Virus record (IMG/VR): IMGVR_UViG_3300032132_000004
Span: 1 to 64,000 of that record
Reading direction: 5' to 3' (one strand)
Source of the DNA: a virus
DNA length: 64,000 bases
The number at the start of each line of letters is the position of its first letter. Position 1 is the first letter of the stretch. Below are positions 1-64,000 of this stretch, piece by piece. The translations under genes were made by a program, and so were the position numbers. A model generated the notes under the pieces. It was given only the letters and a program-made list of their open reading frames with translations. It did no database searches and was not told the origin of the DNA.

Positions 1-329
1 TCGTAGATATTGGTTAGAAGATCATCTGTATCATAGTGTACTGCTTTCCCGAATTCTTTAGCTTTTCCAATAATCCTAGCGGTGTAGTTTCCACCGAAGT
101 TGGAGAGGTTTTGCGTGAACACGATGTCTGCCCACTTCATGTCCTCAAACGTCCAGCCCTCCTGCCAAGCCCCTGTCTTCTCGTCAATGCCGAGAGGGTT
201 CTTGTTCCATCTAACCTCTACTCGGTCAGGGTAAAGCTCCTCTAGCTTCTTGATGGGAGCTATGATGCGATAGTATGAGCAGCCACCCTCGTTAGCTGGC
301 ACAGCAAGGATTTTGATTTTCTTGGACAT
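1..329 (-). CDS. Putative glycosyltransferase (GT-B-like), runs off the window edge
   Basis: Not in the ORF track. Manual translation from ATG at 329 gives MSKKIKILAVPANEGGCSYYRIIAPIKKL...WADIVFTQ...HYDTDDLLTNIY; GCxYYRI and DxDDL resemble phage GT-B glycosyltransferase N-termini. Frame is open to the edge. Confidence 0.65.
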   Translation of the reverse strand, partial: MSKKIKILAVPANEGGCSYYRIIAPIKKLEELYPDRVEVRWNKNPLGIDEKTGAWQEGWTFEDMKWADIVFTQNLSNFGGNYTARIIGKAKEFGKAVHYDTDDLLTNIY

Positions 330-333
330 GATT

Positions 334-341
334 TATTATAG
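334..341 (-). promoter_or_regulatory. CTATAATA promoter motif (leaderless-type)
   Basis: TATAAT ends 5 nt before ATG 329. Confidence 0.6.
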
Positions 342-344
342 TGT

Positions 345-434
345 AAAAAGAAAGAGGGGGCCAATAGGAATTGAACCTATTCCTCAATGGTATTAACCAG
401 ACGATCCTGTCCGAAGACGCTCGCCCCCTCTCCC
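345..434 (-). ncRNA. Non-canonical tRNA-like small RNA
   Basis: Perfect T-arm ATAGG-TTCAATT-CCTAT (380-364), 12-bp terminal helix (434-423 with 361-350), D-like arm GTCTT-CGGAC-AGGAT, small hairpin TGG-TTAATA-CCA, upstream CTATAATA (447-440), downstream T-tract. No canonical anticodon arm and no encoded CCA. Confidence 0.6.
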
Positions 435-465
435 TTAAATATTATAGAGAATATTTTGTGTAGAT

Positions 466-500
466 AAAAAAAGGGAGAAGAAATATTACTTCTTCTCCCT
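466..500 (-). terminator. Intrinsic terminator of the uvsY-gp32-lipoprotein operon
   Basis: Inverted repeat AGGGAGAAGAA/TTCTTCTCCCT followed by a T run on the minus strand, just after the stop at 512. Confidence 0.85.
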
Positions 501-511
501 ATAGATAGATA

Positions 512-1054
512 TTACTCTTCGGCTTCTACTTCAAGCTCTTCTGCGAAGGTTTCTTTAGTAGTTTCAGAAGAGTGGCTTGCTCCTATAGCAGATACTACGC
601 TAGCAAGTGCCCCACCCAGGTCAACGTTCTTATCAGTAGGAACGATGGCTTTAACAGCTTTGACATAGTGCTGACGCTTACGCTGGCTGAACAGAGTTAG
701 CACGCCTTCCCACGCCACAAGGGAGGGAACGAACGCTTTAGCAATACCAAAGACAGCACCTACAGCACCATCAAACGTGGAACCATCCGTAACGCCCCCA
801 GCAGCTACGAAAGCAGCACCATCTTTAAGCTGGGATTTATTGGCGATAACAACTACTGTGTCCTCACCAACCTTTTCCTTAACGGAAGCAGGAAGGTCTG
901 CGGTAGGAACAACAACTCCTACCTCTCCTTCAGCTAGTTGATCTTGTGTAGTAAAGACTGTGCCTTCTGCGAAAAACCCTCCTAGGGCCTTGCAGGACAT
1001 GAAACCAAAGCCTAGTGCGGCAGTGGCTAGTAGTGTAATAAGAATATTTTTCAT
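512..1054 (-). CDS. Predicted lipoprotein/membrane protein of unknown function
   Basis: N-terminus MKNILITLLATAALGFGFMS-C looks like a lipoprotein signal peptide; further hydrophobic Gly/Ala-rich segments follow. Confidence 0.55.
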   Translation of the reverse strand: MKNILITLLATAALGFGFMSCKALGGFFAEGTVFTTQDQLAEGEVGVVVPTADLPASVKEKVGEDTVVVIANKSQLKDGAAFVAAGGVTDGSTFDGAVGAVFGIAKAFVPSLVAWEGVLTLFSQRKRQHYVKAVKAIVPTDKNVDLGGALASVVSAIGASHSSETTKETFAEELEVEAEE

Positions 1055-1060
1055 AAGTAA

Positions 1061-1807
1061 TTAACCTTGTAGTTTTTTGAGGTAATCATCGTCTGAGACA
1101 TCCTCTTTAGGTGCCTCAGATTCCTGAGTAGTCTCAAGGGGAACACCAATAAGGTTGCTCACCATCTTCTTCACTTCCTCATAGTCTTCTAGCTTAACAA
1201 GCTCATGAATTTCATGAAGACTATCCATTGCGGTAGCGATTTCCTTCTTCGTACCAAGAACAGTTTCTTTGGGACGAGGTTGGGACTGATCGTATTTAGG
1301 CCACTCACCTTCCATCATCTTCACAATTTTAAAATCGTGACCTGTTTCTACGTCTGTAATATCACCATAATCATCGTCTAGGATGGCTCCAATGATACTA
1401 TTGAAGAGCATTACGCCGATGGAAAGAATCTTTACTTCCTCAGTTTCTCGGTCTAGAATGTTCATGTAGTAGCGTGCGCGGGGCTTGATGACCCGTGCAA
1501 GAACTTCGTCTTCCTGCTTACCAGTCTTCCAAAGACCGAAGTAAAGGTCACACATGGGACATGCTTCCCCGTGAACCTTACGGCAGTGTACGTTCCTAAC
1601 TTCCTTAAGATTGTCAAGTGATTTAGGAACCCTGTGAATCTTAGTCTCTGCATAGAACTGAGACTCTTCATCCTTCCAAGGCATGATGCGGACGAGGTTA
1701 GATCCTTCAGGGATCTTGTAAAAGTTATTGATGAAATCCCCACCACCTTCGGCGGGTTTATTAAGTTGTTCGTGCTTTGCTCTTAGAGCGTCGAGGTCGA
1801 TAGCCAT
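1061..1807 (-). CDS. Single-stranded DNA-binding protein (T4 gp32-like)
   Basis: H...C...CPMC zinc site, RYYMN, DITDVETGHDF, WPKYDQS and an acidic C-terminal tail. Confidence 0.85.
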   Translation of the reverse strand: MAIDLDALRAKHEQLNKPAEGGGDFINNFYKIPEGSNLVRIMPWKDEESQFYAETKIHRVPKSLDNLKEVRNVHCRKVHGEACPMCDLYFGLWKTGKQEDEVLARVIKPRARYYMNILDRETEEVKILSIGVMLFNSIIGAILDDDYGDITDVETGHDFKIVKMMEGEWPKYDQSQPRPKETVLGTKKEIATAMDSLHEIHELVKLEDYEEVKKMVSNLIGVPLETTQESEAPKEDVSDDDYLKKLQG

Positions 1808-1825
1808 GTTTAGTTTCCTTAGTTA

Positions 1826-2257
1826 TTAGTTGTATAGTTTAGTTTCGGCTCGTTTATTAGAAGACAATTGCACCAGCATGTCTCGTTTATGTTCAAGGGA
1901 ACGAACCAATCCTTTGAGCATCTCGTATTTGAACGTAGCTTCGTTCAAGTATAATTGTTTTGTGTTGTATCTCTCGTCTGAGAAGACAAGATCATCCAAG
2001 TCTTTAGCGGTTAGCTTGACACTAGAATTACCCTTAGCTGTCTTACGGAACAGGGATGAATACTCATCAAGCTGTGTGCTCCTGTCGTTGACCATCTTTT
2101 TAGCTAGGCTCATGAGTCCGTAGTAATACGAATAAATGGAAGCCTGCTTAGACATCTCCTCCTCTACCCTATTCTCATCAAATAAAGTGAGGGCATCTGT
2201 GATGCCTTTGTAGTTGTCCCAGGTGAAATCATCTAGTGATTCTGTTAGTGTTACCAT
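1826..2257 (-). CDS. uvsY: Recombination mediator UvsY-like protein
   Basis: 143 aa, helical, KLTAKDLDDLV and LEHKRDML...KRAE C-terminus, next to gp32. Confidence 0.7.
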   Translation of the reverse strand: MVTLTESLDDFTWDNYKGITDALTLFDENRVEEEMSKQASIYSYYYGLMSLAKKMVNDRSTQLDEYSSLFRKTAKGNSSVKLTAKDLDDLVFSDERYNTKQLYLNEATFKYEMLKGLVRSLEHKRDMLVQLSSNKRAETKLYN

Positions 2258-2261
2258 GCTG

Positions 2262-2269
2262 TATTATAG
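2262..2269 (-). promoter_or_regulatory. CTATAATA promoter motif (leaderless-type) of the uvsY-gp32 operon
   Basis: TATAAT ends 5 nt before ATG 2257. Confidence 0.6.
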
Positions 2270-2271
2270 GT

Positions 2272-2655
2272 CTAGGTCTTAGATTGTTTGTTAATATTAG
2301 TTATAAATTTAGGGTCTTTTAGCTGATCTGAGTTGTTAGAAGACTTTGGGGGATTCGGGTTGGGGGCTGGGAATAGCTGCTTAAACTGTTCTGCTGTGAC
2401 CAGACAATAGGTTCCTGTTTGATCCCTTGCAACGTAGTCCCCAGGGGCTCCCTTTATCGTAGTTATTTTAGGGTCTTGGGTGCCTTGCTTTACCAAGCCA
2501 AAAGGTACACTGATTAGGAAAAAGTCCTGTTGGTCCTTGGTTTTCACTACCTCTGTAGGATAGGTGAATACCCACCTTCCTCCGATGTATACGGAAAGGG
2601 CTGTTAATGATCTGTTCCTCCTGAGGAGGATATCTTTACTGTTTATGTCTTTCAT
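2272..2655 (-). CDS. Hypothetical protein with a PGDYG-like motif
   Basis: Segment GAPGDYVARD..G...V..EQF; preceded by TAAATA (2665-2660). Confidence 0.5.
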   Translation of the reverse strand: MKDINSKDILLRRNRSLTALSVYIGGRWVFTYPTEVVKTKDQQDFFLISVPFGLVKQGTQDPKITTIKGAPGDYVARDQTGTYCLVTAEQFKQLFPAPNPNPPKSSNNSDQLKDPKFITNINKQSKT

Positions 2656-2662
2656 ATATTAT

Positions 2663-3007
2663 TTAGTCTTTACTGAAGATAAACTCAAAGAGTTCTTGAT
2701 TCATAGACGCCAGGAGCATAATAGTATTAGTTGACACAGTTACAAGGAATTCGTTGGTATATTTAGGCATGTCCTCTTCCTCCTCTGGGTCCATCCCCAC
2801 TAGCTCATAAACAATATGCAGTAGCTCATGTAAAAGAGTCTGCTTGTACAGGCTTATAGTCTGCTGATTAGGGTTAAGGTACATTATACTTTCGTCAAAC
2901 TCTAACTTACCGTCTGCACCTTCCATAACCTTATGCTTAATCTCAAAGGTTCTTAGGTTAGAATGTACTACCATAGGGTGCTCAGGAATAGTTAGTTTTT
3001 TAGCCAT
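2663..3007 (-). CDS. Small HExxH metallopeptidase-like protein
   Basis: TLLHELLH motif; start moved to the ATG at 3007, directly after the helicase stop. Confidence 0.55.
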   Translation of the reverse strand: MAKKLTIPEHPMVVHSNLRTFEIKHKVMEGADGKLEFDESIMYLNPNQQTISLYKQTLLHELLHIVYELVGMDPEEEEDMPKYTNEFLVTVSTNTIMLLASMNQELFEFIFSKD

Positions 3008-3008
3008 A

Positions 3009-4313
3009 TTATTCTCCAGGCAGAGGGGACTCACCTTGTTCCATCCTAAGTGTTCCGTAATCTATATCCATGTGAACGATAAAACGGGGGCGTCCGTTGC
3101 GAGACTTGATAACATAAGCTCTCATCTTACCATTATCGTACTCTTCTTCTGTTTGGTTCAGAGAGATAGCGAAATCACAAGTTCTAATCTTACCGTAGGA
3201 GTCTCCTAGTTCGGCGTCTGTAATAACCTTAACCAAGCGTCCTTGCCTGTTGGTCTGGGTAGCAGTCCATACGAGCGTCTTGTGCTCCATGCCTACCCCT
3301 CTAAGCTCCTCTGCGATGCGCTGCTGAGCAAGATACTCCTGTTGGATCTCTCGAACGGGGCGTAGGAGTTCCAGATAGTCTACGATCAGGAGGTCAGGGG
3401 TGAAGTCCTCGTAGTTCTCAAGCTGAACCAGCAGGCTACGAATGGTATTGACCGAGGCCTGTCCAGTAGGCATCTCCTTGATAACCAATTCACTACCAGG
3501 GAACTGCTCTCGGAAGAGGTCCAAGCGTTCCTTGACGGTCAGTTGGTTAGAGGATTCTTTGAGCTTCTGCTGAGGAACCAAGGTCATAACAGAATCAAAT
3601 CTCTGTGCGATCTTATCCTCGCTCATCTCCAAGGACAGGTACAGTACCTTCTTACCCTCGGTCATAGCATGAACACCCTGGTTAACAAGGTACAATGATT
3701 TACCAGTACCAGGGGGAGCGACCACCATGGCTAGTTCTCCATTCCCAAGCCCACCTTCCAGTGATTTATCAAGAGCAGGAAGGATAGTCTTGTGCTTCAT
3801 CTCTGTCTTAAGATTGAAGACTCTATCCCAACGATCTTTCACACTATTGAAGTAGTTCTGTCCTACGTTGATATCCCTGCTAACAAGGAGAGCTTTGCGA
3901 ACGAGGTCTTCTACCTCCTCTGTCCTCTCTTCCTTGATTAGCGAAATACTTTCAGCAATGGCAATTTTCATCGCCTCCTTTTTGGCGAACCCCTCGACTA
4001 GATCAAGCAGGTACTCAGGGTTGCCTACGGTGGAGGCGTCGATGTTATTGACGAGGAGTAGCTCATCCTCATAATCAGATGCGTTCTCCCTACGACCTAA
4101 AGATGATTTAACATCTTGGGTAATAAAATCATCAGTGGGAAGTTTTCCGTACTCTTTATAGTGCTCCTCTACGACACTGAAAATCTTAGAGTGAGCAGGG
4201 TACTCAAAATAATCAGCCTTAACTAGGTTTATAATCTGATGATAGAAATCCTTATTGGATTTCAATAGGTAGAGAATACCCCGTTGGATATTGTCTGAAA
4301 AATCGTAGGCCAT
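3009..4313 (-). CDS. Replicative DNA helicase (DnaB/gp41-like)
   Basis: Walker A APPGTGKS, LSLEMSE, Walker B LIVDYL, TATQTNR, KSRNG. Confidence 0.93.
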   Translation of the reverse strand: MAYDFSDNIQRGILYLLKSNKDFYHQIINLVKADYFEYPAHSKIFSVVEEHYKEYGKLPTDDFITQDVKSSLGRRENASDYEDELLLVNNIDASTVGNPEYLLDLVEGFAKKEAMKIAIAESISLIKEERTEEVEDLVRKALLVSRDINVGQNYFNSVKDRWDRVFNLKTEMKHKTILPALDKSLEGGLGNGELAMVVAPPGTGKSLYLVNQGVHAMTEGKKVLYLSLEMSEDKIAQRFDSVMTLVPQQKLKESSNQLTVKERLDLFREQFPGSELVIKEMPTGQASVNTIRSLLVQLENYEDFTPDLLIVDYLELLRPVREIQQEYLAQQRIAEELRGVGMEHKTLVWTATQTNRQGRLVKVITDAELGDSYGKIRTCDFAISLNQTEEEYDNGKMRAYVIKSRNGRPRFIVHMDIDYGTLRMEQGESPLPGE

Positions 4314-4314
4314 A

Positions 4315-4836
4315 TTACTGCTGCTTTTGGGGTTTAGAAATGTCTAAAGTCTCGCTACCAATGTCCTTGTAGCCCATCTTGTTAGCTTTATCATAGGCGT
4401 CCATGGTCAATTTTTTAGACCTTTCTACCTTTTCTGAGGCCTCTTTATCTGATAGCTTACGAACCTTACCATCTTCCGCTAGCTTTTCATAATTAATAGT
4501 AGCAGATTTGTAGCGGAAAGACTCATCATCCATAGCCTCTTTAGCTTTTTTAATTTCTCGCCTTAGGAAACGATCTCCAGACTGCTTATCATACCCCTCC
4601 TCTGCGTGCTTCTGATAGCGTCTCTTAATTGTATGGAAATCATTAGCTCCTGGGTTGCTAGAGTTACCAGCACCATCATCCTTGAAGGAGATACCAATGC
4701 CTGAGTTCCTCCAGTAGCGTTCGCTAAGCTTTTTACACTTAGGACACTTGGTTTTTTGCGGAGCCTTACCTAGCTTACACTCTCTGTCCCAGAAGATACT
4801 ACAAGGCTCACAGATCCATTCATATAATGTTAACAT
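4315..4836 (-). CDS. FmdB-like zinc-ribbon protein
   Basis: YEWICEPC...CPKC N-terminus followed by a charged helical region. Confidence 0.7.
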   Translation of the reverse strand: MLTLYEWICEPCSIFWDRECKLGKAPQKTKCPKCKKLSERYWRNSGIGISFKDDGAGNSSNPGANDFHTIKRRYQKHAEEGYDKQSGDRFLRREIKKAKEAMDDESFRYKSATINYEKLAEDGKVRKLSDKEASEKVERSKKLTMDAYDKANKMGYKDIGSETLDISKPQKQQ

Positions 4837-6867
4837 TTAAAGAATATTAAGAATACCTGTTCCTTCCAACGCATTAAGAGTTGGGGTAGATGCTCGATAA
4901 TTTAAATCACAGCTAAGGCTTGAGTTCCAAGGCAAAAGCATCCTATCTGCTACCATACCTAATGCCACAGCAGCAAAACCTCTAGCTCTTTCTGTATGTG
5001 TATCATCGTTTAGTAGTTCAACCAAAGGATCAACAGATCTTGAGTCTCCAATAAAGGCTAGAGACATTACAATAGAAGCTTGCGTAGCAGTACTCCTAGA
5101 TTCTTTGAGCATCATAACCAAGTCTGGGACTAGGGAGTAGTCTCCCATGAGCCCAAGACTTATAGCTGCCTGTTGTATTAGTGCGGGTCGGAACTTAGAC
5201 TTACCTATAATTTCTTTAATGGGTTCGATAGCTTCACGCTCATTAAGTAATCCTAAACCCACACAAATGTAGCCCTTAGTAGGACCATCACTTGTTTTGC
5301 TGAGCTTTTTTAAGAGAAGACCCTCTACATCAAAAACTCCTGCTAGTCCAGTTGCTATACAAGCAGCACCTACTCTATTAGGAGATTTTTCAGACTCCAC
5401 TCCATCTAGAAGTACTTTAGAAATAATATCAGGAACAGGTAACTGCGCCTCCCTTAAGCGATTTGATAAAACACCCAAGGAAATGTAAGCCCATGGTTTC
5501 GCAAAACTCTTACCTTTTTGAACCTGGGTGATCAGGTACTTTTGGACCTCACCAGTGCCTGCCAAGCCATCAGGCCCAGTCCCTTGCTTGCTTCCTAGTG
5601 TAGCCAATGCAATCAAGGTAAACGATCTAGTCTGCTGGTCTGACACATTAACAGGAATCTTAAATAGAGCTTTCCTAATCTTCTTATCTATCTCATCATT
5701 GTCAGCGTCACCAAGTAACCCTAAGCCTATAACACAACTCTGCTGAACTTCTCTTTTCTCAGAGCTAGTGTACGTTAGTCTGCTGAGGAACTCATTGCAT
5801 ATAACCTCTTTGTAGAGTGCGTACTCCTCTTCATTAGCGTTAGCTATAGAAAAGCTTAAGGCCTCTGGTATGTGGGCACGGACCAAGTGATTATTTCTCT
5901 CGTTCTTAAAGTAATCTAGCAAAAATCTTACCTGCTCAACCCTAGCCTCTGTATCAAGGTTAAGCAACCCTAGGGAAACTACAGCAGCAATCTTTACATC
6001 TTTGTAGCTAGATTTATCCTCTACAATAATACCTCTTAACTCTGTAGAGATACTTGCTACAACTGCTGGGTTGTCTGATTCGCTAGCGATCAACCCTAAC
6101 GCATAAACAGCAAAGGTTCTAGTACGGAATGGAACCTCGTTGGTTCTCCCTACTGCCACCCTTCCTTCTCTAGTATCTAATACCAAAGCAGTTAGCAGGG
6201 GAATACTCTCTTCCGATCCTAAAATACCTAGAGCTAAGGCAGCAGTCTCTGAAATCTCTTGATTACTATCCTTTAGAAAAGGAATAATAACAGGTACAAA
6301 ACTATCCTGCACAGTTTGATTACCTATTTTAGCTAAGGACATAAGACATCCTGTGATAATGTCATTATTGTTTTGAGTCTCTAATGAATCTAAAAGAGCA
6401 GGAATAATTTTATCTCGTATAATTAAAGGACTAACTCCAATAATATCAGATGATTGATCCTTCTCACCATGACCTAAGAAGAAATCATCTCCACCAGTAC
6501 GTGGACCTCCTTTATGGATCTTATTCTTAAGAGCTAAGTAAGGATCTTTATTAAACTCCCACCAAAAAGACCACTGAGTTAGGTCTGGGCCTCCTAAACC
6601 TGCGGGAGAGGTAGGTTTGGCAGGACCTCCTCCTGGCTGTCCTGCGGGAGAGCCAGGAGAGGCAGGACTAGGGGAGCTAGGACCAGGGGATTTAGGACCA
6701 TTAGGAGTGGGTGTAGGACCAGGGGAGTTAGGACCTCCTCCACCTCCTCCTCCACCCCCTCCAGGGGGAACGGTATCTCCAGGCCCTCTATAGGTCCCTC
6801 CATGTCCGTAAAGAGAAGGACAACATACTAACACGAAAAAAACTACTAAACTTAAAAACTTACTCAT
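4837..6867 (-). CDS. Exported HEAT-repeat protein with a Pro/Gly-rich N-terminal linker
   Basis: Signal peptide MSKFLSLVVFFVLVCCPSLYG, then HGGTYRGPGDTVPPG(n), WSFWWEFNK and many AALALG-type HEAT repeats; start set to ATG 6867, just after the nrdJ stop. Confidence 0.8.
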   Translation of the reverse strand: MSKFLSLVVFFVLVCCPSLYGHGGTYRGPGDTVPPGGGGGGGGGGPNSPGPTPTPNGPKSPGPSSPSPASPGSPAGQPGGGPAKPTSPAGLGGPDLTQWSFWWEFNKDPYLALKNKIHKGGPRTGGDDFFLGHGEKDQSSDIIGVSPLIIRDKIIPALLDSLETQNNNDIITGCLMSLAKIGNQTVQDSFVPVIIPFLKDSNQEISETAALALGILGSEESIPLLTALVLDTREGRVAVGRTNEVPFRTRTFAVYALGLIASESDNPAVVASISTELRGIIVEDKSSYKDVKIAAVVSLGLLNLDTEARVEQVRFLLDYFKNERNNHLVRAHIPEALSFSIANANEEEYALYKEVICNEFLSRLTYTSSEKREVQQSCVIGLGLLGDADNDEIDKKIRKALFKIPVNVSDQQTRSFTLIALATLGSKQGTGPDGLAGTGEVQKYLITQVQKGKSFAKPWAYISLGVLSNRLREAQLPVPDIISKVLLDGVESEKSPNRVGAACIATGLAGVFDVEGLLLKKLSKTSDGPTKGYICVGLGLLNEREAIEPIKEIIGKSKFRPALIQQAAISLGLMGDYSLVPDLVMMLKESRSTATQASIVMSLAFIGDSRSVDPLVELLNDDTHTERARGFAAVALGMVADRMLLPWNSSLSCDLNYRASTPTLNALEGTGILNIL

Positions 6868-6868
6868 T

Positions 6869-8755
6869 CTAACACTCACCTCCTGCAAGGGAACAAACAT
6901 CCCCTGCTTGTACTGCTGCCTCTACTGGTTGAACCATGTATTTATCAATGTTCTCTTGAGTTAACTCGATAGCTGCCAAGGGTTCCCCCTCCTTTGCTCC
7001 TGCTTTATACACTGTTAATCCTTTAAGATAAGGAGCATAGTCCAGAGCTTCTTTAGAAAACGATTCAGAGGTAGCGGTAGAGGGAAGATTAATTGTTTTT
7101 GAAATACAGGAGTCGATGAACTTCTGGATGGTTGCTTGTACCTTGATGTGGTCTTCTGGGGCAACGTCAAAAGCGCCGACGAATGGATCCAGCGGTTTCT
7201 TCTGATCATAATATTCTTGGAACAAAGGATCAACAACTAGGGTTTCTTTCCAAATATTGTTGCTCCTATAACGACGGGAATACATAGCAGAAAAGATAGG
7301 CTCAATACCTGAACTAACCCCGTGCAACATACTGATAGTGCCACAAGGAGGGATAGTAAGCATAACAGCGTTGCGAATGCCGTGTCGTTTGATAAGCATC
7401 CTAATACGAGCGGGGAGAGTTTTTGCAAAATCTTCATCTAGGTACTTCTTGTAATCAAACTCAGGGAAGGGCTTCTTATCCCGTGATAGGTATATAGACA
7501 TCTTATAAGACTCATCTCGAATAGTACTGAATAATCTTTCAAGAAACTCCAAGCAAGACTCACTTCCATACCGTAGGCCCAACTTGATGAGCATATAATG
7601 TAGCCCTGTGACCCCTAGACCTATGCGTCTTGATCTTTCCCCTACCTTTTTGCACTCTTCAGTTGGAAAAGTGTTAACTGTAAGAACATTGTCAAGAAAT
7701 CTTACACCCGTCCTAACAGTTCTAGCCAAGCGTTTCCAATCAAGGTCGCTACCGTCATCCAAAACCATATTACTGAGGTTAATATTGCCGAGACAACAAT
7801 TACCATAACTAGGTAATGAGATTTCTCCGCAAGGGTTCGTTGCATCCAGGCTTTCAAAGTATGAAACATTAGTATAACTATTCGCTAAATCAATGTTATA
7901 TATACCAGGATCGCCAGACTCAACGGAATTCTTCCAGATGATATCCCAAAGCTCATTTGCTTTGATATCATCTATCATTACCACTTCAAAAACATCGGTG
8001 CTTGCTAATTTGTTGAAGTTATTAGCTCTGTTGAGAGCATCCTCTTCACTCATACCAATCACCCAGATAAGATCTTCACCATTCCTGCAAAGCTGATACC
8101 TGTGGTACTCTTTGTTGTTAAACGTGAAGAACCAGTCCTCTCCCAACTCTACTGCCTCTAGGAATCTATTAGTGATAGCTACGGAGATGTTGAAGTTGTT
8201 TAGTTCTCCCTGGTCTAGCTTCACACTCAAGAACTCTAGGAGGTCTGGGTGAGTGATGTTGAGGATCCCTATGAGAGCCGTCCTGCGGTTCTTTCCTGCT
8301 CGGACATGCTCACCTACCTCATTGATCATTTTGAGCACAGAGACGCTCCCAGGGGCTGAGTTGGGGACGCTGCCGATATCATCCCCTTTAGGACGGAGCT
8401 TGGATACGTTGAAGCCTACTCCTCCTCCTGCACAGGAAATCCTGTACATATCCTTAATAGTTTTGCCAATTGAATCAACGTTATCATCAGGAATAATAAC
8501 ATAACAATTAAGCAGGTTATGATTCCCCCTGTTACGCCCAGCACCGTAAATGATACGACCCCCAGGAATGAAATCACCTGAGCCCACAGCATCATAAAAA
8601 GATTTCTCAATTTTCTCTTTCTGCTCATCCCTCTCAGCGGAAGCTACTACCTTAGCTATTACCTTCGCCCTGTCTGCCCACTTAGTCTCGCCTGGGTAAG
8701 CGTATCTTGCTTCGAAAATCTCTTGTCCTAGCTTACCTAAAGTTGCATTTGCCAT
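6869..8755 (-). CDS. nrdJ: Ribonucleotide reductase, class II (B12-dependent) type
   Basis: PGGRI, LLNC, TNPCGEISL, RRIGLGVTGL, KGLTVY (no class I YY pair), C-terminal Cys pair; no nrdB nearby. Confidence 0.8.
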   Translation of the reverse strand: MANATLGKLGQEIFEARYAYPGETKWADRAKVIAKVVASAERDEQKEKIEKSFYDAVGSGDFIPGGRIIYGAGRNRGNHNLLNCYVIIPDDNVDSIGKTIKDMYRISCAGGGVGFNVSKLRPKGDDIGSVPNSAPGSVSVLKMINEVGEHVRAGKNRRTALIGILNITHPDLLEFLSVKLDQGELNNFNISVAITNRFLEAVELGEDWFFTFNNKEYHRYQLCRNGEDLIWVIGMSEEDALNRANNFNKLASTDVFEVVMIDDIKANELWDIIWKNSVESGDPGIYNIDLANSYTNVSYFESLDATNPCGEISLPSYGNCCLGNINLSNMVLDDGSDLDWKRLARTVRTGVRFLDNVLTVNTFPTEECKKVGERSRRIGLGVTGLHYMLIKLGLRYGSESCLEFLERLFSTIRDESYKMSIYLSRDKKPFPEFDYKKYLDEDFAKTLPARIRMLIKRHGIRNAVMLTIPPCGTISMLHGVSSGIEPIFSAMYSRRYRSNNIWKETLVVDPLFQEYYDQKKPLDPFVGAFDVAPEDHIKVQATIQKFIDSCISKTINLPSTATSESFSKEALDYAPYLKGLTVYKAGAKEGEPLAAIELTQENIDKYMVQPVEAAVQAGDVCSLAGGEC

Positions 8756-8757
8756 AG

Positions 8758-10311
8758 TTATTTACCCACTACCTTTGTAATTCCATTAGACTTTATCATA
8801 GTAATAGTCCTGCTGTTATCCATTAGAGATTTAAGATAATTATTGTGGGTAATTACGAACAAAGTCTTGTCTTTCTTTAGCTCAGACAGCAGAGTATATA
8901 GTCCGTCCAACCCTTCGTTGTCAAGAGATTCAGCAACTTCATCCAAAAACATCAGATTGTTTTTCTCTTTGTGGGAGATCTTCAAAAGCTCCTGCAACCC
9001 AAGCATCACAGCTAGGTTTACTTTCTTCTTCTCTCCTCCTGATAAGGACACGAAGGGAATAACATTCTTACGGTGAGTGACCGTCTCCTTAAGTTGTTCG
9101 TCAAACTCAATGATGAACTTGCCTTGAGAGAGGTGGGCTAGGTAGAAGTTCACCTTGGAGTTGAAATATGAGAGCACGTTCTTGATAATATACTTGACGA
9201 TACCCTGCTCAGAGAATGCCTTCTCCCAGAACCTCATGATCTCGTACTTACTGTTGAACTCTTGCTTGATGTCATGAGCTTCTTGGATCCTAACAAGAGT
9301 CTCCTCTTTAAGCTCAAGAAAGGTTGCCTCTTGGGACTTGAGAGTTTTGTACTCCTGTAGTTTAGAGAACTCAAGGGAGGATATAGGAACCTCAGGAGTA
9401 TAGGCCTCTAGTAACCTATGCTGTTCTCCTAGTTCTTGAAGCGTAGCTTCGCTTTCCTGCTTCTTACGAGCGTAGTCTTCCTTAGATAATCCCTTTACCT
9501 TTGAACCGCATTTACTACACTTGTGAGAATTCATAGTTAGCTCTCGTAGTATAGAATCCTCCTGCCTAATAAGAGTATTAGACATTGCGATTCGGGAAAT
9601 ATGTAGCTCTACTTCTTTTTCCTGCACTAGGATATCACCCAAGGATAGGTCGAGAGTTCCTTCGAACGATGTATCCTCTGCCTTGTCCATCTTGCTCAGC
9701 TTGTTATCAAACTCTTTTATACTCTTCTCATGCTCTGCAATGATAGCATCCTGGCTCCTGATCTTTTGTGAGTACTCAGACTTCAGACGCTTAACGGATT
9801 CTCTGAGGGAGAATAACTCCTCCAAGTTCAGGAAATTCTTAATGATGGTGCGTTTATCATCAGGAGTAGCAGTGATGAACTCCATGTTGTTTTGCTGTCC
9901 GAACACAGAAGAGGCTAGGAACACCTTATAGTTAGTGTGTAGTGTCTCCTCGATGAATGCTTGGGTGTTCCTTACGGAGTCTCTTGTTATCTCCTTGTCT
10001 CCCTTGAAGAACTTAAGGAACCCAGGCTTCTTACTCCTATGGATGACATACTCGTCGTTAACCGTGAGCTTTACACTACAGTCCTTTCCTGCAAGGTTGT
10101 TGATGATATCATCGTTGGAAGACTTACGAATAGTACTACCGAATAGGCACCATGTTACTGCTTCAATGAGGGCACTTTTGCCTGACCCATTGGACCCCTT
10201 GGTATCTTTATTCTTCCCCTCTAGTAGGACTAAACCAGAGTACGAATCAAAGTCTACCTTAACGTCCTTAAGGGAATAGAAGTTAGTTATTTCTGTCTTG
10301 TTGATGTTCAT
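8758..10311 (-). CDS. SbcC/Rad50-like ATPase (T4 gp46-like)
   Basis: GSNGSGKS, zinc hook CSKCG, LSGGE, FLDE, ITH. Confidence 0.92.
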   Translation of the reverse strand: MNINKTEITNFYSLKDVKVDFDSYSGLVLLEGKNKDTKGSNGSGKSALIEAVTWCLFGSTIRKSSNDDIINNLAGKDCSVKLTVNDEYVIHRSKKPGFLKFFKGDKEITRDSVRNTQAFIEETLHTNYKVFLASSVFGQQNNMEFITATPDDKRTIIKNFLNLEELFSLRESVKRLKSEYSQKIRSQDAIIAEHEKSIKEFDNKLSKMDKAEDTSFEGTLDLSLGDILVQEKEVELHISRIAMSNTLIRQEDSILRELTMNSHKCSKCGSKVKGLSKEDYARKKQESEATLQELGEQHRLLEAYTPEVPISSLEFSKLQEYKTLKSQEATFLELKEETLVRIQEAHDIKQEFNSKYEIMRFWEKAFSEQGIVKYIIKNVLSYFNSKVNFYLAHLSQGKFIIEFDEQLKETVTHRKNVIPFVSLSGGEKKKVNLAVMLGLQELLKISHKEKNNLMFLDEVAESLDNEGLDGLYTLLSELKKDKTLFVITHNNYLKSLMDNSRTITMIKSNGITKVVGK

Positions 10312-11329
10312 GAATTAGTTTCAATCCGCCAAGAAGTTCGTCCTTATTTATCTTTGCGTTGCTCTGGTTGATGTAGTGATCAAACAACTCGTCGTTAATA
10401 GCGGTAGTAAATACCCTATCGTCCGTCTCAAACTCATCCCTCTCGTCTAGTAGGGGTTTGTATCTAACCTGTACGAAGGGAGCAGTAATCTTATCACACA
10501 AAGCAGCAATGTCCTCTTGGTCCTCACTAACAGTATTGATATTGATTCTCAGTAGAGTGTAGCCATACTCTCCATCATCATTGATGAAGTCTAGGTTATC
10601 CTCTACATCCTCATAATCCATTACGATATGTCTTGGTCCCCACGTTGACGGGATTTTTTTAAGGTTGAAAGAGCCTGTGCTGCTGCTGGTAGATCTGGGA
10701 TATTCATCATCAAGGATACCATAGTAGCAGTCTTTGCTTCGGTCCCCGAAGTTGATAGTGTAGGGCGTTCCGAGGACGGAGACGTTTCCGTTAGTGCCTT
10801 CTTTATGAATGTGTCCCAGGATAGTAGGGTTTTTAAAATCAGATAAGGCAAGACCAAAATCAGCGTCCCCGGCAGAATTAAGAACACCGTGATAACCAAA
10901 GTGACCGAAAACAGTATACCCCTCAGGGACATTAGCAAGAGCTTCTTTAATGATTTGTTCATCTTCATAGTGTGGAATGAATACCATTCTCCTTTTGTGA
11001 TCTGTGTATGTGTGAGTAATTATGTTTGTACTCCACCGCTCATTCTCAAACAAACTTAAGGCAGTAACACCATCATCTGCCTTGCTAACGCTATCATGGT
11101 TGCCTCTAAGCACAAACACATGCTTGTGTTGTATAGTATCAAACACTTCTTTCAAAGCTAAGAGTACTGCTGGGCGAGGATGTCTGTGCATCATTAGGTC
11201 GCCAAGGAATACAATAGTATCACAATGATCAGCTTCTTCGCAAATCTTTAGGACAGCATTCTTCTGAGCTTCTAGAAGACCAGGGGGCTTATCGACAAAA
11301 TGCAAATCGCCTATTATGAGTGTTGACAT
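10283..11329 (-). CDS. SbcD/Mre11-like nuclease (T4 gp47-like)
   Basis: GDLH, LGD, GNHD and GHIH metallophosphoesterase motifs; next to the gp46-like gene. Confidence 0.9.
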   Translation of the reverse strand: MSTLIIGDLHFVDKPPGLLEAQKNAVLKICEEADHCDTIVFLGDLMMHRHPRPAVLLALKEVFDTIQHKHVFVLRGNHDSVSKADDGVTALSLFENERWSTNIITHTYTDHKRRMVFIPHYEDEQIIKEALANVPEGYTVFGHFGYHGVLNSAGDADFGLALSDFKNPTILGHIHKEGTNGNVSVLGTPYTINFGDRSKDCYYGILDDEYPRSTSSSTGSFNLKKIPSTWGPRHIVMDYEDVEDNLDFINDDGEYGYTLLRININTVSEDQEDIAALCDKITAPFVQVRYKPLLDERDEFETDDRVFTTAINDELFDHYINQSNAKINKDELLGGLKLIHEHQQDRNN

Positions 11330-11985
11330 AAAGCTTTCCAGCTAACAGGGAATAGTTCTTCCATAATCTTACCTATAGCTTTAGCATACTCCTGGGTTTC
11401 AAGCTGAGTGTGAGGGTCTGTTCTTTGTGTGAACATATGGTGCCAACCTAGTAGTGTTCCCGTTGTAACTGTTGTGGTGTACATAGATTGGGGCAGGACC
11501 ATACGAGCTTGCTCTGGGCAAACCCCCATCTCTAATAAATTTGAATACTCTTGCAAAGCATATTTGTTTGCTATACCAACGCGAACTCTAGCATTGGTAT
11601 TCCCTCCCTTTGGTTCTTCATTAATAGATCCCTGTTTCACATTATTTGGTCTAGCTCTAAACTTCCAAGGAATATAAAACTCAGGCTCTGATTTAATGTA
11701 CCTACGAGATACCTCACTCCAACTGAACCCCACTTGATGCTTGCCTATCTGTCTTAGTACGAACAGAGGAGCGACGATTCTAATAGTAGCACTAGGATGA
11801 CGGAAGGGAAGTAAATGCTTATGCTTTGCCAAGTAATTAATAAGCTTTGCATCTTTGTCATTCTCAAATATCTCATGTGCTTTATCAAAGGAACACCTAG
11901 CAGCATTTACTACAAGTAGATCACCTTTACAGGTGCTACTTATTAACTCCACTGATCCCCTGTCTAGTACTTTAATATTTACCAA
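11314..11985 (-). CDS. thyX: Flavin-dependent thymidylate synthase
   Basis: VNAARCSF, PFRH, KHQVGFSWSEVSRRY, EQARMVLP, HTQLE. Confidence 0.92.
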   Translation of the reverse strand: MVNIKVLDRGSVELISSTCKGDLLVVNAARCSFDKAHEIFENDKDAKLINYLAKHKHLLPFRHPSATIRIVAPLFVLRQIGKHQVGFSWSEVSRRYIKSEPEFYIPWKFRARPNNVKQGSINEEPKGGNTNARVRVGIANKYALQEYSNLLEMGVCPEQARMVLPQSMYTTTVTTGTLLGWHHMFTQRTDPHTQLETQEYAKAIGKIMEELFPVSWKALCQHS

Positions 11986-13046
11986 GCTGTCACTTCCTTA
12001 CAGTTACCAAAATTGGTACCTACTTCGATGTCGATGTCCAAGGGAATGTCGAAGTGGATGTTGAAGATCTCTTTCACAAGAGGGTAGTGTACCATTTCAT
12101 GATAGATGATGTCGAGCATTTGTTTCTCCTCTTCTTTGGGACAAACTGCTTCGATGCTGTCATGCACCGTAGCGACTGCGTATCCTTGCAGCCCTTCCTC
12201 CTCGATTCGTCTATCAATACCAAGTAGAACGGTCATTAGGATATCAGACGCAGGACTTTGGATGGTGAAGTTCAACCCTTGTCTCAGGGATCTGTTAACT
12301 ACCTTGAAGTCTCTACTGCATACGTTGGGAAGGTTCCTTGTGCGACCGAAAATAGAGTAGGCGTATCCGTTCTCTTTGATATAATTATTTACGAACTCCA
12401 TGTAAGAGAAGATGCCTGGGTAGACGTTCTCGTAATCCGCGATAATCTTTTTAGCTCTGGGTAGAGAGATCCCCATAGTCTCACTAAGGTTGAACGCTCC
12501 TCCTCCGTACACGATCAAGAAGGATACTGTCTTGGCGATCTGTCTCTCTGTCTTTGTGATCTCCTTCTTGTTGAACAGGAGCTTACCAGTATATGTGTGG
12601 AGGTCAGCACCTTGGTTGAAGGCAAGCTGCATGTTACCCTCCTTCGCAATGTGTGCTAGGATTCTAAGCTCCATAGCCTTGTAGTCGGCAGCAATAAAAG
12701 ACCAATTTCCAGGGGCTTTATACAGGCTACGAATGTTATTCTCTTTCTCCCTGGGTAGAGTGTGAAAAGAAACACCCATAGCTTCCTTAGCTTTGTAAGA
12801 AGCACAGGACAGTCGCCCAGTAGCAGTACCGTCGAAGTTATATACCATGTACACCTTATTGTGTCCGTTGTATGCAATAGCCTTCTTTGTACCAGTGATA
12901 TAAGTTTTGGTTAGCTTCTCAGACTTACGAAGATCCAACAAGCCTTGCAGGAACTTCTTTGTGTTGCGTAGATCATCCGTACTCTTACCAGCTAGGACTT
13001 CCTTACTGATTCTCTTTCCTTCGTCTCTGTATTTCCAGTTAACCAC
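11979..13046 (-). CDS. polA: Family A DNA polymerase, catalytic (palm/fingers) subunit of a split enzyme
   Basis: TATGRLS, motif A ADYKAMELRILAH, motif B RQIAKTVSFLIVYG, motif C VHDS; GTG start overlaps the upstream stop, with GAGGAG upstream. Confidence 0.9.
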   Translation of the reverse strand: MVNWKYRDEGKRISKEVLAGKSTDDLRNTKKFLQGLLDLRKSEKLTKTYITGTKKAIAYNGHNKVYMVYNFDGTATGRLSCASYKAKEAMGVSFHTLPREKENNIRSLYKAPGNWSFIAADYKAMELRILAHIAKEGNMQLAFNQGADLHTYTGKLLFNKKEITKTERQIAKTVSFLIVYGGGAFNLSETMGISLPRAKKIIADYENVYPGIFSYMEFVNNYIKENGYAYSIFGRTRNLPNVCSRDFKVVNRSLRQGLNFTIQSPASDILMTVLLGIDRRIEEEGLQGYAVATVHDSIEAVCPKEEEKQMLDIIYHEMVHYPLVKEIFNIHFDIPLDIDIEVGTNFGNCKEVTAW

Positions 13047-13515
13047 GTTTCTCTAGCTCCTCATTAGTTTGTTCCAGAAGGATCTTCAAAGTGGGGGCAG
13101 ACACTGAGGGCTTTCCTTTAGTTGTCCTGTCGGGAGGATACAACTCCAAACCTCCTTCTCTGGTGTACAGGATATCCATAAGGTCACCACCTGAAAGGTT
13201 ATCTGTTTTTAACACACCATCGCACTCATAAAGAAGGTCTTCATCTTCAATATTCTTAGTCTTCAAATGCCTACCCACAGAGTCTAGGTTCTCCGTAGCA
13301 ACATCCAAGCCTACGAACTCCTTCTGTGCGAAGGTATTAAGGGAAGGCATAAGGACATGCTCAATGAGCTTCATAACAGGTTTGCCCTCAAGCTTCTCCA
13401 TTACCAGATCAAACAGCTTGAGTGTGAAGTATGTGTCGAAGGCATTTCCTTCTGCACAATCAGACAGGGACATCTCATCCCATTTGAAAGTTTTAGGATT
13501 AGAAATCGTAAGCAT
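13039..13515 (-). CDS. Family A DNA polymerase, middle subunit (ExoIII-like helix plus part of thumb)
   Basis: NAFDTYFTLKLF (ExoIII-like), E..GLDV, TTKGKPSVS thumb-like motif; lies between the exonuclease and polymerase ORFs. Confidence 0.75.
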   Translation of the reverse strand: MLTISNPKTFKWDEMSLSDCAEGNAFDTYFTLKLFDLVMEKLEGKPVMKLIEHVLMPSLNTFAQKEFVGLDVATENLDSVGRHLKTKNIEDEDLLYECDGVLKTDNLSGGDLMDILYTREGGLELYPPDRTTKGKPSVSAPTLKILLEQTNEELEKRG

Positions 13516-14543
13516 TAAAGACTCTCCAACTCTCCAGCAAAGTATAGTTTAACAAGATCCATCAGGCTTCCAGGCATGTTCTCATCTAATTGATGGTGCA
13601 TAACCTTAGTGTCCCAAGGGTTGGTTACTTTGATTCCGTAGTTCAGAAGGAACTTCAGGTCAAACTTAGCGTTGTGAAATACTTTCCTTGCAGGACTCCT
13701 CATAATAATCCTAAGGAAATCTCTTAGACTAAGCCACTTAGAATTTAATACCTCCCCCTTTTTAAAAGGACTATCTTTGTGGTCAACAGGAATAACCCAT
13801 GTCTCTTCTCTGCATGAGATAGAGATGGTCATGATCTTATCCGTAAGGAAGTTCAGTCCTGTAGTCTCAAGGTCTACAGCGAGGTCATCAGTGTAGTTTT
13901 GAAGCTTCTCAGCAAGAGCAGAAACCTCCTCCAAATTCATCAACACAGAGTAGTTAAAGTTACCCTCGGTCTTCTTGCCTAGGATATACTTCTCGTAGGC
14001 ATTCTGAATGTCTCTCTGGAAGAGAGGAAGGTGAGCAGGCTCTTTGATACAAGCATAAGGATGGAAGAGCGGAACTACAGTGCAGGTATTCCCATTTTCA
14101 GTTGTGTATTGGTAGGCCTTACCTCGCTTACTTGTAATTCCACTCTTTTTGATCAACATTTTCATAGCCATGTTACCACAGGGGAACACTAGCTTAGGCT
14201 TCACCTTATCTATAGTAGCCTCTAGGTGTACCCGACAGATCTTCATATCGTTAGAGGTCATGTCTGCCTCTCTAACGTCAGGGCACTTGACAGAGGCTGC
14301 TGTTACGAAGTCCTCTGAATAACTCTCCTTGATGAGCTTGAGGGACTGGGGCATAAAAGCTACGGTCGAACCATGCTTGTAACTTAGAGAATCAGATAGG
14401 AATAGGACAGGAGACTCCCTAAGTTCTTCGTAATCCATGTGAGAATGGCACGGTTTGTTTTTACTTAGGATGGTACAGCCTTCGCAGAGAGGGTTATCCC
14501 CCTGCATCTTACTGTCACTATATAAATTGTTAAGATCAAACAT
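13515..14543 (-). CDS. Family A DNA polymerase, N-terminal subunit: family-4 UDG-like domain plus 3'-5' exonuclease (ExoI/II)
   Basis: CEGC, VKCP, CRVHL and FHP (UDG4-like); DLETTG, HNAKFD and WDT (DnaQ-like exonuclease). Confidence 0.85.
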   Translation of the reverse strand: MFDLNNLYSDSKMQGDNPLCEGCTILSKNKPCHSHMDYEELRESPVLFLSDSLSYKHGSTVAFMPQSLKLIKESYSEDFVTAASVKCPDVREADMTSNDMKICRVHLEATIDKVKPKLVFPCGNMAMKMLIKKSGITSKRGKAYQYTTENGNTCTVVPLFHPYACIKEPAHLPLFQRDIQNAYEKYILGKKTEGNFNYSVLMNLEEVSALAEKLQNYTDDLAVDLETTGLNFLTDKIMTISISCREETWVIPVDHKDSPFKKGEVLNSKWLSLRDFLRIIMRSPARKVFHNAKFDLKFLLNYGIKVTNPWDTKVMHHQLDENMPGSLMDLVKLYFAGELESL

Positions 14544-14557
14544 GGCTATAATATGGT
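14544..14557. promoter_or_regulatory. Probable bidirectional promoter between the polymerase operon and the sigma gene
   Basis: 14 bp between divergent ATGs; plus strand CTATAAT-N5-ATG, minus strand TATTAT-N4-ATG. Confidence 0.6.
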
Positions 14558-14899
14558 ATGAAGAACCACTACATCGACAACGATAGGTTTGAGGAGATCA
14601 TCCTATCATACCAACGGGACCCAGAAACTTACGAGGAAGATCTAGTATCTTTATTCGATGTGCTTATTACCAACATCATAGAATCTTTTAAGTTCAAGGT
14701 AGACTCGGGAGACGCCAAGCAGGAATGCTTCATTCTGGTTCTTAAGACAGTTAAGAATTTCAAACCTAGAAAGGGCACAGCCTTCAACTACTTCACCACT
14801 ATCATTATTAATAACTTGAAGCTTCTCTACACTAGAGAGAAGAAGTACAACAAGAAGATAGAGAACTACATTGAAAGAAAGAAGGATGATTTTATTTAA
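14558..14899 (+). CDS. Late-transcription sigma factor (T4 gp55-like)
   Basis: HYIDNDRF N-terminus and NFKP...AFNYFTTII motif typical of gp55 homologues. Confidence 0.8.
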   Translation: MKNHYIDNDRFEEIILSYQRDPETYEEDLVSLFDVLITNIIESFKFKVDSGDAKQECFILVLKTVKNFKPRKGTAFNYFTTIIINNLKLLYTREKKYNKKIENYIERKKDDFI

Positions 14900-15227
14900 G
14901 GCCCAGCTTATCTATCACTAAGGATAGGTAATCAAGAGACTGTACTTTATTGTTGGTTACTCGTACCAAGTGGGGAAGCTTTGTGGTATTGTAAATAACA
15001 AAGCTGTGAGGCATGTGGTAACTATCCACAATGTAAAGAGGTTGCAGCATATCAGACTCAGAACAAAGCGCACCCTCGTACTGCTCCTTAAGCTGGTCGA
15101 TCAGCTTATTACAGTACTCATCCCACAAGGATACAAAGAGTACTGTAAAAGGCTTCCTATTAGCCTTGTTAGATTTTATGATCTTGTTCAGATCATTTTC
15201 CTTCTTAAGGAAGTGTAATTTGTACAT
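14892..15227 (-). CDS. Thioredoxin-fold-like protein lacking CxxC
   Basis: VLFVSLWDEYC at the active-site position, LYIVD, and a KLPHLV cis-Pro-like loop; 111 aa. Confidence 0.5.
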   Translation of the reverse strand: MYKLHFLKKENDLNKIIKSNKANRKPFTVLFVSLWDEYCNKLIDQLKEQYEGALCSESDMLQPLYIVDSYHMPHSFVIYNTTKLPHLVRVTNNKVQSLDYLSLVIDKLGLK

Positions 15228-15228
15228 T

Positions 15229-15639
15229 CTAAGCTTCGTGTTTAGAGATGTCTTCGGATGTAATAACGCTTTCTTCTATAATAGGAGCACCAGACAGTTC
15301 TGATTCAATCAGATTTGTGTCTGCGAGTTTAACGTTTCCGTCCTCGTCCTCAATAACAGTGATACCTGAGGCAGCAAGCTCTTCCTTGTTTTCAGAAGCG
15401 TACTTCTGCATCAAGCCTGCAAGCTGCTGGTTCATGGCTTCAATGCCAGTAACAAAAACAACTCTAATGAACTCTTCTGAGGAAGTTCCCTCGGGCTTTA
15501 CTACAGCCTCAAAGTTCTTAAAAGAGGTTGCCTCGTCCTTCGATAGTTTAATTGATAATTTCATACGTCCCTTACTCCGTTCATCTGATCTAATTTTCCA
15601 AGTACTTACGTCTAGTTTAATTGAGTTCTCGGGTTCCAT
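15229..15639 (-). CDS. Hypothetical protein
   Basis: 136 aa ORF preceded by CTATAAT-N6-ATG. Confidence 0.7.
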   Translation of the reverse strand: MEPENSIKLDVSTWKIRSDERSKGRMKLSIKLSKDEATSFKNFEAVVKPEGTSSEEFIRVVFVTGIEAMNQQLAGLMQKYASENKEELAASGITVIEDEDGNVKLADTNLIESELSGAPIIEESVITSEDISKHEA

Positions 15640-15655
15640 CTTGCTATTATAGTAT
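15640..15655. promoter_or_regulatory. Probable bidirectional promoter
   Basis: 16 bp between divergent ATGs, containing CTATTATAG: minus strand CTATAAT-N6-ATG, plus strand CTATTAT-N5-ATG. Confidence 0.62.
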
Positions 15656-16183
15656 ATGTCTACAGAAATTAATGATGATTATGATATTTCTTCACTAAAG
15701 AAGAAAAAGAAAAAGAATAGTAGAGCCAAGGGCAGCACCTTTGAAAGGGATATTGCTAAGCTACTTAATAAAAGATTCAATACATCCACCTTTGCAAGAA
15801 CACCTGGGTCAGGAGCCTTTGCTTCTACCCATACCTTACCAGAGCACCTACAAATCCATGGAGATCTAATCACTCCTGCTAACTTCAAGTATTGTCTAGA
15901 GTGTAAGAAGGGGTACAACAAAGAGAGCCTATACAGTCTATTCAATTATAGCTCAGACACATGGAAGTTCATTGAGCAAGCTGGGAAAGATGCGAAGAGA
16001 GCAGGAAAAGTACCCATGGTAATATTTAAACAAGATAGACGAGAAATATTAGCAATCGTGCCCTCTTATATTATATACTTAAATAACTTAAAGAGTATAG
16101 AGATACAAAAAGAAGACAGTAAGTATAGAATATACCTTCTAAAGGATCTACTTAAAGAGGAAGACTATGCTTGGATTGATTGA
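15656..16183 (+). CDS. Holliday junction resolvase (Hjc-like PD-(D/E)xK nuclease)
   Basis: SRAKGSTFER, RTPGSGA, GDL, LECK, W...Q, IFKQDR. Confidence 0.8.
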   Translation: MSTEINDDYDISSLKKKKKKNSRAKGSTFERDIAKLLNKRFNTSTFARTPGSGAFASTHTLPEHLQIHGDLITPANFKYCLECKKGYNKESLYSLFNYSSDTWKFIEQAGKDAKRAGKVPMVIFKQDRREILAIVPSYIIYLNNLKSIEIQKEDSKYRIYLLKDLLKEEDYAWID

Positions 16184-18872
16184 GAATAGATTCTAATAGA
16201 TTCATCTGTCCTCTAAGGAATTGATGGAGTGTGCTCTCTTCTTGCTCCTTTTCAAAGGTCTTCGCATGTTCTACTTTCTTAGCAATTTTAGAAGCCTGAT
16301 CCTTTCTAATTTTCCCTGACATAGTTGCATTACCTTTAGATCTTTCTAGATTAACTTGGTATTCAATATCTTGCATCGTGCCAGTAGCATCCTTACATTT
16401 AAACTTAAACACATAGGTTAGTCCTCTAGGTTCAATTACTAATGGATTACCCTTACTCGTCCTGGCTTTTCCTATAGCCCTAAGAATATCATTCTGGTTA
16501 AGAACCATAGTATGACCTTCTACTGATTCTTGGGTTACTATCTGCCCAAGTTCAGACTGCTCCATGATAGTAGCCCCAGCCATCTTACAAAGAGCATCTC
16601 TAGCTCCTTTCTTTTTAACAGGATCATCGCTTTTTAAATCTGTTGAAAGTGTGTGTCGTATGTAATCTCGTTTTAAAGCTTCTTCAGCTTTCTTTCTAAG
16701 CTTTTTTGCTTTTGGAGTATCTCCTTCAAGAGATACTCTCTCTCTTATAGTTTTAGGGTTATCATCACTTACCTCAGAGGTAGGATCGTAGTTCTTGTTA
16801 GGGACTTCTTTTGTACATATCTTATAAAAAAGGGAACCTTTTTGTCCATACTCAAAGTTAGCAATAGCGAACTTGGCAACAGCGGTTGCGGCTAGGGATG
16901 GATCAGTGACCTGAAGAGTTCCATTCTCATCTACATACCTTGCTCTTTCTGATATAGAATCAAGAGTATTATAAGTAGTTTGAATATCTCTAAGGTAGTC
17001 AGAAACAGATGTATCATCTTCAGCAAAACCTAAAGAGGAAACGTTGAGCTTTTCGTAAAAATCTTTCTGATTAGGAGGTAGGCTTGCGCCTGTTAGTACA
17101 TCTCCCATAGCTATACTAATAGCTCTGTCAAGGGAAAGATCTCCAAACTTAATAGTATTACCTCTAGATAATTTATTCCCTGCATTTAATAGATGTATTT
17201 CTATTTCATTATTATCAATACTAATCCCTAGATTATTTAAAGATGCTTCTATATTAGGTTTGAGTGTTTTTGATGCATTATAATACCAGCCCGAAGGAGA
17301 TAGGGACGTAACATTATCTTTTGTCAAAAGAAGCTGTCCCGCATTCTTCTTAGCACGCCCCAAACCTTCTTCTCCTTCATAAACGAAAAAGTTATCTACT
17401 TTACCTGCAAGCGTTTGTGCTCTACCTCCCGCGACAATCTCATCAGCTTCCAGCGCATGTATTAATGACGCAGTTTGCACCATCATATTTTGGAATAGAG
17501 TTTTGACTTTTTGGATATCTGATAAAGCAGTAAGTTGCTTGTTTACTTCCGACACAGTAGGATATGCTTTAATATCAATAGCCATATCTGCCATAGGAGT
17601 GTTCCCAGCAAATGTTGTTAGTTCTTTTTTAGTTTCCTTTAGCTCATTACTGAATGAGTCTAATGCCTGTTCCAGAATTTCCTTTTTGTTTGTTCTTAGA
17701 GAAGATAGCACACGCACCATTACTCCCATAAACGATTCGTTGAAGCGTCCCTTTGTTTCGTTTTCTGCATTAGTTCCTGGGAACTTATGCTGCTCAAGAT
17801 CACAGTTAAAACTGTCCAGCATAGCTTTATGAAAGCTTCCCTTTTCTAAAACAACACCTTCAACACCAAACTCTTCATCGTTATTAAGATTTTCAGCACG
17901 ATCAGTAAAAAGAACTATCTTGTTACTACCAACTAATCCCACTCTTTTCTTTACTTCATCGCAATTAGCATTTCCTTTTGGATCTAAACTAGTAGTCATT
18001 AACTCCAAAAGTTCGAGATTAGTCTTGAAGACATCAAGGTACATCTCTTCCCCAATATCTTCTTTAATCATATTACCTGATGCATCAAAACCAGCAAAAC
18101 CTACCCCATGAAATAGTTTTGATTCTATACTCTTTTTATTAGAGCCTCCAATATACTGAAGCATATTGACATCGCCCTTGCAGATATAATCTGGTAGACC
18201 TCGCACTGAGCCTTCTTCATCCTCAGTATCATCGCCGCACAACTCTTTCAGCTTTCTCATAGCTTCTTGCTGTACCCCTATTATATCATTAGCCAATGAA
18301 GCTAACTCAGGTTTACTATTTATTAAAGACCCTAGGGTATTTAATCTTTTCTGAAGGAGTTCTTCCTCACGTTCCTGTCTGATATGTTCAGTAACGTCCG
18401 CATCTATATCTGCTTGCCCCTCCATAAAGTATTTAATTAATTGCTTCCATCCCTTAGAATCCGTAATCGGAGTTCCATCTGCCTTAGCTAGTGCCATAGG
18501 CCGTTGAGCACCAAAGACTAGACTTATACTTGCAGCTACTATAGGTTGTTGGGGATCTTCTTGGTCAGTCTTAGCCTGATCGGCGTCACCAGTCACAATC
18601 TTATTCCCCACCACTCTTCCCTTTTGGCTAGGGTGCCTTATAGGGGTTTCATAAGCATATGGCTCTCCACCCTTTACTGCAAACTCGACAACATCAGCAT
18701 AACTTTTGCCCTCACCATCAGCAATAACTTTTTTAGCCTGTTCCTCAGCGGCAGCCAGCTTCTCTGGGTCTTCCCCAGACTTCTCCTTATCTTCCTCACT
18801 AAGATAAGTAAGCTTAAACTTCCTTTTCTTAAGTCTATCGTAGCTCTCTAGTAGTTCTGAGAAGTAGTCCAT
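16152..18872 (-). CDS. Large hypothetical protein, possibly internal virion protein with a nuclease-like domain
   Basis: 906 aa ORF; N-terminal LLES/LSE sites; KGRFNE...KVD...GNK pattern. Function is inference only. Confidence 0.55.
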   Translation of the reverse strand: MDYFSELLESYDRLKKRKFKLTYLSEEDKEKSGEDPEKLAAAEEQAKKVIADGEGKSYADVVEFAVKGGEPYAYETPIRHPSQKGRVVGNKIVTGDADQAKTDQEDPQQPIVAASISLVFGAQRPMALAKADGTPITDSKGWKQLIKYFMEGQADIDADVTEHIRQEREEELLQKRLNTLGSLINSKPELASLANDIIGVQQEAMRKLKELCGDDTEDEEGSVRGLPDYICKGDVNMLQYIGGSNKKSIESKLFHGVGFAGFDASGNMIKEDIGEEMYLDVFKTNLELLELMTTSLDPKGNANCDEVKKRVGLVGSNKIVLFTDRAENLNNDEEFGVEGVVLEKGSFHKAMLDSFNCDLEQHKFPGTNAENETKGRFNESFMGVMVRVLSSLRTNKKEILEQALDSFSNELKETKKELTTFAGNTPMADMAIDIKAYPTVSEVNKQLTALSDIQKVKTLFQNMMVQTASLIHALEADEIVAGGRAQTLAGKVDNFFVYEGEEGLGRAKKNAGQLLLTKDNVTSLSPSGWYYNASKTLKPNIEASLNNLGISIDNNEIEIHLLNAGNKLSRGNTIKFGDLSLDRAISIAMGDVLTGASLPPNQKDFYEKLNVSSLGFAEDDTSVSDYLRDIQTTYNTLDSISERARYVDENGTLQVTDPSLAATAVAKFAIANFEYGQKGSLFYKICTKEVPNKNYDPTSEVSDDNPKTIRERVSLEGDTPKAKKLRKKAEEALKRDYIRHTLSTDLKSDDPVKKKGARDALCKMAGATIMEQSELGQIVTQESVEGHTMVLNQNDILRAIGKARTSKGNPLVIEPRGLTYVFKFKCKDATGTMQDIEYQVNLERSKGNATMSGKIRKDQASKIAKKVEHAKTFEKEQEESTLHQFLRGQMNLLESILNQSKHSLPL

Positions 18873-18877
18873 AGTAC

Positions 18878-18884
18878 ATTATAG
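18878..18884 (-). promoter_or_regulatory. CTATAAT promoter motif (leaderless-type) of the 906-aa gene
   Basis: TATAAT ends 5 nt before ATG 18872 and lies just downstream of a hairpin. Confidence 0.6.
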
Positions 18885-18896
18885 CTAAGTACAACA

Positions 18897-18928
18897 GGCT
18901 CAGTCTGATCTAAATAACAGACTGAGCC
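18897..18928 (-). terminator. Hairpin/terminator downstream of the tail tube gene
   Basis: 11-bp perfect inverted repeat GGCTCAGTCTG/CAGACTGAGCC with a 10-nt loop and a weak U-tract. Confidence 0.65.
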
Positions 18929-18952
18929 CAAGTAGATGCATCCTGATTCTAA

Positions 18953-19546
18953 TTAGGATGGGTTAGAGTAGTTGAACGAATTCATGAAATCGTACTTGAA
19001 GTTCACAGTAAGTTGGTGGAACTGGTTGGTAGAGTAATTGAATTCAGAAGCAGACCAAGATGTGGGGTACACTCCGTAAAGTTCTACAACAGAGTGTGGG
19101 ACTAGAGTGTTGTCTAGTTGAACAACCTCAACCTTGTCTGCTTTAAAAGATGTTCCTGCAAGACCTCCTGGCTGAGAGTTCTTAGTCATTTGTCCCGTGA
19201 TAGGATCGTAAACACTTCGGAAGTAACGGAAGAGATCAGATGCTGTTTCCCTAAGATAAAGGTTGTCGAAGTCTACGGACAGTTCACCTGGGGTAGTCTT
19301 ACCAGGGTAATGAACTTTGTCGTTAACTCTATCAATTACGATAGCTTCGTTCTTAATCTCAAGACCCGTAATCTTTTTAGCAGCTAGAGTTAGATCAGTT
19401 TCGTTAGTAACATCAGCAGGTAGCCCGTGAAAATGAATTTCGAATTGATAAGCTCTTACTGAATCTAGATCAGTAGAGATAGTAGGAAGGCCTTGACCAG
19501 GGGTGAACTGCCGTCCATATTTATCCTTGTAGTATGATTTTGCCAT
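18953..19546 (-). CDS. Tail tube protein (gp19-like)
   Basis: YPGK, GVYPTSW and VNFKYD motifs; directly downstream of the sheath gene. Confidence 0.88.
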   Translation of the reverse strand: MAKSYYKDKYGRQFTPGQGLPTISTDLDSVRAYQFEIHFHGLPADVTNETDLTLAAKKITGLEIKNEAIVIDRVNDKVHYPGKTTPGELSVDFDNLYLRETASDLFRYFRSVYDPITGQMTKNSQPGGLAGTSFKADKVEVVQLDNTLVPHSVVELYGVYPTSWSASEFNYSTNQFHQLTVNFKYDFMNSFNYSNPS

Positions 19547-19557
19547 TTATATTACCC

Positions 19558-21747
19558 TTATAGGTTTCCTAGTTGAGCACTCTGGTTTGTAAGATTGACC
19601 TCAAAGATGAGCATCTCAGCAGTTTTAGTAGGCTTGATTAGAACCTTAGTCCAAAGCTCGTTTCGATCCACTCTAACAGGAGTGTTAGTTGTTTCATCAC
19701 AAACTACACGGAACTCAGTGATACCCCTTCTTCTTCGAATGTTATCAAGGAAGGGATTAAGTACGCCTTCTATTTGTGCCCAAGTAAATTCATCGTTAGC
19801 TTCGAACACAAATCTTTGAGTTGCAGCTAGGATAATTTTTCTTATGTAGATCATTAGTCTACGGATATTGATTCTATCCAGGGCTGAAGCAGAACGTTGA
19901 GTAGTTCTTTGTCCGAAGATAGTAATACCTTGTTGAGGGAAGGCTACGATTGGGTTAACCACATTGCCTCCGCTGTAAAGGCTATCACGATCACCTTGGT
20001 TAAGTTTGACTTCTACCTCGGTAGGCTTAGTGAGTCTACCTCTTCGGAATCCAGCAGGAGCAGCCCAGCTATCAGCTACGGCATCAGTTAGTGCCATCTG
20101 ACGAGCAGCAAAGATGGAAGGATCATACCAGCGGTCCTTACCATCGAAGGTGCTGAATACTTTTACCCAAGGCCAGTGAATAGCTGCATATGAACTATTA
20201 ATAGAAGCGGTTCTAGAACCACCCGTAGTCGAGGATCTACCGTTACTCCAATCAATAGCATCTTGAACAGTTCCTACTGCGACAGGAGGAGACACAAGAG
20301 CTAAGAAGTTTTGTGTAGTTTCCGCCAAAGTAATGAGATTATTCTGTACATTTTGAGTCTGGATGCCTGGGACTAGTGCGATACCGATGTTGAGGATATC
20401 GTCATCTAAAGCTTGCATACCTGTTTTAGGCTCAACAGCATTAGAACCGATGAGAGCAGTATCCTGAGCAGTGCCGCCAGGATCTCCATTAGTCCCTCCT
20501 GCTAAGCTAGTAGCTGCGGCAGGAAGTAGTTTAAGGAAGATAGGTCCGTTAAGAACGGATCTAGATACAGGAGTTACGGACAGGGTATTATCTACAGAAG
20601 GAATATTCCACTGAGAAGTAGTCAAAAATCCAGTATCTCCTAGTAGAGTTCCTAAGTGTCCTGTGAAACTTGCAAGCTCAGCAGCAGTAGCATCAGCACC
20701 ATCTTTAACCAAGTTACCTTTGATAATGTCAGAAGTAGTATTAGTTTCCCCTGTATTAATTACAGTTTCAAGGAAATTACCTGATCCAACAAAGCTTGTT
20801 TTAAATGTTTCCGCTGCTGTGCCGTTTTGATTAACAACCACATTACAATTTTTAGAACCTAAGGAATTTAATGTAATACTGTTTCCACTTGTGCTTCCAT
20901 CTGATTTAGTACCACCATTATATCCTGCTCCAGGGTGGAGAGATTCAATCACATAAGCAGCAGAGTCTGTGCCTGTAGAAAGAATAGTACTTCCGTATAC
21001 TCGCACGGCAGAAGCAATAGCACCAGAAGCTCCAAAAGAACTATTAGATCCTGAACCTGCGTAGACTGCGTGAAGAGCAGACACGCCATTGACTGCTGAG
21101 AAAGTAGTTGAACTACAAGCTGACATGCTCATAGATGCCCCTGAGCCAGCAAAAGACCCGACTACTGCTCCAGATAGACCTAAAGCAGTAGCGCCTGTTC
21201 CTGCTTCTCCGTCATAAAAAACTCCAACCTTATCAGAATCAAGACCTCCACCAATAATCTTACGTAATGCTTCTGCTTGGCTAACCGCTGTACCCGCAGG
21301 GATAGAAAAGTCTTTACCTTGGCTAGAGTTATCTGTAAATTGTGCTATACCATCATTATTGTATACCTGAATACGCAAGGTAAGAGGAGTAGCTACTCCA
21401 TGTCCTTCGCTCACTGAAGCAGCACCAGAAACAATAACTGCTGGGCAGGATCCAATACTCATAGTAGCAGAAGCATCAAGAGCACCATCAGCGGCTCTTA
21501 CATAATAAACAGAGTTAGTCTGCTCTAGAATTTCTAGAGCACCCTCAATACCTTGGCCTGTAAGGTTTTCGCTAGGTTCCCCGAAAGTAGAAACGAGGTT
21601 GTTTTGGCTAGTAATTAAAGTAGCTTTGTTTGTAGGACCTTTGGATGCAAAGCCTACTATACCAACAATAGACGTATTAATAGAGGGTGCATACTCTGAG
21701 ATATCTTTTTCAATAACGTAAACACCGGGACTAACAAAATTAACCAT
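19558..21747 (-). CDS. Tail sheath protein (gp18-like)
   Basis: FVSPGVYVIEKDIS, WAAPAGFRRG, FGQRT, ALDRINIRRL, CDETTNT, IKPTKTAE. Confidence 0.97.
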   Translation of the reverse strand: MVNFVSPGVYVIEKDISEYAPSINTSIVGIVGFASKGPTNKATLITSQNNLVSTFGEPSENLTGQGIEGALEILEQTNSVYYVRAADGALDASATMSIGSCPAVIVSGAASVSEGHGVATPLTLRIQVYNNDGIAQFTDNSSQGKDFSIPAGTAVSQAEALRKIIGGGLDSDKVGVFYDGEAGTGATALGLSGAVVGSFAGSGASMSMSACSSTTFSAVNGVSALHAVYAGSGSNSSFGASGAIASAVRVYGSTILSTGTDSAAYVIESLHPGAGYNGGTKSDGSTSGNSITLNSLGSKNCNVVVNQNGTAAETFKTSFVGSGNFLETVINTGETNTTSDIIKGNLVKDGADATAAELASFTGHLGTLLGDTGFLTTSQWNIPSVDNTLSVTPVSRSVLNGPIFLKLLPAAATSLAGGTNGDPGGTAQDTALIGSNAVEPKTGMQALDDDILNIGIALVPGIQTQNVQNNLITLAETTQNFLALVSPPVAVGTVQDAIDWSNGRSSTTGGSRTASINSSYAAIHWPWVKVFSTFDGKDRWYDPSIFAARQMALTDAVADSWAAPAGFRRGRLTKPTEVEVKLNQGDRDSLYSGGNVVNPIVAFPQQGITIFGQRTTQRSASALDRINIRRLMIYIRKIILAATQRFVFEANDEFTWAQIEGVLNPFLDNIRRRRGITEFRVVCDETTNTPVRVDRNELWTKVLIKPTKTAEMLIFEVNLTNQSAQLGNL

Positions 21748-21757
21748 AATTTAACTC

Positions 21758-21934
21758 CTATGCGTTGGAAATCTTAAACTGCCTTCTGCGGTGAAGGGTC
21801 TTAATCTGCTCTGTGATGTAAGGTTCAGGAACTACAATACTTTCTCCTGGCTTCATATTACGTTCTTTGCATCCTTTTTCTGTGTTAAAGTATACGGTAA
21901 TAGATTGGAGACTATCGTTTTTTACAACTTTCAT
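21758..21934 (-). CDS. Small hypothetical protein heading the sheath operon
   Basis: Start moved to ATG 21934 (MKVVKNDS); preceded by TACATA and AGGA. Confidence 0.6.
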   Translation of the reverse strand: MKVVKNDSLQSITVYFNTEKGCKERNMKPGESIVVPEPYITEQIKTLHRRRQFKISNA

Positions 21935-21990
21935 AAGTAATTCTTTCCTATAATATGTACTACAGAGAATAGTGTTTTTTGAAAACTTTT

Positions 21991-22806
21991 TTATCCACAC
22001 CCATTATTGATTGTAACCCTAATGGTATGGGTGCTGTTGTTCTCATCAGGCTCTGTAGTGGTGTTGTGGATATCAGCATAGATTCCAAACACATACTCTT
22101 CTTGGTCTACTTGGTATAAATCATTATACTCAAAGACTCCTGATATCTCTTGACCTGGGGCTAGACCAGCCACATCATGCTGTGCTACTAGCTCAGAAGG
22201 GGGGTTAAAAGGTATGGAAGCTACGGTTAGGACAGCAGTAGCAGGAGCATCCTCTGGGTTTAGGAATCTCCAAAAGCCTACTACAAAAGGCTGTGCTGCA
22301 TCGTTCCCTGTGTTCCTAACAGTGTAGGAATACTGTACAGTGTCAGGCCTTTCCAAGCTAATATTAGCTAGCTGAATAGGGTTTGTTCCTTCCCAGCAAT
22401 GAAAACGTGCTGCGGGCATATTGATAGGAGGGTAATGACCTTGCCCAGAGGCGGCTAAGAGCAGCTTGTCAGCAGCAAAGGTGGTCACCTGTAGGTCTGC
22501 CTTAGGAGCCTCTCCAGTGGTGTTAGAATCGCCTGCAAAGCCTGTACCCGCTGTGACCCTCGTTTGGCCTGCGATGGTCCTAGGGGCCGCGTGAGGGCTC
22601 TTACCGTGCGAGGTAATGGCATCCCCCTGTAGGGACACTTTCATACCCTCTACAAAGACGTTCTGAGAGCCAGGACCAATAATCAAACCCCCTGCTGTGT
22701 CATTCTCGACACGGCTAACCCCTTTTCCTTCTATAGTAACTCTACTACTTCCAGTTTGAGGATGCCCACACGAAGCAGGGGTTCCTTGTACACTAATATC
22801 AGGCAT
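21991..22806 (-). CDS. PAAR spike-tip protein with a C-terminal CARDB/Ig-like domain
   Basis: Tandem PAAR-type repeats (CGH..TGSSRVTIEG, GSQNVFVEG, GDAITSH...H); YTVRNTG...EPDENN CARDB-like pattern. Confidence 0.82.
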   Translation of the reverse strand: MPDISVQGTPASCGHPQTGSSRVTIEGKGVSRVENDTAGGLIIGPGSQNVFVEGMKVSLQGDAITSHGKSPHAAPRTIAGQTRVTAGTGFAGDSNTTGEAPKADLQVTTFAADKLLLAASGQGHYPPINMPAARFHCWEGTNPIQLANISLERPDTVQYSYTVRNTGNDAAQPFVVGFWRFLNPEDAPATAVLTVASIPFNPPSELVAQHDVAGLAPGQEISGVFEYNDLYQVDQEEYVFGIYADIHNTTTEPDENNSTHTIRVTINNGCG

Positions 22807-22812
22807 TATTGA

Positions 22813-25116
22813 TTAAATACTAACCATTGCTTGTTCTGATTGAACCCCTTCGGCTGTAGAAGAGTTAGCAGATATTGCATAGTAGTATGTACCTCCCCCA
22901 GGAGGTGTATCGTTGTTTATGAAAGTATCTGTTGTTGTTCCTACGAAGACCATTTCTTTAGCGAAACTTACAGGGTCATCATTACGACCATCCCCACCAC
23001 CAATAGCGGGTAGAAGGTGCCCAGGAGTAATCAAATCACTAACTGCTTGGGCACCAGTAGCGGATCTCCAATTGCTATTTACTACAGTGGGATTTGTAAT
23101 AGAACGATATAGGTTGTAAGAAGTGGCTGCTTCAGAAGTAGTAGCTGTGGATGCTACCACAGCATCCCATGTAAGATTAACTGTACCATTTCCATTATCG
23201 GTAGCTTGTACATTTTCCGGGGCTGGGATCCAACCATCCCAAGCCTGAGAATCAAACTCTCCTCGACCAGCAGTACTTGTACTATTTTCAAAACCATCTT
23301 GATTTCTGAAGTACTTAAAGAACCAAGATTTATGGTGATTTTTCATAAAGCGGCTAGCCCTTACGTTATAAGGATCCTCATTACGAGGGAACAAGGCCCA
23401 TAAAGCAGTAGCTCCTCTATTTTCAAGGTGAGGATAAAACGTGGAAAAGCCCGCCGATCCACCATCATCAGAGCATAAGCATCCAAAAGGAGACACATCA
23501 GTATTGGAACCAGTAAAAGGCCCATCACTTCCGACATGCCAAAGACCTCCTTCAATAGAAGGAGTAGTAGATAGGCCTAAAAGAGCCCTAGCCCAAATGG
23601 AATAACCCCAAGTAGCTAATCTGTGACTACCCTTCCCAAAATAAGTATTGCCAGGACCTCCCCACGATGGGTTCCCTCCTGGCTGTATAGGAGTCCCACA
23701 AGTCTTACCAAATCCAGGGTTATCATTGTCCTCTTGTTCTCCGTTATGGAGGTATAGACTGTATCCAAGATCCCTTAAGTATTTATGATAAAAAGGAGCA
23801 CCATTGATATGGGTACCTCCAACATAAGTACATGTAGTCCCTGGTCCGTTAGCGTATTGGAAAGCAGCAGTGTGTGGGCTAGCTTGGTCTACTGCCTGTG
23901 CCATAGATGCTAACATATGATGAAGTGGTTCCCAGCTAGGATCCTTACCCAAAGCAGCGGCAGATATTATCAAAGACATGCGGGCACCGTACTCATAAGG
24001 AGCGTACCTACCATAACCGTGTGCAAGCCAATCCCTTTGGCCCATATTCTCATGACCATGCATTCCCCAGTGCTGAGGAACATTAAAAGCAAACTCAAGT
24101 ATGCGTTGAGTTATTTCCTCATCGTCATCACTCCAAGCATTATTGGGATCAATTAGCCCAAAACCATTAGCAAGTTTTGCGTGAGCACGATAAAGAACAA
24201 TCTTTTCCAACTGTAAAGCTTGATTAGAAGCAGATCCACCTGAGGTCCATTGGAAATCAGTTGGTAGATTAGTAGCAGCGGCAACAGATGTGATACCATC
24301 ATAAGTAGTTCCTCCCCATCCTGTTACCTTATCTATGGCTATGTTTTTAAAGTGTTCCCACAAGGCTACATTGTAAGAAGGAGAATCAGTACTAGCCCAC
24401 ATCCCTGATCTGTATTCAGGTTGCGAAGAACATTTAATAATCGTACCGTCTGAGCCTACAGCTTTAGCTAAATTCAAAAATCCTTCGGGTAGAGTGTCTG
24501 CATCAGCACCTATAGAGGTAATAGCTCCACTCTTAGGAGTTCCATTGCTCCAATGAACACCATAGGGATTTCCAAGCGTAATTGGATTATTTGGATATGT
24601 AACCTGATCCATACTTACAAAACCGTACCAAGGATTTCCATACGCTACCTGAAGAGAATCACCTTCTTGAAGAGTTACTGTTGCGGTAGCTAGTTGGTTA
24701 GGAAGCATACTCCCACCTTGTTGCACAGAACCATAGGTAGGCGCATCTGTATAAAGCCATGAGAAGGTGGGATCAAAAGTTGGGTACGTAGCAGTTACAT
24801 AATCCATCGTCTGTGAGTGGACTCTATAATAAACCGTAGCAAACTGTCTCGTAACTCCTGTGTGGCGACCATCGAAACCACTATGAATCCCAGGAGGGTT
24901 GACAGCTATAACATAATCTCCAGGCGTAACCCAACCGCCAGGGTATTCTTGATACCCTCCAACAGCCCACACACTCTGAATGGCTGGATTTACTGCTGTT
25001 ACTTTAACACCCATTAGATCCAAAGATCCATTAGGTTTTGGGAAAGCAGCAACAGTTAATGGTGGTGCTTCTTCTGGGGTTGCATAAGCTTCTAAACTGT
25101 AGGGTGATTCTTGCAT
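22813..25116 (-). CDS. Virion-associated protein: Trp-rich central domain and C-terminal FN3 domain
   Basis: PAPENVQA...LTWD...YNLYRS...YYYAISA...EG..S FN3 pattern; in frame with the upstream ORF. Confidence 0.7.
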   Translation of the reverse strand: MQESPYSLEAYATPEEAPPLTVAAFPKPNGSLDLMGVKVTAVNPAIQSVWAVGGYQEYPGGWVTPGDYVIAVNPPGIHSGFDGRHTGVTRQFATVYYRVHSQTMDYVTATYPTFDPTFSWLYTDAPTYGSVQQGGSMLPNQLATATVTLQEGDSLQVAYGNPWYGFVSMDQVTYPNNPITLGNPYGVHWSNGTPKSGAITSIGADADTLPEGFLNLAKAVGSDGTIIKCSSQPEYRSGMWASTDSPSYNVALWEHFKNIAIDKVTGWGGTTYDGITSVAAATNLPTDFQWTSGGSASNQALQLEKIVLYRAHAKLANGFGLIDPNNAWSDDDEEITQRILEFAFNVPQHWGMHGHENMGQRDWLAHGYGRYAPYEYGARMSLIISAAALGKDPSWEPLHHMLASMAQAVDQASPHTAAFQYANGPGTTCTYVGGTHINGAPFYHKYLRDLGYSLYLHNGEQEDNDNPGFGKTCGTPIQPGGNPSWGGPGNTYFGKGSHRLATWGYSIWARALLGLSTTPSIEGGLWHVGSDGPFTGSNTDVSPFGCLCSDDGGSAGFSTFYPHLENRGATALWALFPRNEDPYNVRASRFMKNHHKSWFFKYFRNQDGFENSTSTAGRGEFDSQAWDGWIPAPENVQATDNGNGTVNLTWDAVVASTATTSEAATSYNLYRSITNPTVVNSNWRSATGAQAVSDLITPGHLLPAIGGGDGRNDDPVSFAKEMVFVGTTTDTFINNDTPPGGGTYYYAISANSSTAEGVQSEQAMVSI

Positions 25117-25119
25117 AAT

Positions 25120-28100
25120 TTAATCCGTTAAAGCTGTTACTACATAATAGTACGTAACCCCGTTAGTTAGACCAGTGTGTAAAAAGTTACTAAGAGTAAG
25201 AATAGAACCATTTACCTGTGTATAAGGTCCTCCTTGATTAGTAGATTGATAAACGTTGTAGCCAAGGAGGTTACTTTCAGTATTATCATTCCAATAAAGA
25301 TTTACAAACTCATCCCCTGGGACTGCTGTAAGGCCTGTGGGTGCTACTACTGGAGGAGGAATATTTGGAATGCCCGCTACTTCAGCACTTTGTGGGGATT
25401 GGAACGATCCAAAGCTATCCCTAATAGTAGAAGGAAAAGCAGTTACTACATAATAGTACGTAACCCCGTTAGTAAGTCCTGTATCTACATAGGAGTTAGT
25501 ACCTAAATAACGAGGCACTACTTGCTCATAAGGTCCTCCTGAAATTAAAGATCTCCAAAGTAGATAAAATACAGGATCTGTATTATCAGTCCAAGTAAGA
25601 CTAAGAGTTCCATCGTTAGGAGTTACCGTTAGCCCCGTAGGTGCTGCTGGTATGGAGTCTACATACCAGCCAGGATTAATAAGAGGTTCTGTAAAAGATA
25701 CAATCCCAGCAGTTTGTATACTATCATGAAGCCATACGTTGTTAGAAACAGTAGGATTGCCTTGAAGTGAAACCCCTAAAGGAGTATCAACTTGGTAACC
25801 TCTAAGAATTCTATTATTTTTAAAAACTACATTCTTGGGAATATTATCAGAGTTACCATCATCAGGTTCTCTGCCTGTAATATTAAGAAATCTTATACCT
25901 GCATTGATCCAGTTATCTTCAATAAGAACGTCCTTAATACCTCCCTGGGGGACATTACCCCCAAGACCAATCTGCAAAGCAACACCATCTCCCCAAGGAT
26001 TCCCAGGTCCAGCATGTTCACCAAGTACTTCCATGGCTTGATGATGAGGAATATCAAAGAAGTTTCCTTTAATATCTATACCATTTCCTTTTCGTACTTC
26101 TAAAGCATTAAAAATTTCTGTATTGTAACCTAAGTGGTGAATCCAGTTTGCTTCAATAGTAGTACCAATACTATTTAATGGAGTCTTAGCATCTACTACA
26201 ATACCATCCTGCCCCATAGAATGAAGCTCACAGTATCGTAGATTAAAATCATAGCCTATTATCCCTGCTTTTGCAAAGTTTTTAATTTCTGCATTCTCAA
26301 TAGTAACTCCTCCAAAGAATCTATTAGGAGAAAGACCATCAAGAGGAGCATTGCATATAATACCATAGTCTGGTCCGTCTGTAGGGGAGACAGTTGATCC
26401 TACAACACTGAAGTTTCTAAGAGTTACAGGTATAGTAGTGGCACACCATATTGGACCGTCATGAGAGAAGTTTTCAAATACCGTTGCCTCCGTAGTCTCC
26501 CCAGTTACAGGATCATAATTGCTAAAGTTCTGTGCAACAGCGTCATCATTAATAACAAGTACACCATCCTGATTAATAGCAAAAGAATATGAGTCAGAAG
26601 CTGGTACTAAACTCCCTGCCCATCCTGTATTTCCTGCACCTGGGGTAAGGTCTATAGGGGGTGGTGCTCCTTCGCCTGAGGCTAAAGCTGTTATCTGCTC
26701 TTGCGTAAGAGCTTGAGCAAACAGACGAACATCATCAATACGCCCATGGAATGATTTGTCAGAGGGTCCACCTGGGGGCTGGTTTCCTATTGCTACAGGA
26801 ATGCCAGCGTTAACTGCAACGCTCCCTGTTTTAGGAGTGCTGCCAACCTCAAGTCCATCTAGGAACAACTTCATTGTTGTTCCATCATATAAAGCAACAG
26901 CATGATGCCATGTATTAGTTTGCAATGCTCCTTGAGAAGCTATAAGAGTAGAAGTTGTAGTACCAGTCTTTAGACGGAAGCGTAAGCGAGTTTCTCCTTG
27001 CTCAGTAATAGTACTTAGCATCCAATGATGTTCTTGCTCTTGCACTCCTACAGCTTTGGACATTATTCTAGCATCAGTAATACCAAAGGAATCAGCATTA
27101 AACCAAGTGGCTAAAGTAAAAGCACTTCCAGGGACATCTACATTCCCAACATCTACACGATCCTCTTCTCCATCAAAAACTAAGGACCAAAGGGAGGACT
27201 GCTCAGGAGAGGGATCTCCCCAAGTCGCACCTACTATAGTTCCATCATTAAATCCATACCCTGAGTCTACTGTTGTAAGACCTGTTCCTTCTTCGAAAGA
27301 CCAGTGGCCCAAAGGAGGACCAAGTGGAGGAGGTGGCGCAGGAGTGGCAGTAACTCCAGAACTCTGTGGAGACTCCTCTGCATCTGCGTTTACAGCAGTT
27401 ACAACATAGTAGTACTGAGTACCATTTTCTACAAGATCGTCTAAGTAAGAAGTACCAGTAATTAAACCAGCGTTTTGTAAAACAAAGCTACCCCTTGGAG
27501 ACTCTGAACGGAAAACATTATACCCATCAATGTTTGATTCTGAGTTAGCGTCCCAAGTAAGGGTTACAAGTTCGTCCCCTGGGTTTGCATTTAGACCTGT
27601 AGGTGCTGCTGGTGGGCCTGTGGGGGGAGCAGTTCCTGCTCCGTTAAAAAAACAAAGCTCTCCAAACAAAGGTGAGGAAGGAGGAGAGGTAAATCCATTA
27701 ATAATACTTCTTTCCGGGGGATAGTGCTCATCGTCGAATACAGTAGCATACATATCTGTATCTTCTATACCGCACCACCTATTTCCTGTAACTACAGTAG
27801 GATTAGCTCCTCCTTGGTCAAGAGAGATAGGACCAAACGCATATAAATCACCAAATATATTATCTCTAACAAAACAATTTTGAGGGAAAGGATAAGAGGC
27901 ATTCTTTCTTTCAACGTATACAATATTATTACCACCGTTCATCCAATTGTTATCAATACGAAGACCTTCAGGTCCTCCATCTATTCCGTGGGTATCATTA
28001 CTAGATTGAATAATTACAGCAGCATTAGATTTATAAATCCAGCTACCTCCTAAAGTGTAAGGAGCAGTATGTGTAGCGGCTCCTGCTATTGCAGCTAAGG

Positions 28101-29142
28101 TATCATAAGGAGCTTCGGGTCCAAGATTGTTATAATCATTAGGCCAAACAGGATTTGGGTCGCTTGGGTTTTTTGGAGGGGGGTTTGGCCCAAACCCTTC
28201 TAAAGATTGCGTCCACCTACCAGCCCCCGCAAGCACAGGTGATCCATTAAGCATTACGGTTTCCCCTGTTACATTACCATTAACAGCCCATGGATAACTG
28301 CCTCCTTGTATAGATCCCATAGGAGCTAGATTCGGAGTTTGTAAATTTCCTGTAACACCTCCCTTAGGGACTGATAGTGGATCTACCGCAGGAGTATGCG
28401 TGCCAGGGTGATTAGGATGGGGCATATCACAAAAGTTATGGTGAAAATTAACATCCCTACCTAGATTTCTAATCTGAAGTGCATCACAATGAGAGTGTAT
28501 CCCGCGACCGTTGTGATGAATCCAGTTATTATTTATCTCAGACCTCATAAGACTAAGCATAGAATCAGCACCAGCATCATGCATATTATTATGGTGCCAA
28601 TGATTTCTAGTCCCCTCTTCTACACCCCCATTACATATAATATGCTGGCTAATAGGATTAAGCATTTCACAAAAACGAATCTCCGTGGAGGAGTGTAAAG
28701 TATTGGCAGAAGGTATATTAACACATTGAGAATTAGAAAATGCTGCATCAATCCAACAATCTTCAATCAATATGTTATTGGCTTTTTGAGCTTCCGTACC
28801 TTTAATTAATATGCTACGTAGATCACACTTCTTTATAGTACAATTACTATGCCTGATTTCTATATAAGAAGTAGCAATAACATTTTCTATAATTTGATTA
28901 TCTGCTGTTGTTTTTATACGTGTTCCATTCCATAAGGGGTGATTTTCTTGAGAGATAAAAGTAATATCAGTCTTCTCTACTGGTGTATGTCCTATAACAA
29001 TAGCCCCAGGTCCAGTGTTGGTAGGTCCTGGCTTTTCTACTCCTCCAATAATATTTTGAGTTGGAACTCCGGTATCTCGTACAGTAACAATACGACCTTC
29101 TTTTCTAACTTTCTTATAATAACGATCTCTACGTTGTGCCAT
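25120..29142 (-). CDS. Large fibre/appendage protein: two right-handed beta-helix regions, FN3 repeats and a LamG domain
   Basis: I.NNW repeats and HCDALQ (beta-helix); three FN3 units (APTGL..PGD..V.L.W...YYYVVTA); LamG (WHHAVALYDG..MKLFLDG, F.GRIDDVRLF). Confidence 0.8.
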   Translation of the reverse strand: MAQRRDRYYKKVRKEGRIVTVRDTGVPTQNIIGGVEKPGPTNTGPGAIVIGHTPVEKTDITFISQENHPLWNGTRIKTTADNQIIENVIATSYIEIRHSNCTIKKCDLRSILIKGTEAQKANNILIEDCWIDAAFSNSQCVNIPSANTLHSSTEIRFCEMLNPISQHIICNGGVEEGTRNHWHHNNMHDAGADSMLSLMRSEINNNWIHHNGRGIHSHCDALQIRNLGRDVNFHHNFCDMPHPNHPGTHTPAVDPLSVPKGGVTGNLQTPNLAPMGSIQGGSYPWAVNGNVTGETVMLNGSPVLAGAGRWTQSLEGFGPNPPPKNPSDPNPVWPNDYNNLGPEAPYDTLAAIAGAATHTAPYTLGGSWIYKSNAAVIIQSSNDTHGIDGGPEGLRIDNNWMNGGNNIVYVERKNASYPFPQNCFVRDNIFGDLYAFGPISLDQGGANPTVVTGNRWCGIEDTDMYATVFDDEHYPPERSIINGFTSPPSSPLFGELCFFNGAGTAPPTGPPAAPTGLNANPGDELVTLTWDANSESNIDGYNVFRSESPRGSFVLQNAGLITGTSYLDDLVENGTQYYYVVTAVNADAEESPQSSGVTATPAPPPPLGPPLGHWSFEEGTGLTTVDSGYGFNDGTIVGATWGDPSPEQSSLWSLVFDGEEDRVDVGNVDVPGSAFTLATWFNADSFGITDARIMSKAVGVQEQEHHWMLSTITEQGETRLRFRLKTGTTTSTLIASQGALQTNTWHHAVALYDGTTMKLFLDGLEVGSTPKTGSVAVNAGIPVAIGNQPPGGPSDKSFHGRIDDVRLFAQALTQEQITALASGEGAPPPIDLTPGAGNTGWAGSLVPASDSYSFAINQDGVLVINDDAVAQNFSNYDPVTGETTEATVFENFSHDGPIWCATTIPVTLRNFSVVGSTVSPTDGPDYGIICNAPLDGLSPNRFFGGVTIENAEIKNFAKAGIIGYDFNLRYCELHSMGQDGIVVDAKTPLNSIGTTIEANWIHHLGYNTEIFNALEVRKGNGIDIKGNFFDIPHHQAMEVLGEHAGPGNPWGDGVALQIGLGGNVPQGGIKDVLIEDNWINAGIRFLNITGREPDDGNSDNIPKNVVFKNNRILRGYQVDTPLGVSLQGNPTVSNNVWLHDSIQTAGIVSFTEPLINPGWYVDSIPAAPTGLTVTPNDGTLSLTWTDNTDPVFYLLWRSLISGGPYEQVVPRYLGTNSYVDTGLTNGVTYYYVVTAFPSTIRDSFGSFQSPQSAEVAGIPNIPPPVVAPTGLTAVPGDEFVNLYWNDNTESNLLGYNVYQSTNQGGPYTQVNGSILTLSNFLHTGLTNGVTYYYVVTALTD
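25136..25473. repeat. Exact 32-bp direct repeat between the last two FN3 modules
   Basis: GTTACTACATAATAGTACGTAACCCCGTTAGT at 25136-25167 and 25442-25473. Confidence 0.9.
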
Positions 29143-29147
29143 TGGAG

Positions 29148-29864
29148 TTATTCTTCCTTAAGTTCTTCTATTTCCCCTGTAGAAGTTACTAGAAATTTAG
29201 GGTTAGGAATGTAGGTTCTGAATACTATATTAAATGTCTTCTTCAAAATCCTATCTTCTTTGTCAGTAGCTGTAACTTGACCAGCATCTTCTTCACTTGT
29301 TATGTATGCTTTTGCTAAGGTAGAGAAGCTTGTTGGTACATTCATTTCTGGATTAAATTTTAGTCTAACTTGTTCTGCTATTTGATCCATATCAGAAGCA
29401 TACTTAGACCATACATTTAACTGATAGGTAATGTTTACTGCTTTAGGAGCAAAGCTAAGGACTCTAATAGCTCTATGCTTACTCTCATCCCAGTACTTCT
29501 CATGCACAAGGATACTCTCTGATCTCTGTCGTTCTGTATCGTCCTCTGATATTGTCTGGGATACTGAGAGGATAGGAAGTATGATATTATTCTCTTGGAA
29601 GAGCTTGGCTACACTACGTTCTGCGTTAGCGTATATACATTTTATGTCATTGAACTTCTCTTCGGAATCAATATAACCTACATCGTTAAAAGATGCGATC
29701 ATAGCTCTTAAAGATTCCTTGTAGACAAAGGATATATTGTGCTTAGCCTTTGTCATCTTAGCTATCTTCTTTTTGATATCACCTTCTCTAGTAGGAAAAT
29801 ACCTGTTCCTACTCTCAAAAGAAGAGGTGTCTAGCTCGTTGCTTATGTAATATTCAAAAGGCAT
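29148..29864 (-). CDS. Tail terminator/sheath stabiliser (gp15-like)
   Basis: YANAER, LPILS, P.AVNITYQL, DMDQIAEQ...FNP. Confidence 0.75.
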   Translation of the reverse strand: MPFEYYISNELDTSSFESRNRYFPTREGDIKKKIAKMTKAKHNISFVYKESLRAMIASFNDVGYIDSEEKFNDIKCIYANAERSVAKLFQENNIILPILSVSQTISEDDTERQRSESILVHEKYWDESKHRAIRVLSFAPKAVNITYQLNVWSKYASDMDQIAEQVRLKFNPEMNVPTSFSTLAKAYITSEEDAGQVTATDKEDRILKKTFNIVFRTYIPNPKFLVTSTGEIEELKEE

Positions 29865-29866
29865 GG

Positions 29867-30589
29867 TTAGTTATCTGTAGCCACACAGCAATCAGTATTT
29901 CTATAAGTATTATCACAGATTAGCATTTTATTATAAAAGTCGGTCATAGCTCCAATAAGATCGTTTTCAAACTCATCATTTGCTTCTTTACGCCCATCCA
30001 TATTACAATACATTTCAAATGCTTGTAGATAACATTGCCTCCTTCGGTGTAGGTTCTGGTGCGTGCTATCACATATTCCCTGTGCGGTAGTAAGTCGTCT
30101 CCCTGCCTCCATATAAAGAGGACTAAAGTATTTAAACATAGCACTATCTAAATCAGCAGCTAAACCATTTTGCGCTGATAGCAGACAAAGAATCCAAGCT
30201 GCTCTTGCCGCAGCCTCACATGCTGCATCTAGAACGAAGCCAGGGGGACAAGTTTTCTTTGGAGGAGAAGGATAATTAGAGGCCTCTCTTATAAGATCCA
30301 TAACTGATTCAGTTATAGAGTCTGGGCTCCTCCAACAATCTGAGGGAGGCTGTATTCCCCCTGAGCTTTGAGCAGCATACTGTATTTCGTCCTCTCTCTT
30401 TTCCCTTCTCCTAATTAGATTTAATTTTTTAGCATAGGCTAAAGGGTCCTCCCCCACCTTAGCCGCTGGAACTGTTCTTGTGTTAGCAGTAACAGGAGTA
30501 GTTGTTACATTAGCGTCTGCAACAGGAACGGTAACTAGCTTTCCATCTTTCCTAATAGTTACAAATTCTTTATCTCTTCGTTTTGGCAT
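29867..30589 (-). CDS. Cysteine-rich hypothetical protein
   Basis: 240 aa with 10 Cys in the C-terminal two-thirds; basic N-terminus resembles that of the 1340-aa fibre. Confidence 0.65.
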   Translation of the reverse strand: MPKRRDKEFVTIRKDGKLVTVPVADANVTTTPVTANTRTVPAAKVGEDPLAYAKKLNLIRRREKREDEIQYAAQSSGGIQPPSDCWRSPDSITESVMDLIREASNYPSPPKKTCPPGFVLDAACEAAARAAWILCLLSAQNGLAADLDSAMFKYFSPLYMEAGRRLTTAQGICDSTHQNLHRRRQCYLQAFEMYCNMDGRKEANDEFENDLIGAMTDFYNKMLICDNTYRNTDCCVATDN

Positions 30590-31168
30590 TTAATTATCTC
30601 CTATCCCTGTATAACCACCAAGGTCATCACTTATCTGAGTAAGGTTTGTATCCTGCGTATCAGGAGCATCACGAAGAAGTTTAGCAGAGCATACTAGGTG
30701 GTAAACACCATAAGACTCAAAGCCATCCTCAACTACCTCAAAGATCTCATACTTCTGATCCTGAAAGAAAGGTTTGAGTATATCCCCAGGCATTACTGGG
30801 CGACCTAGCTTCCTTTCAATATAACTCTTATTGAACGTGAACAACTGATCGTTAGTTAATTCAATACCGAACTGTGTAAGCTCTTCGCTCATGGAGATAG
30901 GATCGTAGTGCCCATGTACTGTAATGGGGGTATTAGAGATAGGCTTGTTCCTAGACTCCATGTACACAGGATCGTACTCTTGTGATTGAAGGTACTTATA
31001 GAAATGAAACTTAGAACCAGCAAGCTTAATCAATTCGTCATCTACTAGGTTAAATAGATTAATATCAGCATTCTCCTGATCGAAAAGATTTAATAGACTA
31101 TCTCCATCCCCGTCAATATCTCTAAGTTCGGGAGGTTTAGTCGTAGCTTTGTAGTTCTTCTTTGCCAT
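30590..31168 (-). CDS. Neck/head-closure protein (gp14-like)
   Basis: ELIKLAG, DPVYMES, LTQFGIE, P.PGDIL, FEV; close to the gp13-like gene. Confidence 0.78.
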   Translation of the reverse strand: MAKKNYKATTKPPELRDIDGDGDSLLNLFDQENADINLFNLVDDELIKLAGSKFHFYKYLQSQEYDPVYMESRNKPISNTPITVHGHYDPISMSEELTQFGIELTNDQLFTFNKSYIERKLGRPVMPGDILKPFFQDQKYEIFEVVEDGFESYGVYHLVCSAKLLRDAPDTQDTNLTQISDDLGGYTGIGDN

Positions 31169-31831
31169 TTACCTATCCCCAGGAGCCGCCCTTCTTTCCT
31201 TATCGGCCCTGAAATCCGCTTTCCTATCGTTTGGATTCTCTGGTCCTAGGCCTACCTTCCTGTTCTTATTCCTTGCTCTATTTGTCTTCTGTGCCTGAGC
31301 CACTAAATTGGGAGTATCTGCCCCAGGCCCAACCTTTGTACGTATCCTTTTCTCTATTTTATTAACTGCCTTAGTAACGTCCCTCTTAACTTTACCATCT
31401 CCAATGTTTTTCCTTTTTACACCAGTATAGTGTTTAGCTATAGGCCCAGTTGGTAGACCAGCATTTTCATAGATAGTTTTTCCTAGTCTACGATAAAAGG
31501 AAAAAGCTTCTGATACTTCGTCTTCGTCAGTAGTAGTCAAGCTGACCTTATTGCGCTTATTGTTAATCATATTTGTTACCTTATCTGTTGCCATATCTGT
31601 TCCCTTATCTATTGCCATATCTGTTGCCTTCTTCTTAACCCCTCTACCGACAGCCTTAGATCCTTGTACGGCACCTTTACCAGCAGCAGACAAGCCCCTA
31701 CCTCCAGCCTTCGCAGCCCCTACGGCACCTCTACCAGCAACAGCCAAGCCCCTAGCAGCGACTGAACCTACCTTAGCTAGCCCAGCAATAATAGGGGCAA
31801 TCTCGTCAATTCTTTCTTGTTCTGTTTTCAT
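31169..31831 (-). CDS. Basic Gly/Ala/Lys-rich internal head protein (putative)
   Basis: Start moved to ATG 31831 (MKTEQERIDEIAP); IDE, VSE and IYE are candidate protease sites. Confidence 0.6.
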   Translation of the reverse strand: MKTEQERIDEIAPIIAGLAKVGSVAARGLAVAGRGAVGAAKAGGRGLSAAGKGAVQGSKAVGRGVKKKATDMAIDKGTDMATDKVTNMINNKRNKVSLTTTDEDEVSEAFSFYRRLGKTIYENAGLPTGPIAKHYTGVKRKNIGDGKVKRDVTKAVNKIEKRIRTKVGPGADTPNLVAQAQKTNRARNKNRKVGLGPENPNDRKADFRADKERRAAPGDR

Positions 31832-31835
31832 AATA

Positions 31836-32720
31836 TTAAAATAGTGTGAAGGCCGGAGGCTCTTCAATCTCAAGTAGAAGCTCTTCTTTGAGCTTTTCTT
31901 TCTCTTCGGTACTCTGAGCAGTAAGCTCAGGACCATTCAGAACAGCACCACCTCCTGGGGATGGTAGAGATTTATACTTACCTCTAATCTCCCCAAGGAT
32001 ACCTTTAGCAACAGCTAAAGCATATCGTTGGATCCAGTTCTTGTAATAAGGGTGCATTGTATAGGAATCTAAAGCCCTATAAATAACGATAACAGGCTCA
32101 CCAGTTCTTACAGGAGTCGGATACACTTGAAGTACGTTACCGTTAATAAGATCAAAGGTCCCCTCCTGGCTTAGGACTTTCCTCATGGTTTCCATATGTG
32201 TTTGGAGAAGGTAGTAATCTGAGATAGAGAAGTTACTAAAGAGGAAGTTGTCTTGGAAGTACTTGATAAAGAAATCGTACTCTAGTGTTCCAGCCATGTT
32301 CTGAATGCTTAGTAAGGACTTCTTATAGGCCACATAAGAGAGGTTGTAGGCGATATGTCTTGGTAGGACATAAGCGTTTACTCCTGCTAAGGTAGCGAAG
32401 GTTGCTACTTGTGTGCAACCAAAGGGAGCATGATAATCAAGATTAGAAATAGCCTCATCTATTGCTATCTTAATTTGAAAATCTGTTAGTTCTACGCGAA
32501 CTACAGGATGTCCTAACCTGCCGAGAATGTAATCTCTAACAGTTTGCTCAAGAGGGTTTAACTCTACACCACTATCAAGTAGATTAGTATTAAGCTTAGA
32601 ACTATCTATTGCTGTGTTGTAGATATCAGTGTCCCCTAAATGCGTACCCGCATATGTTCCAAAGGTATCTCCATACCCTAATAAAATAGGGTCAACTCTA
32701 GGGGCTGCTGGTCCTGGCAT
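31836..32720 (-). CDS. Neck/head-tail adaptor (gp13-like)
   Basis: LGHPVVRVELT, WIQRYALA..K.ILG.IRGKY, PGGGAVLNG. Confidence 0.9.
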   Translation of the reverse strand: MPGPAAPRVDPILLGYGDTFGTYAGTHLGDTDIYNTAIDSSKLNTNLLDSGVELNPLEQTVRDYILGRLGHPVVRVELTDFQIKIAIDEAISNLDYHAPFGCTQVATFATLAGVNAYVLPRHIAYNLSYVAYKKSLLSIQNMAGTLEYDFFIKYFQDNFLFSNFSISDYYLLQTHMETMRKVLSQEGTFDLINGNVLQVYPTPVRTGEPVIVIYRALDSYTMHPYYKNWIQRYALAVAKGILGEIRGKYKSLPSPGGGAVLNGPELTAQSTEEKEKLKEELLLEIEEPPAFTLF

Positions 32721-32922
32721 TAGTAGGTTCCTCTTTTTTAGGGGGGTTAGGGAGTTTTTCTTTCCCCTTGAGCTTTCTTTCCTTAGGTTCCTTAAGAAGC
32801 TCTAAGTATCTAGAGCTAACTAAGCTTTTAGATTCAAATAATTCTGAAGGTCTTATTTCTACAACTTCTTCATCTATATGAAGAAGCATATTCCATCTAC
32901 ATTTGCTTCTATACTTATACAT
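32698..32922 (-). CDS. Small hypothetical protein heading the neck operon
   Basis: 74 aa ORF with GGAG ribosome-binding site and upstream CTATATA. Confidence 0.6.
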   Translation of the reverse strand: MYKYRSKCRWNMLLHIDEEVVEIRPSELFESKSLVSSRYLELLKEPKERKLKGKEKLPNPPKKEEPTNARTSSP

Positions 32923-32945
32923 TATGCTCCATAGTATATAGGACT

Positions 32946-32983
32946 GAAAAGAGGGCTAGAGGAAAAAAACCTCTAGCCCTCTT
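32946..32983 (-). terminator. Intrinsic terminator after the major capsid gene
   Basis: 14-bp inverted repeat AAGAGGGCTAGAGG/CCTCTAGCCCTCTT ending in a T run on the minus strand. Confidence 0.88.
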
Positions 32984-33004
32984 GTATTAAGTAATTACTA
33001 ACTA

Positions 33005-34666
33005 CTAGGAAACAGAAACACCGCTGACCGTAGTGTTACGAGAGAACGGGCTGAATAGGTAGTTAGATGTTGGGCCAATCACGCGGATTACTCTGTAGAA
33101 TCTACTGTATGGCTCAATCTGTACCTTACCATAACGAGTAAGGATACCCTTCCTTGGTTGGAAGGACTCTGGATCCACAATGGTTGGCAACTGCTGTAGT
33201 GGGATGTAGGGTGCATAAATGAACCCAGAATCCATAGCGTTGGAACCTTTATAACCCATAAGAATTTCATCTTGTGGGTACATTGGATCTACGTAGAGGT
33301 CATAACGACCCATAAACTTACCTTTGTATTCAATGGAGTTCTTACCGAAGTTGGTAGGACCATCTCCACTCTGAATACCACCTTCAAGCTTAGTAGCACT
33401 CTCAAGAAGAGAAGCCATAAGAGGAGAAGTTAGTAGCCAGTTGCCTGGACCGCGCATAGTTGTGCGGTAGATATCTTGCGAAGCAAGGTTAATCAAGGCA
33501 AGTAGGTTAGCGTATACCTCGCCAACGTGACGAGGAGCCAAACCGTCCTCCATTCCAAAATCAATAACAAAGACGTTAGAGCCTACACCAGAACCATCTC
33601 CTGGCATCTCAGTCGAAGTTCCTGTGCCTTGAGCACCATTAAAATCATAAGTAAACTGTGCTGGGATAAAGGTTCCTGCGCTAGCAGAATCAACGATACC
33701 TGGGCTACCACCCATGTTAATGTAGCTACTGTCCATAAGGTTTTGATTAACTCCACCCATGTTTCGTCCACGGAAACCATAACCAATCATGCGAAGATCT
33801 TCAATGAGTTCACGGTCGATCTCAAGTTGAAGTTCCTTCGAAAGAAGATCAGTAAGTTCGCGCTCAAGATCAAGGTTATGGTATGCTTTAAGATCTTGAG
33901 AAGCCTCAAGAGTCCAAAGAGCACGCATCTTACGAGTGTTGGCAACAACTGCCTCTTGCTCGATATGGAAGGTCATCTCTGGGATGCCCGTTCCTGTTAG
34001 ACGCTCACCAGCCGAAAGCTGATAACCCATTACTGAACTTGTGTTGGGCCATGCACCAATTTGACCACCCATGGTACCAGAACCAGCACCTGCACCTTGA
34101 ATTGAAGTACCTGAACCAGCCAAGACATTGGAGAGGTCGAAGCCACTCTGGGCATCATCACCGTCAAGACCAGGACCAGAAGTTCCGAACTGGCCTCCGC
34201 CCGCAGTAGTAAGTGATCCCCCAACACCAGCAGCAAGACCAGTCTCCAATGAACCAACACGCTGTGCAACATTACCTTGGTAGGTAAGGTTGAACTTACT
34301 GTAAACAGCTTGGATATCACCAGTACCAGCACCACCATTTCTGGCTCTAGAGTTACCTAGGTAGAAGACCTGTGAGACAGGACCCTGCATAGGCTGCACT
34401 CCGCAAAGGGAGTGGGCTAGAAGTTTTGGGTAAACCCGACGAACGAGAGGGAAAGCAAACTTTTGGAAGGTACCAAGCTGACCAGTTGTGGTGGCAGCAG
34501 CGGAGATAGCTTCATCAAGGTTTCTTGATTTCTCTTCAACAATGGATTTTGCTTGGTTCTCAAGCAATTGCGCTGTTACGCGCCGAACATAGTCATTGTC
34601 GATGCCCTCAAGGACAGGCTCCCACCTCTGGACTAATTTTTCATCTGTTTGATGCATAAATTCCAT
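33005..34666 (-). CDS. Major capsid protein (gp23-like)
   Basis: LLENQ, PLVRR, GVQPMQGP, RKMRALWTLEASQDLKAYH, EIDRE, YAPYIPL, FQPRKGILTRYG. Confidence 0.97.
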   Translation of the reverse strand: MEFMHQTDEKLVQRWEPVLEGIDNDYVRRVTAQLLENQAKSIVEEKSRNLDEAISAAATTTGQLGTFQKFAFPLVRRVYPKLLAHSLCGVQPMQGPVSQVFYLGNSRARNGGAGTGDIQAVYSKFNLTYQGNVAQRVGSLETGLAAGVGGSLTTAGGGQFGTSGPGLDGDDAQSGFDLSNVLAGSGTSIQGAGAGSGTMGGQIGAWPNTSSVMGYQLSAGERLTGTGIPEMTFHIEQEAVVANTRKMRALWTLEASQDLKAYHNLDLERELTDLLSKELQLEIDRELIEDLRMIGYGFRGRNMGGVNQNLMDSSYINMGGSPGIVDSASAGTFIPAQFTYDFNGAQGTGTSTEMPGDGSGVGSNVFVIDFGMEDGLAPRHVGEVYANLLALINLASQDIYRTTMRGPGNWLLTSPLMASLLESATKLEGGIQSGDGPTNFGKNSIEYKGKFMGRYDLYVDPMYPQDEILMGYKGSNAMDSGFIYAPYIPLQQLPTIVDPESFQPRKGILTRYGKVQIEPYSRFYRVIRVIGPTSNYLFSPFSRNTTVSGVSVS

Positions 34667-34685
34667 AATAATAAATCCTTAAAGA

Positions 34686-35327
34686 TTAATTCTGGGAGGA
34701 GGGCATGAATCTCATGACCTCATTGTTAAGGAACTCATTCTGAAAGGGAGCTTGTTCCTCGTTTATCTCTTTATCTGCTAGAGAGATAACTAGTGCTTGT
34801 TCTGAGGAGACAAATTTCTCCTCATTAACAGCTTCCAAATTAGCAACTTCTTCAATAAGCTGCTCTTTTTGATCTTCTAGTTCCTTAGTAGTTTCTTCTT
34901 GAATAGAAGCTTTGCTACTTAGAACTTTAATTGTGCTTTGTAGTTTTTCATTCTCTATAGCTAGTAAGCCTACTTGCTCAGAGATAGTATCGAACTCTTC
35001 TTGGAGTTCTCCATGAGAGGTAGCGATCTCAGAAACAGCAGAGTCTTCATCTGCACCAGTAAGCTCTAAGGTCATCAGAGTTCGGACTGATTCAAAAAGA
35101 CGAGCGTTCCTAAAAACCTCGTTCTCTTCTGATAGCTCTGTTAAAGCTTGTTCTTTTAGTTGGTCAACCTTGGTGCGTAAATAGGCATTAACCTTAGCCT
35201 CCAAAAGACCGATCTTCTCAGAGACTTGTTCATTAATAGTAGAATCCACCAGTTCGAAAATAGTTTCGACAGTGGATTCATCAAGTCCTTCGGGAAGAAT
35301 ATTTGCAATATCCTTTAAATTATCCAT
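34686..35327 (-). CDS. Prohead scaffolding protein (gp22-like)
   Basis: Acidic coiled-coil protein between the protease and capsid genes. Confidence 0.8.
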   Translation of the reverse strand: MDNLKDIANILPEGLDESTVETIFELVDSTINEQVSEKIGLLEAKVNAYLRTKVDQLKEQALTELSEENEVFRNARLFESVRTLMTLELTGADEDSAVSEIATSHGELQEEFDTISEQVGLLAIENEKLQSTIKVLSSKASIQEETTKELEDQKEQLIEEVANLEAVNEEKFVSSEQALVISLADKEINEEQAPFQNEFLNNEVMRFMPSSQN

Positions 35328-35351
35328 ACGTATACGTCTCCTAGGTTACAA

Positions 35352-35359
35352 TATCTATA
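35352..35359 (-). promoter_or_regulatory. Putative late promoter TATAGATA of the scaffold-capsid operon
   Basis: One mismatch from the T4 late consensus TATAAATA; AT-rich upstream tract; AGGAG downstream. Confidence 0.6.
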
Positions 35360-35413
35360 ACCCTCAGAATAAATTTTTATTTTTATTTAAAAAATGTATG
35401 TTTAAACTAAGGC

Positions 35414-36796
35414 TTACTTTACATTAAGCATCTCAGCGATTATGTTACCAATTCTCTTGTAGGCAACAGCCTCGTGAGTCCCGTGTTCTTTCTTAAATCT
35501 ATCTTTACTTTGGGTTGCGGCTCCTCTAGCTCCCCCTATGTATTTTTTCCTTTTAGCTTTATCGTCGTTTGGGTTATTTTTTCTTGCCTTAGTCAGTCTT
35601 GCTTTAAGCTGTTTGGCTAATTTATTCCTATCGGCCTGAAGCTCTACGGTTCTAGTTTCGCCTGGTTTTCTACCCGCTACTGTCCTTTTAGAGTCTTTAG
35701 GTTTAAGGGCATCAGCCTTCTTTTGGAGCATAGCCTTACTCTTATCGGAATAGTCTGCTGACCCTGGGCCTCCAGCGCCAAGTTTAGCTCTTAAACCTAC
35801 ATCGCCTCCAGCTTCGCCCCTTGCTCTGATTCGAGATGCCTGAACATCGCCCACAGCTTCTGCCCTTTTACCTGCTTTTATCCTCAAACGATCCCTAAAG
35901 CCAGGACCACTTTTGCCGCTACCACTAGGTTGCCTAGATATTAGTTCTTTAGCAAGGTCCCTATTTTCTTTATCCTTTTTTTGGGAATCTAACTCACTAC
36001 TAATATCTTCTCTAAGAATAGAAGCAAGAGCATGTGCTATTGGGATATAAGAATCTTGAACATAGCGCATCATTTGATTCGAGGGCCTCTTCTTCTTCTT
36101 CTTCTCAGGCTTCTTAGGCTTCTCAGGCTTCTCAGGCTTCTCAGGCTTCTCAGGCTTCTCAGGCTTCTCAGGCTTCTTAACCTCCTCAATCCAAGGCTGA
36201 TATGCTTCACGAAGTTTAGACTGTAGCATGGTAACTAGGTTACCCTCTTTCTTAAGCTTGCTCTGAGACTCTCTAACAAACTGGTTTTCTGTAGACTCAC
36301 ACATGCCTGGGAAAGCTCCTCTAGTTGATGGATCTGCAACTAGGTCGAAGGTAACTAGCTTGTAGTCTTCGTTGACGATCTTGTTTCCTTCAGAATCTTC
36401 TGAAAGAGTTCCCATGCCTCTGCTTGAAATACCAATCTTAACTCCACCTTCTACAAGAGCTTTAGCTGTAAGACCAGCAGGAGTGTTCAGGAGTTCTGCT
36501 TCTCCAATATAATCGTTGCCTACTAGGTCTAAAGTTGTGATTAGGTGGGAAGCGTTAGAGAGCTTTACAGTGTCGTTCTGGGGGTGGTCGAGTTCTCCGC
36601 ACAGTCTGCGCTCTGCAATCAAAGGCTGAACCTGCTTTAGCTGTCCTTCTAGAACATTACGTGGGTAGATTCTACCGTTGTTGTTCTTCTCATTACAACG
36701 ACCAAAGACGCCCTTAATCTTAGTTGGGCCTTTACCTTTACTTTCAGAAATAATCTGTAGGTTCTCAATTATAAAAACATCTTGGAGTAATTGCAT
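35414..36796 (-). CDS. Prohead protease (gp21-like) with a long basic C-terminal extension
   Basis: NNNGRIYP, GELDHP, SH, TPAG, GISSRGMG, DLVADPS; start moved to ATG 36796. Confidence 0.93.
   Translation of the reverse strand: MQLLQDVFIIENLQIISESKGKGPTKIKGVFGRCNEKNNNGRIYPRNVLEGQLKQVQPLIAERRLCGELDHPQNDTVKLSNASHLITTLDLVGNDYIGEAELLNTPAGLTAKALVEGGVKIGISSRGMGTLSEDSEGNKIVNEDYKLVTFDLVADPSTRGAFPGMCESTENQFVRESQSKLKKEGNLVTMLQSKLREAYQPWIEEVKKPEKPEKPEKPEKPEKPEKPKKPEKKKKKRPSNQMMRYVQDSYIPIAHALASILREDISSELDSQKKDKENRDLAKELISRQPSGSGKSGPGFRDRLRIKAGKRAEAVGDVQASRIRARGEAGGDVGLRAKLGAGGPGSADYSDKSKAMLQKKADALKPKDSKRTVAGRKPGETRTVELQADRNKLAKQLKARLTKARKNNPNDDKAKRKKYIGGARGAATQSKDRFKKEHGTHEAVAYKRIGNIIAEMLNVK
36102..36173. 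repeat. 9-bp tandem repeat, 8 units (one variant), encoding (KPE)n
   Basis: TTCTCAGGC units read directly from the sequence; in frame within the protease extension. Confidence 0.95.
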
Positions 36797-36797
36797 A

Positions 36798-37205
36798 TTA
36801 TTTATCCTTCTTATCTTCTCTTCCGTCCTTGCCACCAATACCGCGTTCCTTCTTGATGGATCTACTACCGTACTTCTGAGCTAACTTGTCTGAGCCTTTG
36901 CCGTACCTTAGGAGAGTACGTGCAGCGTGCTTCTTAACGCTAGGAAACTTAGCGGAGGGGGTAGCACTTCCAGGCGTGAAGCCTTTAGCGATCTTTCCTC
37001 TACCACTCTTCTTGCCCCACTTACCTTTAGATACAACGTATATCCTACCAGCAGCTTTAGTTGTAAACATACTACCATAAGCCCCATCAGAGAGAGCAGA
37101 CTTAATACTATCGTAAGTCTTAACTCTTCCTTTGAATGCTTTCTTCTTTTCCTTAGGCTCTTCTTTGCCTTCGGAAAGTGTGGTTAGTAGGTCAGTAAAT
37201 TTCAT
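36798..37205 (-). CDS. Basic putative prohead core/internal protein
   Basis: Lys-rich, N-terminus MKFTDLLTTLSE, directly upstream of the protease gene. Confidence 0.55.
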   Translation of the reverse strand: MKFTDLLTTLSEGKEEPKEKKKAFKGRVKTYDSIKSALSDGAYGSMFTTKAAGRIYVVSKGKWGKKSGRGKIAKGFTPGSATPSAKFPSVKKHAARTLLRYGKGSDKLAQKYGSRSIKKERGIGGKDGREDKKDK

Positions 37206-37693
37206 TTGCGTCTTGAAACAAGTCTAGCTCTAATAGAATCTTTTCGCTTTTCTTTTTTGCTATTTTTAGGTTTCTTATAAGTAGCCTCTGGTGAGGGGTT
37301 AGATTGCTCAGGACCAGCTAGGTTACATCCAATGTGCCCTGTGCCAGTAGTAGCTGCCGTCATCTCTTTAAGGAGATTCCGTACTTCCTCTAGCAAAGGT
37401 ACAAGCTGTTGGGCTGTACTCTCTGTTAGAGTTTCTAAAGAAGGCTTCTCTTCCAGCTTATCATCCGTCCAGACTACTTCTGGCATAGCTTCATCTGCTG
37501 GCTCTTCCTGTGAGTGGAAGCTCTCCCCTAGAAGAGACTTCATAAAAGAATCAGGAACCCTAGTCTCGGAGATATCAATGCCAGCAGGAGCTAACCCAGA
37601 TCCCTTTGAATTAGGGGGTAGAGCTTTCCCTTGCTTAACATCGGCAACACTCTCAAGAATTAGCTTCTCTGCGAAATCGCCTATGCTATCCAT
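37202..37693 (-). CDS. Putative prohead core protein
   Basis: ILE, LTE and LKE sites; located in the head-core cluster. Confidence 0.5.
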   Translation of the reverse strand: MDSIGDFAEKLILESVADVKQGKALPPNSKGSGLAPAGIDISETRVPDSFMKSLLGESFHSQEEPADEAMPEVVWTDDKLEEKPSLETLTESTAQQLVPLLEEVRNLLKEMTAATTGTGHIGCNLAGPEQSNPSPEATYKKPKNSKKEKRKDSIRARLVSRRK

Positions 37694-38058
37694 TACTCTT
37701 CTTCAGTTACATCTTGAAGAAGGATTTCTTTAATAGTTGCGTCTATGACAGCATCAACATCCTCTTCGCTCTCATCAAGCTGAGAGAGACGATCTACAAG
37801 ACCGACAACTACTTCAAGGTGCTCTAGAATACGATCTTCTTCGATAGCCTCTGAAAGCTCAGAAGTGCAAAGAGGGCATACGTGTGCTTCCTCGATAGTA
37901 TCTTCTTCAGCCTCTACGGCTGGAGCTTCTTCTTCTTTCTCAACTACCTCCGAGGTAGCCTCATCAACTCGCTCTACTGGAGTGATGCCTACTTTGCCCC
38001 ATGCTGCTGATTCTAGTAGCTGGTTGCGAAGCTCGTCCGTTAATTTAATGTGATCCAT
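37693..38058 (-). CDS. Acidic putative prohead core protein with a CPLC motif
   Basis: Very acidic, LLE/IEE/LDE sites; ATG at 38058 preferred over TTG at 38070; CTAAATA upstream (38105-38099). Confidence 0.55.
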   Translation of the reverse strand: MDHIKLTDELRNQLLESAAWGKVGITPVERVDEATSEVVEKEEEAPAVEAEEDTIEEAHVCPLCTSELSEAIEEDRILEHLEVVVGLVDRLSQLDESEEDVDAVIDATIKEILLQDVTEEE

Positions 38059-38146
38059 TGTATTATCCAATTTTGGTTAAGATTTTCATCTCTACACATA
38101 TTTAGCTTAGTTGCATATAATCTCTAGTTTTATTTTGAAAAATGAC

Positions 38147-40894
38147 CTAGCGTGGAGTAGAACGCTTTGTTGGGGGTTCTGTGGTCGTTGGAGGCACAAC
38201 CTGCTCTCCTGTGTTGAGGGACTTGATGGGTTGGAAGGTGTCAGTTGTTGCAGCAGCTTTAGCCTTTCTCTGCACTAGTAGAGACTTGAAGAAGTTGATC
38301 CTTTTGTCTGCACTTTTAATAGGAGGTACCACCTTTACATCGCTAAAAATACCATTTCTAATAGAGTCCCTTATGAGGGGGAAATTCTCTAAACCAAGTA
38401 GTCTATTGAACTGATGAAAGTATAACCTACTAAACACATCATGCTCTGTAACTGATTTTCCAATACCGTTAAAACCTAGGAGGTAGTTATCATCCATCTC
38501 AGTGATAATCTCTTTCAACAACCGTAAGCCTGTCTTCTTTCTAGCTGGGGTAAAGGTGGAGGCTGAGACTAAATCATTACCTTCCCTATATCCTGTAGTG
38601 AATATCTTATCCCCAGGGGTGATTTGAGTAATCCTAGCTTGGGTATTAGGGTTCCCCCAAACGTCTGTTCCATCCCTTCCATTGGTTTGCAAACGTACAA
38701 ATTTGTTTGTTTGTTCTTTATTTAGGTTTGGAACTATACTAGTCCTACACCTTAGCTGTCTGATCACTGTGCCAGAAGTCTCCATAGACACGATCTGAGA
38801 CTTACTATTGAAGACGTTTAGATCGCTTCTGTTAGTGGGATATACTATTATGTACCAAGGGATTTGCCTAGTTAGGAGAGGTATTGTTTTGTTTACCTTA
38901 GGGGAATCAAACAGAATGTCTGTCTGCTTCATAGTAAGAGAGGAGGTATCCTCTATATAATCCAGAATAATATCCTCATCATCCAAGAGGAATACCCTGT
39001 TATTTGCTTTGTATTTTATATAAGCGTTCACTTCTGCAAGACCAGCATCAGTAACGGTGTCTGCAAGCTCGTATCTTGCCGTAGTATCTTTAAGTAAGAA
39101 GGATCCAGTAGGGCTTGGTTTGGTTGTAATAGAGCTTAGTACACAACTAAGCATGTAGTACGGTTGTCTGGTAGCAGTTAAAGAGTAGTTGAACTCTATG
39201 TTCGATAGGATACTTGCGCTAACCTCCAGTGTTCTCCCTGAGTCCCCCCCTAGGAGGTTGATAGCTTTTTGCCTTGTCCTCTCTGGGATTAGGAATGCGT
39301 GATCCTTCTCAGACTTAACAAAAAGATCGTAAGTCTTATCCCCTCTCTTCACCTTGAAACAATCTCCGTCGTGAATAGAAAGGGAACTTCTCTCAATGAA
39401 AGTATCATCATCGTTAAGGTAGAACTGTCGTATCTCTCCGTCAATCTTACAATCAATCCTCTTGTCTGTGTCAGAGGCTAGAGTCTTCCAGTTAGGAAGA
39501 ATATTCTGCATGTTACCCTTAGCGTTGGAGACATCTAAGCTGAACATATCCCGCTCAATTAAAGACACTGCTGCAATTTCGTTAACCTTATCATGCACAC
39601 TTCGTTTAATAAGAACTGGTTCCCTACTCTTACTGTCTTCTGCTAAGGTTCTAAGTAGGCGTAGAGGAATAGCATCTAAAGTTCCATCCAAAACTCTAGA
39701 ACCAATCATAGAGAATATTTGATTCTTATTTAAAGGAGTACCGTCGTAGTTTCTTATCTCCTCTAGGAGAGTCCTTACTTCTGGCTTCAAGCTTCTGTAC
39801 AAGGAATCAGGGGTTACCCCTGCTGTGTAGTTACTATTCCAATTTCCTGTATTATCTTGGTTAGACAAAACATACTCTATATTACTGTCAATCTCCTTGT
39901 TAAATAGCTCAGTGTGTCTGGAAGTATTCCTAGCTATGGTAGGAGCAGGAGGAGTTAAATCAAAGGCAAGGTCTGCATCCTCTAGTCCCATAGGATTTTC
40001 TTCTAATAAAGTTCCTATGATAGTAGGATCGTTTAGATCAATTTCTCCTGTTTCCATTGCTGCATTAACTAAAGAATCTACATTCGTACCTACGTTCCCA
40101 TTTCCTATAGGAGGAGTAGAAGGTTCAATTAAACCTCCTCCTATACTAGGAGTTAAAGTATCTGCTAGAGTTCCTACATTACCTCCTAAATCATTGTCGC
40201 CTGGATCAAGTAAGCCTTCCCCTGGATTTGGGGCTAGGTTATCTTCAAACGTTCCTACGTTCCCACCGAAAACGTCTCCACCCCCAGGGGTTACGGTACC
40301 TCCTCCAGGGAAGGGGTTTTGAGGTCCAACGGGAATTCCTCCACCTCCTCCTCCTGGGGCTGGTCCTGGGATATCATCGTTTGGGCTTTCTGGGGGGGGC
40401 CTATTACAGTTATTTTCACAGTCTGCCTGGGTCCTATAAGCACCCCCTCCAGGGGGAACGGTTATATCTTGTGTAAAAGAAGTACACTTATAATCAGGGA
40501 AGCCTGAGCACTTCCAGTATGTTACTAGGGTTCCGCCGCCTCCGCCTCCTCCTCCCCCACCTGGGGCTGCTGGGGAAGGTGGGCCAGGGGAAGTTGGTCT
40601 AGGGGCCTGAGGACCTCCTCCTGGCTGTCCTGCGGGTCCTCCTCCTGTGCCTGGGACTACTGCGGGTGGTGGGGGATTGCCTGGAGGGGGCACAGGACCA
40701 GGAGTGCTAGGTCCAGGCTGCACTGGTCCTGTGGGTACTTCAGGGGGAGATGGCTCTAAAGGAGGTATACTAGGCCCAGGCCCAGGATCACCTCCTCCGC
40801 TATCAATAGTTCCCCCGCCATCAAATTCAGGAAAGTTGCCGGGACCAAATCCAGGGAGAAAAGTCCCGCAACCGAATGTGGGATTCTCGGCCAT
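38147..40894 (-). CDS. Large putative structural protein with a Pro/Gly-rich N-terminal region
   Basis: 915 aa; last gene of the baseplate/fibre run; long PG-rich tract, a small 4-Cys module and GNVGT repeats. Confidence 0.65.
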   Translation of the reverse strand: MAENPTFGCGTFLPGFGPGNFPEFDGGGTIDSGGGDPGPGPSIPPLEPSPPEVPTGPVQPGPSTPGPVPPPGNPPPPAVVPGTGGGPAGQPGGGPQAPRPTSPGPPSPAAPGGGGGGGGGGTLVTYWKCSGFPDYKCTSFTQDITVPPGGGAYRTQADCENNCNRPPPESPNDDIPGPAPGGGGGGIPVGPQNPFPGGGTVTPGGGDVFGGNVGTFEDNLAPNPGEGLLDPGDNDLGGNVGTLADTLTPSIGGGLIEPSTPPIGNGNVGTNVDSLVNAAMETGEIDLNDPTIIGTLLEENPMGLEDADLAFDLTPPAPTIARNTSRHTELFNKEIDSNIEYVLSNQDNTGNWNSNYTAGVTPDSLYRSLKPEVRTLLEEIRNYDGTPLNKNQIFSMIGSRVLDGTLDAIPLRLLRTLAEDSKSREPVLIKRSVHDKVNEIAAVSLIERDMFSLDVSNAKGNMQNILPNWKTLASDTDKRIDCKIDGEIRQFYLNDDDTFIERSSLSIHDGDCFKVKRGDKTYDLFVKSEKDHAFLIPERTRQKAINLLGGDSGRTLEVSASILSNIEFNYSLTATRQPYYMLSCVLSSITTKPSPTGSFLLKDTTARYELADTVTDAGLAEVNAYIKYKANNRVFLLDDEDIILDYIEDTSSLTMKQTDILFDSPKVNKTIPLLTRQIPWYIIVYPTNRSDLNVFNSKSQIVSMETSGTVIRQLRCRTSIVPNLNKEQTNKFVRLQTNGRDGTDVWGNPNTQARITQITPGDKIFTTGYREGNDLVSASTFTPARKKTGLRLLKEIITEMDDNYLLGFNGIGKSVTEHDVFSRLYFHQFNRLLGLENFPLIRDSIRNGIFSDVKVVPPIKSADKRINFFKSLLVQRKAKAAATTDTFQPIKSLNTGEQVVPPTTTEPPTKRSTPR

Positions 40895-43411
40895 TTAATT
40901 CTTAAGCGTGATAGTTGGGTTAGTACCGTTTAGGTTACCGTAGAGGTAAGGAGCATCTGAAAGATAGATTCCTGTGAGGGACCACATAACGGTTGGGTAT
41001 GTACATTTTGCCATACGAGGGTTACCAACATACCCCCTACCGTTTCCTGCGGCAATAGGCTCTGTGTTAGAGTAGAGGATATCTCCTACAGGAACGACAA
41101 AGCCACTAAATCTTTCTCCATCCCTCTGCGATACGGTTAGAGGGTTTGCAGCAGTAGATACTTTGCCAGGAACATTCGTTACTGAGTGAGGTGCTGGGAA
41201 AGGCACTGCATTCCCAAGAACATTATTATTATCATTTGCTACAAACGCAACGTAGATAGTAAACTCATCAAATCCCTTCTCTACCCAGTGACCAGCATAG
41301 CTTCCTGTATCTAGTTCTGAGTGATGACCATGAGAACCTGCTAGAGTACCTCCTATACAGTTAACCAAACTAACATCTACTTTGTAGTCAGCTAGGTCTG
41401 GGTGTGTGGTCCTATCAAATTTAATCTTCTTAGATACATAGTGGAAGTTTATCATTCCAAGAGGACTTCCTGTTAGGTACTTATCAATATTTACATTAGT
41501 AAAGTTCTGAAGCCTAGTAGGATCACCCCCACCCGTAGTAGTTCCGTCAGTATTAACTAATTGGTTATAGCTTCCTCCTACAATGCTAGGATCGCTTCCA
41601 ACTGTTGTTTGAGCGGAGATAAAGGTATTGATGTAATCATTAGGATAAAGCCCTTTCGAATCAATATCCTGCTGAATACACCACTGAGCTAAATCCCAGT
41701 CTGGGTAGGTTGGAACATTGATGGAAGCTCCTGCGCTGCCAATACCATACTTAGATCGAATGTGCTGCTTGATATACGCATCGGCATTAGTATCAGTACT
41801 ACCATCATCTGCAAAGGATGCTTGGTAGAAATCATACATAGCTCCTTCTGGGCCGAAGTTCCAACCTCCGAAGACATAGCCCATAGCCAGTTGGTTAATA
41901 CCATCTTGCGATGTAACACCATCAAGAACAGTAATACGACCAGCAAGCTCATCGTAAGCTCTCTTGATCTCGTAATCCATCTGACCCTTGCCTACTGCTG
42001 GGTTAGCTAGGGATAGCTGTGGGAAGGCTGCACCGATACCTGCTCTCTCGTTGTATGCCAATTCGGCAGTACGGAATAAAGGTCTGATATCAATAACATC
42101 TGTGCTTAGGACTACCTGGGAACCACTCTGTACCCACACATAAGCTACTGGAAGAATAGACTGTCCGACAAGCTCGTATGCATCATCCTCTAGCTTCTCT
42201 GAGATTAGTGGAGCTAGGTTAAGAATATCATCAGGAGCAGGGAAACTTCCTTTTACCGTTTCTGCTATATCATTAGCAGAAGTGGAAAGAAAACCCATGG
42301 ATGTGTTCATCTGATCTCCTGGGTGAGCAGCAATGCCATGGTCATCATTGAGGTTTTTTATGTAGTCTTTGGTAAAGTCTGAGGTTTCTTGGAAGTTTGT
42401 CTTGATTCCTGCTCCTCTTACAATACCCAAAGCGGGCTTGGTGATTACCTCTTTGCCTGTTGGCTTAAGAATAGTAGTAGCACTAGCATCAATAGGCTTA
42501 CTGTAAATGAATACTAAATCAATACGACTCTCTACGCCAGTAACAGGAGTAGTAGTGCCAGCGGAATTAGTGTAAGCAAAATCGTCAGCATCAAACTGAG
42601 GAACTTCAATAGTAATTTCATCATCTACATCTACAATTGCTAATCTGGAAACACCACGCCAACGCTTAATAAAGTAATTCTCTGTTCTTGGGAACTTAGC
42701 CCAACCATTGTTAGTGTTTGTAGTTTCAAAGCTAGGAAGGATATAGGAGTCTACTGCTGAGTCTTGAGACTTAGCCCAAAGAAGGGCTTGGGAAATTACC
42801 ATAGGGGAGTACGGTACTCCTACCCCAGGGTAGTTTATGTTAATAAGGTCGTTCCCTGCATAGCTGAGTACCCCCTCTTCTAACTTAACTCCAGTAAAAT
42901 TGATAGGAGTGTCTGAGTTTAGGACAGGCCAAGTGAAAGCTCGTTCCGCTAAGCCGTTCATACCCATAGCGGATTCAGCCGCATGAGTTTGAAAAGTATC
43001 TAAAGCAGCCTGTAGGATAGCGTTCTTTCCATCCTCAAAGTTTCCTGGGTTGGGAAGGGCTGTAGACCAAGCATCTACATCTCCTACTGCTTCTCCCATA
43101 ACTTTACGAAGGTATGCTAGGGGAGCTTTAGTAGCCGCATCGTTTATCCTAGCAGTGAAGCGTCCTGGCTTTACACGGAGTACTCTATCTCCTCCAGAAG
43201 CAAAGGGGCGTAATTCGTCAAGGTCACTTCTTTTAACACCTAGAAGAGTATTAGTATCCTTACGAACTTGGTCACGAAGCCACAAGCAGTTCTCTTGTAG
43301 CTGCTTAAGAGGAATGTTATCTACCTCAAAGTAGTAAGGGTCGTTAGCCTTAAAGAACCTTGGAGGATCAGTAAACCTGTAATTGCTATCTTGATAAGTC
43401 CGTTCAGCCAT
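40895..43411 (-). CDS. Putative tail fibre/baseplate-attached protein
   Basis: N-terminal DNIPLKQLQENCLWL anchor-like motif, RIDLVF, DIRP. Confidence 0.6.
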   Translation of the reverse strand: MAERTYQDSNYRFTDPPRFFKANDPYYFEVDNIPLKQLQENCLWLRDQVRKDTNTLLGVKRSDLDELRPFASGGDRVLRVKPGRFTARINDAATKAPLAYLRKVMGEAVGDVDAWSTALPNPGNFEDGKNAILQAALDTFQTHAAESAMGMNGLAERAFTWPVLNSDTPINFTGVKLEEGVLSYAGNDLININYPGVGVPYSPMVISQALLWAKSQDSAVDSYILPSFETTNTNNGWAKFPRTENYFIKRWRGVSRLAIVDVDDEITIEVPQFDADDFAYTNSAGTTTPVTGVESRIDLVFIYSKPIDASATTILKPTGKEVITKPALGIVRGAGIKTNFQETSDFTKDYIKNLNDDHGIAAHPGDQMNTSMGFLSTSANDIAETVKGSFPAPDDILNLAPLISEKLEDDAYELVGQSILPVAYVWVQSGSQVVLSTDVIDIRPLFRTAELAYNERAGIGAAFPQLSLANPAVGKGQMDYEIKRAYDELAGRITVLDGVTSQDGINQLAMGYVFGGWNFGPEGAMYDFYQASFADDGSTDTNADAYIKQHIRSKYGIGSAGASINVPTYPDWDLAQWCIQQDIDSKGLYPNDYINTFISAQTTVGSDPSIVGGSYNQLVNTDGTTTGGGDPTRLQNFTNVNIDKYLTGSPLGMINFHYVSKKIKFDRTTHPDLADYKVDVSLVNCIGGTLAGSHGHHSELDTGSYAGHWVEKGFDEFTIYVAFVANDNNNVLGNAVPFPAPHSVTNVPGKVSTAANPLTVSQRDGERFSGFVVPVGDILYSNTEPIAAGNGRGYVGNPRMAKCTYPTVMWSLTGIYLSDAPYLYGNLNGTNPTITLKN

Positions 43412-46400
43412 TAGTTATCCCTCGAAAGATCGAAAATTGAAGCAGATTTAAAGCCAACAGAACCGGAAGTGTCCCCTGGATATGCCTCTGCGTCTCTGTT
43501 AGCATCTGATTTAGCCCTATAAAGAGTTACCTTTTTAGGTCTGCCCGCCATACCCACACTAGCATTCTTCGCATTCGCAAAAGTATCTCCTGCTGATTCC
43601 TCTAACATACATTGTGTTGGATTCTCCTCAAGCATCTCTGAGCAGTAGTAGAACCCATAAGTATCTAAGGTATCAAGAATACCGTCACTATTAGAATCAA
43701 CTAACTTTAGAAGATCAGGATAAGCAGCACTTGCATTTATTTCTCCCGCAGGACTAGTTGGGATAATAGCGGAAAGAGGTGCTGAGCAATTGTATCCTTG
43801 AGCAAAGATTTGATATGCAGGTCCTACTACTCCACTAAAGTTTCCAGTGTGCGGCCATGCCCCATGATTATACCCACTCAAGTCACTTTGTAGTACCTTA
43901 GCACTTGCTTTAGGCGTCCAGTAAATTCTAAATATTCCCTGGTTCTCGCTAGTATGTTCTGTGGCTCCCCACTTATAAGTAGTGTTTCCACTTACATGAA
44001 TACCAGCTTGAGATAGCAAAACTTTCTTAGCATTAGAGGCACCCGCCTCTAATGGATAAGATCTTCCAAAAGGAGAGTTGAAAGCAACACCTGATGGTGG
44101 AAGCCATACAGAACTTCCCGCTCCAAAAGCATCTAAAACGCTTAGTGATCCCGTATCAGGGGTTCCTGAAGGTGCTCCATGAGCTATAGCGTCCGTAGCA
44201 GAAAGCCAAATAGCACTAGGCCCGTGCCATTGCGTGTCCCCTGGGTGCATACCGCTTACGGACAAGTAAGAAGCGTTTAGCCTAGAGGTATCCGCTATGT
44301 TCCAGATACCAAACCTGTCACACTGACTACCGCTAGCATTATAATAAAAACCATCAAGAGGACTTAGGTTTGTTGCAGCAGGGAAGTGAACGTCTCTAAC
44401 ATTAACCACACTGCCTTGGGTTGCTCGTACACAAGTTCCCCCTTGAGTAATACTACCTAGATCATCTGATCCTGCGGTATCAATAATCTGAGATGTTTTA
44501 AAGAACCTGTTAATTCCAACAAGACTTGTGAATACTGGGATCGTAGGGATAGTGATTGCTCCTGTGATATTATCCAAGTCTAGGTCCCCTATTGCGGTAT
44601 CGTCTTGTGGGTTAGGATAGAATTGAAGGGAACCAGAAGCAGTATAGGTACTTGTATCGAAAACACTTGTGGGATAATCAACCCCAAGTCCTAGTGCAGC
44701 TACACCAACAGCAGCCCTAGGCCAATTGGCACCATATGATCCTAAATCAGCCAAGTTAAGGACAGAGTTTTTATTAACAACTAGGCAAGCTCTTGTTGAA
44801 TGAAGCTCTACCGAAGTATGGTTACCTCCTGAGCTTAGGTCAAAAGCACTAACCTCAAGACCAAAGGAGTCCCTAGTGCGAGCAGGTTCAATATTGATTG
44901 TAGAATTATTCTCAGCTAAAACATCAACCCCGAAGTGACCAATAGCTGTGGGGCCGTGTAAGTTGATCTCAGAGGAGTTGTTAGCATATAGGCCTGCCAT
45001 CTTTTGTTGGTAAGTAAGACCAGCAGGACCGAAGACAAAGGTGCAGCCAGACCCTGTACCAAACAGGCTTACTTTAGAATTATTAGTAGCTCTAATTCCT
45101 CGACCGTAGCAAGGAACCCCAACAACTGATTCATCAAGTCCATCAAGCCTAAGGTCAGCATGAATAAGATCTAGATTAGAACCATCATCTACCGAAATTG
45201 CTGGGAGAGAGAACTTGTTTACTCCTCCCCACTTAATTACTCCATGGGCTGTTTGGAACTTACAGTTTCCATAAGTAGTAGGCATATTATTCTTTCTCTC
45301 AACAGTAAAGGTACTGTTGCTGAGTAGGTTTATATGCTGCCCGTTAGCGGACATATCTAACTGTTTACGGTCGCTTTGTCCAGCAGATTGTGGAGAGGCT
45401 GGGGAATCAAAAATGAACAAGGAGTTCCTAGCCTTGATTGCTTCGTTAGAATGAGCGTCCGCACACAAGTTCTCGAATACTACCTTAGAGTTGTCAGCCT
45501 GAATACCAACACTGTTTCCGTAGACATCTAAAAGCCCTTTGGCTTTTATTTGAGAGTTAGTAAGTAAGAATCCGAAACCAGTATTTAGTTCTGAACTAAT
45601 AATACTTCCCTCTAAAGAAACTGTTGGAAGAGTTCTTCTTATTCCACCAGTAAGCTTTGAGTTGTCTAGGACGAAGCCTGCGTAGTTTCTAGAAGCAATA
45701 ATAGCACAGTCTACACCTGATGCGCCGTTATCCCCTACAGCAGTACTTCCTATTGCTACAGGAAGGGAGCTAACAGTTACTTCACTATTGACAGCGTGGA
45801 ATCCGTATCCCTTTTCTGCCTCTCTTGTAGTGGTAGTAAGTAGATTGTAGTTTCTATATGCTGCTGCGAATCTAGAAAGAACGATCTTAGAGTTATTAAA
45901 CTTGAACCCAGCTTCCTGTGCTCTAGTAGCTGTGCAGTTTTCTAGTAGCACATCAGAGTTAGTTATTTCGACTGCTATCTTCCCCGTAGTAGCTCCATCA
46001 ACAAAGAAGTTTCTAACAAAGATTGGCCCATCGCAGTTCTTAACACTAATCTTGGAGCATTTATTAAAGTAAATGCTACCTCCAATATTCTCGTCAGCAG
46101 CAATATCATCTCTGGTTACTTGAGCATCACCGTCTGCTTGGTTAACAGCACTAATGTCTAGAGAGGGCAAGGAAGCATCAAGAGCATCTGCGGCAACCTC
46201 ATAAGGACTAAAATCAAACCTATCGGCTGTTCCCGCTGGGATAATTGTCTGCCCTAATCCAACAGAAAGAGGAGCGGATCTTAGAATGTGCTTAGGGTAA
46301 ATAGCAATATTAGAATTATTAGCCGCTCTGATATCCCCTCCACCACTCAATACGTTTGTTGAAATGTGAACACAAGAAGTATCCGTCAAAGCATTACTTA

Positions 46401-46911
46401 GGTCCAAAGAGCTTAGTTGGTTTACAATATTATGAGAAGAGTTTAATGCTGGAGAAACGGTGGTTTTAGCCACCGAGGATAGGTTAATAGATCTGCCGAA
46501 GTTACGATTTACAATCTCTATGGACCCACTCTCTTCGATTCGGAAATTATGTAGCTCTAACTTTCCTAGATCTCCAAAATTTCCTACTTCTACAAGTACG
46601 GGAAATCTAACCACCTTTGGGATGGATGCGATGCAAGAGCTAAGGTCTGTAAATATAGTATTGTCTGCCAACAACGTTGCTGCTGGAGTATCAGCAGATA
46701 CCGTAAGAGCTAGTCCTGGGACTGCTGATGTAGGGTATCCTGCCTGCTCCCATAGCTCGTAGGTTCTTTCCTCTAGGTCATATAGGGGAAGGTTATCCTG
46801 CTCCCAGTTATAGAAACTGGAAGTGTCGTGTTTACTAACGTATGGTGTCCAGGCGTTCCATAGCTGTACGCTTCCGCTAGTGGAGTAGTGATCGTGTTGG
46901 TTAAAAGGCAT
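43411..46911 (-). CDS. Tail spike/fibre with parallel beta-helix repeats
   Basis: N-terminal DNLPLYDLEERT motif; repeated G..A.NS.V/I units. Confidence 0.7.
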   Translation of the reverse strand: MPFNQHDHYSTSGSVQLWNAWTPYVSKHDTSSFYNWEQDNLPLYDLEERTYELWEQAGYPTSAVPGLALTVSADTPAATLLADNTIFTDLSSCIASIPKVVRFPVLVEVGNFGDLGKLELHNFRIEESGSIEIVNRNFGRSINLSSVAKTTVSPALNSSHNIVNQLSSLDLSNALTDTSCVHISTNVLSGGGDIRAANNSNIAIYPKHILRSAPLSVGLGQTIIPAGTADRFDFSPYEVAADALDASLPSLDISAVNQADGDAQVTRDDIAADENIGGSIYFNKCSKISVKNCDGPIFVRNFFVDGATTGKIAVEITNSDVLLENCTATRAQEAGFKFNNSKIVLSRFAAAYRNYNLLTTTTREAEKGYGFHAVNSEVTVSSLPVAIGSTAVGDNGASGVDCAIIASRNYAGFVLDNSKLTGGIRRTLPTVSLEGSIISSELNTGFGFLLTNSQIKAKGLLDVYGNSVGIQADNSKVVFENLCADAHSNEAIKARNSLFIFDSPASPQSAGQSDRKQLDMSANGQHINLLSNSTFTVERKNNMPTTYGNCKFQTAHGVIKWGGVNKFSLPAISVDDGSNLDLIHADLRLDGLDESVVGVPCYGRGIRATNNSKVSLFGTGSGCTFVFGPAGLTYQQKMAGLYANNSSEINLHGPTAIGHFGVDVLAENNSTINIEPARTRDSFGLEVSAFDLSSGGNHTSVELHSTRACLVVNKNSVLNLADLGSYGANWPRAAVGVAALGLGVDYPTSVFDTSTYTASGSLQFYPNPQDDTAIGDLDLDNITGAITIPTIPVFTSLVGINRFFKTSQIIDTAGSDDLGSITQGGTCVRATQGSVVNVRDVHFPAATNLSPLDGFYYNASGSQCDRFGIWNIADTSRLNASYLSVSGMHPGDTQWHGPSAIWLSATDAIAHGAPSGTPDTGSLSVLDAFGAGSSVWLPPSGVAFNSPFGRSYPLEAGASNAKKVLLSQAGIHVSGNTTYKWGATEHTSENQGIFRIYWTPKASAKVLQSDLSGYNHGAWPHTGNFSGVVGPAYQIFAQGYNCSAPLSAIIPTSPAGEINASAAYPDLLKLVDSNSDGILDTLDTYGFYYCSEMLEENPTQCMLEESAGDTFANAKNASVGMAGRPKKVTLYRAKSDANRDAEAYPGDTSGSVGFKSASIFDLSRDN

Positions 46912-47531
46912 TAGAAGTTAATTGTCCACCTAAATATTAAGCTGAAGTCGCTCGTTTTGTAGATATTAGAGAAGGTTCTATATGCTACTAGGATGGGCCT
47001 ATCGTCAGCATTTCCAGTAGGATTCTTCATAAGCAATCCTACCTCGTTTATATTAGCATCAAGAGAGTCTCTCTCTAAACCATTACAGGCTTCTTCATCT
47101 ACAACCAAAGTGTATCTAACAGAAGCTTCTCCTATCTTTGTACGTTTACTTGCAGGAATAAGAGCGGCATAAGTCTCTGTTAAGGTAGTATTTGTTAACT
47201 GATCTTTCACATCAATGAAAAGGTTACTACCAGCACCCCATTCATCAACAGACGTTAAAGACCCAGAAAGCTCATAAATAGCACTAGTAGCCCCTCCTGT
47301 GGGAGGACCAGATACGCCTACTTGAAACCTATCAATCTGGTAGTCTAGGACAGAGTTTGATCCTGAGCCTGTAAACATATAGGTTAGGCCTACACCCATA
47401 CCTGAAACAATTATGTTGTGGTCATCGAATACAACTTCTTCCTGACCATCTGTATATCGCTTAGAGATGGTTAGGTGTCCGTTAATACCCAATTCTTCTG
47501 TAAAGTTTTTCATAGGAAGTGCAGTCTCCAC
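46911..47531 (-). CDS. Baseplate/tail-fibre attachment protein
   Basis: HNIIV, INEVGL, AYRTFSNIYKTSDFSLIFRWTINF pattern seen in myovirus fibre-collar proteins. Confidence 0.65.
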   Translation of the reverse strand: METALPMKNFTEELGINGHLTISKRYTDGQEEVVFDDHNIIVSGMGVGLTYMFTGSGSNSVLDYQIDRFQVGVSGPPTGGATSAIYELSGSLTSVDEWGAGSNLFIDVKDQLTNTTLTETYAALIPASKRTKIGEASVRYTLVVDEEACNGLERDSLDANINEVGLLMKNPTGNADDRPILVAYRTFSNIYKTSDFSLIFRWTINF

Positions 47532-48637
47532 TTAATTGTTAAGTCTGTGTATTGTCTTTGTCCTGAGATGGATCCATTATCATTTATGTAACATAGATTC
47601 TTGGATAAGCCTTTGCGGGCAAAAAGTTTGTATTTCCTAGGATTATTTAGTACACTAAACGAGAAGGGTGGAGTATTTCCGTTTAGAAGAGATTGCTTAA
47701 TATTAATAGCCCAAAGACCTAAATGATATATTCCCCCAAAAGCATTAGCGTAGCCTACATCTCCTGCTGCCAAAGTAACACTGTACTCCACAATACCATC
47801 AGTAGCGAAAGTAGAGTTAGCCGACATACAGAGCCCACTATAAGTGCTAGACATAGAGTAAGAGGCGTCTGGGACACTAGACATTATCATATTTACAAAC
47901 CCAGAGACATCCATAGAGCTTACTTCATTAAACACCCCAGCCCGAAATTGGGGAGAATACAAAGCAGTTGGGTTGCCGTCTACAAACACAAAATGCCTGT
48001 TTGTATTTCCAAACAAACCACTACTTCCATCAGGAAAAGCCCCCATAAGTATACCTACAGCAACAGCAGAGGTAGTACTTGAAAAAACAGTAGGCTCCAT
48101 CAAAGCACTTAATATAGCAGAAGGCATGAAATTAGTTAACTGTCCGTTGCCTGGAAATATGGAACTTACTGCCGTTCCTCCTACTACAGAAGAGATAGAA
48201 GTGTCTTCTTCTAGAACTGTTAGCATAGGATCAGGAGGAACAGGCAACCCAACCACAGGATGATAAGATTTTCCCTCTACAATATTATTATTCCCGCTTA
48301 AATCATCAATACTGGATAACCAAACAATGGAAGGTAGAGCGTTTGCTGCCGTGACTGTAACGGAAGGGATAGCTTCATCAACTAAGTAGTTTTCTTTATA
48401 TTGGTCTAATGCATGAGCATTAGATAAGAAGGCATCCTTACCTGTACCGAAGGAAATAGCTTGGATAGTGTAGTTAGAGGAATCTAATATAGAGGAGGTA
48501 GCTGTATCTGTAATACCAGATAAGGAAGGAGAGACTGTCATAATGTCAGCCAATAGCTCACCAGCACCATCAACAAGCATGTTAGGTTCTCTTGATACTA
48601 AAGTATCTCCTCTCCAAATTTCTACTTCACCTCTCAT
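47510..48637 (-). CDS. Baseplate/tail protein, probable paralogue of the downstream 206-aa protein
   Basis: MRGEVEI..NMLVDG, AISFGTG, LFARK and LTIKWRLHF terminus mirror the neighbouring protein. Confidence 0.55.
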   Translation of the reverse strand: MRGEVEIWRGDTLVSREPNMLVDGAGELLADIMTVSPSLSGITDTATSSILDSSNYTIQAISFGTGKDAFLSNAHALDQYKENYLVDEAIPSVTVTAANALPSIVWLSSIDDLSGNNNIVEGKSYHPVVGLPVPPDPMLTVLEEDTSISSVVGGTAVSSIFPGNGQLTNFMPSAILSALMEPTVFSSTTSAVAVGILMGAFPDGSSGLFGNTNRHFVFVDGNPTALYSPQFRAGVFNEVSSMDVSGFVNMIMSSVPDASYSMSSTYSGLCMSANSTFATDGIVEYSVTLAAGDVGYANAFGGIYHLGLWAINIKQSLLNGNTPPFSFSVLNNPRKYKLFARKGLSKNLCYINDNGSISGQRQYTDLTIKWRLHFL

Positions 48638-51600
48638 TAGTTATCAAACTCCAAGCTCTCATAATTATTGTAACTTGGTTGTTTTACATACCCAGCAGTC
48701 CAATCAGGAGCAGTTCTGTAATTCAATCTACTTCCTCCGCTAACCTCTAAAGTACCTGAGGTAAGTGTAGCGTCTCTAGAGGCTAAGCTAGTAGCGTATA
48801 CCCCAGTCCCTAGTCCTGCTAATCCATTATAGAACTTTAAAATATCTCTAAGTTGGTCTTTATCTAGGTAAAGTTTATCCTCTTTAACAAAGGGGCGTAA
48901 AGGTATTCCGCTAGTCTGTACTCCATGTCCTGCTCCTATAGCAGCATTCTCTCTCTGAGTAACATCTTGGAATTCTATAGAGTCTATAAGAAGATATTTA
49001 CGTGAATTATTATTTGGGAGGAAAAAGATCTCAATAATGTAATTAGTATCGTCTCTATTTACTTGCTCCCTCAACTTGTAAAAATCATCCTTCATAGGAA
49101 TAATATCCAAGTACTCAAAGTTATTGTTGATAGTAAAGTTCCTAGTATCGAACTCTACCGTAAAGTTTTCAAAATACTTATCCTTTATATTATTAAGAGA
49201 GGTATCATTAATATCTTGGAAGGAATCGGAGGTATTTCCTAAGCAGTACTCTTTGGTAGAAACATCAGGAGTTTTTATATCAAAGGTGTACTTATGAGCT
49301 AGACTATCCTTCACTAAGGGGAGAGAAAGTCTGGACTCTTCTGTTATTTCCCACTTCTGCTTAGGTGTCCATGACCATACAAACCCGTCAGTAGGCTGGG
49401 TGTGAATCCAAACTCCTATCTTGCCTCCTCCTAGGATGGGCTCATTCTCATCAGCCACAAGAGATTTAATGTCTAACTTGAACTTGTGATCCTTGATAAA
49501 GTAGTTTCTTCTGTCCCCGTAAGAGGAAAGATCAAACCTGATTCTAGGTAACCCTCCTACAGACTTACACTTTATTACTGTATTGTTTATTAGGAAGTTG
49601 TCTTTCTCAGGTACAAGGAAGGATGGATCTAATTTAAAGATAGTGAACTGGTTACCAGAAGGAGCACCAGAGAGATCACAGAACTCTAACCCACTAAGGA
49701 TATGAGGATTCCTATAGTCTGCGTTATTAATATTACCAGATACCCAAGAGCCAGATAAGGGGATAACTGACTGGCCTGCATCACTAGCGATGAAGGTTCC
49801 ATTAGCTGTACTGTTCCACACGTTAGAGGCATTAATTGCACTAGCCCCTATAGTGCTAGAGGTGATCATATTACCAACAGCAGAGCCTGCTAGTGCAAAA
49901 TCACAATTGTATAACCCAGTACCGAAGACTTGTGCGAATATATTTCCTCCAGTCTTCTCAACCTCATTCAACCCAAGGACATGCTTACTAAAATATTTAC
50001 AGTAATCCCTATGAGTTTCCTGCAAGCCTGTACCAAAACTAAAATTCTCATAATCCGCAAAAGAGTTTAGGACAAAACCACTAGCTATAGCTTCGTTGGC
50101 AAAGCTTTGCCTGTTGTTCTTCCAATAGGCGTCCTCTTCAACAGAGCTTGGGTTCATATTAATCTGTTCGTTAGCGTAGTCTAGGGCTTTAGCCTCAAAC
50201 AACTTATGCATAGTTGCGTAAAGAGTAGGAACCTGTCCTCTATCAATATACCTAGCTGTGGCAGAAGCCTCCTCAGACATCTTACTGTTTGAGCCTAGAG
50301 CGGATAAGCCCCTATAAGGAAAAGTAGCACTAGTATACACTCCTGAAAACTGCCGTGTAGAAGTGAGTTTTTCACACTCATGCCACACTCCAGAAGGATT
50401 TACATGATCTTCGATTGGGAAAAACTTACCTGCCGAGGCCACGTAACCCAGAGTTAATTCTCCTAAGGAGGAGGGCATGGAATTCTCAAGTGTAGAGGGA
50501 TCATAACTAACAGGCCCATTAAACCCTGTCCTGTCGTAGTAGCCTTCATGAGGGAGAAGGTACTTAAGGTTACGTCTCCGCATAGCTCTCCTTGCTACAC
50601 TCCCTAAAGAAGCTACAGAAGCGGTAGAGGAAACCATAGGATCAAGGATAGCATCAACACTGGCTCTCTTAAAAGTGTTAGCCCCGTTTCTACCACCGCT
50701 AGAATCTGTGTTGTTATCTCCCCCACCAGAATCAAATGTCATTGGTACACCGCTGTACTCAAAATTACCTAACACCGAAGCAGAAGTATAACTAGCCCTG
50801 GTATCATCATGGTCAAAACCGAGGTACTCATACTTAGTACTAGACATAGAGAAATCATCAGACGCACTGGCATTTAGGTTTACTCTAGTAATAGCATGAG
50901 CAGGGGCAAACTCACGGGCTGTTCTAGCAGCCTCGTACAGAGCATACTTTCCATCTCCCTCTAGAGTTGTCTTATTAAAATCAAAATCTGTATTATCAAA
51001 ATCAATAAAGAGATGTGAGGACTTTCCACTCCAAAGATTAAGAAGGTTCTTCTCGTAATCGGAAATGCTAAGCATTACATTATTGAAATTAGGAGCAACT
51101 TGTACGGAACTAAAGAGCATTAAGAACTCATTCAAAGATCCTATATTTGTATCATCCGTTACTGCGCTGCTAAGCACATAATCCCCAACACTATCGGCAA
51201 AGGTATCTTCTACTTTGAAGCATTTAAGACGAGACACAAGAAACTTTACTAAGTCTGCGGTAACAGTACAGTCTCTATAGTACTTGATCTCCTCAAAAGG
51301 AGGCATTGGGTAGTTGTTTCTGTTTCTGTAATTGAATAAAAACTCAATAGACCCAGAAGGCTTTAAGTATACTGGGCGCTCCCCTGTTTTGGGGTGGTCC
51401 GCTCCTGCCATATAAACACCGTAGCCTAAAGGTCCGTGTCCTGTAGCTGCTTCGAATGCTTTACCCTCATCGAAAAGCTTAGCATCCTGTTTGTATGCTT
51501 GGAACCCAGGATCAGTTTCTAGGTGACCATGAAAAGCTTTCATTCCAGGCTCGCCTACGATAGTATACCTTTCGACCTCACACCCATCATTATCAACAAC

Positions 51601-53052
51601 AAAAAGCTCAGGAACTTGGAACTTATCCCCGTGGAATAAGAAGTTCTCAGGGAACTCTTTGTACATATCCAATAGGATTGAATCTGTAACTATCCTAAGG
51701 TTTTCTTCTAAACTACTTGTACTGTAAGAGAATACCCCAGCTTCTGCTGCTAAGGCAGGAGTCCAAGTATTTAGATTGTGAAATAAAGGAGACTCTGTTC
51801 CTAAAGAGTACCAAATTAAGTGAGGGATGTAGGACTCCCAAAGCTCTTGAACACTACCAGACACATCAAAAACAGAATCAACAATAAGAGCATTAATAGC
51901 TGCTTGAATTGCTGCAATAGTACCTGATTGTTTGTATAAATCTAAAGCCAACCGTAGCTGGTGTCTCCACTTAGAAGAAGAGTTTCCTCTTAGCCTAAAC
52001 CCTATTAGGTCTGCAATGTACTGAAGGTGTTCTTCTTTTACATTCTCTATATCATAGATTAGACTTATGTTCTCTATCTCATCCTGCATGTCAGTAAGAG
52101 AGAAGCCAAGGATGTTAGAGAACTTTCTGTGTGGTCCTTTAGATGTGCGATCTACTAAGGACAAAGTAGAATCTATATAACTATCAAAAGAGTCTCTAAC
52201 TGTAAAGTCCTGCTGGTCTATGTACAGAGGAGAATAGACAACATCAATCATTGTCTTTAGTGCTTCTAGTCTTTGTGTGCCACTAGTATACGTTGCAACA
52301 AGGCCTGCACTAGTATCTACAATACTGTCTGCGGTTCCTGATACGAAGTCCTCTGGGATGTATCCTCCGAAAGAACAAGCAGTGTAGTTTCTCCAAAGAT
52401 ACTCAGTAAATCCTTTAACCCCATCAACGGTTTCTAGATCTTTTCCTAGGTACACGGAGTTGAGGGAATCTAAAACAAAACTTGAAGGAGAGTAGGTGAG
52501 TCCTCCATCAGCAGAAGTGTTTAGGAAGTAGAACCACCCTAAAGTATCTACTAGGTAGTTATGAACACTACTAGCATTTACATCTCCAGTTAAAGCCGAT
52601 AGGGTTGTTATATTTGCTTGTATAGGATCTACCTGAGTACTAGTAGAAGGGATTATCATCGGCAGCAAGGTGGCCGACAAGTAAGTATTAAAATCCGCAC
52701 TAGTGTCGTAGTTAGCAATAGAGGTTCCCAGGGGGATAAGTATCTTGCTTTCTAAAAGGTAGGGGTTGATCTTTGTTAGTTCGTTCTGCTTAACGAAGTA
52801 CTGAGAAATACCATTGATGGTTCCTAAGGAGCTAGTTTGGGAATTAGCTACACTTGATAAAGAAAGGACAGAGGAAATGTTATCAGCAACAAGTAGATGA
52901 GAGTTAATTACTTGTGAGATAGGATTAATCTCTGTACCGCTAAGAGTTACATCCTCACTCCTATACACCTCAGGAGTAATTAGCTCAATGAGGTCTATAA
53001 GGTTAGTCTTGAAGTACTTCCTCGGATCAGATGAATACTTATTAAATCCCAT
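48637..53052 (-). CDS. Large baseplate wedge protein (gp7/P2 gpI-like domain)
   Basis: IYDIENVKEEHLQYIADLIG...R..L..A..LYKQSGT and FAPAH motifs; follows the gp6-like gene. Confidence 0.72.
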   Translation of the reverse strand: MGFNKYSSDPRKYFKTNLIDLIELITPEVYRSEDVTLSGTEINPISQVINSHLLVADNISSVLSLSSVANSQTSSLGTINGISQYFVKQNELTKINPYLLESKILIPLGTSIANYDTSADFNTYLSATLLPMIIPSTSTQVDPIQANITTLSALTGDVNASSVHNYLVDTLGWFYFLNTSADGGLTYSPSSFVLDSLNSVYLGKDLETVDGVKGFTEYLWRNYTACSFGGYIPEDFVSGTADSIVDTSAGLVATYTSGTQRLEALKTMIDVVYSPLYIDQQDFTVRDSFDSYIDSTLSLVDRTSKGPHRKFSNILGFSLTDMQDEIENISLIYDIENVKEEHLQYIADLIGFRLRGNSSSKWRHQLRLALDLYKQSGTIAAIQAAINALIVDSVFDVSGSVQELWESYIPHLIWYSLGTESPLFHNLNTWTPALAAEAGVFSYSTSSLEENLRIVTDSILLDMYKEFPENFLFHGDKFQVPELFVVDNDGCEVERYTIVGEPGMKAFHGHLETDPGFQAYKQDAKLFDEGKAFEAATGHGPLGYGVYMAGADHPKTGERPVYLKPSGSIEFLFNYRNRNNYPMPPFEEIKYYRDCTVTADLVKFLVSRLKCFKVEDTFADSVGDYVLSSAVTDDTNIGSLNEFLMLFSSVQVAPNFNNVMLSISDYEKNLLNLWSGKSSHLFIDFDNTDFDFNKTTLEGDGKYALYEAARTAREFAPAHAITRVNLNASASDDFSMSSTKYEYLGFDHDDTRASYTSASVLGNFEYSGVPMTFDSGGGDNNTDSSGGRNGANTFKRASVDAILDPMVSSTASVASLGSVARRAMRRRNLKYLLPHEGYYDRTGFNGPVSYDPSTLENSMPSSLGELTLGYVASAGKFFPIEDHVNPSGVWHECEKLTSTRQFSGVYTSATFPYRGLSALGSNSKMSEEASATARYIDRGQVPTLYATMHKLFEAKALDYANEQINMNPSSVEEDAYWKNNRQSFANEAIASGFVLNSFADYENFSFGTGLQETHRDYCKYFSKHVLGLNEVEKTGGNIFAQVFGTGLYNCDFALAGSAVGNMITSSTIGASAINASNVWNSTANGTFIASDAGQSVIPLSGSWVSGNINNADYRNPHILSGLEFCDLSGAPSGNQFTIFKLDPSFLVPEKDNFLINNTVIKCKSVGGLPRIRFDLSSYGDRRNYFIKDHKFKLDIKSLVADENEPILGGGKIGVWIHTQPTDGFVWSWTPKQKWEITEESRLSLPLVKDSLAHKYTFDIKTPDVSTKEYCLGNTSDSFQDINDTSLNNIKDKYFENFTVEFDTRNFTINNNFEYLDIIPMKDDFYKLREQVNRDDTNYIIEIFFLPNNNSRKYLLIDSIEFQDVTQRENAAIGAGHGVQTSGIPLRPFVKEDKLYLDKDQLRDILKFYNGLAGLGTGVYATSLASRDATLTSGTLEVSGGSRLNYRTAPDWTAGYVKQPSYNNYESLEFDN

Positions 53053-54638
53053 TACTCTATTAGTTCTACATTAATCGTTAGATTGTTTAATTGAATGATC
53101 TCATTGAAATCAATTGTAATATCTTGTCCTACGTTGTCAATAGTGGAAATACGAACCTCGTCCACCTCAAAGATCTGCCTATTTATCTCTGATACTCTAA
53201 AGTCCTCACCGAACTCTTTGTTGTCAACATTCATATAGGTGAGTATCTTATCTCTTACCTTAGCTTTGATTCGATCTTGGTTCTCTTCATTCTCCCTGTC
53301 AATACGAATGGTAGTAACCAAGTCCAAGGTTCTGATAAGACCATCGACAATTACAATATCATCAGTTGCCATCTTTTTAGCGTTTATACCAGTTAGCAAC
53401 TGTGTTTTAAATGCCGTAGTAGCTCTTTGTAATTGAAAGTCCGAGGCTTTCTCTAGGACGTAGATATCAATAACATTTGCTGAGGAGTAAGCTTTCCTAG
53501 TAGCAGCAGTAGCTTTTCCTACGGTACCAAAGGTACTAATAAAAGTATTAGCGTATACTGAGTAATCCTCTAAAGTAACTAATCGGTCCTGGCGTCTAAA
53601 GTTTAGAGGAGCATATCTCTTGGCATGTTCGATTGTTTCTGCGTTAGACCCTCCTGTACCTTTGGACGTATTGGTAACTGTTGCTGTGTTAGGTAAACTG
53701 TTAGTAGTCGTAACTAGACTAGCATTGATCGAATCTCTACCAATGTTTCCTCTAGTGCCTCCACCTACTCTGTAGAATGCAGTATAATCAGAAGTGCTAT
53801 CAGGAGAGACTCCAACACTTCCATCTCCGAATACTATAGTGGCTTTGTAGTCATCATCGTATACCACTTCAAAGATTTTATCAGAGGAGCCAGAAGCAAA
53901 GAAAACACTAGGCACTTCTGTAAATGCTCCGTTCTTTGCAGCACTTGGGCCTGTGGTAAATACCTGCACGCTTCCTTCTACTACGGGTCCGTTAGTTAAC
54001 TTGATAGTCTTAACTCCCTCTGTGGCAGCGAAGGAGCCAGCATCCTGAACCAAAGCCCCTTCTTGCATTACTACGTTTTCAAAAACTATCCCACCACCAG
54101 CTTCGGACTCGGCTAGCATTAGTTCGATCTCTCCCGATTGGTTAACAAGATCAACTAAACCATTAACTACCTTATAAAGAGTAAAAGTTAAGGCTCCTCC
54201 GTCCTCAGGAGAAACAGTTTCAATTACTCTTTGAGCAGGAGTAAGCTTCATTAAACCTGTTACTGCAATATCTGAAATTATTTTAGCATCAGCGGCGGCG
54301 GAAAGAGGGCCTTTCATTCTAACACCTATAAGCTCTAAAAGCTTCTTAACACTAGAGCGTTGATTGGCTGTAGCGAGGAAGTTCTCATTAGCAAGCATGT
54401 CAGCCTTCATGGACATAACAGATCCCATATAAGAAACAAGCTCTATAAACATCATCCCTAGATCAGACTCTACAAAATATTTATAATCGTTTGGATAAAC
54501 TGCCTTGGCATAAGCTATGAGAGACTGGCGTAGTGTGGAGAAATCCGTTGCAGCAAAATTGATTAGAGAAGGCCTCTTTAGAAGAGGAACATCTGCTAAT
54601 TTCATAAAGTCTGATGTAATTGTTCCAGAAAAGTTCAT
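53052..54638 (-). CDS. Baseplate wedge protein (gp6/J-like)
   Basis: DFSTLR, ENFLATA, FGDG, YRVGGG.RGN, GG.NAE, QDRLVTLEDY. Confidence 0.92.
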   Translation of the reverse strand: MNFSGTITSDFMKLADVPLLKRPSLINFAATDFSTLRQSLIAYAKAVYPNDYKYFVESDLGMMFIELVSYMGSVMSMKADMLANENFLATANQRSSVKKLLELIGVRMKGPLSAAADAKIISDIAVTGLMKLTPAQRVIETVSPEDGGALTFTLYKVVNGLVDLVNQSGEIELMLAESEAGGGIVFENVVMQEGALVQDAGSFAATEGVKTIKLTNGPVVEGSVQVFTTGPSAAKNGAFTEVPSVFFASGSSDKIFEVVYDDDYKATIVFGDGSVGVSPDSTSDYTAFYRVGGGTRGNIGRDSINASLVTTTNSLPNTATVTNTSKGTGGSNAETIEHAKRYAPLNFRRQDRLVTLEDYSVYANTFISTFGTVGKATAATRKAYSSANVIDIYVLEKASDFQLQRATTAFKTQLLTGINAKKMATDDIVIVDGLIRTLDLVTTIRIDRENEENQDRIKAKVRDKILTYMNVDNKEFGEDFRVSEINRQIFEVDEVRISTIDNVGQDITIDFNEIIQLNNLTINVELIE

Positions 54639-55099
54639 GATATATTTACCTCAACGTCGAATACTTGTAAATCATCCGTATCTAGTTTTAAAGATAAGAC
54701 TACGCTAAGAGTGTTGCCCCCTGATGAACCCTCTTCTCCAGACGGGAATACCGCTATCTTAGCAATCTTAGCCCCTACAATATAGTTAGAGAAGGAGTAT
54801 TGAATCTCTCTTTTAATAGACTCAAACAATTGCTCATCTAAGGGCTGGAAGAGGTACTTTCTAAGGTTGCATCCGAAGTTAGGGAGCATCAGTCTCTCAC
54901 CTTTTTCTGTTAGGAGTAATTGCTTAACAGAGTTTTTAATCATCCTAATGCCAGACTGCTTGGCAAAGAAGCCCCCTCCCTTAGACGATCCTAGTGGGAA
55001 AGACAACCCAAATACTTCTTTTCTTTGAGCTTCGGGCAGTTGCTGCATATACCTAGGAGCTATCTGTCCATGAATAGTTACTGTTTGATTTGCTGCCAT
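54635..55099 (-). CDS. Baseplate wedge/sheath initiator (gp25-like)
   Basis: LLLTEKGERLMLPNFGCNL...LFQP. Confidence 0.93.
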   Translation of the reverse strand: MAANQTVTIHGQIAPRYMQQLPEAQRKEVFGLSFPLGSSKGGGFFAKQSGIRMIKNSVKQLLLTEKGERLMLPNFGCNLRKYLFQPLDEQLFESIKREIQYSFSNYIVGAKIAKIAVFPSGEEGSSGGNTLSVVLSLKLDTDDLQVFDVEVNIS

Positions 55100-57807
55100 T
55101 AGATTGAGATATTCTTAAAGAAGCCTTGTTGGGCGTTATAGTTTTTTAGAACTTCTCCATTATCTAGGGCTCTTGAGTAAAATTTCAAGCTTCCCAAGTG
55201 TCCACGAAGACCACTTGTAATACCCCCTCTATCCCCTCCTAGGAAGTTACCATAACTATACATACCATCTGTATATCCGCCCCCTACGATCCAAGGAGTG
55301 TAGAATGTGTTAAGGAGGGGACCTTGTTTTAGGACAGTGGGACCATCAACCGTGGTAGAGGAGTATTGGAAGCTATTATTCTTCTTGAAAGAAGGAAGCA
55401 TTGGAGGTACTTGTGGGTCCACTCCGAAAACATCAGAGATGGAGGAGGTTGCTACTAAGGAGCCGTCCGCAAACATCTTAATAGTGTCTGTTTTTGGATC
55501 ACACGATATGTCGATCAAAACGAACTGTGAAGACACGTTACCGAAACCTGTAGCTGATAGATCCACTTTCATCTTGTGGAACGTCTCATAATCTTGACAA
55601 TCATCATTATTGATCCAAGAAGCAGAGGACAGATCTCTAGATTGTGTAGGTGCTATAAAGAAACTAAGAGAAGATGCTGGATCGTTGTCGTAATTGTTGT
55701 TACTAAAGCTACTGGATACTTGTGTTATTCTTCTATCTCGACTAAACCCGCAAACCATACCTCTCACAAACTGCTCGCCTCTTTGATTCTCTAGGAAGTC
55801 TAAGTCTCTGATAGCCCCTGTGTGATCCAAGGCTAATAGACCAGAGGTGGCTCCTACATTCTCGCTTCCTAAGATTACCTTCGTTAGAGAGGACGCTGTA
55901 GCACTCAACCAGCCCACACCAGCGTCCATGATGTTAGGGACATAGGCCCAGCACTCTAAAGTAAAGCCTGTGGAGGAGTAAGTAAGATCCCTAAACTCCT
56001 TAGTGTCAGGAAGCTTCATAAAGGAACCTAAAGCCGAAGCTGCTACGGATGGGGCTATGCCTGTATTCTTTACAATACCTTCTAAGTAAGGAATACCTAG
56101 GCCTGAAACAAATACTGATCTTTTGGAAGCTGCTACAAGCTGAGCATTGTTGTATCTATCTTCTGTGGCACAGTTTGTTACTTGGAAATTGGTAGAAGAG
56201 GGTAGCTCTACATTACTCTCTAACATATTGTAAATAGCGAACAGGCCTTTGTTTACAATCTCATCATTTAAAGACAATACTGTTCCAGCCTGTGTCGAGG
56301 AGGGAGAGTAGATTATACCTCCCTTTCCTACAGTAGGAACTCGTAAGTGTCCGAAGGAGAAGGAAGGAGGTTTAGCAGGAGACTTTACAAATTTTGCATT
56401 CAAAGGAAGAACAATACCTACAACGTCCGCTTGGTTGAAGATTAGGGCATTCTGCTTCTCTAGGTCTACCTCTAAGTTGTAGTCCTCTAGGTAGGAGAAA
56501 TCATTAATTGGAACCTTGCCTGGAGCGAATATAGGGCCTATCGAGTCTCCGTATATCTGAGGTACTTTGATAGCTACTTCAATCTGCTTCTTTCTTCTAT
56601 TGATCTTATCATTATGGTTAGCGATCTCTGAGATAATAAGATTGCGCTGGTTAGTAACAATAGAGGAGTCTTCTCCGAACTCGGCAAGGTAGGTAACAAG
56701 GTCAGAAGATAAATCGTAAGTTAGCTTATCCCTCTGCTGCTTAAGTACCGAGAGAAAGTGATCCTCATCGTAGTACTTCTGCAAACCAATGCTATCATCA
56801 ATTCTTGTGGGATCAAAGATGTTGTCCGTGAACTTGTTTAAAGACTTAATGGAGATCGCTTGGCCCTTACCTCCTAGGTTAGGATCGTAGTCGTACTTCC
56901 ACTGATCTCCTATAGGAACTATTCCCGAAATAGCTAGGTACACTGGATCCAACCCCCCGCTCTGGGAATCGTAGTACAGACCGTCTGAGGTCAGGACGTA
57001 CTGACCAGCAACTGATGTTGGGGGTCCATAAGTAAGCCTGAAGATCTCAGCCTCATCTGCTCCTACTTCGGGATCTTCTAAGGAGTCCCTTGTGAAGGTC
57101 GTTTGGTCTAAGAAGCCATCTAACTCAGAGCTATCTAATAGGATTGGCTCAAGGGAAGGGTCTGCTTCTCTGGCTGCAAAGATATCGTTGATATCCTTTA
57201 TAGTTTTATTACAGTTAGAGATGAACTCCGAGGCAGAGGCTAGCCTTGCTTTGTCCCCTGCATACATGGAATTGAAAAGCTCTTCGGAGGAAGCAGGATC
57301 TAGCGTTGCCTTCTGGTCTGCCGAGTTTCCTGCCTGGAAGGATTGAAGATCATTGAACTTCTGTAAGCAGTTTTGTATTGCTTCTATCTCATTGTTTATA
57401 TCAGTATAGTTCTGATAGATCTGCGCTCCAAAAGAAGCTGCATATTGAAAGGCTCCTAATAGACCAGCTAGGTTATCCTTTGTTTGGCTATCGTCGCTGT
57501 CAATACCGTGCCAGGAGGTATCAGATCCAAACTTAAAGACTCCGTTCTCTGTATCAAACTCGATAATGCCCGTATTTAGCATTAGCTTCTTGAACACCTC
57601 TTTGGTAACCTCATTAGCTTTGGCTTTGCCCTCAGAAATCTTTGATTGCATGTCTGAGAGGACAGATGATGGGAGAAGGCTCATAGCTTCAGAGGCTAGA
57701 TTGAGCATACAGCTAGGCATACCAAAGGACATACCCAGTGCCTGAATTGCTCCAGTACCTGTTTGTCCTTGTACTTTTAAGAATGTTTCTAGATCAAAGC
57801 TTGCCAT
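55099..57807 (-). CDS. Baseplate-associated protein with a C-terminal LamG-like domain
   Basis: GFTLECW, MFADG, G.LGSLKFYSRAL...EVLKNY. Confidence 0.65.
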   Translation of the reverse strand: MASFDLETFLKVQGQTGTGAIQALGMSFGMPSCMLNLASEAMSLLPSSVLSDMQSKISEGKAKANEVTKEVFKKLMLNTGIIEFDTENGVFKFGSDTSWHGIDSDDSQTKDNLAGLLGAFQYAASFGAQIYQNYTDINNEIEAIQNCLQKFNDLQSFQAGNSADQKATLDPASSEELFNSMYAGDKARLASASEFISNCNKTIKDINDIFAAREADPSLEPILLDSSELDGFLDQTTFTRDSLEDPEVGADEAEIFRLTYGPPTSVAGQYVLTSDGLYYDSQSGGLDPVYLAISGIVPIGDQWKYDYDPNLGGKGQAISIKSLNKFTDNIFDPTRIDDSIGLQKYYDEDHFLSVLKQQRDKLTYDLSSDLVTYLAEFGEDSSIVTNQRNLIISEIANHNDKINRRKKQIEVAIKVPQIYGDSIGPIFAPGKVPINDFSYLEDYNLEVDLEKQNALIFNQADVVGIVLPLNAKFVKSPAKPPSFSFGHLRVPTVGKGGIIYSPSSTQAGTVLSLNDEIVNKGLFAIYNMLESNVELPSSTNFQVTNCATEDRYNNAQLVAASKRSVFVSGLGIPYLEGIVKNTGIAPSVAASALGSFMKLPDTKEFRDLTYSSTGFTLECWAYVPNIMDAGVGWLSATASSLTKVILGSENVGATSGLLALDHTGAIRDLDFLENQRGEQFVRGMVCGFSRDRRITQVSSSFSNNNYDNDPASSLSFFIAPTQSRDLSSASWINNDDCQDYETFHKMKVDLSATGFGNVSSQFVLIDISCDPKTDTIKMFADGSLVATSSISDVFGVDPQVPPMLPSFKKNNSFQYSSTTVDGPTVLKQGPLLNTFYTPWIVGGGYTDGMYSYGNFLGGDRGGITSGLRGHLGSLKFYSRALDNGEVLKNYNAQQGFFKNISI

Positions 57808-57808
57808 A

Positions 57809-58906
57809 TCAGTATGTAGTGATCCCTTCGCCTCCGTATGTACTTTCTACAGAGGGTGTATCTGGTGGTGTAGGAGTAGATTGGTCCCCAGCAAGATGAA
57901 TAACGCTGCCGTCTATATTAGCTACCCCTGTTGATCTAACGTCTAGTGTGGCGCAGTCGATACTAACCTTGCTTCCTGCTTTCATGTTAATACCTTCTCC
58001 TGCGTTCAGGTTAAGGTTACCCTCAGCGTTTAGAGAAATGTCTCCCCGTGTCTTTATAATAATACCCCCGCCTGTGCCTTTTGTTTCTATTTGAATAACT
58101 TGGTCGCTACCGTCTTGGTTTAGGCATTGGATAAATATCTTACCCTTTTCTGCACATGAATATACATTAATGTCTCTCCATTTGCTCTGGATATTAACAT
58201 TGCCACACTCTGCACCGTCTCCCCACTGTACTCCGTTAGCTCCATTGAGTAGTTGTAGTTCGCGTCCATCTGCACCTACTACAACGTCTGTTTGGGATCC
58301 AGAGTTAATGAACTTCTGCGGTCCTACGCTTTCTATTTGGATAGCTCTGGAGGGGAGATGATCATTCTTAGGGTCGTTCGATATAGTAATCTTACTACCG
58401 TTACCTGAATCAAGAATAAGAGAATCAACAGCAGGGCTATCGTTTAAGGTAACCTTCTTTCCTACAGTTGAGTTTAGCTCTACCTTTTTATTAATGAACT
58501 CAGGGTTGTACTCCTCAGAGATGGTCAAGCCTGCTCCGTCATTGCTCTTTAAAGCAATTTTCATAGGAACACCTCTTGCCCTGGAGATGTTAGGATCAAC
58601 TCTATCTAGAGGTGGTACGCTTGCATCAGAAAGCTTGGCTCCCTCTGCCTTGTTTTCTTCAGGTGAAAGAGTGGATCCCATATAGTACCAAGCCTGAGAT
58701 CCTACAGGACGGCATACAAGAATTTCTGTACCTTCTTCTGGAATAGCTATAAAAGCTCCTTCTCCGTTAGAAGCATAAGGAGTTACATAGTTCACTCTAA
58801 CTTCTTCGTTATTTAGGTAATCAATCCTAGCTAAAAAAGACCCAGTACCCCAAGGATCAAAAGTATCTCTTACCTCTGCTAAAGAAATTATTTGTTCATT
58901 TTTCAT
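57809..58906 (-). CDS. Baseplate central spike (gp5/VgrG-like), no lysozyme domain seen
   Basis: DPWGTG and FIAIPEEGTEILV OB-fold-like N-terminus; C-terminal beta-helix repeats ending IDGSVIHL. Confidence 0.8.
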   Translation of the reverse strand: MKNEQIISLAEVRDTFDPWGTGSFLARIDYLNNEEVRVNYVTPYASNGEGAFIAIPEEGTEILVCRPVGSQAWYYMGSTLSPEENKAEGAKLSDASVPPLDRVDPNISRARGVPMKIALKSNDGAGLTISEEYNPEFINKKVELNSTVGKKVTLNDSPAVDSLILDSGNGSKITISNDPKNDHLPSRAIQIESVGPQKFINSGSQTDVVVGADGRELQLLNGANGVQWGDGAECGNVNIQSKWRDINVYSCAEKGKIFIQCLNQDGSDQVIQIETKGTGGGIIIKTRGDISLNAEGNLNLNAGEGINMKAGSKVSIDCATLDVRSTGVANIDGSVIHLAGDQSTPTPPDTPSVESTYGGEGITTY

Positions 58907-61568
58907 CAGAAACTCCTTTCGTTGGTATTTTAACCAAACGGAACTCCGATTGCGAAGATCTAGACGTTATAGTATGTTTGAATCCGTATATACCGTAAAG
59001 ACCACTATAGAACGTGTTCATTAAAGTTTTTTCAACCTTTCTACTTTGCGTTATGTTGGCATCTTGAGCTAGAAGAATACAGGGCTGGCCGATGTGCGTT
59101 ACTATGTTTGATAAGTGAAAAGTGGGAAGCGTTTTCATGGTTACGGTATAAGTCTTTCTATACATATCCTCCATCAAATCAGCCATAATGCCGTTAGGGT
59201 TGCCTGGGAGCACTTGATCTATTTCTATGTACCCTTTATAGGTTTGATCCTTTAATTTGTCTAGAATCATAGCTATAAAATCTGCTTCTTTTTCTGCGCC
59301 AACCTCTGCTGAAAGCTCGGGGGACAATCTAGTCATCAAGTCCTGAATAAGTTTTTGTCTGTCCTTAGGAAACTCATTTAGTTTTAGGTACGCTATTGCA
59401 GCGGCTCTGGTTGTAATAGGAAGAGATCCTTTGCCCAAAGGTAAAACACCCTCCACCACTGCTGAAGATTTCCTAGTTACACCTTTACTAAATCCTATTC
59501 TCAACTGATCTAAATAAATATTGGATTTAGTTAGATTAAGAGAAAGGACATTAGGGTTCTGTATATTGAATCGGAACACTGGTATGGCTTCATTTTTGAT
59601 ATATTCCTTTTTCTCATCAGAAAATAGATTATCTGAGTACGCGAACTCGTCTGGTAGTTCTGTGATATCCCCAAAAGCCCCAACTAGTTGTTCTCTTCTA
59701 GGAAAAACTATATCTCGTACTGTCTTGTTGTACCTTACATCCCCAACAATGATTTTATCCAAAGGATGAAGAGGTATTTTTTGTACGATCTTATCTAGGC
59801 TAAGCTGAGTTTCGTTTATATCAGCCTGAAGAAGGCTAGTAAACTCTGTAGGAAGATTAGTTTTCTCTAAGTCTGACTCAGCTAAAGACTTTTGCGCTCT
59901 TAGCTTATTAATACTTTTGTATGATGGAGCCAAATCCAAGCTACCGAATAAGTAGTTATCTATCATAGCTACGTCTCCTACAATAACAGCTTCCTTGGCT
60001 TCATTGAACTTTGAGTATCCTCCAAAGGTAGAAAATTTGGACGGATTAATAGTACCGTCTCCTTTAGTCCAATAATCTAGTAATTTTGTATTGGTTTCAT
60101 TTACAATAGCCAGCCTAAAGTTGTAGGCTCCCTTAGAGTTTTTACTTATAGCATTAAATACTTTACTTAGTACTTCATTATGGTCAGGAATACGCCTATC
60201 ATGGGTTGAACTCTCTAGTATTCCATAAAACTTCCCTTCTTCGTAATACTTTTTTCTTCTATCTTCTGCTGAAGGGGCCTTCTCCTTAGAAGTGTACTTA
60301 TTTACTTTCGCGGAGGGGATAGCGCGTGGAAGCTTAGGGGGGCGCTCATGGGGCAGGCCTGCGAAGCGTTCTAGCCGTGCTAGTTCCACCTCTTCCCGAG
60401 ATGGGAGTGAATGAAAGGTTGGTTCTGGCCTTTCAATAAAATTAGCCGTGAGTGGCCTTTCAAGTGGTCTTTCGGCAAAGAAGACGGGCTTGTCAGTGGG
60501 TATTTCGGAGGATGGACTCCCTAGGCGCAAACCAAAATCCTCTAAGAGTATTTGTATTACATACTCGTATTCTCCTGCTAACTGGTACTGTGATAAAGGT
60601 GATTCTGGCCTTTCGACAAAGCCGCTGCTCCTATTGTCAGGATATGGCCCATATTTTAATATATTACTTATCTTTTCTCTACAAACAATATTGAGATCAG
60701 GAAGAAGAACTATTACATTAGGATTGTTTGTGGCGTGCTGTACGTAGCTTCTTATAGTATCTACTACTAAAGAATGAAAATCTAAGGATCCTAGGGTTCT
60801 TAAATTAAAAGACTCTAAAGTAGAAGCACCTTCCTCTCTACTATTTTGCACAGCGTCCTTATACAAATCTAGCTCTAAGTGATTTAAAGGATCATAAATT
60901 CCATGTCCTGAAGAGAAGTTGATGAGGTTTGATTCTCCAACATGCCTTAGGGTGAGGCCAGCAAGATTAAGGTTAACCTGTTCGTTAAAGTCTCCTCTTC
61001 TTCTTCTAAAGTTTAAGTCTGTAGCAGTGGGTGCAAAAGTAAGAGTAATCTTCCTAGGTCCTTTTACTTCTATATGTGCCCCCGTTAGTACACATCTATG
61101 AGGTCCAGACCATAAAGCTAAATTATTCCCTGTACCGTATGCTATATAGAAAGTATTTATCCCTATATGTTTGCTAAACTCTTCTTTAAGTTCCGAAAAA
61201 TACTTATCATTATAAAGAGACTGGCTGCTCGCCATATCTTTCGTAACCTTGCTAGCAAGAGTGCCTTCCTCTGAAGAATCTGTATAAGCACTTCCTGCTA
61301 TAGCGGGAAGCAATTTATCAGAAAATAACCTTCTCTCTAGATCCCCTTTGGGGTCAATGAGCACTAGTTTCATCTTCCATCCATCCCCCATATTACCAGT
61401 ATGCTCGAATGATATGAAACTAGGGTTAGATTCGTTATCGAAAAGAAGTGCGTCCTCTTCCTCTGAAAGTCCCTTCATAAGGTTTTTGTACGTAGCTCCT
61501 TCAGCAAAGAGACTATTCATAACATCTTTATTAAAACCTACGATAACATTAGCTACTGGAATATTCAT
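58896..61568 (-). CDS. Putative baseplate hub protein (gp27/gpD-like)
   Basis: Lies between the gp53-like and gp5-like genes; C-terminal FYSGLYGI.GFKHTI...SEF.LVK. Confidence 0.6.
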   Translation of the reverse strand: MNIPVANVIVGFNKDVMNSLFAEGATYKNLMKGLSEEEDALLFDNESNPSFISFEHTGNMGDGWKMKLVLIDPKGDLERRLFSDKLLPAIAGSAYTDSSEEGTLASKVTKDMASSQSLYNDKYFSELKEEFSKHIGINTFYIAYGTGNNLALWSGPHRCVLTGAHIEVKGPRKITLTFAPTATDLNFRRRRGDFNEQVNLNLAGLTLRHVGESNLINFSSGHGIYDPLNHLELDLYKDAVQNSREEGASTLESFNLRTLGSLDFHSLVVDTIRSYVQHATNNPNVIVLLPDLNIVCREKISNILKYGPYPDNRSSGFVERPESPLSQYQLAGEYEYVIQILLEDFGLRLGSPSSEIPTDKPVFFAERPLERPLTANFIERPEPTFHSLPSREEVELARLERFAGLPHERPPKLPRAIPSAKVNKYTSKEKAPSAEDRRKKYYEEGKFYGILESSTHDRRIPDHNEVLSKVFNAISKNSKGAYNFRLAIVNETNTKLLDYWTKGDGTINPSKFSTFGGYSKFNEAKEAVIVGDVAMIDNYLFGSLDLAPSYKSINKLRAQKSLAESDLEKTNLPTEFTSLLQADINETQLSLDKIVQKIPLHPLDKIIVGDVRYNKTVRDIVFPRREQLVGAFGDITELPDEFAYSDNLFSDEKKEYIKNEAIPVFRFNIQNPNVLSLNLTKSNIYLDQLRIGFSKGVTRKSSAVVEGVLPLGKGSLPITTRAAAIAYLKLNEFPKDRQKLIQDLMTRLSPELSAEVGAEKEADFIAMILDKLKDQTYKGYIEIDQVLPGNPNGIMADLMEDMYRKTYTVTMKTLPTFHLSNIVTHIGQPCILLAQDANITQSRKVEKTLMNTFYSGLYGIYGFKHTITSRSSQSEFRLVKIPTKGVSDEK

Positions 61569-61873
61569 TACACTTTAGGGATTAATATCCTTTGATTTGG
61601 TCTGAATCCCTCAGTAGGATCAGCTATCCCGTTTACCAGCATAAGCAACCACCAGTTCTTAGGACTTCCATAAAATACATTGGAAATCAAGTCTGGTCTA
61701 TGCTCGTAGCCTTGAGGGACATAACCTACCTCATACTCATACGCAGTATCCAAGCCTTGTAAGAGTGAATCAAACTTTGGAGAGTTCAATATAGTGGTTG
61801 TAGTTACGTTACGATGCTTCACATGGTTAACATCTAGACTATAAGGGCCTTTGTTTCCTTTTAAAAAAGCCAT
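61568..61873 (-). CDS. Baseplate wedge protein (gp53/LysM-like)
   Basis: RPDLISNVFYG...WWLLM..NGI.DP....G....IP; start moved to ATG 61873 (TAATG overlap). Confidence 0.85.
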   Translation of the reverse strand: MAFLKGNKGPYSLDVNHVKHRNVTTTTILNSPKFDSLLQGLDTAYEYEVGYVPQGYEHRPDLISNVFYGSPKNWWLLMLVNGIADPTEGFRPNQRILIPKV

Positions 61874-62748
61874 TAGATGCCACCAGACCCTGGATCCATG
61901 CTGTGAGTTGATCCTAGTACAACGGCTTCCCACCCAGCGAGGTTATCTCTTTTAATTGGGTTACTCTCGTCATCTGGTTTGAATTCCCCGAAATCTCCTG
62001 TTCTAATCTCTTCTAGCTTCATGTTAATCTTTAACTGACGAGGGAGTAGAGTTTTAAGGTCATATCCCGCTTGTTCATTATACTCAATAGAATAATTAGT
62101 ACAGATGCAGGGAACATCTTGATATAAAATCCCATGCCTTAATCTTATAATAGGTGGTCCGTAAATTGGGTTCTTAGAGTAATTTGTGACGCTAGATCTA
62201 ATGATGTTAGTCCAGTAGATAATAATATCAATGATTTGGCTACTTGCCTCTTCAGCTTGCACATCCTCTTCCTCTGGAGGGGCCTCATCAATTCCTAGAT
62301 TATTTCGTACCTGTTTAGCGGATTCTTCTGCTAGTCCTTTAGTATAAGCAGTTCCTAAAATCCAAGCCAGACCCTTTGCAGGAGACTCTAATTTATGTGG
62401 ATTTTTGAACAGTTCTCTCTCAAGATCTAGGTTACTTTTGTCGTTGTCGTAAGTAATATACTTGTCTAGGGTTATGTCTGGGTGATCATCTTGAATATGA
62501 GGCAATGTTATGTTAAAAGAAAGGTTTAGCTGCCTAGAATCTGCACCTAAGTAGCTGTACAGGTTGCTAGACCTAGAAATCAAGGAATATTTCTGATATC
62601 GAGCCTTTTTACTCTCCTTAATTACTATGTTTTCAAAGAAAGGCATAGTTACTACGTAATAATTTCCATTATACTCTAAGGAAGGGAAGTAAAATCGTAG
62701 CTTAGACCTTTCTGGTAAAGCTCTGTCTATAATATGTCTATTTGTCAT
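61873..62748 (-). CDS. Tail tube initiator/baseplate cap protein (gp48/54-like)
   Basis: SRQLNLSF, GPPIIRL, PCICTNYSI, LPR.LKINMKLEE. Confidence 0.65.
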   Translation of the reverse strand: MTNRHIIDRALPERSKLRFYFPSLEYNGNYYVVTMPFFENIVIKESKKARYQKYSLISRSSNLYSYLGADSRQLNLSFNITLPHIQDDHPDITLDKYITYDNDKSNLDLERELFKNPHKLESPAKGLAWILGTAYTKGLAEESAKQVRNNLGIDEAPPEEEDVQAEEASSQIIDIIIYWTNIIRSSVTNYSKNPIYGPPIIRLRHGILYQDVPCICTNYSIEYNEQAGYDLKTLLPRQLKINMKLEEIRTGDFGEFKPDDESNPIKRDNLAGWEAVVLGSTHSMDPGSGGI

Positions 62749-64000
62749 TAGCCACCTGAGTCAGTAGGTATCGCACCGTCTGGTAAAACCAGTTCCGTTT
62801 CTTTTCCATTAAGTAGGGTTAATTGCTCTAACATTTCTTCTTGAGTAGTATTTCTGCCTACTCCAAGTATCCTCTCAATACTACTACCAAGCATATCTGC
62901 CGTTGTATCTAGGAAGGCTGGGGGAGTACTTTTGTCTGGAGTCTTCCCATCAATGCTTTCTGTAGCTCTGGCTGTTCTTCCAGCGATTCCTGTTTCGTCC
63001 GTATAAGTGTCTAATAGTTCTTGTAAAATTATAGAAATCTTGTTGTTTTCTTTGGCAATTGCTAGAAATCCTTTTTTTCCCTCTTTTGCGGCCTCTAGTC
63101 TACCTTCAAAGCTATTGTTAAAGGCTTCTTCCGCCTTTCTTTTAGCATCTTCTTTATCGTTAAACCAGCCTGCAATACTTTCAACCCAATGGTAGCCAGA
63201 CACCCACTTCAACAGAACTAAAGCACTACTCAAGCTCTTCGTTACATCACCAAGTATTTCGGCTGTTTTCCAAAGAAACTTCCCAATCATAACTAATCCT
63301 TCTTTGATTATAGGCCAGAAGAATTTAATCTGGGCTTGTACTCCGTAGAAAAAATCCGTAAAGAAATTAGAAATTTTAATAGCCCCCTTAACCAAGGCAA
63401 TGGTAACCATTTTAATATTAGCGTCAATGGTTTTAGAAGGGAACTTGCTTTTAAACCAATCAACAAGAGCTTGGGAAAACTTATTGGCAAAGCCTGAGAT
63501 AACCTCAAAGGTTTTTACGAGAGGTTCGTGCCATCTTATAAAAGCTTCTGTGAGAGGTAAAAAGGCTTCCTTCCTTAGAGTTTCTATTGTAAGCCAAAAG
63601 GAGGCGGATTTCTCGTTTGCATCCTTCTCTCGTTTGCCCATATTAGCCATTAGAGTAACAGCAAAAAGGCCTCCCTTACCGTATATACTTTTTGTAGAGT
63701 CTAGTAAATGGAACGCATTCTTTTTGGCCCCTTTTGAGAAATCTTCAACAGAAGTGCCCGCAATTACAATGGCTTCCTCTAACATTCGCGTCTGTGTTAA
63801 AACATCTTGCCCAGATATCCTCTCTCTTATGCCTCCAAGCCCCATAGCAGCTAGATGCCCTAATGTTTTGTCGCTGGTATCTACAAGCATCTTCAGAAAA
63901 CCCTCAACGGCAGCACGGTTCTTCTCTCCACCGAACTTACCAGTTAACTCTGCTACCACTCCCGTCAGATTCTCCAATCCTGCTAGCCTCATCACTGGGA
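62748..64000 (-). CDS. Probable tape measure protein, 3' part (frame open to window edge)
   Basis: Helical amphipathic Trp/Phe-spaced segments; lies upstream of the tube initiator; codon upstream of the track start (CCA) is not a stop. Confidence 0.6.
   Translation of the reverse strand, partial: PVMRLAGLENLTGVVAELTGKFGGEKNRAAVEGFLKMLVDTSDKTLGHLAAMGLGGIRERISGQDVLTQTRMLEEAIVIAGTSVEDFSKGAKKNAFHLLDSTKSIYGKGGLFAVTLMANMGKREKDANEKSASFWLTIETLRKEAFLPLTEAFIRWHEPLVKTFEVISGFANKFSQALVDWFKSKFPSKTIDANIKMVTIALVKGAIKISNFFTDFFYGVQAQIKFFWPIIKEGLVMIGKFLWKTAEILGDVTKSLSSALVLLKWVSGYHWVESIAGWFNDKEDAKRKAEEAFNNSFEGRLEAAKEGKKGFLAIAKENNKISIILQELLDTYTDETGIAGRTARATESIDGKTPDKSTPPAFLDTTADMLGSSIERILGVGRNTTQEEMLEQLTLLNGKETELVLPDGAIPTDSGG

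Follow-up and report, generated by a model that had tools for sequence, protein, structure and literature searches.

The tail-fibre genes of T-even phages evolve as mosaics, by recombination at short conserved Gly/His-rich motifs, as in the distal tail fibre loci of T4-type phages. Marine T4-like phages also carry host-derived auxiliary genes, and cyanophage psbA shows patchy recombination between host and phage. The locus considered here has features of both. As in T-even tail-fibre mosaicism, short glycine-rich coding motifs of a T4-type phage appear to have served as substrates for recombination, with a patchy mosaic inside a variable part of a structural-module gene as the outcome. However, the tail-fibre system involves homologous fibre genes of different phages and whole domains, whereas here patches of ~25 nt are shared by two non-homologous genes of one genome, and one of the partners is a host-derived auxiliary gene. 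As with cyanophage psbA, a host family is found in marine T4-like phages and the phage clades are nested among host sequences, but the gene in question, which sits among replication and nucleotide-metabolism genes, encodes a predicted exported HEAT-repeat protein from Planctomycetota and not a metabolic enzyme, and the exchange is with another phage gene and not with a host copy. A phage genome with a diversity-generating retroelement likewise has a pair of near-identical stretches, of which one lies in a variable structural-module region. A retroelement was considered and rejected, since no reverse transcriptase domain was found among the 47+9 proteins scanned (73 kb) and the repeats are exact, 22–27 nt long and free of adenine-specific differences; unlike a retroelement template, the 'template' here itself codes for a conserved protein motif.

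The DNA studied is a window of 64,000 nt, positions 1 to 64,000 of IMG/VR record IMGVR_UViG_3300032132_000004, the full record being a 73-kb fragment that is 64% complete. It belongs to a distant T4-like myovirus, uncultured and marine. T4-type recombination and replication genes are present in the record (gp32, SbcCD-like, UvsW and a PD-(D/E)XK nuclease); no UvsX/RecA gene was seen in this 64% complete fragment, nor, in the window and the last 9 kb of the record, any prolyl hydroxylase or glycosyltransferase able to act on the linkers described below. The features of the two genes concerned, which we call gene A and gene B, are collected in Table 1.

Table 1. Features of gene A, gene B and their shared stretches, in window coordinates.
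Feature	Position	Strand	Basis or remark
Gene A, phage-borne, predicted exported HEAT-repeat protein	4837..6867	-	ORF open to 6900; likely start ATG at 6867
Pro/Gly-rich linker of gene A: poly-Gly, then PNSPGP...PAGQPGGGPAKPTSP	6592..6753	-	Translation
Block 1 copy in gene A (PAGQPGGGP), probable donor	6622..6648	-	Exact 27-nt match
Block 2 copy in gene A (TVPPGGG + 1 nt), donor	6753..6774	-	Exact 22-nt match, inside invariant family motif
N-terminal family motif of gene A, HGGTYRGPGDTVPPGGG	6754..6804	-	Directly after hydrophobic leader
Gene B, 915-aa core protein of the clade's structural module	38147..40894	-	Conserved gene order
Conserved C-terminal domain of gene B, 620 aa	38150..40009	-	33–65% identity, 21 sequences
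Hypervariable Pro/Gly- and Cys-rich N-terminal stalk of gene B	40010..40789	-	Holds length difference among homologues
Poly-Gly codon match, 18 nt	40337..40354 vs 6736–6753	-	Length within unrelated-genome range (up to 20 nt)
Four-Cys mini-domain of gene B, block 2 in its loop	40385..40534	-	W7, C9, C17, C39, C43 invariant, 7 copies
Block 2 copy in gene B, recipient	40441..40462	-	Exact match; homologous mini-domains have LPPPPNSY / IPPPPGAY here
Block 1 copy in gene B, probable recipient	40610..40636	-	Exact match
Conserved N-terminal motif of gene B, PTFGCGTFLPG.GPGNFP.FDGGGTID	40790..40894	-	F7, C9, G10, L13, G15 invariant, 25 sequences

Two blocks are shared by the 687-aa ORF of gene A and the 915-aa ORF of gene B, both of which lie on the minus strand. 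Block 1 (27 nt, AGGACCTCCTCCTGGCTGTCCTGCGGG) encodes PAGQPGGGP at aa 85–93 of the first and aa 87–95 of the second, and block 2 (22 nt, CACCCCCTCCAGGGGGAACGGT) encodes TVPPGGG at aa 43–49 and aa 145–151, respectively; the initial annotation had described exact blocks of these lengths in opposite order in the two genes, and this is what we find. Each block has exactly two copies in the window, in codon frame 0 in both genes, with identical synonymous sites and abrupt borders. No further copy of either was found in the window at up to two mismatches, and none of 100 dinucleotide shuffles had two matches to a block. Among the 17 exact repeat pairs of at least 15 nt in the window the blocks are the longest dispersed pairs, the only longer repeats being a 9-nt tandem array at 36116 and a 32-nt repeat at 25136/25442.

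The linker of gene A and the stalk of gene B are the only tracts of the window with P+G above 0.7 over 30 aa, and chance identity in low-complexity Pro/Gly coding sequence has to be weighed against the lengths observed. Runs of poly-Gly codons match over up to 20 nt between unrelated genomes, and the poly-G likeness remarked on at the outset, which is present in the DNA at 6736/40337, is of this kind; four-residue likenesses such as PTSP occur as well, with different codons, and the PTSP likeness claimed for the two genes holds for the peptide and fails in the DNA, where all 4 codons differ. Both blocks, however, exceed every null. When the codons of the two Pro/Gly segments were shuffled 1000 times, the longest match was 17 nt, as against 27 and 22 nt, and with 2000 shuffles of the residues the limit was 8 aa (reached in 5/2000), as against 9 aa observed. 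With the peptides taken as fixed, identical codons have odds of 2.0e-4 and 5.8e-4 under the segments' own codon usage, or jointly ~1e-7. In a cross-genome null of 9,796 pairs (2,728 + 7,068) of gene-B N-terminal DNA with HEAT N-terminal DNA, a match of at least 21 nt was found in the window's own pair only, all other pairs reaching at most 20 nt in poly-Gly codons and at most 19 nt otherwise. Chance is thus scarcely credible as a source of the blocks, which combine synonymous identity, abrupt borders and an excess over between-genome pairs of the same families, the features by which a gene-conversion tract is recognised.

The record is a metagenome assembly, and repeats of such size can confuse small k-mers, so that a chimeric join at a shared repeat might be suspected. 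Yet in Logan contigs from four runs, belonging to four marine metagenome studies, the blocks are present in the contexts of both genes; independent assemblies agree, the blocks are therefore not a product of misassembly, and both genes are full length and collinear with their homologues on both sides of the blocks. The probability of an artefact is practically negligible. Run X1 may come from the source sample; X3, X4 and X7 carry no such mark. One contig of X1 (6,766 nt) covers 39900–41000 without a single difference, and another one, of 24,982 nt and from the HEAT context, touches the two blocks only. Loose ends from the HEAT context follow 40462 in all four runs, and the X7 contig covers the whole stretch.

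Strain variants from the four studies have 29 differing positions and 3 gaps in 1.1 kb, one of the gaps being a 3-letter insertion behind 40532, and most strain differences of gene B fall in its stalk. Block 2 of gene B is unchanged in X3, X4 and X7. In the X7 strain 40610–40633 is also unchanged (0/24), against 8/43 flanking bases that differ; gene B 40566–40787 is outside the X3 and X4 contigs, and the persistence of block 1 in gene B rests on the other runs. The blocks are older than the divergence of the strains from the four studies. The 'recent intragenomic copying' of the initial annotation therefore stands as regards copying, which goes beyond all nulls and is seen in independent assemblies, but not as regards 'recent', the blocks being common to diverged strains. 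Unchanged blocks amid varying bases could reflect purifying selection rather than neutrality. Change in the stalk comes as clustered multi-base replacements, such as the 7 changes within 40387–40394 between strains, and this fits patchy exchange.

Identity of the synonymous positions and their constancy among strains might also mark the blocks as a functional DNA or RNA site within coding sequence, such as a recombination hot spot, a protein-binding site or a hairpin, and the coding strand of block 2 does hold a self-complementary run, CCCCC-TGGA-GGGGG. This run is given automatically by Pro-Pro-Gly-Gly codons. The blocks have two copies each and, apart from HEAT motif codons, neither the rest of the 73-kb record nor the 1.94 Mb of related loci contains another. 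In addition, the copy of block 2 in the HEAT gene of the X7 strain is already one base off, and a nucleotide-level element is very unlikely.

Gene A is matched by Pfam HEAT_2 over 3 stretches (E 3.9e-30, 104.4 bits against a cut-off of 27.7) and by HEAT_PBS (34 bits against 20.9); NCBIfam gave sub-threshold matches only, to phycobilisome lyase-type HEAT models, and no specific curated family was found. Its 99% relative P0121 begins MSKFLSL. The architecture comprises a leader, HGG.YRGPGD.VPPG, a Pro/Gly linker, DLT.W.FWWEFNK and HEAT repeats, and is common throughout to gene A and the exported Planctomycetota family ('HEAT repeat domain-containing protein'), whose ~695-aa members are 45–48% identical to it. 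The leader, read by eye, is hydrophobic and signal-peptide-like, and export is predicted. Gene A differs from this family in being phage-encoded and low in GC, while host copies are 2–3 tandem paralogues, which follow sdh genes in the three examined loci where the latter were found. The linker of gene A reaches a P+G of 0.77 over 30 aa and has a GC of 0.60, compared with 0.42 for the window. Residues H33, G34, G35, Y37 and G39–P46 are invariant in 22 aligned family members, and among HEAT homologues Y.GPGD occurs in 120/120 and [TS]VPPG in 112/120. The family is almost entirely confined to Planctomycetota in the genomes scanned, Engelhardtia mirabilis being one of its carriers, and phages have full-length or truncated copies of it.

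There are 409 genomic relatives of gene A, the best 80 of which are almost all from Planctomycetota. In a midpoint-rooted tree, 10 phage sequences including gene A form one clade (SH-aLRT 100) nested among Planctomycetota sequences, and the order RNR-HEAT-173aa-DnaB of the window is common to L039, L040 and L041. Nesting in a cellular family, together with a position between phage core genes, marks gene A, at the level of sequence comparison, as a host-derived auxiliary gene from Planctomycetota. Its earlier description as a host-type exported protein agrees with the HEAT repeats, the signal-peptide-like N-terminus and the Planctomycetota origin. In the library searched, no title or abstract dealt with a HEAT-repeat gene in Planctomycetota phages, and the peptide GPGDTVPP occurred in no paper.

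Block 2 of gene B equals the window's own HEAT allele at 21/21 bases, and the other 78 [TS]VPPG.. sites in the fetched loci match it at 13–19/21, which points to the same genome as its source and not to a host gene. Across 1.94 Mb of fetched loci, DNA like block 2 at up to three mismatches was found only in HEAT genes, and the homologous mini-domain site in relatives of gene B does not read TVPPGGG (Table 1). Comparison of the two families shows block 2 as ancestral in the HEAT family and derived in gene B, a direction of copying from HEAT to gene B. For block 1 the HEAT linker is the probable donor, on weaker grounds than for block 2: sister phage HEATs carry a related PGQGPGGPKTPT at the same linker end, and AGQPGGGP was found among 120 gene-B homologues only in the 99% relative. 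It had been proposed that relatives lacking the HEAT gene should lack the peptides also, and in the one case available (n=1) they do. In relative G001 the 173-aa gene and DnaB come immediately after RNR, the HEAT gene being absent, and the gene B of this relative has neither shared peptide and at most two six-mers in common with any HEAT linker. The HEAT gene was looked for and not found in 5 long gene-B records, among which the syntenic site was reached only in G001, the other 4 being fragments that stop short of it.

If both patches had been captured independently, straight from the HEAT genes of the host in the course of infection, gene B would likewise contain HEAT-derived sequence, and host-type strings are indeed found in gene-B lineages whose contigs, which are fragments, show no HEAT gene. 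We regard such capture as highly improbable, given that the blocks are identical to the phage's own allele and host genes match block 2 at only 13–18/21, that host DNA is much richer in GC at these codons, and that block 1 is in none of the host loci fetched.

Gene B has 124 homologues, all unnamed, and across ~30 related viral contigs, several of them partial, the gene order is 1471-375-200-1166-838-geneB-121-163-135-protease-scaffold-MCP. Searches of Pfam, PHROG and NCBIfam gave no match, a profile search of PDB sequences and a close-pattern scan of viral contigs found nothing, and tblastn with the proteins of both genes against 50,697 phage records gave no match. The AF2 model of the C-terminal domain has a pLDDT of 85.7 and a pTM of 0.86, and no fold match was found for it by Foldseek against PDB (best E 0.02), in the wide VIA-align search (best Z 3.6) or in BFVD (best E 0.04), nor was there a usable match in the ESM Atlas. 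The domain would thus be a confidently modelled one without a known fold, where a missing match does not prove a new fold. A T4 gp20-type portal was considered for gene B, which precedes the prohead core, protease, scaffold and MCP genes, and was dropped for want of any Pfam, PHROG, NCBIfam, PDB-sequence or fold match. PF07230 (Portal_T4) had no match in the 73-kb record, and control genomes likewise gave none; in other HEAT-carrying T4-like phages an ordinary Portal_T4 gene adjoins the terminase. The initial annotation took the 915-aa protein for a probable virion protein; we would call it no more than a candidate, as its sole support is the position in a conserved structural module and there is no family, PDB or fold match.

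Homologues of gene B range from 521 to 1349 aa, the difference falling in the N-terminal stalk. A collagen-like (Gly-X-Y) repeat was also considered, and the PGP, SPGP and poly-Gly runs of the translations were found to have no three-residue period. The mini-domain that holds block 2 is modelled by AF2 (pLDDT 84.1) as a beta-hairpin (3–10/16–23), a coil (24–31, equivalent to TVPPGGG) and a helix (36–43).

The position of block 2 in this modelled loop is one of several observations that would suit a selected role, in which gene B keeps pieces of the HEAT motif and linker in its stalk as mimicry or as a shared tag for the same host partner, modification or sorting system, with recombination as the means of delivery only. 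Strings of at least 15 aa (15–18 aa) identical to host HEAT linkers occur in 6/107 gene-B stalks and in none of the reversed sequences. Gene B of P0112 carries PSTPGPSGPSAPGPSGP (17 aa, identical to 16 host proteins), that of P0041/P0044 carries the host-HEAT-like VPPGGGGGGGGGGGPST (17 aa), and those of P0034 and P0115 have host-HEAT-like strings of 18 and 16 aa, respectively. The initial annotation had named mimicry and an interaction tag as possible roles of the peptides, and such long strings in other gene-B lineages lend the idea of mimicry some indirect backing. Most such strings lie at a similar distance from the N-terminus (aa ~55–115), and the [TS]VPPG sites of P0013 and P0101 lie at aa ~190–300. 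The pattern [DE][TSV]VPPG is found in 5/107 gene-B sequences, against a mean of 0.16 in shuffles, none of 500 of which reached 5. In 1.05 Mb of host DNA the linker motif is present in 53 stop-free segments, every one of which has a HEAT-family motif as well, namely W.FWW.FNK in 52 and Y.GPGD in the remaining one, and the short phage HEAT forms (~235–250 aa) keep exactly the N-terminal motif, the linker and FWWEFNK. A gene-B-like linker in G006 shares a mean of 5.33 5-mers with HEAT-type linkers of its own phage group, 2.31 with host types and 1.0 with the window's clade, yet has no DNA match of at least 12 nt to its own HEAT-type linker, and conversion alone does not readily explain this case.

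On the other side, reversed-sequence controls match over up to 13 aa (in 2/107), so that part of the host-likeness is low complexity, and the five motif-bearing gene-B sequences come down to about three independent lineages only. Of the HEAT motif, the HGG.YRGPGD part is found in 0/120 gene-B sequences, 87/107 have no host HEAT match of at least 8 aa, and the window's gene B is not especially HEAT-like outside the two blocks. We therefore hold selected mimicry or a shared tag to be unlikely, though far from negligible. In a form extended to the clade, the stalk of gene B would repeatedly copy the HEAT tag and linker (D-[TS]-VPPG, poly-Gly and PSTPGPSGP-type repeats), the copies being selected for docking to host envelope HEAT proteins, or for handling like them; this is rather doubtful. 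If it were true, the HEAT family would be a candidate receptor or assembly partner, and the 22–27-nt blocks of the window would be its freshest visible instance.

The explanation that we favour, and consider likely, is that the blocks entered gene B from the HEAT linker, as short tracts, by ectopic gene conversion or by template switching in replication. There would have been two non-reciprocal ectopic events, both inside one phage genome, the donor being the Pro/Gly-rich N-terminal linker of the host-derived exported HEAT gene and the recipient the hypervariable Pro/Gly/Cys-rich stalk of the conserved structural-module gene. As to the mechanism, we infer that pre-existing CCN-CCN-GGN microhomology would have let two separate patches of ~22–27 nt be copied, one into the surface loop of a small disulfide mini-domain and the other into a disordered linker. 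Both recipient sites presumably tolerate such changes, and the patches would for this reason have been kept, probably as near-neutral spacer sequence.

The blocks are real and appear as small patches from gene A in gene B, a modest curiosity and not a new kind of system. They offer a small, clean example of how low-complexity linkers may let unrelated genes of one phage genome exchange sequence, the case here including sequence passed on by a host-derived auxiliary gene to a structural-module gene. The gene surroundings matter more than the blocks themselves. They bring to light a widespread phage-borne gene for a predicted exported HEAT/FWWEFNK protein and a conserved 620-aa phage domain with a confident model and no known fold. 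Gene A and its surroundings also link Planctomycetota hosts with a large clade of marine T4-like phages, all uncultured, and selection of the patches, if real, would indicate a host partner for the proteins of both gene A and gene B.

Two exact words, of 27 nt (block 1) and 22 nt (block 2), had been reported as common to a HEAT-repeat gene (gene A) and a gene of the structural module (gene B) of this uncultured marine phage, and both are present in the two genes at the positions tabulated below. The two genes are minus-strand ORFs that read each block in frame 0, and the residue positions bear out the opposite order of the blocks in the two genes. No third copy of either word occurs in the window, even with two mismatches allowed. 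An all-against-all scan of the window gave 17 exact repeat pairs of at least 15 nt, of which only a 9-nt tandem array and a 32-nt pair are longer than both blocks. The borders are abrupt, with identity ending sharply on either side of each block. The likeness of a nearby PTSP holds for the peptide but not for the DNA, where all four codons differ.

Coordinates of the blocks and of other features in the window
Feature	Position	Strand	Details
Gene A (HEAT-repeat gene)	4837-6867	-	687-aa ORF call, open to 6900
RNR gene	6869-8755		
Block 1, PAGQPGGGP	6622-6648; 40610-40636	-	residues 85-93 of 687-aa ORF; 87-95 of 915-aa ORF (translation)
Block 2, TVPPGGG	6753-6774; 40441-40462	-	residues 43-49 of 687-aa ORF; 145-151 of 915-aa ORF (translation)
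Family-A DNA polymerase, polymerase-domain ORF	11979-12848		
Family-A DNA polymerase, UDG-like + exonuclease ORF	13515-14543		
LamG/fn3 gene	25120-29142		1340 aa
Exact direct repeat	25136-25167; 25442-25473		32 nt, spacing 306 nt, 3' end of LamG/fn3 gene
Prohead protease gene	35414-36796		
Tandem 9-nt AGGCTTCTC	36116-36170		~six copies, C-terminal part of prohead protease gene
Gene B (structural module)	38147-40894	-	915-aa ORF
Gene-B C-terminal domain	38150-40009		620 aa
Four-Cys mini-domain	40385-40534		~45 aa

Chance identity is ruled out by four controls. Codon shuffles within both Pro/Gly segments (n=1000) reached a maximum match of 17 nt, which both blocks exceed, and residue shuffles (n=2000) a maximum of 8 aa (5/2000), against 9 aa observed. 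Given the peptides, the odds of identical codons are 2.0e-4 and 5.8e-4 under the codon usage of the segments themselves. Most telling is the cross-genome comparison, in which the N-terminal DNAs of 22 and then a further 57 gene-B homologues were paired with those of 124 HEAT genes (2,728 and 7,068 pairs). Across the two sets together, a match of at least 21 nt was found only between the window's gene B and its own HEAT gene, the remaining pairs sharing at most 20 nt in GGN runs and at most 19 nt otherwise.

An assembly artefact is likewise ruled out. Among public marine metagenomes, 20 runs (14 studies) contain the gene-B stretch, whole or in part, and eight of these runs contain at least half of the words sampled from it. 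Four runs, each from a different study, were compared over 39900-41000 by their Logan contigs: X1, which may be the source sample, X3, X4 and X7. In X1, a single contig of 6,766 nt covers this interval with 0 differences, and a second contig of 24,982 nt, with the HEAT context, meets it at the two blocks only; the HEAT-context continuation after 40462 is present in all four runs. The blocks are therefore real and lie in two separately assembled loci. The contig of X7 covers the whole interval with 29 differences and 3 gaps. None of the differences falls in 40441-40462 or 40610-40633; eight lie within 40564-40606, and three, at 40634-40636, give GAGQPGGGP, as in the 99% relative P0001. In the HEAT contig of X7, block 2 has one difference, and 21 nt of block 1 stand at the contig end. 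The copying had been called recent in the initial annotation, which is not borne out: the blocks are older than the divergence of the compared strains.

The phage itself is a distant T4-like myovirus, known from a linear 73-kb IMG/VR fragment judged 64% complete. The window encodes a gp23-type capsid protein, a gp21-type protease, sheath and tube, homologues of gp25, gp6, gp53 and gp15, and gp32, a DnaB-type helicase, SbcCD, RNR and a split family-A polymerase, whose separate ORFs lie within 11979-14543. The capsid protein is only ~30% identical to its nearest counterparts among cultured phages, those of cyanomyoviruses.

Gene A had been described as a HEAT-repeat gene of host type, and its nearest cellular relatives are indeed Planctomycetota proteins of ~695 aa with 45-48% identity. 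The front end of the family is very conserved, with a hydrophobic leader, HGG.YRGPGDTVPPGGGG and poly-Gly, followed by a P[ST]TPGPSGP-type linker, GPDLT.W.FWWEFNK and the HEAT repeats. Host genes occur as two or three tandem paralogues, each with the same N-terminal motif (L069, L077, L099, L102), and lie downstream of succinate dehydrogenase (sdhCAB-like) genes in three of the four Planctomycetota loci examined. In a tree with a midpoint root only, ten phage sequences form a fully supported clade inside the host sequences, with a second phage group elsewhere. The order RNR-HEAT-small ORF-DnaB recurs in viral contigs L039, L040 and L041. Because the phage clade is nested in host sequences and gene order is shared, gene A is an auxiliary gene derived from the host, which is probably a planctomycete. 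The exported HEAT family is encoded by 31 viral contigs (L038-L068, IMG/VR), some with full-length forms (~687 aa) and many with short forms of ~235-250 aa, which retain only the leader, HGG.YRGPGD.VPPG, the Pro/Gly(/Arg) linker, FWWEFNKDPF and the first repeats. Some of these genes adjoin T4-type terminase and portal genes, HesB/NifU-type Fe-S genes or a tubulin-like gene. The 687-aa ORF call of gene A overlaps the RNR gene by 32 nt; a 99% relative starts at an internal Met (MSKFLSL), and a start at 6867 would remove the overlap.

Gene B has 124 homologues, all unnamed, and keeps its position within the structural module across ~30 related contigs (several with part of the module only); it is a core gene of the phage clade. 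The first ~35 and last ~620 residues are conserved, and the stalk between them ranges from almost nothing to >700 residues of Pro/Gly runs, poly-Gly and small Cys-rich modules. The C-terminal domain gave a confident AlphaFold model (pLDDT 85.7, pTM 0.86) with no fold or sequence match in the PDB (Foldseek, VIA-align wide) or BFVD. From the position of its gene the product is a putative virion protein. A portal with an N-terminal extension found no support, and other HEAT-carrying T4-like phages have an ordinary portal beside the terminase. The four-Cys mini-domain (W.C...C..TQD..PP..Y..QA.C...C), modelled as a beta-hairpin and helix, recurs in the stalks of P0007, P0010-P0013 and P0016; other stalks carry different C.C...C modules.

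Several observations bear on the donor. GDTVPPGGG is invariant in the HEAT family. Block 2 of gene B lies within the mini-domain, in a modelled loop between hairpin and helix (pLDDT 84.1), where six other copies have LPPPPNSY, IPPPPGAY and similar. Its codons match the window's own HEAT allele at 21/21 bases, against 13-19/21 at the other 78 such sites in the fetched loci, and in 1.94 Mb of loci the word with up to three mismatches occurs in HEAT genes only. Because of this invariance, match and distribution, the HEAT gene of the same genome was the donor of block 2, which was copied into a Pro-Pro-Gly site already present in gene B. Block 1 agrees, though more weakly: PGQGPGGPKTPT stands at the corresponding linker end in sister phage HEATs, and among 120 gene-B homologues AGQPGGGP is found only in the 99% relative. 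No tract in the window other than those of genes A and B is strongly Pro/Gly-rich, and each is therefore the other's sole possible substrate. Strain differences in the stalk are clustered, for instance at 40387-40394, where a replacement common to X3, X4 and X7 changes seven of the window's eight bases (PPPESP to PPESGP, as in P0001), and have the appearance of patchy exchange. From donor direction, substrates and clustering we infer two separate short tracts of conversion or template switching from the HEAT gene into gene B, which supports the intragenomic copying first proposed, recency apart, and refines it.

Relatives without the HEAT gene had been proposed as a check on whether the peptides are missing as well, and they are missing in the one informative genome, G001 (71 kb; RNR 82% and DnaB 77% identical). 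There, RNR is followed directly by a 173-aa gene and DnaB (G001:C1:7660-10146, L148), both block peptides are absent from gene B, and its linker has almost no likeness to any HEAT; this agrees with conversion, though in one genome only. Four further records with no HEAT match are fragments that do not extend to the RNR/DnaB site. Judged by the gene order of G001, the HEAT gene was either inserted or lost at precisely this junction in the clade.

The patches might also be more than neutral, as a selected tag or mimicry, which we consider unlikely. In a comparison with 120 HEAT N-termini, 6/107 gene-B stalks have exact strings of at least 15 aa (at least six non-Gly residues) in common with them, and four have strings of at least 17 aa; a reversed-sequence control gave none of 15 aa or longer, but two of at least 13 aa. 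In sequence the strings are typical of host linkers, and they lie at about residues 55-115. Host DNA (1.05 Mb) has 53 stop-free segments containing the linker motif, and every one of them has a HEAT-family motif too, W.FWW.FNK in 52 cases and Y.GPGD in one. [DE][TSV]VPPG occurs in 5/107 stalks versus 0.16 expected; the five carriers represent only about three independent lineages. The phage record G006 is more distant; it has a short gene of HEAT type and a remote homologue of gene B (E 9e-18), whose linker shares more 5-mers with the HEAT linkers of its own phage group than with those of host types or of the window's clade, although no DNA match reaches 12 nt. In many viral contigs the HEAT protein is reduced to its first ~240 residues, with motif, linker and FWWEFNK. 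Together these points make a selected tag or mimicry an outside prospect. The block copying is a variant, in itself new, of an already known kind of event, and the surrounding gene families are of more interest than the blocks themselves.

Follow-up and report, generated by a model that had tools for sequence, protein, structure and literature searches.

A split FN3 domain at the boundary of two adjoining fibre genes in an uncultured marine myovirus, a candidate donor-strand joint for exchangeable modules

The gene pair and its truncated FN3 domain

The window analyzed here is a 64,000-nucleotide stretch of viral DNA (positions 1 to 64,000 of IMG/VR record IMGVR_UViG_3300032132_000004). Its minus strand carries a gene for a T4 gp15-like tail sheath stabiliser (40.7 bits with Pfam T4-gp15_tss, cut-off 25 bits) followed by two ORFs, P0001 and P0002 (Table 1). 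From its N terminus P0001 comprises a conserved stretch of 30 residues, a first beta-helix, FN3-1, a LamG domain, a second beta-helix, FN3-2 and a truncated FN3-3. Pfam places Laminin_G_3 at residues 657–817 and fn3 at 513–595, and it is this latter domain, FN3-1, that gives the whole protein its 39.3 bits with fn3 (PF00041; cut-off 25 bits). LamG, fn3 and virion structural families are the only ones matched in P0001 (Pfam E up to 0.01; PHROGs E up to 1e-5), and residues 76–495 are 33% identical to P0125, one of the variants of the downstream protein discussed below.

Table 1. Features at the P0001/P0002 junction (window coordinates)
Feature	Position	Strand	Basis
Tail sheath stabiliser gene (T4 gp15-like), immediately ahead of P0001	29148..29864	-	Pfam T4-gp15_tss; PHROG 227
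P0001, upstream fibre ("anchor") protein, 1340 aa	25120..29142	-	ORF list and translation
FN3-3, strands A to F only (P0001 residues 1255–1340)	25123..25380	-	Family HMM, Pfam, phmmer
In-frame TAA stop in the F–G loop of FN3-3	25120..25122	-	Read directly; also in L003 at 4761..4763
ATT spacer codon between stop and start	25117..25119	-	Identical in L003
ATG start of the downstream ORF	25114..25116	-	P0004, P0141 and P0125 (other assemblies) called from the same Met
P0002, downstream protein, 767 aa	22813..25116	-	Translation and AlphaFold2 model
Leader MQESPYSLEAYATP, FN3 G strand (by sequence) at the P0002 N terminus	25075..25116	-	Matrix and HMM
Exchangeable cassette, body of the downstream ORF	22822..25088	-	blastn gap and alignments A1, A2

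Across the junction the minus strand reads GTA ACA GCT TTA ACG GAT TAA ATT ATG CAA GAA TCA CCC, with P0001 ending in GVTYYYVVTALTD (that is, YYYVVTALTD and the TAA) and P0002 starting with MQESPYSLEAYATPEEAPP, of which MQESPYSLEAYATP is the leader. Both ORFs lie in one frame, and 1340 codons, the stop, an Ile codon and 767 further codons make up 2109 codons to the final stop. Neighbouring ORFs in the window are at most 10 nt apart or overlap in 38 of 48 pairs, so the 3-nt gap is normal gene spacing in this phage.

FN3-3 ends three residues past its F-strand motif YYYVVTA and does not have the seven strands A to G in one polypeptide. Pfam fn3 matches it over profile positions 2–70 of 84 with 21.1 bits, below the 25-bit cut-off, and phmmer covers residues 7–81 of the 103 in chain 3mpc_A. 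For the truncated domain alone, a 96-position HMM of this FN3 subfamily gives a match over positions 7–80 (87.5 bits); on the read-through sequence with an X the match extends over positions 7–96 (97.1 bits), with QESPYSLEAYATP on positions 84–96. Positions 81–96 are thus absent from P0001 and present at residues 2–14 of P0002.

The leader was also scored with a G-strand matrix made from 569 segments of 119 homologous proteins, each segment being the ES and the next 10 residues behind a YYYxVxA motif, with the phage's own proteins excluded. At 26.3 bits it is the top of the 66,522 stop-free 12-mers in the six frames of the window, and the second best (18.6 bits) comes from the first FN3, whose true G strand it is. 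Judged by its sequence, the leader is the missing G strand of FN3-3. The initial annotation had read the TAA as splitting an FN3 domain whose missing last strand opens the next in-frame ORF, and the sequence, the matrix and the HMM all bear this out; the intact FN3 copies that it quoted, ending ...YYYVVTAVNADAEESPQSSGVTATP and ...FQSPQSAEVAGIP, are both present in the 1340-aa protein.

The loop between strands F and G has its own peculiarities. Among the 569 homologous loops the F-strand Ala and the ES are 5 or 6 residues apart in 533 and 7 apart in 3; here the spacing is 5 if the two chains are combined and 7 in the read-through product. A Met stands two residues ahead of the ES in 3 of the 569, and anywhere in the loop in 18. 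The F–G loop at this junction looks built rather than merely broken.

P0002 is made up of the leader, a linker (EEAPPLTVA), a beta-sandwich domain, a mostly helical domain and a complete C-terminal FN3. In the AlphaFold2 model (18-row alignment; pTM 0.72, mean pLDDT 62.4) the C-terminal FN3 matches 3mpc_B with a Z of 13.3 and an rmsd of 1.6 over 88 aligned residues, and residues 1–20 of the protein, modelled alone, have pLDDT below 50 and pack on nothing. A search of 1.84 billion representatives gave 17 relatives of P0002. Its conserved body begins only near residue 24 (FPKPNGSLDLMGVKVT), which places the split inside a domain and not at a domain boundary.

Conservation of the junction and exchange of the downstream body

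All five upstream variants (P0001, P0055, P0143, P0142 and P0144) end in YYYVVTALTD, although P0055 and P0143 are 1342 aa long and P0142 and P0144 only 870 aa. Four of five downstream gene calls (P0002, P0004, P0141 and P0125) start MQESPYSLE. The fifth, P0145 (506 aa), is P0125 minus its first 14 residues, the call beginning at the Met right after the leader, so a variant without a translated leader may exist. Contigs crossing the junction were found in three of four other marine runs, each run from a different study. In two of them (X5 and X9) every difference from the window is accounted for and none falls at 25114..25122, and in the other (X6) none of the 32 listed of 35 differences falls there. 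Whether relatives keep the stop and the ATG, a question raised in the initial annotation, is thus answered: they do, in the gene calls of the variants, in the Tara contig L003 (below) and in the contigs of the runs.

The split occurs in at least three architectures (1340 + 767, 870 + 767 and 1342 + 520 aa). The relatives that bear it are all close, with flanks of 92–98% DNA identity and 100% identity in the upstream protein over its last 40 residues, so the conservation has little time depth, and it could stem from a recent shared ancestor or from a recombination sweep. Among proteins of 1160–3693 aa no fusion of the two turned up, and the matches listed for the 701-residue junction region reach at most 42% coverage, the share that the upstream part yields by itself. 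A word search for the leader in 5.8 billion cluster representatives turned up only two candidates, of 286–910 aa, and IMG/VR, scanned for the junction and for the leader, returned nothing except the window's own record.

L003 retains TAA ATT ATG and, with one synonymous change, codons 1–9 of the downstream ORF. After codon 9 it encodes VAATP, which brings its leader to 27.6 bits on the G-strand matrix, and then a 520-aa body unrelated to that of P0002 (1519 nt of replacement DNA). By blastn the window matches L003 from 29876 to 25089 at 91.6% and from 22821 to 18901 at 97.9% identity, with no homology between; the similarity is lost at codon 9 and comes back about 3 nt ahead of the stop codon. 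The downstream ORF has thus been swapped with the ESPYSLE..ATP leader kept, a pattern that had been suggested earlier as worth looking for and that is seen in one relative. Only two cassette types are known, of 767 and 520 aa, both behind the same nine codons, and in both a high-scoring G strand persists past the recombination breakpoint. Such a swap would also be expected from recombination within a conserved FN3 coding stretch, even if the parts never bind.

Readings of the split

The best reading, in our view, is that the two proteins are translated separately and joined by strand complementation in trans; we put its probability at roughly 0.55. The two ORFs would then be separate, translationally coupled genes for one appendage of a T4-like myovirus, with P0002 translated from its own ATG. 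The Shine-Dalgarno match ahead of this ATG is middling; it comes 25th among the 48 gene starts and is equalled or bettered at 32% of the minus-strand ATGs. The upstream protein would contribute the conserved N terminus, two beta-helix modules, LamG, FN3 spacers and a last FN3 without its G strand, and the missing strand would come from the downstream protein, whose first 14 residues form an N-terminal extension that leads through a short linker into the variable body. After synthesis the extension would slot beside strand F and complete the FN3 fold in trans, as in donor-strand complementation, and the distal module would be held on the fibre without a covalent link. Recombination would swap the downstream body as a cassette. 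Because the socket and the first nine plug codons are conserved DNA, the body could be replaced with the joint still compatible. The appendage probably belongs to the virion, where its modules may bind receptors or degrade glycans. Of the donor-strand explanation as first offered, the retained stop and ATG and the swapped downstream ORF of L003 stand as observations, and the completion of the FN3 in trans is what we infer from them.

We would give even odds to the more specific proposal of a natural split-FN3 plug and socket, in which the fibre is left one strand short and interchangeable distal modules bring the 14-residue plug. The accompanying ideas, that these modules are enzymes or receptor-binding proteins and that the gene boundary lies inside the domain so that the domain becomes the joint, could equally well go either way. 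If the proposal is right, the 14-residue plug and the 86-residue socket form a minimal, genetically portable connector through which phages could exchange distal fibre modules, and it is explained why the boundary lies inside the domain and not in the linker nine residues further on. Annotators would also gain a signature, an ORF ending just past an FN3 F strand with the next ORF opening with a G strand.

A tolerated gene fission with no special joint seems to us unlikely, if still to be taken seriously. The stop and restart would have arisen in the F–G loop of a once continuous protein, both halves would still be made, the leader would be a leftover and the truncated FN3 disordered, and the downstream protein would be attached elsewhere or work unattached. 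Distant homologues agree with this in having the P0002 body fused behind other regions: nine of them carry the body's start motif with a different upstream region ahead of it, and in P0130 and P0131 that region looks by eye like an FN3-type domain that still has its last strand, which makes a fused ancestor plausible. The split relatives have moreover diverged so little that even a useless leader would still be intact, the start called for P0145 is the Met that follows the leader, and binding in trans is a prediction from sequence. However, a single point mutation leaves the stop, the rare Met and the atypical loop length unexplained, the split is maintained in three or more architectures and in several marine data sets, and the G strands of both cassettes remain high-scoring beyond the breakpoint. 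The recent nonsense mutation offered in the initial annotation is unlikely in its simple form, since Met is so rare in the homologous loops. Even if only tolerated fission has occurred, this uncultured marine myovirus still offers a clean example of a cassette exchanged at a conserved FN3 linker.

Programmed readthrough of the stop, which would make long and short fibres from a 2109-residue fusion and the 1340-aa form (and is compatible with restart at the ATG as well), is improbable. The ORFs are in frame, the product would hold a complete FN3 whose HMM match runs past the X to the last model position, and recoding-based extensions of phage structural proteins have been described. However, TAA is generally the stop that leaks least in bacteria and an ordinary one here, ending 38 of the 49 window ORFs, nine of which, like the junction, have an A next. 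No tRNA gene was found in the 73-kb contig (CheckV completeness 64%), shuffled sequences fold just as well as the 121 nt around the stop (z –0.22), the 7-residue loop would be a rare one, and the database search found no fused protein; the suggestion of readthrough made from the sequence at the outset thus finds no support. A sequencing or assembly error, or a nonsense mutation private to one assembled genome, might be suspected of a single incomplete metagenomic contig, but is refuted by the same stop and ATG in the independent contig L003 and in contigs of runs from three other studies, and by the gene calls from ENA, JGI and Logan assemblies, which imply both.

Comparison with known systems

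In chaperone-usher pili an Ig-like beta-sandwich without its G strand is completed by the N-terminal extension of the next subunit, and this donor-strand joint gives a tight, non-covalent chain of subunits. At the sequence level FN3-3 is likewise an Ig-like unit without a C-terminal G strand, and the extension of the next-encoded protein matches the missing strand in the window as in L003. Unlike those periplasmic pilins with their pilin fold, this is a phage virion protein with an FN3 fold, there is one joint where they form a polymer, and complementation is here a prediction. No chaperone or usher was named by the PHROG scan of 32 window ORFs or the Pfam scan of 14, and to our knowledge a dedicated periplasmic chaperone and outer-membrane usher would not be expected for a virion protein. 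The split FN3 would thus work like a donor-strand complementation system and is not a member of the chaperone-usher type; if so, a virus uses the principle of these pili to attach and swap host-recognition modules. A chaperone-usher pilus is treated in PMC10104325.

Branched or anchored receptor-binding-protein systems are those of the Klebsiella KP32 and KP34 groups and of K1-5, K1E, SP6 and G7C. In these the first protein is anchored to the virion, the product of the neighbouring gene has a conserved N-terminal peptide of 7–11 residues upward that is proposed to dock on the first protein, and the body of this second protein is variable and horizontally exchanged (PMC6872550; PMC13352976). 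The marks of a docking peptide, a short conserved N-terminal peptide with an exchangeable body in an adjoining gene (Latka et al. 2019), are all found here, with codons 1–9 conserved and the body swapped between the 767-aa and 520-aa forms. Whereas the socket of those systems is a complete T4gp10-like branching domain, none of which was detected here by Pfam or PHROGs, ours would be an FN3 left incomplete by a stop codon, with plug and socket the two pieces of a single domain. To the known means of docking, by anchor domains or by docking peptides on T4gp10-like branching domains, it would add a new one.

Reassembly of an FN3 domain from two pieces is an idea shared with engineered fragment complementation, in which a cut domain reportedly reassembles (Dutta, Batori, Koide and Koide, cited in PMC11666773, are said to have described this in Protein Sci in 2005). 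That was a human domain in the laboratory, whereas the present split would be a natural one that a virus population maintains, and a natural counterpart to engineered split-domain tags. Phage structural proteins are also said to gain Ig-like or FN3 domains by programmed frameshifting (PMC6316719 and PMC4759559 are among the papers on this), which gives short and long forms, and there too a domain on a phage structural protein hinges on a site at the end of an ORF. Stop usage and RNA folding revealed no recoding signal at our junction and, unlike the frameshifted cases, the second ORF lies in frame behind a TAA, with its own ATG two codons on.

The split FN3 domain and its missing strand

The upstream fibre protein P0001 stops in the F-G loop of its third FN3 domain, and the next gene, encoding P0002, starts immediately behind it (see table). 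Reading the minus strand directly, we find the junction exactly as the initial annotation described it, with the P0001 stop followed by ATT and then the ATG of P0002. The P0001 C-terminal peptide is ...YYYVVTALTD and the N-terminal peptide encoded by P0002 is (M)QESPYSLEAYATPEEAPPLTVAAFPK; the two complete FN3 copies in P0001 end ...VTAVNADAEESPQSSGVTATP and ...SFQSPQSAEVAGIP, which is the part absent from the third copy.

Coordinates of the features discussed, in the window
Feature	Position	Strand	Length	Remarks
P0001, upstream fibre protein	25120..29142	minus	1340 aa	C-terminal end GVTYYYVVTALTD-TAA
Beta-helix 1 module of P0001	27616..29040	minus		P0001 residues about 33-505; absent from the 870-aa forms
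P0002, downstream protein	22813..25116	minus	767 aa	N-terminal start MQESPYSLEAYATPEEAPP; ATG one codon (ATT) past TAA
ORF directly after P0002	21991..22806	minus	271 aa	PAAR motif, 25.6 bits (cut-off 27); CARDB domain, 28.1 bits
Family-A DNA polymerase, both ORFs	11979..14543	minus		
First polymerase ORF	13515..14543	minus		PHROG 17 profile positions 523-785
ORF between polymerase ORFs	13039..13515		158 aa	weak DUF7120 match alone
Second polymerase ORF	11979..13046	minus		PHROG 17 profile positions 929-1236
HEAT-repeat protein	4837..6900	minus	687 aa	HEAT_2, 104 bits
Six large ORFs around the gp6-like gene	38147..53052 and 55099..61568	minus	838-1471 aa	

A G-strand matrix was made from 119 homologous FN3-rich proteins, this phage's own proteins left out, by taking the 569 segments that start with ES after the F-strand motif YYYxVxA (consensus ESGYSNEVSATP). 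Against it the P0002 leader, ESPYSLEAYATP, scores 26.3 bits (training mean 24.2), and no other of the 66,522 stop-free 12-mers in the six frames of the window reaches this value; the second best, at 18.6 bits, is the true G strand of FN3-1. With the Pfam fn3 model the match spans positions 2-70 of 84 for the truncated domain and 2-72 for the read-through sequence with X, short of the leader in both cases. Since this match ends before the G-strand region Pfam is less informative here, and we therefore built a subfamily HMM of 96 positions on 250 of the homologous FN3 domains. It covers positions 7-80 in the truncated domain (87.5 bits) and 7-96 in the read-through with X (97.1 bits), in which QESPYSLEAYATP is aligned to positions 84-96 at high posterior probability. 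With phmmer against PDB sequences, the top match (3mpc_A) spans query residues 13-88 and ends at the X, and so does not place the leader directly on any solved G strand.

The P0002 family is rare (17 matches in 1.84 billion representatives). Nine more distant homologues keep the start of its body as the motif YFEKTxGxLDYMGVKVT inside longer proteins, and in two of these, P0130 and P0131, what precedes the motif resembles, on visual inspection, an FN3-type domain whose last strand is present. The motif sits behind varied upstream regions, and the body of P0002 thus begins near residue 24; residues 15-23 (EEAPPLTVA) are a linker, and residues 1-14 structurally belong to the preceding domain. An AlphaFold2 model of P0002 alone (18-row alignment, pTM 0.72, mean pLDDT 62.4) gives residues 1-20 a pLDDT below 50 and no contacts, and shows beyond them a beta-sandwich, a mostly helical domain and, at the C terminus, a complete FN3 that aligns with 3mpc_B (Z 13.3, rmsd 1.6, 88 residues). 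P0002 has no Pfam family, its Atlas leads (alginate lyase, DUF4962 and heparinase II/III, 0.76-0.82) are under the meaningful level, and the Foldseek and VIA-align matches are all taken by the C-terminal FN3, with none to the helical middle domain.

A proposed joint and the exchange of the module behind it

We favor, with a probability of about 0.55, a strand-complementation joint between two separate chains. The N-terminal 14 residues of P0002 (the candidate plug) would complete the last FN3 domain of P0001 (the socket) in trans, following the logic of donor-strand complementation, and the socket plus the first nine codons of the plug would be the conserved DNA where the distal module is exchanged. 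Donor-strand complementation had been proposed in the initial annotation, and both of its sequence-level predictions are borne out, namely that the stop and ATG are kept and that the body is swapped behind the leader; at the protein level it is still a proposal. A complex prediction for P0001 residues 1255-1340 with P0002 residues 1-45, made with no alignments and no controls, scored 0.02 against a mark of 0.34 and speaks neither for nor against the joint, and AlphaFold2 in single-sequence mode gave an unusable model of the read-through fragment with X (mean pLDDT 46.6).

The swap is seen in L003, a Tara contig of 10,375 nt carrying an alternative cassette, P0125. Comparison by blastn gives two blocks, 29876..25089 (91.6% identity) and 22821..18901 (97.9%), with zero alignment between them. 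Identity holds to codon 9 of the downstream ORF (...TTA GAA G), is then lost, and returns about 3 nt before its stop; the differing part is the body of the downstream ORF alone, 2267 nt in the window and 1519 nt in L003. The L003 body is unrelated to P0002; over 465 columns it shares 33% identity with P0001 residues 76-495, the beta-helix 1 module. A foreign body stands behind codons 1-9, with the ESPYSLE..ATP leader retained. Past the breakpoint the window encodes AYATP and L003 VAATP, in different codons, and both cassettes finish a good G strand (26.3 and 27.6 bits, respectively).

Sequence comparison shows that the upstream protein, too, is a mosaic. Between P0001 and its variant P0055 identity is 96-100% over residues 1-800 and 1301-1340 but 54-78% over residues 801-1300, and the 870-aa forms P0142 and P0144 are without beta-helix 1, a module that serves as the front part of the upstream protein or as the plug-bearing distal protein P0125. 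At least three architectures have the junction in common: 1340+767 aa (window), 1342+520 aa (L003) and 870+767 aa, the last pairing suggested by P0142 and the downstream call P0004, for each of which the longest contig listed measures 111,145 nt. From their beta-helices and LamG, the modules may act in glycan binding or degradation.

The most serious alternative, which we consider unlikely, is a tolerated fission that created no functional joint. Every relative with the split is a close one, and no more than two cassettes are known; the conservation therefore has a shallow time depth, and the swap pattern could also be obtained by recombination within any conserved FN3 coding stretch. A boundary serving modularity alone would be expected in the P0002 linker; the real one precedes it by nine to twenty residues and falls in the F-G hairpin.

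In its combination of a conserved N-terminal peptide with an exchanged body, the proposed joint resembles the branched receptor-binding-protein systems described in PMC6872550, in which docking of the second protein relies on a short N-terminal peptide that is conserved. It differs in that the socket described there is a complete T4gp10-like domain, which Pfam and PHROG do not detect here. In the open literature searched we found no account of a phage joint made from a split Ig-like or FN3 domain. Against a phage collection, blastn with 1101 nt gave no match, and tblastn with a 601-aa junction fragment gave one FN3 match, 38% identical, in a Moorella phage. In IMG/VR, scans of which may leave out the window's own record, P0002 has no relative, P0001 has one match (a 38% identical beta-helix protein on the unrelated contig L002, which is the same as L004), and there are no matches to either the leader pattern or the pattern YYYxVxA + 3 codons + TAA + 1 codon + ATG. 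A word search with the leader (P0125 residues 1-40, E up to 10, 5.8 billion sequences) gave two candidates, of which only the downstream call P0145 passed; such a search is weak for further cassettes, as a match of 9-14 residues hardly reaches E<=10 in that number of sequences.

Probable separate translation of the two chains and conservation of the stop

A simple recent nonsense mutation, another explanation offered at the outset, is probably not the origin of the split. Methionine stands two residues before ES in only 3 of the 569 homologous loops, and anywhere in the loop in 18. Between the F-strand Ala and ES, 292 of the 569 loops have a spacing of 5 residues, 241 of 6 and 3 of 7; the two chains together (LTD + MQ) have 5 and the read-through (LTD-x-I-M-Q) has 7. 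The stop, the rare but well-placed start and the odd loop length together argue that independent initiation was selected, or was acquired jointly with the stop. The 3-nt gap fits translational coupling and is typical, as 38 of 48 adjoining ORF pairs on the strand are <=10 nt apart or overlap. The Shine-Dalgarno match before the ATG ranks 25th of 48, and 32% of minus-strand ATGs have an equally good one, so it is uninformative either way.

Readthrough of the stop, which had been suggested to give short and long fibres, is a distinctly improbable main mechanism. The TAA has an A directly behind it, the surrounding 121 nt show no stronger folding than their shuffles (z -0.22), no tRNA gene was found in the 73 kb, and no fused protein occurs among candidates of 1160-3693 aa, whose greatest coverage of the junction region, 42%, is that of the upstream part alone. 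TAA is the ordinary stop in the window (38 of 49 ORFs; TAG 6, TGA 5); no code change is in play.

A sequencing or assembly artefact is refuted by the Tara contig, the gene calls of other assemblies and the runs of three studies. The split is real, and its conservation can be read from the sequences of relatives, which keep both the stop and the ATG. L003 is identical here (...ACG GAT TAA ATT ATG CAA GAA TCA CCT TAC...). Assemblies from ENA, JGI, Logan and Tara give the upstream protein in five versions, all ending YYYVVTALTD (P0001, 1340 aa; P0055 and P0143, 1342 aa; P0142 and P0144, 870 aa), and four of the five downstream calls start MQESPYSLE (P0002, P0004 and P0141, 767 aa; P0125, 520 aa), with 13-14 differences between P0002 and each of P0004 and P0141. 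The fifth, P0145 (506 aa, on an ENA contig of 39,682 nt), equals P0125 minus its first 14 residues and starts at the Met directly after the leader, which is either a choice of the gene caller or a variant whose leader is untranslated.

Four runs, each from a different study, supplied Logan contigs for comparison over 22000..29500, and the junction is crossed in three of the runs (X5 record 10, X6 record 19 and X9 record 23; none in X4). For X5 and X9 all differences are listed (3 and 4, respectively) and none falls in 25114..25122. For X6 the listing gives 32 of 35 differences, with none of these at the junction; the sole one listed from 24981 to 25253 is 25102 G>A, synonymous in a Pro codon and also present in L003. 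The X6 contig also skips 27616..29040, fitting the 870-aa variant, for which the junction is likewise where one gene call ends and the next starts. One contig of run X5 joins 25135 to 25442, which drops one FN3 unit (306 nt, 102 codons) and keeps the stop and ATG after it; because the two sides share 32 letters, the tandem FN3 repeats may have collapsed in assembly, and the join need not be a real variant with one FN3 fewer.

The phage and neighboring genes

The window covers the initial 64 kb of a linear 73-kb IMG/VR virus contig with an estimated completeness of 64%. PHROG and Pfam scans point to a contractile-tail phage, with a tail sheath, tail tube, gp6-like baseplate wedge, head-tail adaptor, T4-type major head protein, prohead protease and T4 gp15-like tail sheath stabiliser; they further identify DnaB, ThyX, SbcCD, ribonucleotide reductase and, divided between two ORFs, a family-A DNA polymerase. 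In the phage collection the top matches of the major head protein are those of T4-like cyanophages, at <30% identity, and the phage is therefore placed by its genes as an uncultured, distant T4-like marine myovirus; the runs in which the junction sequence was found are marine or seawater metagenomes. The P0001 and P0002 ORFs sit between the gp15-like gene and the sheath gene, and their position beside the former suggests that the appendage belongs to the neck or tail.

We note several further features of this genome. The 271-aa ORF behind P0002, whose DNA is 97.9% conserved with L003, may encode a spike-tip protein beside the fibre genes. The six large ORFs around the gp6-like baseplate gene have zero Pfam or PHROG matches at the thresholds used and presumably encode baseplate and fibre proteins of unknown families. 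The DNA polymerase is a second split gene of the same phage, with a small ORF between its two parts. A HEAT-repeat protein, which includes PBS-lyase HEAT-like repeats, is encoded amid the replication genes.
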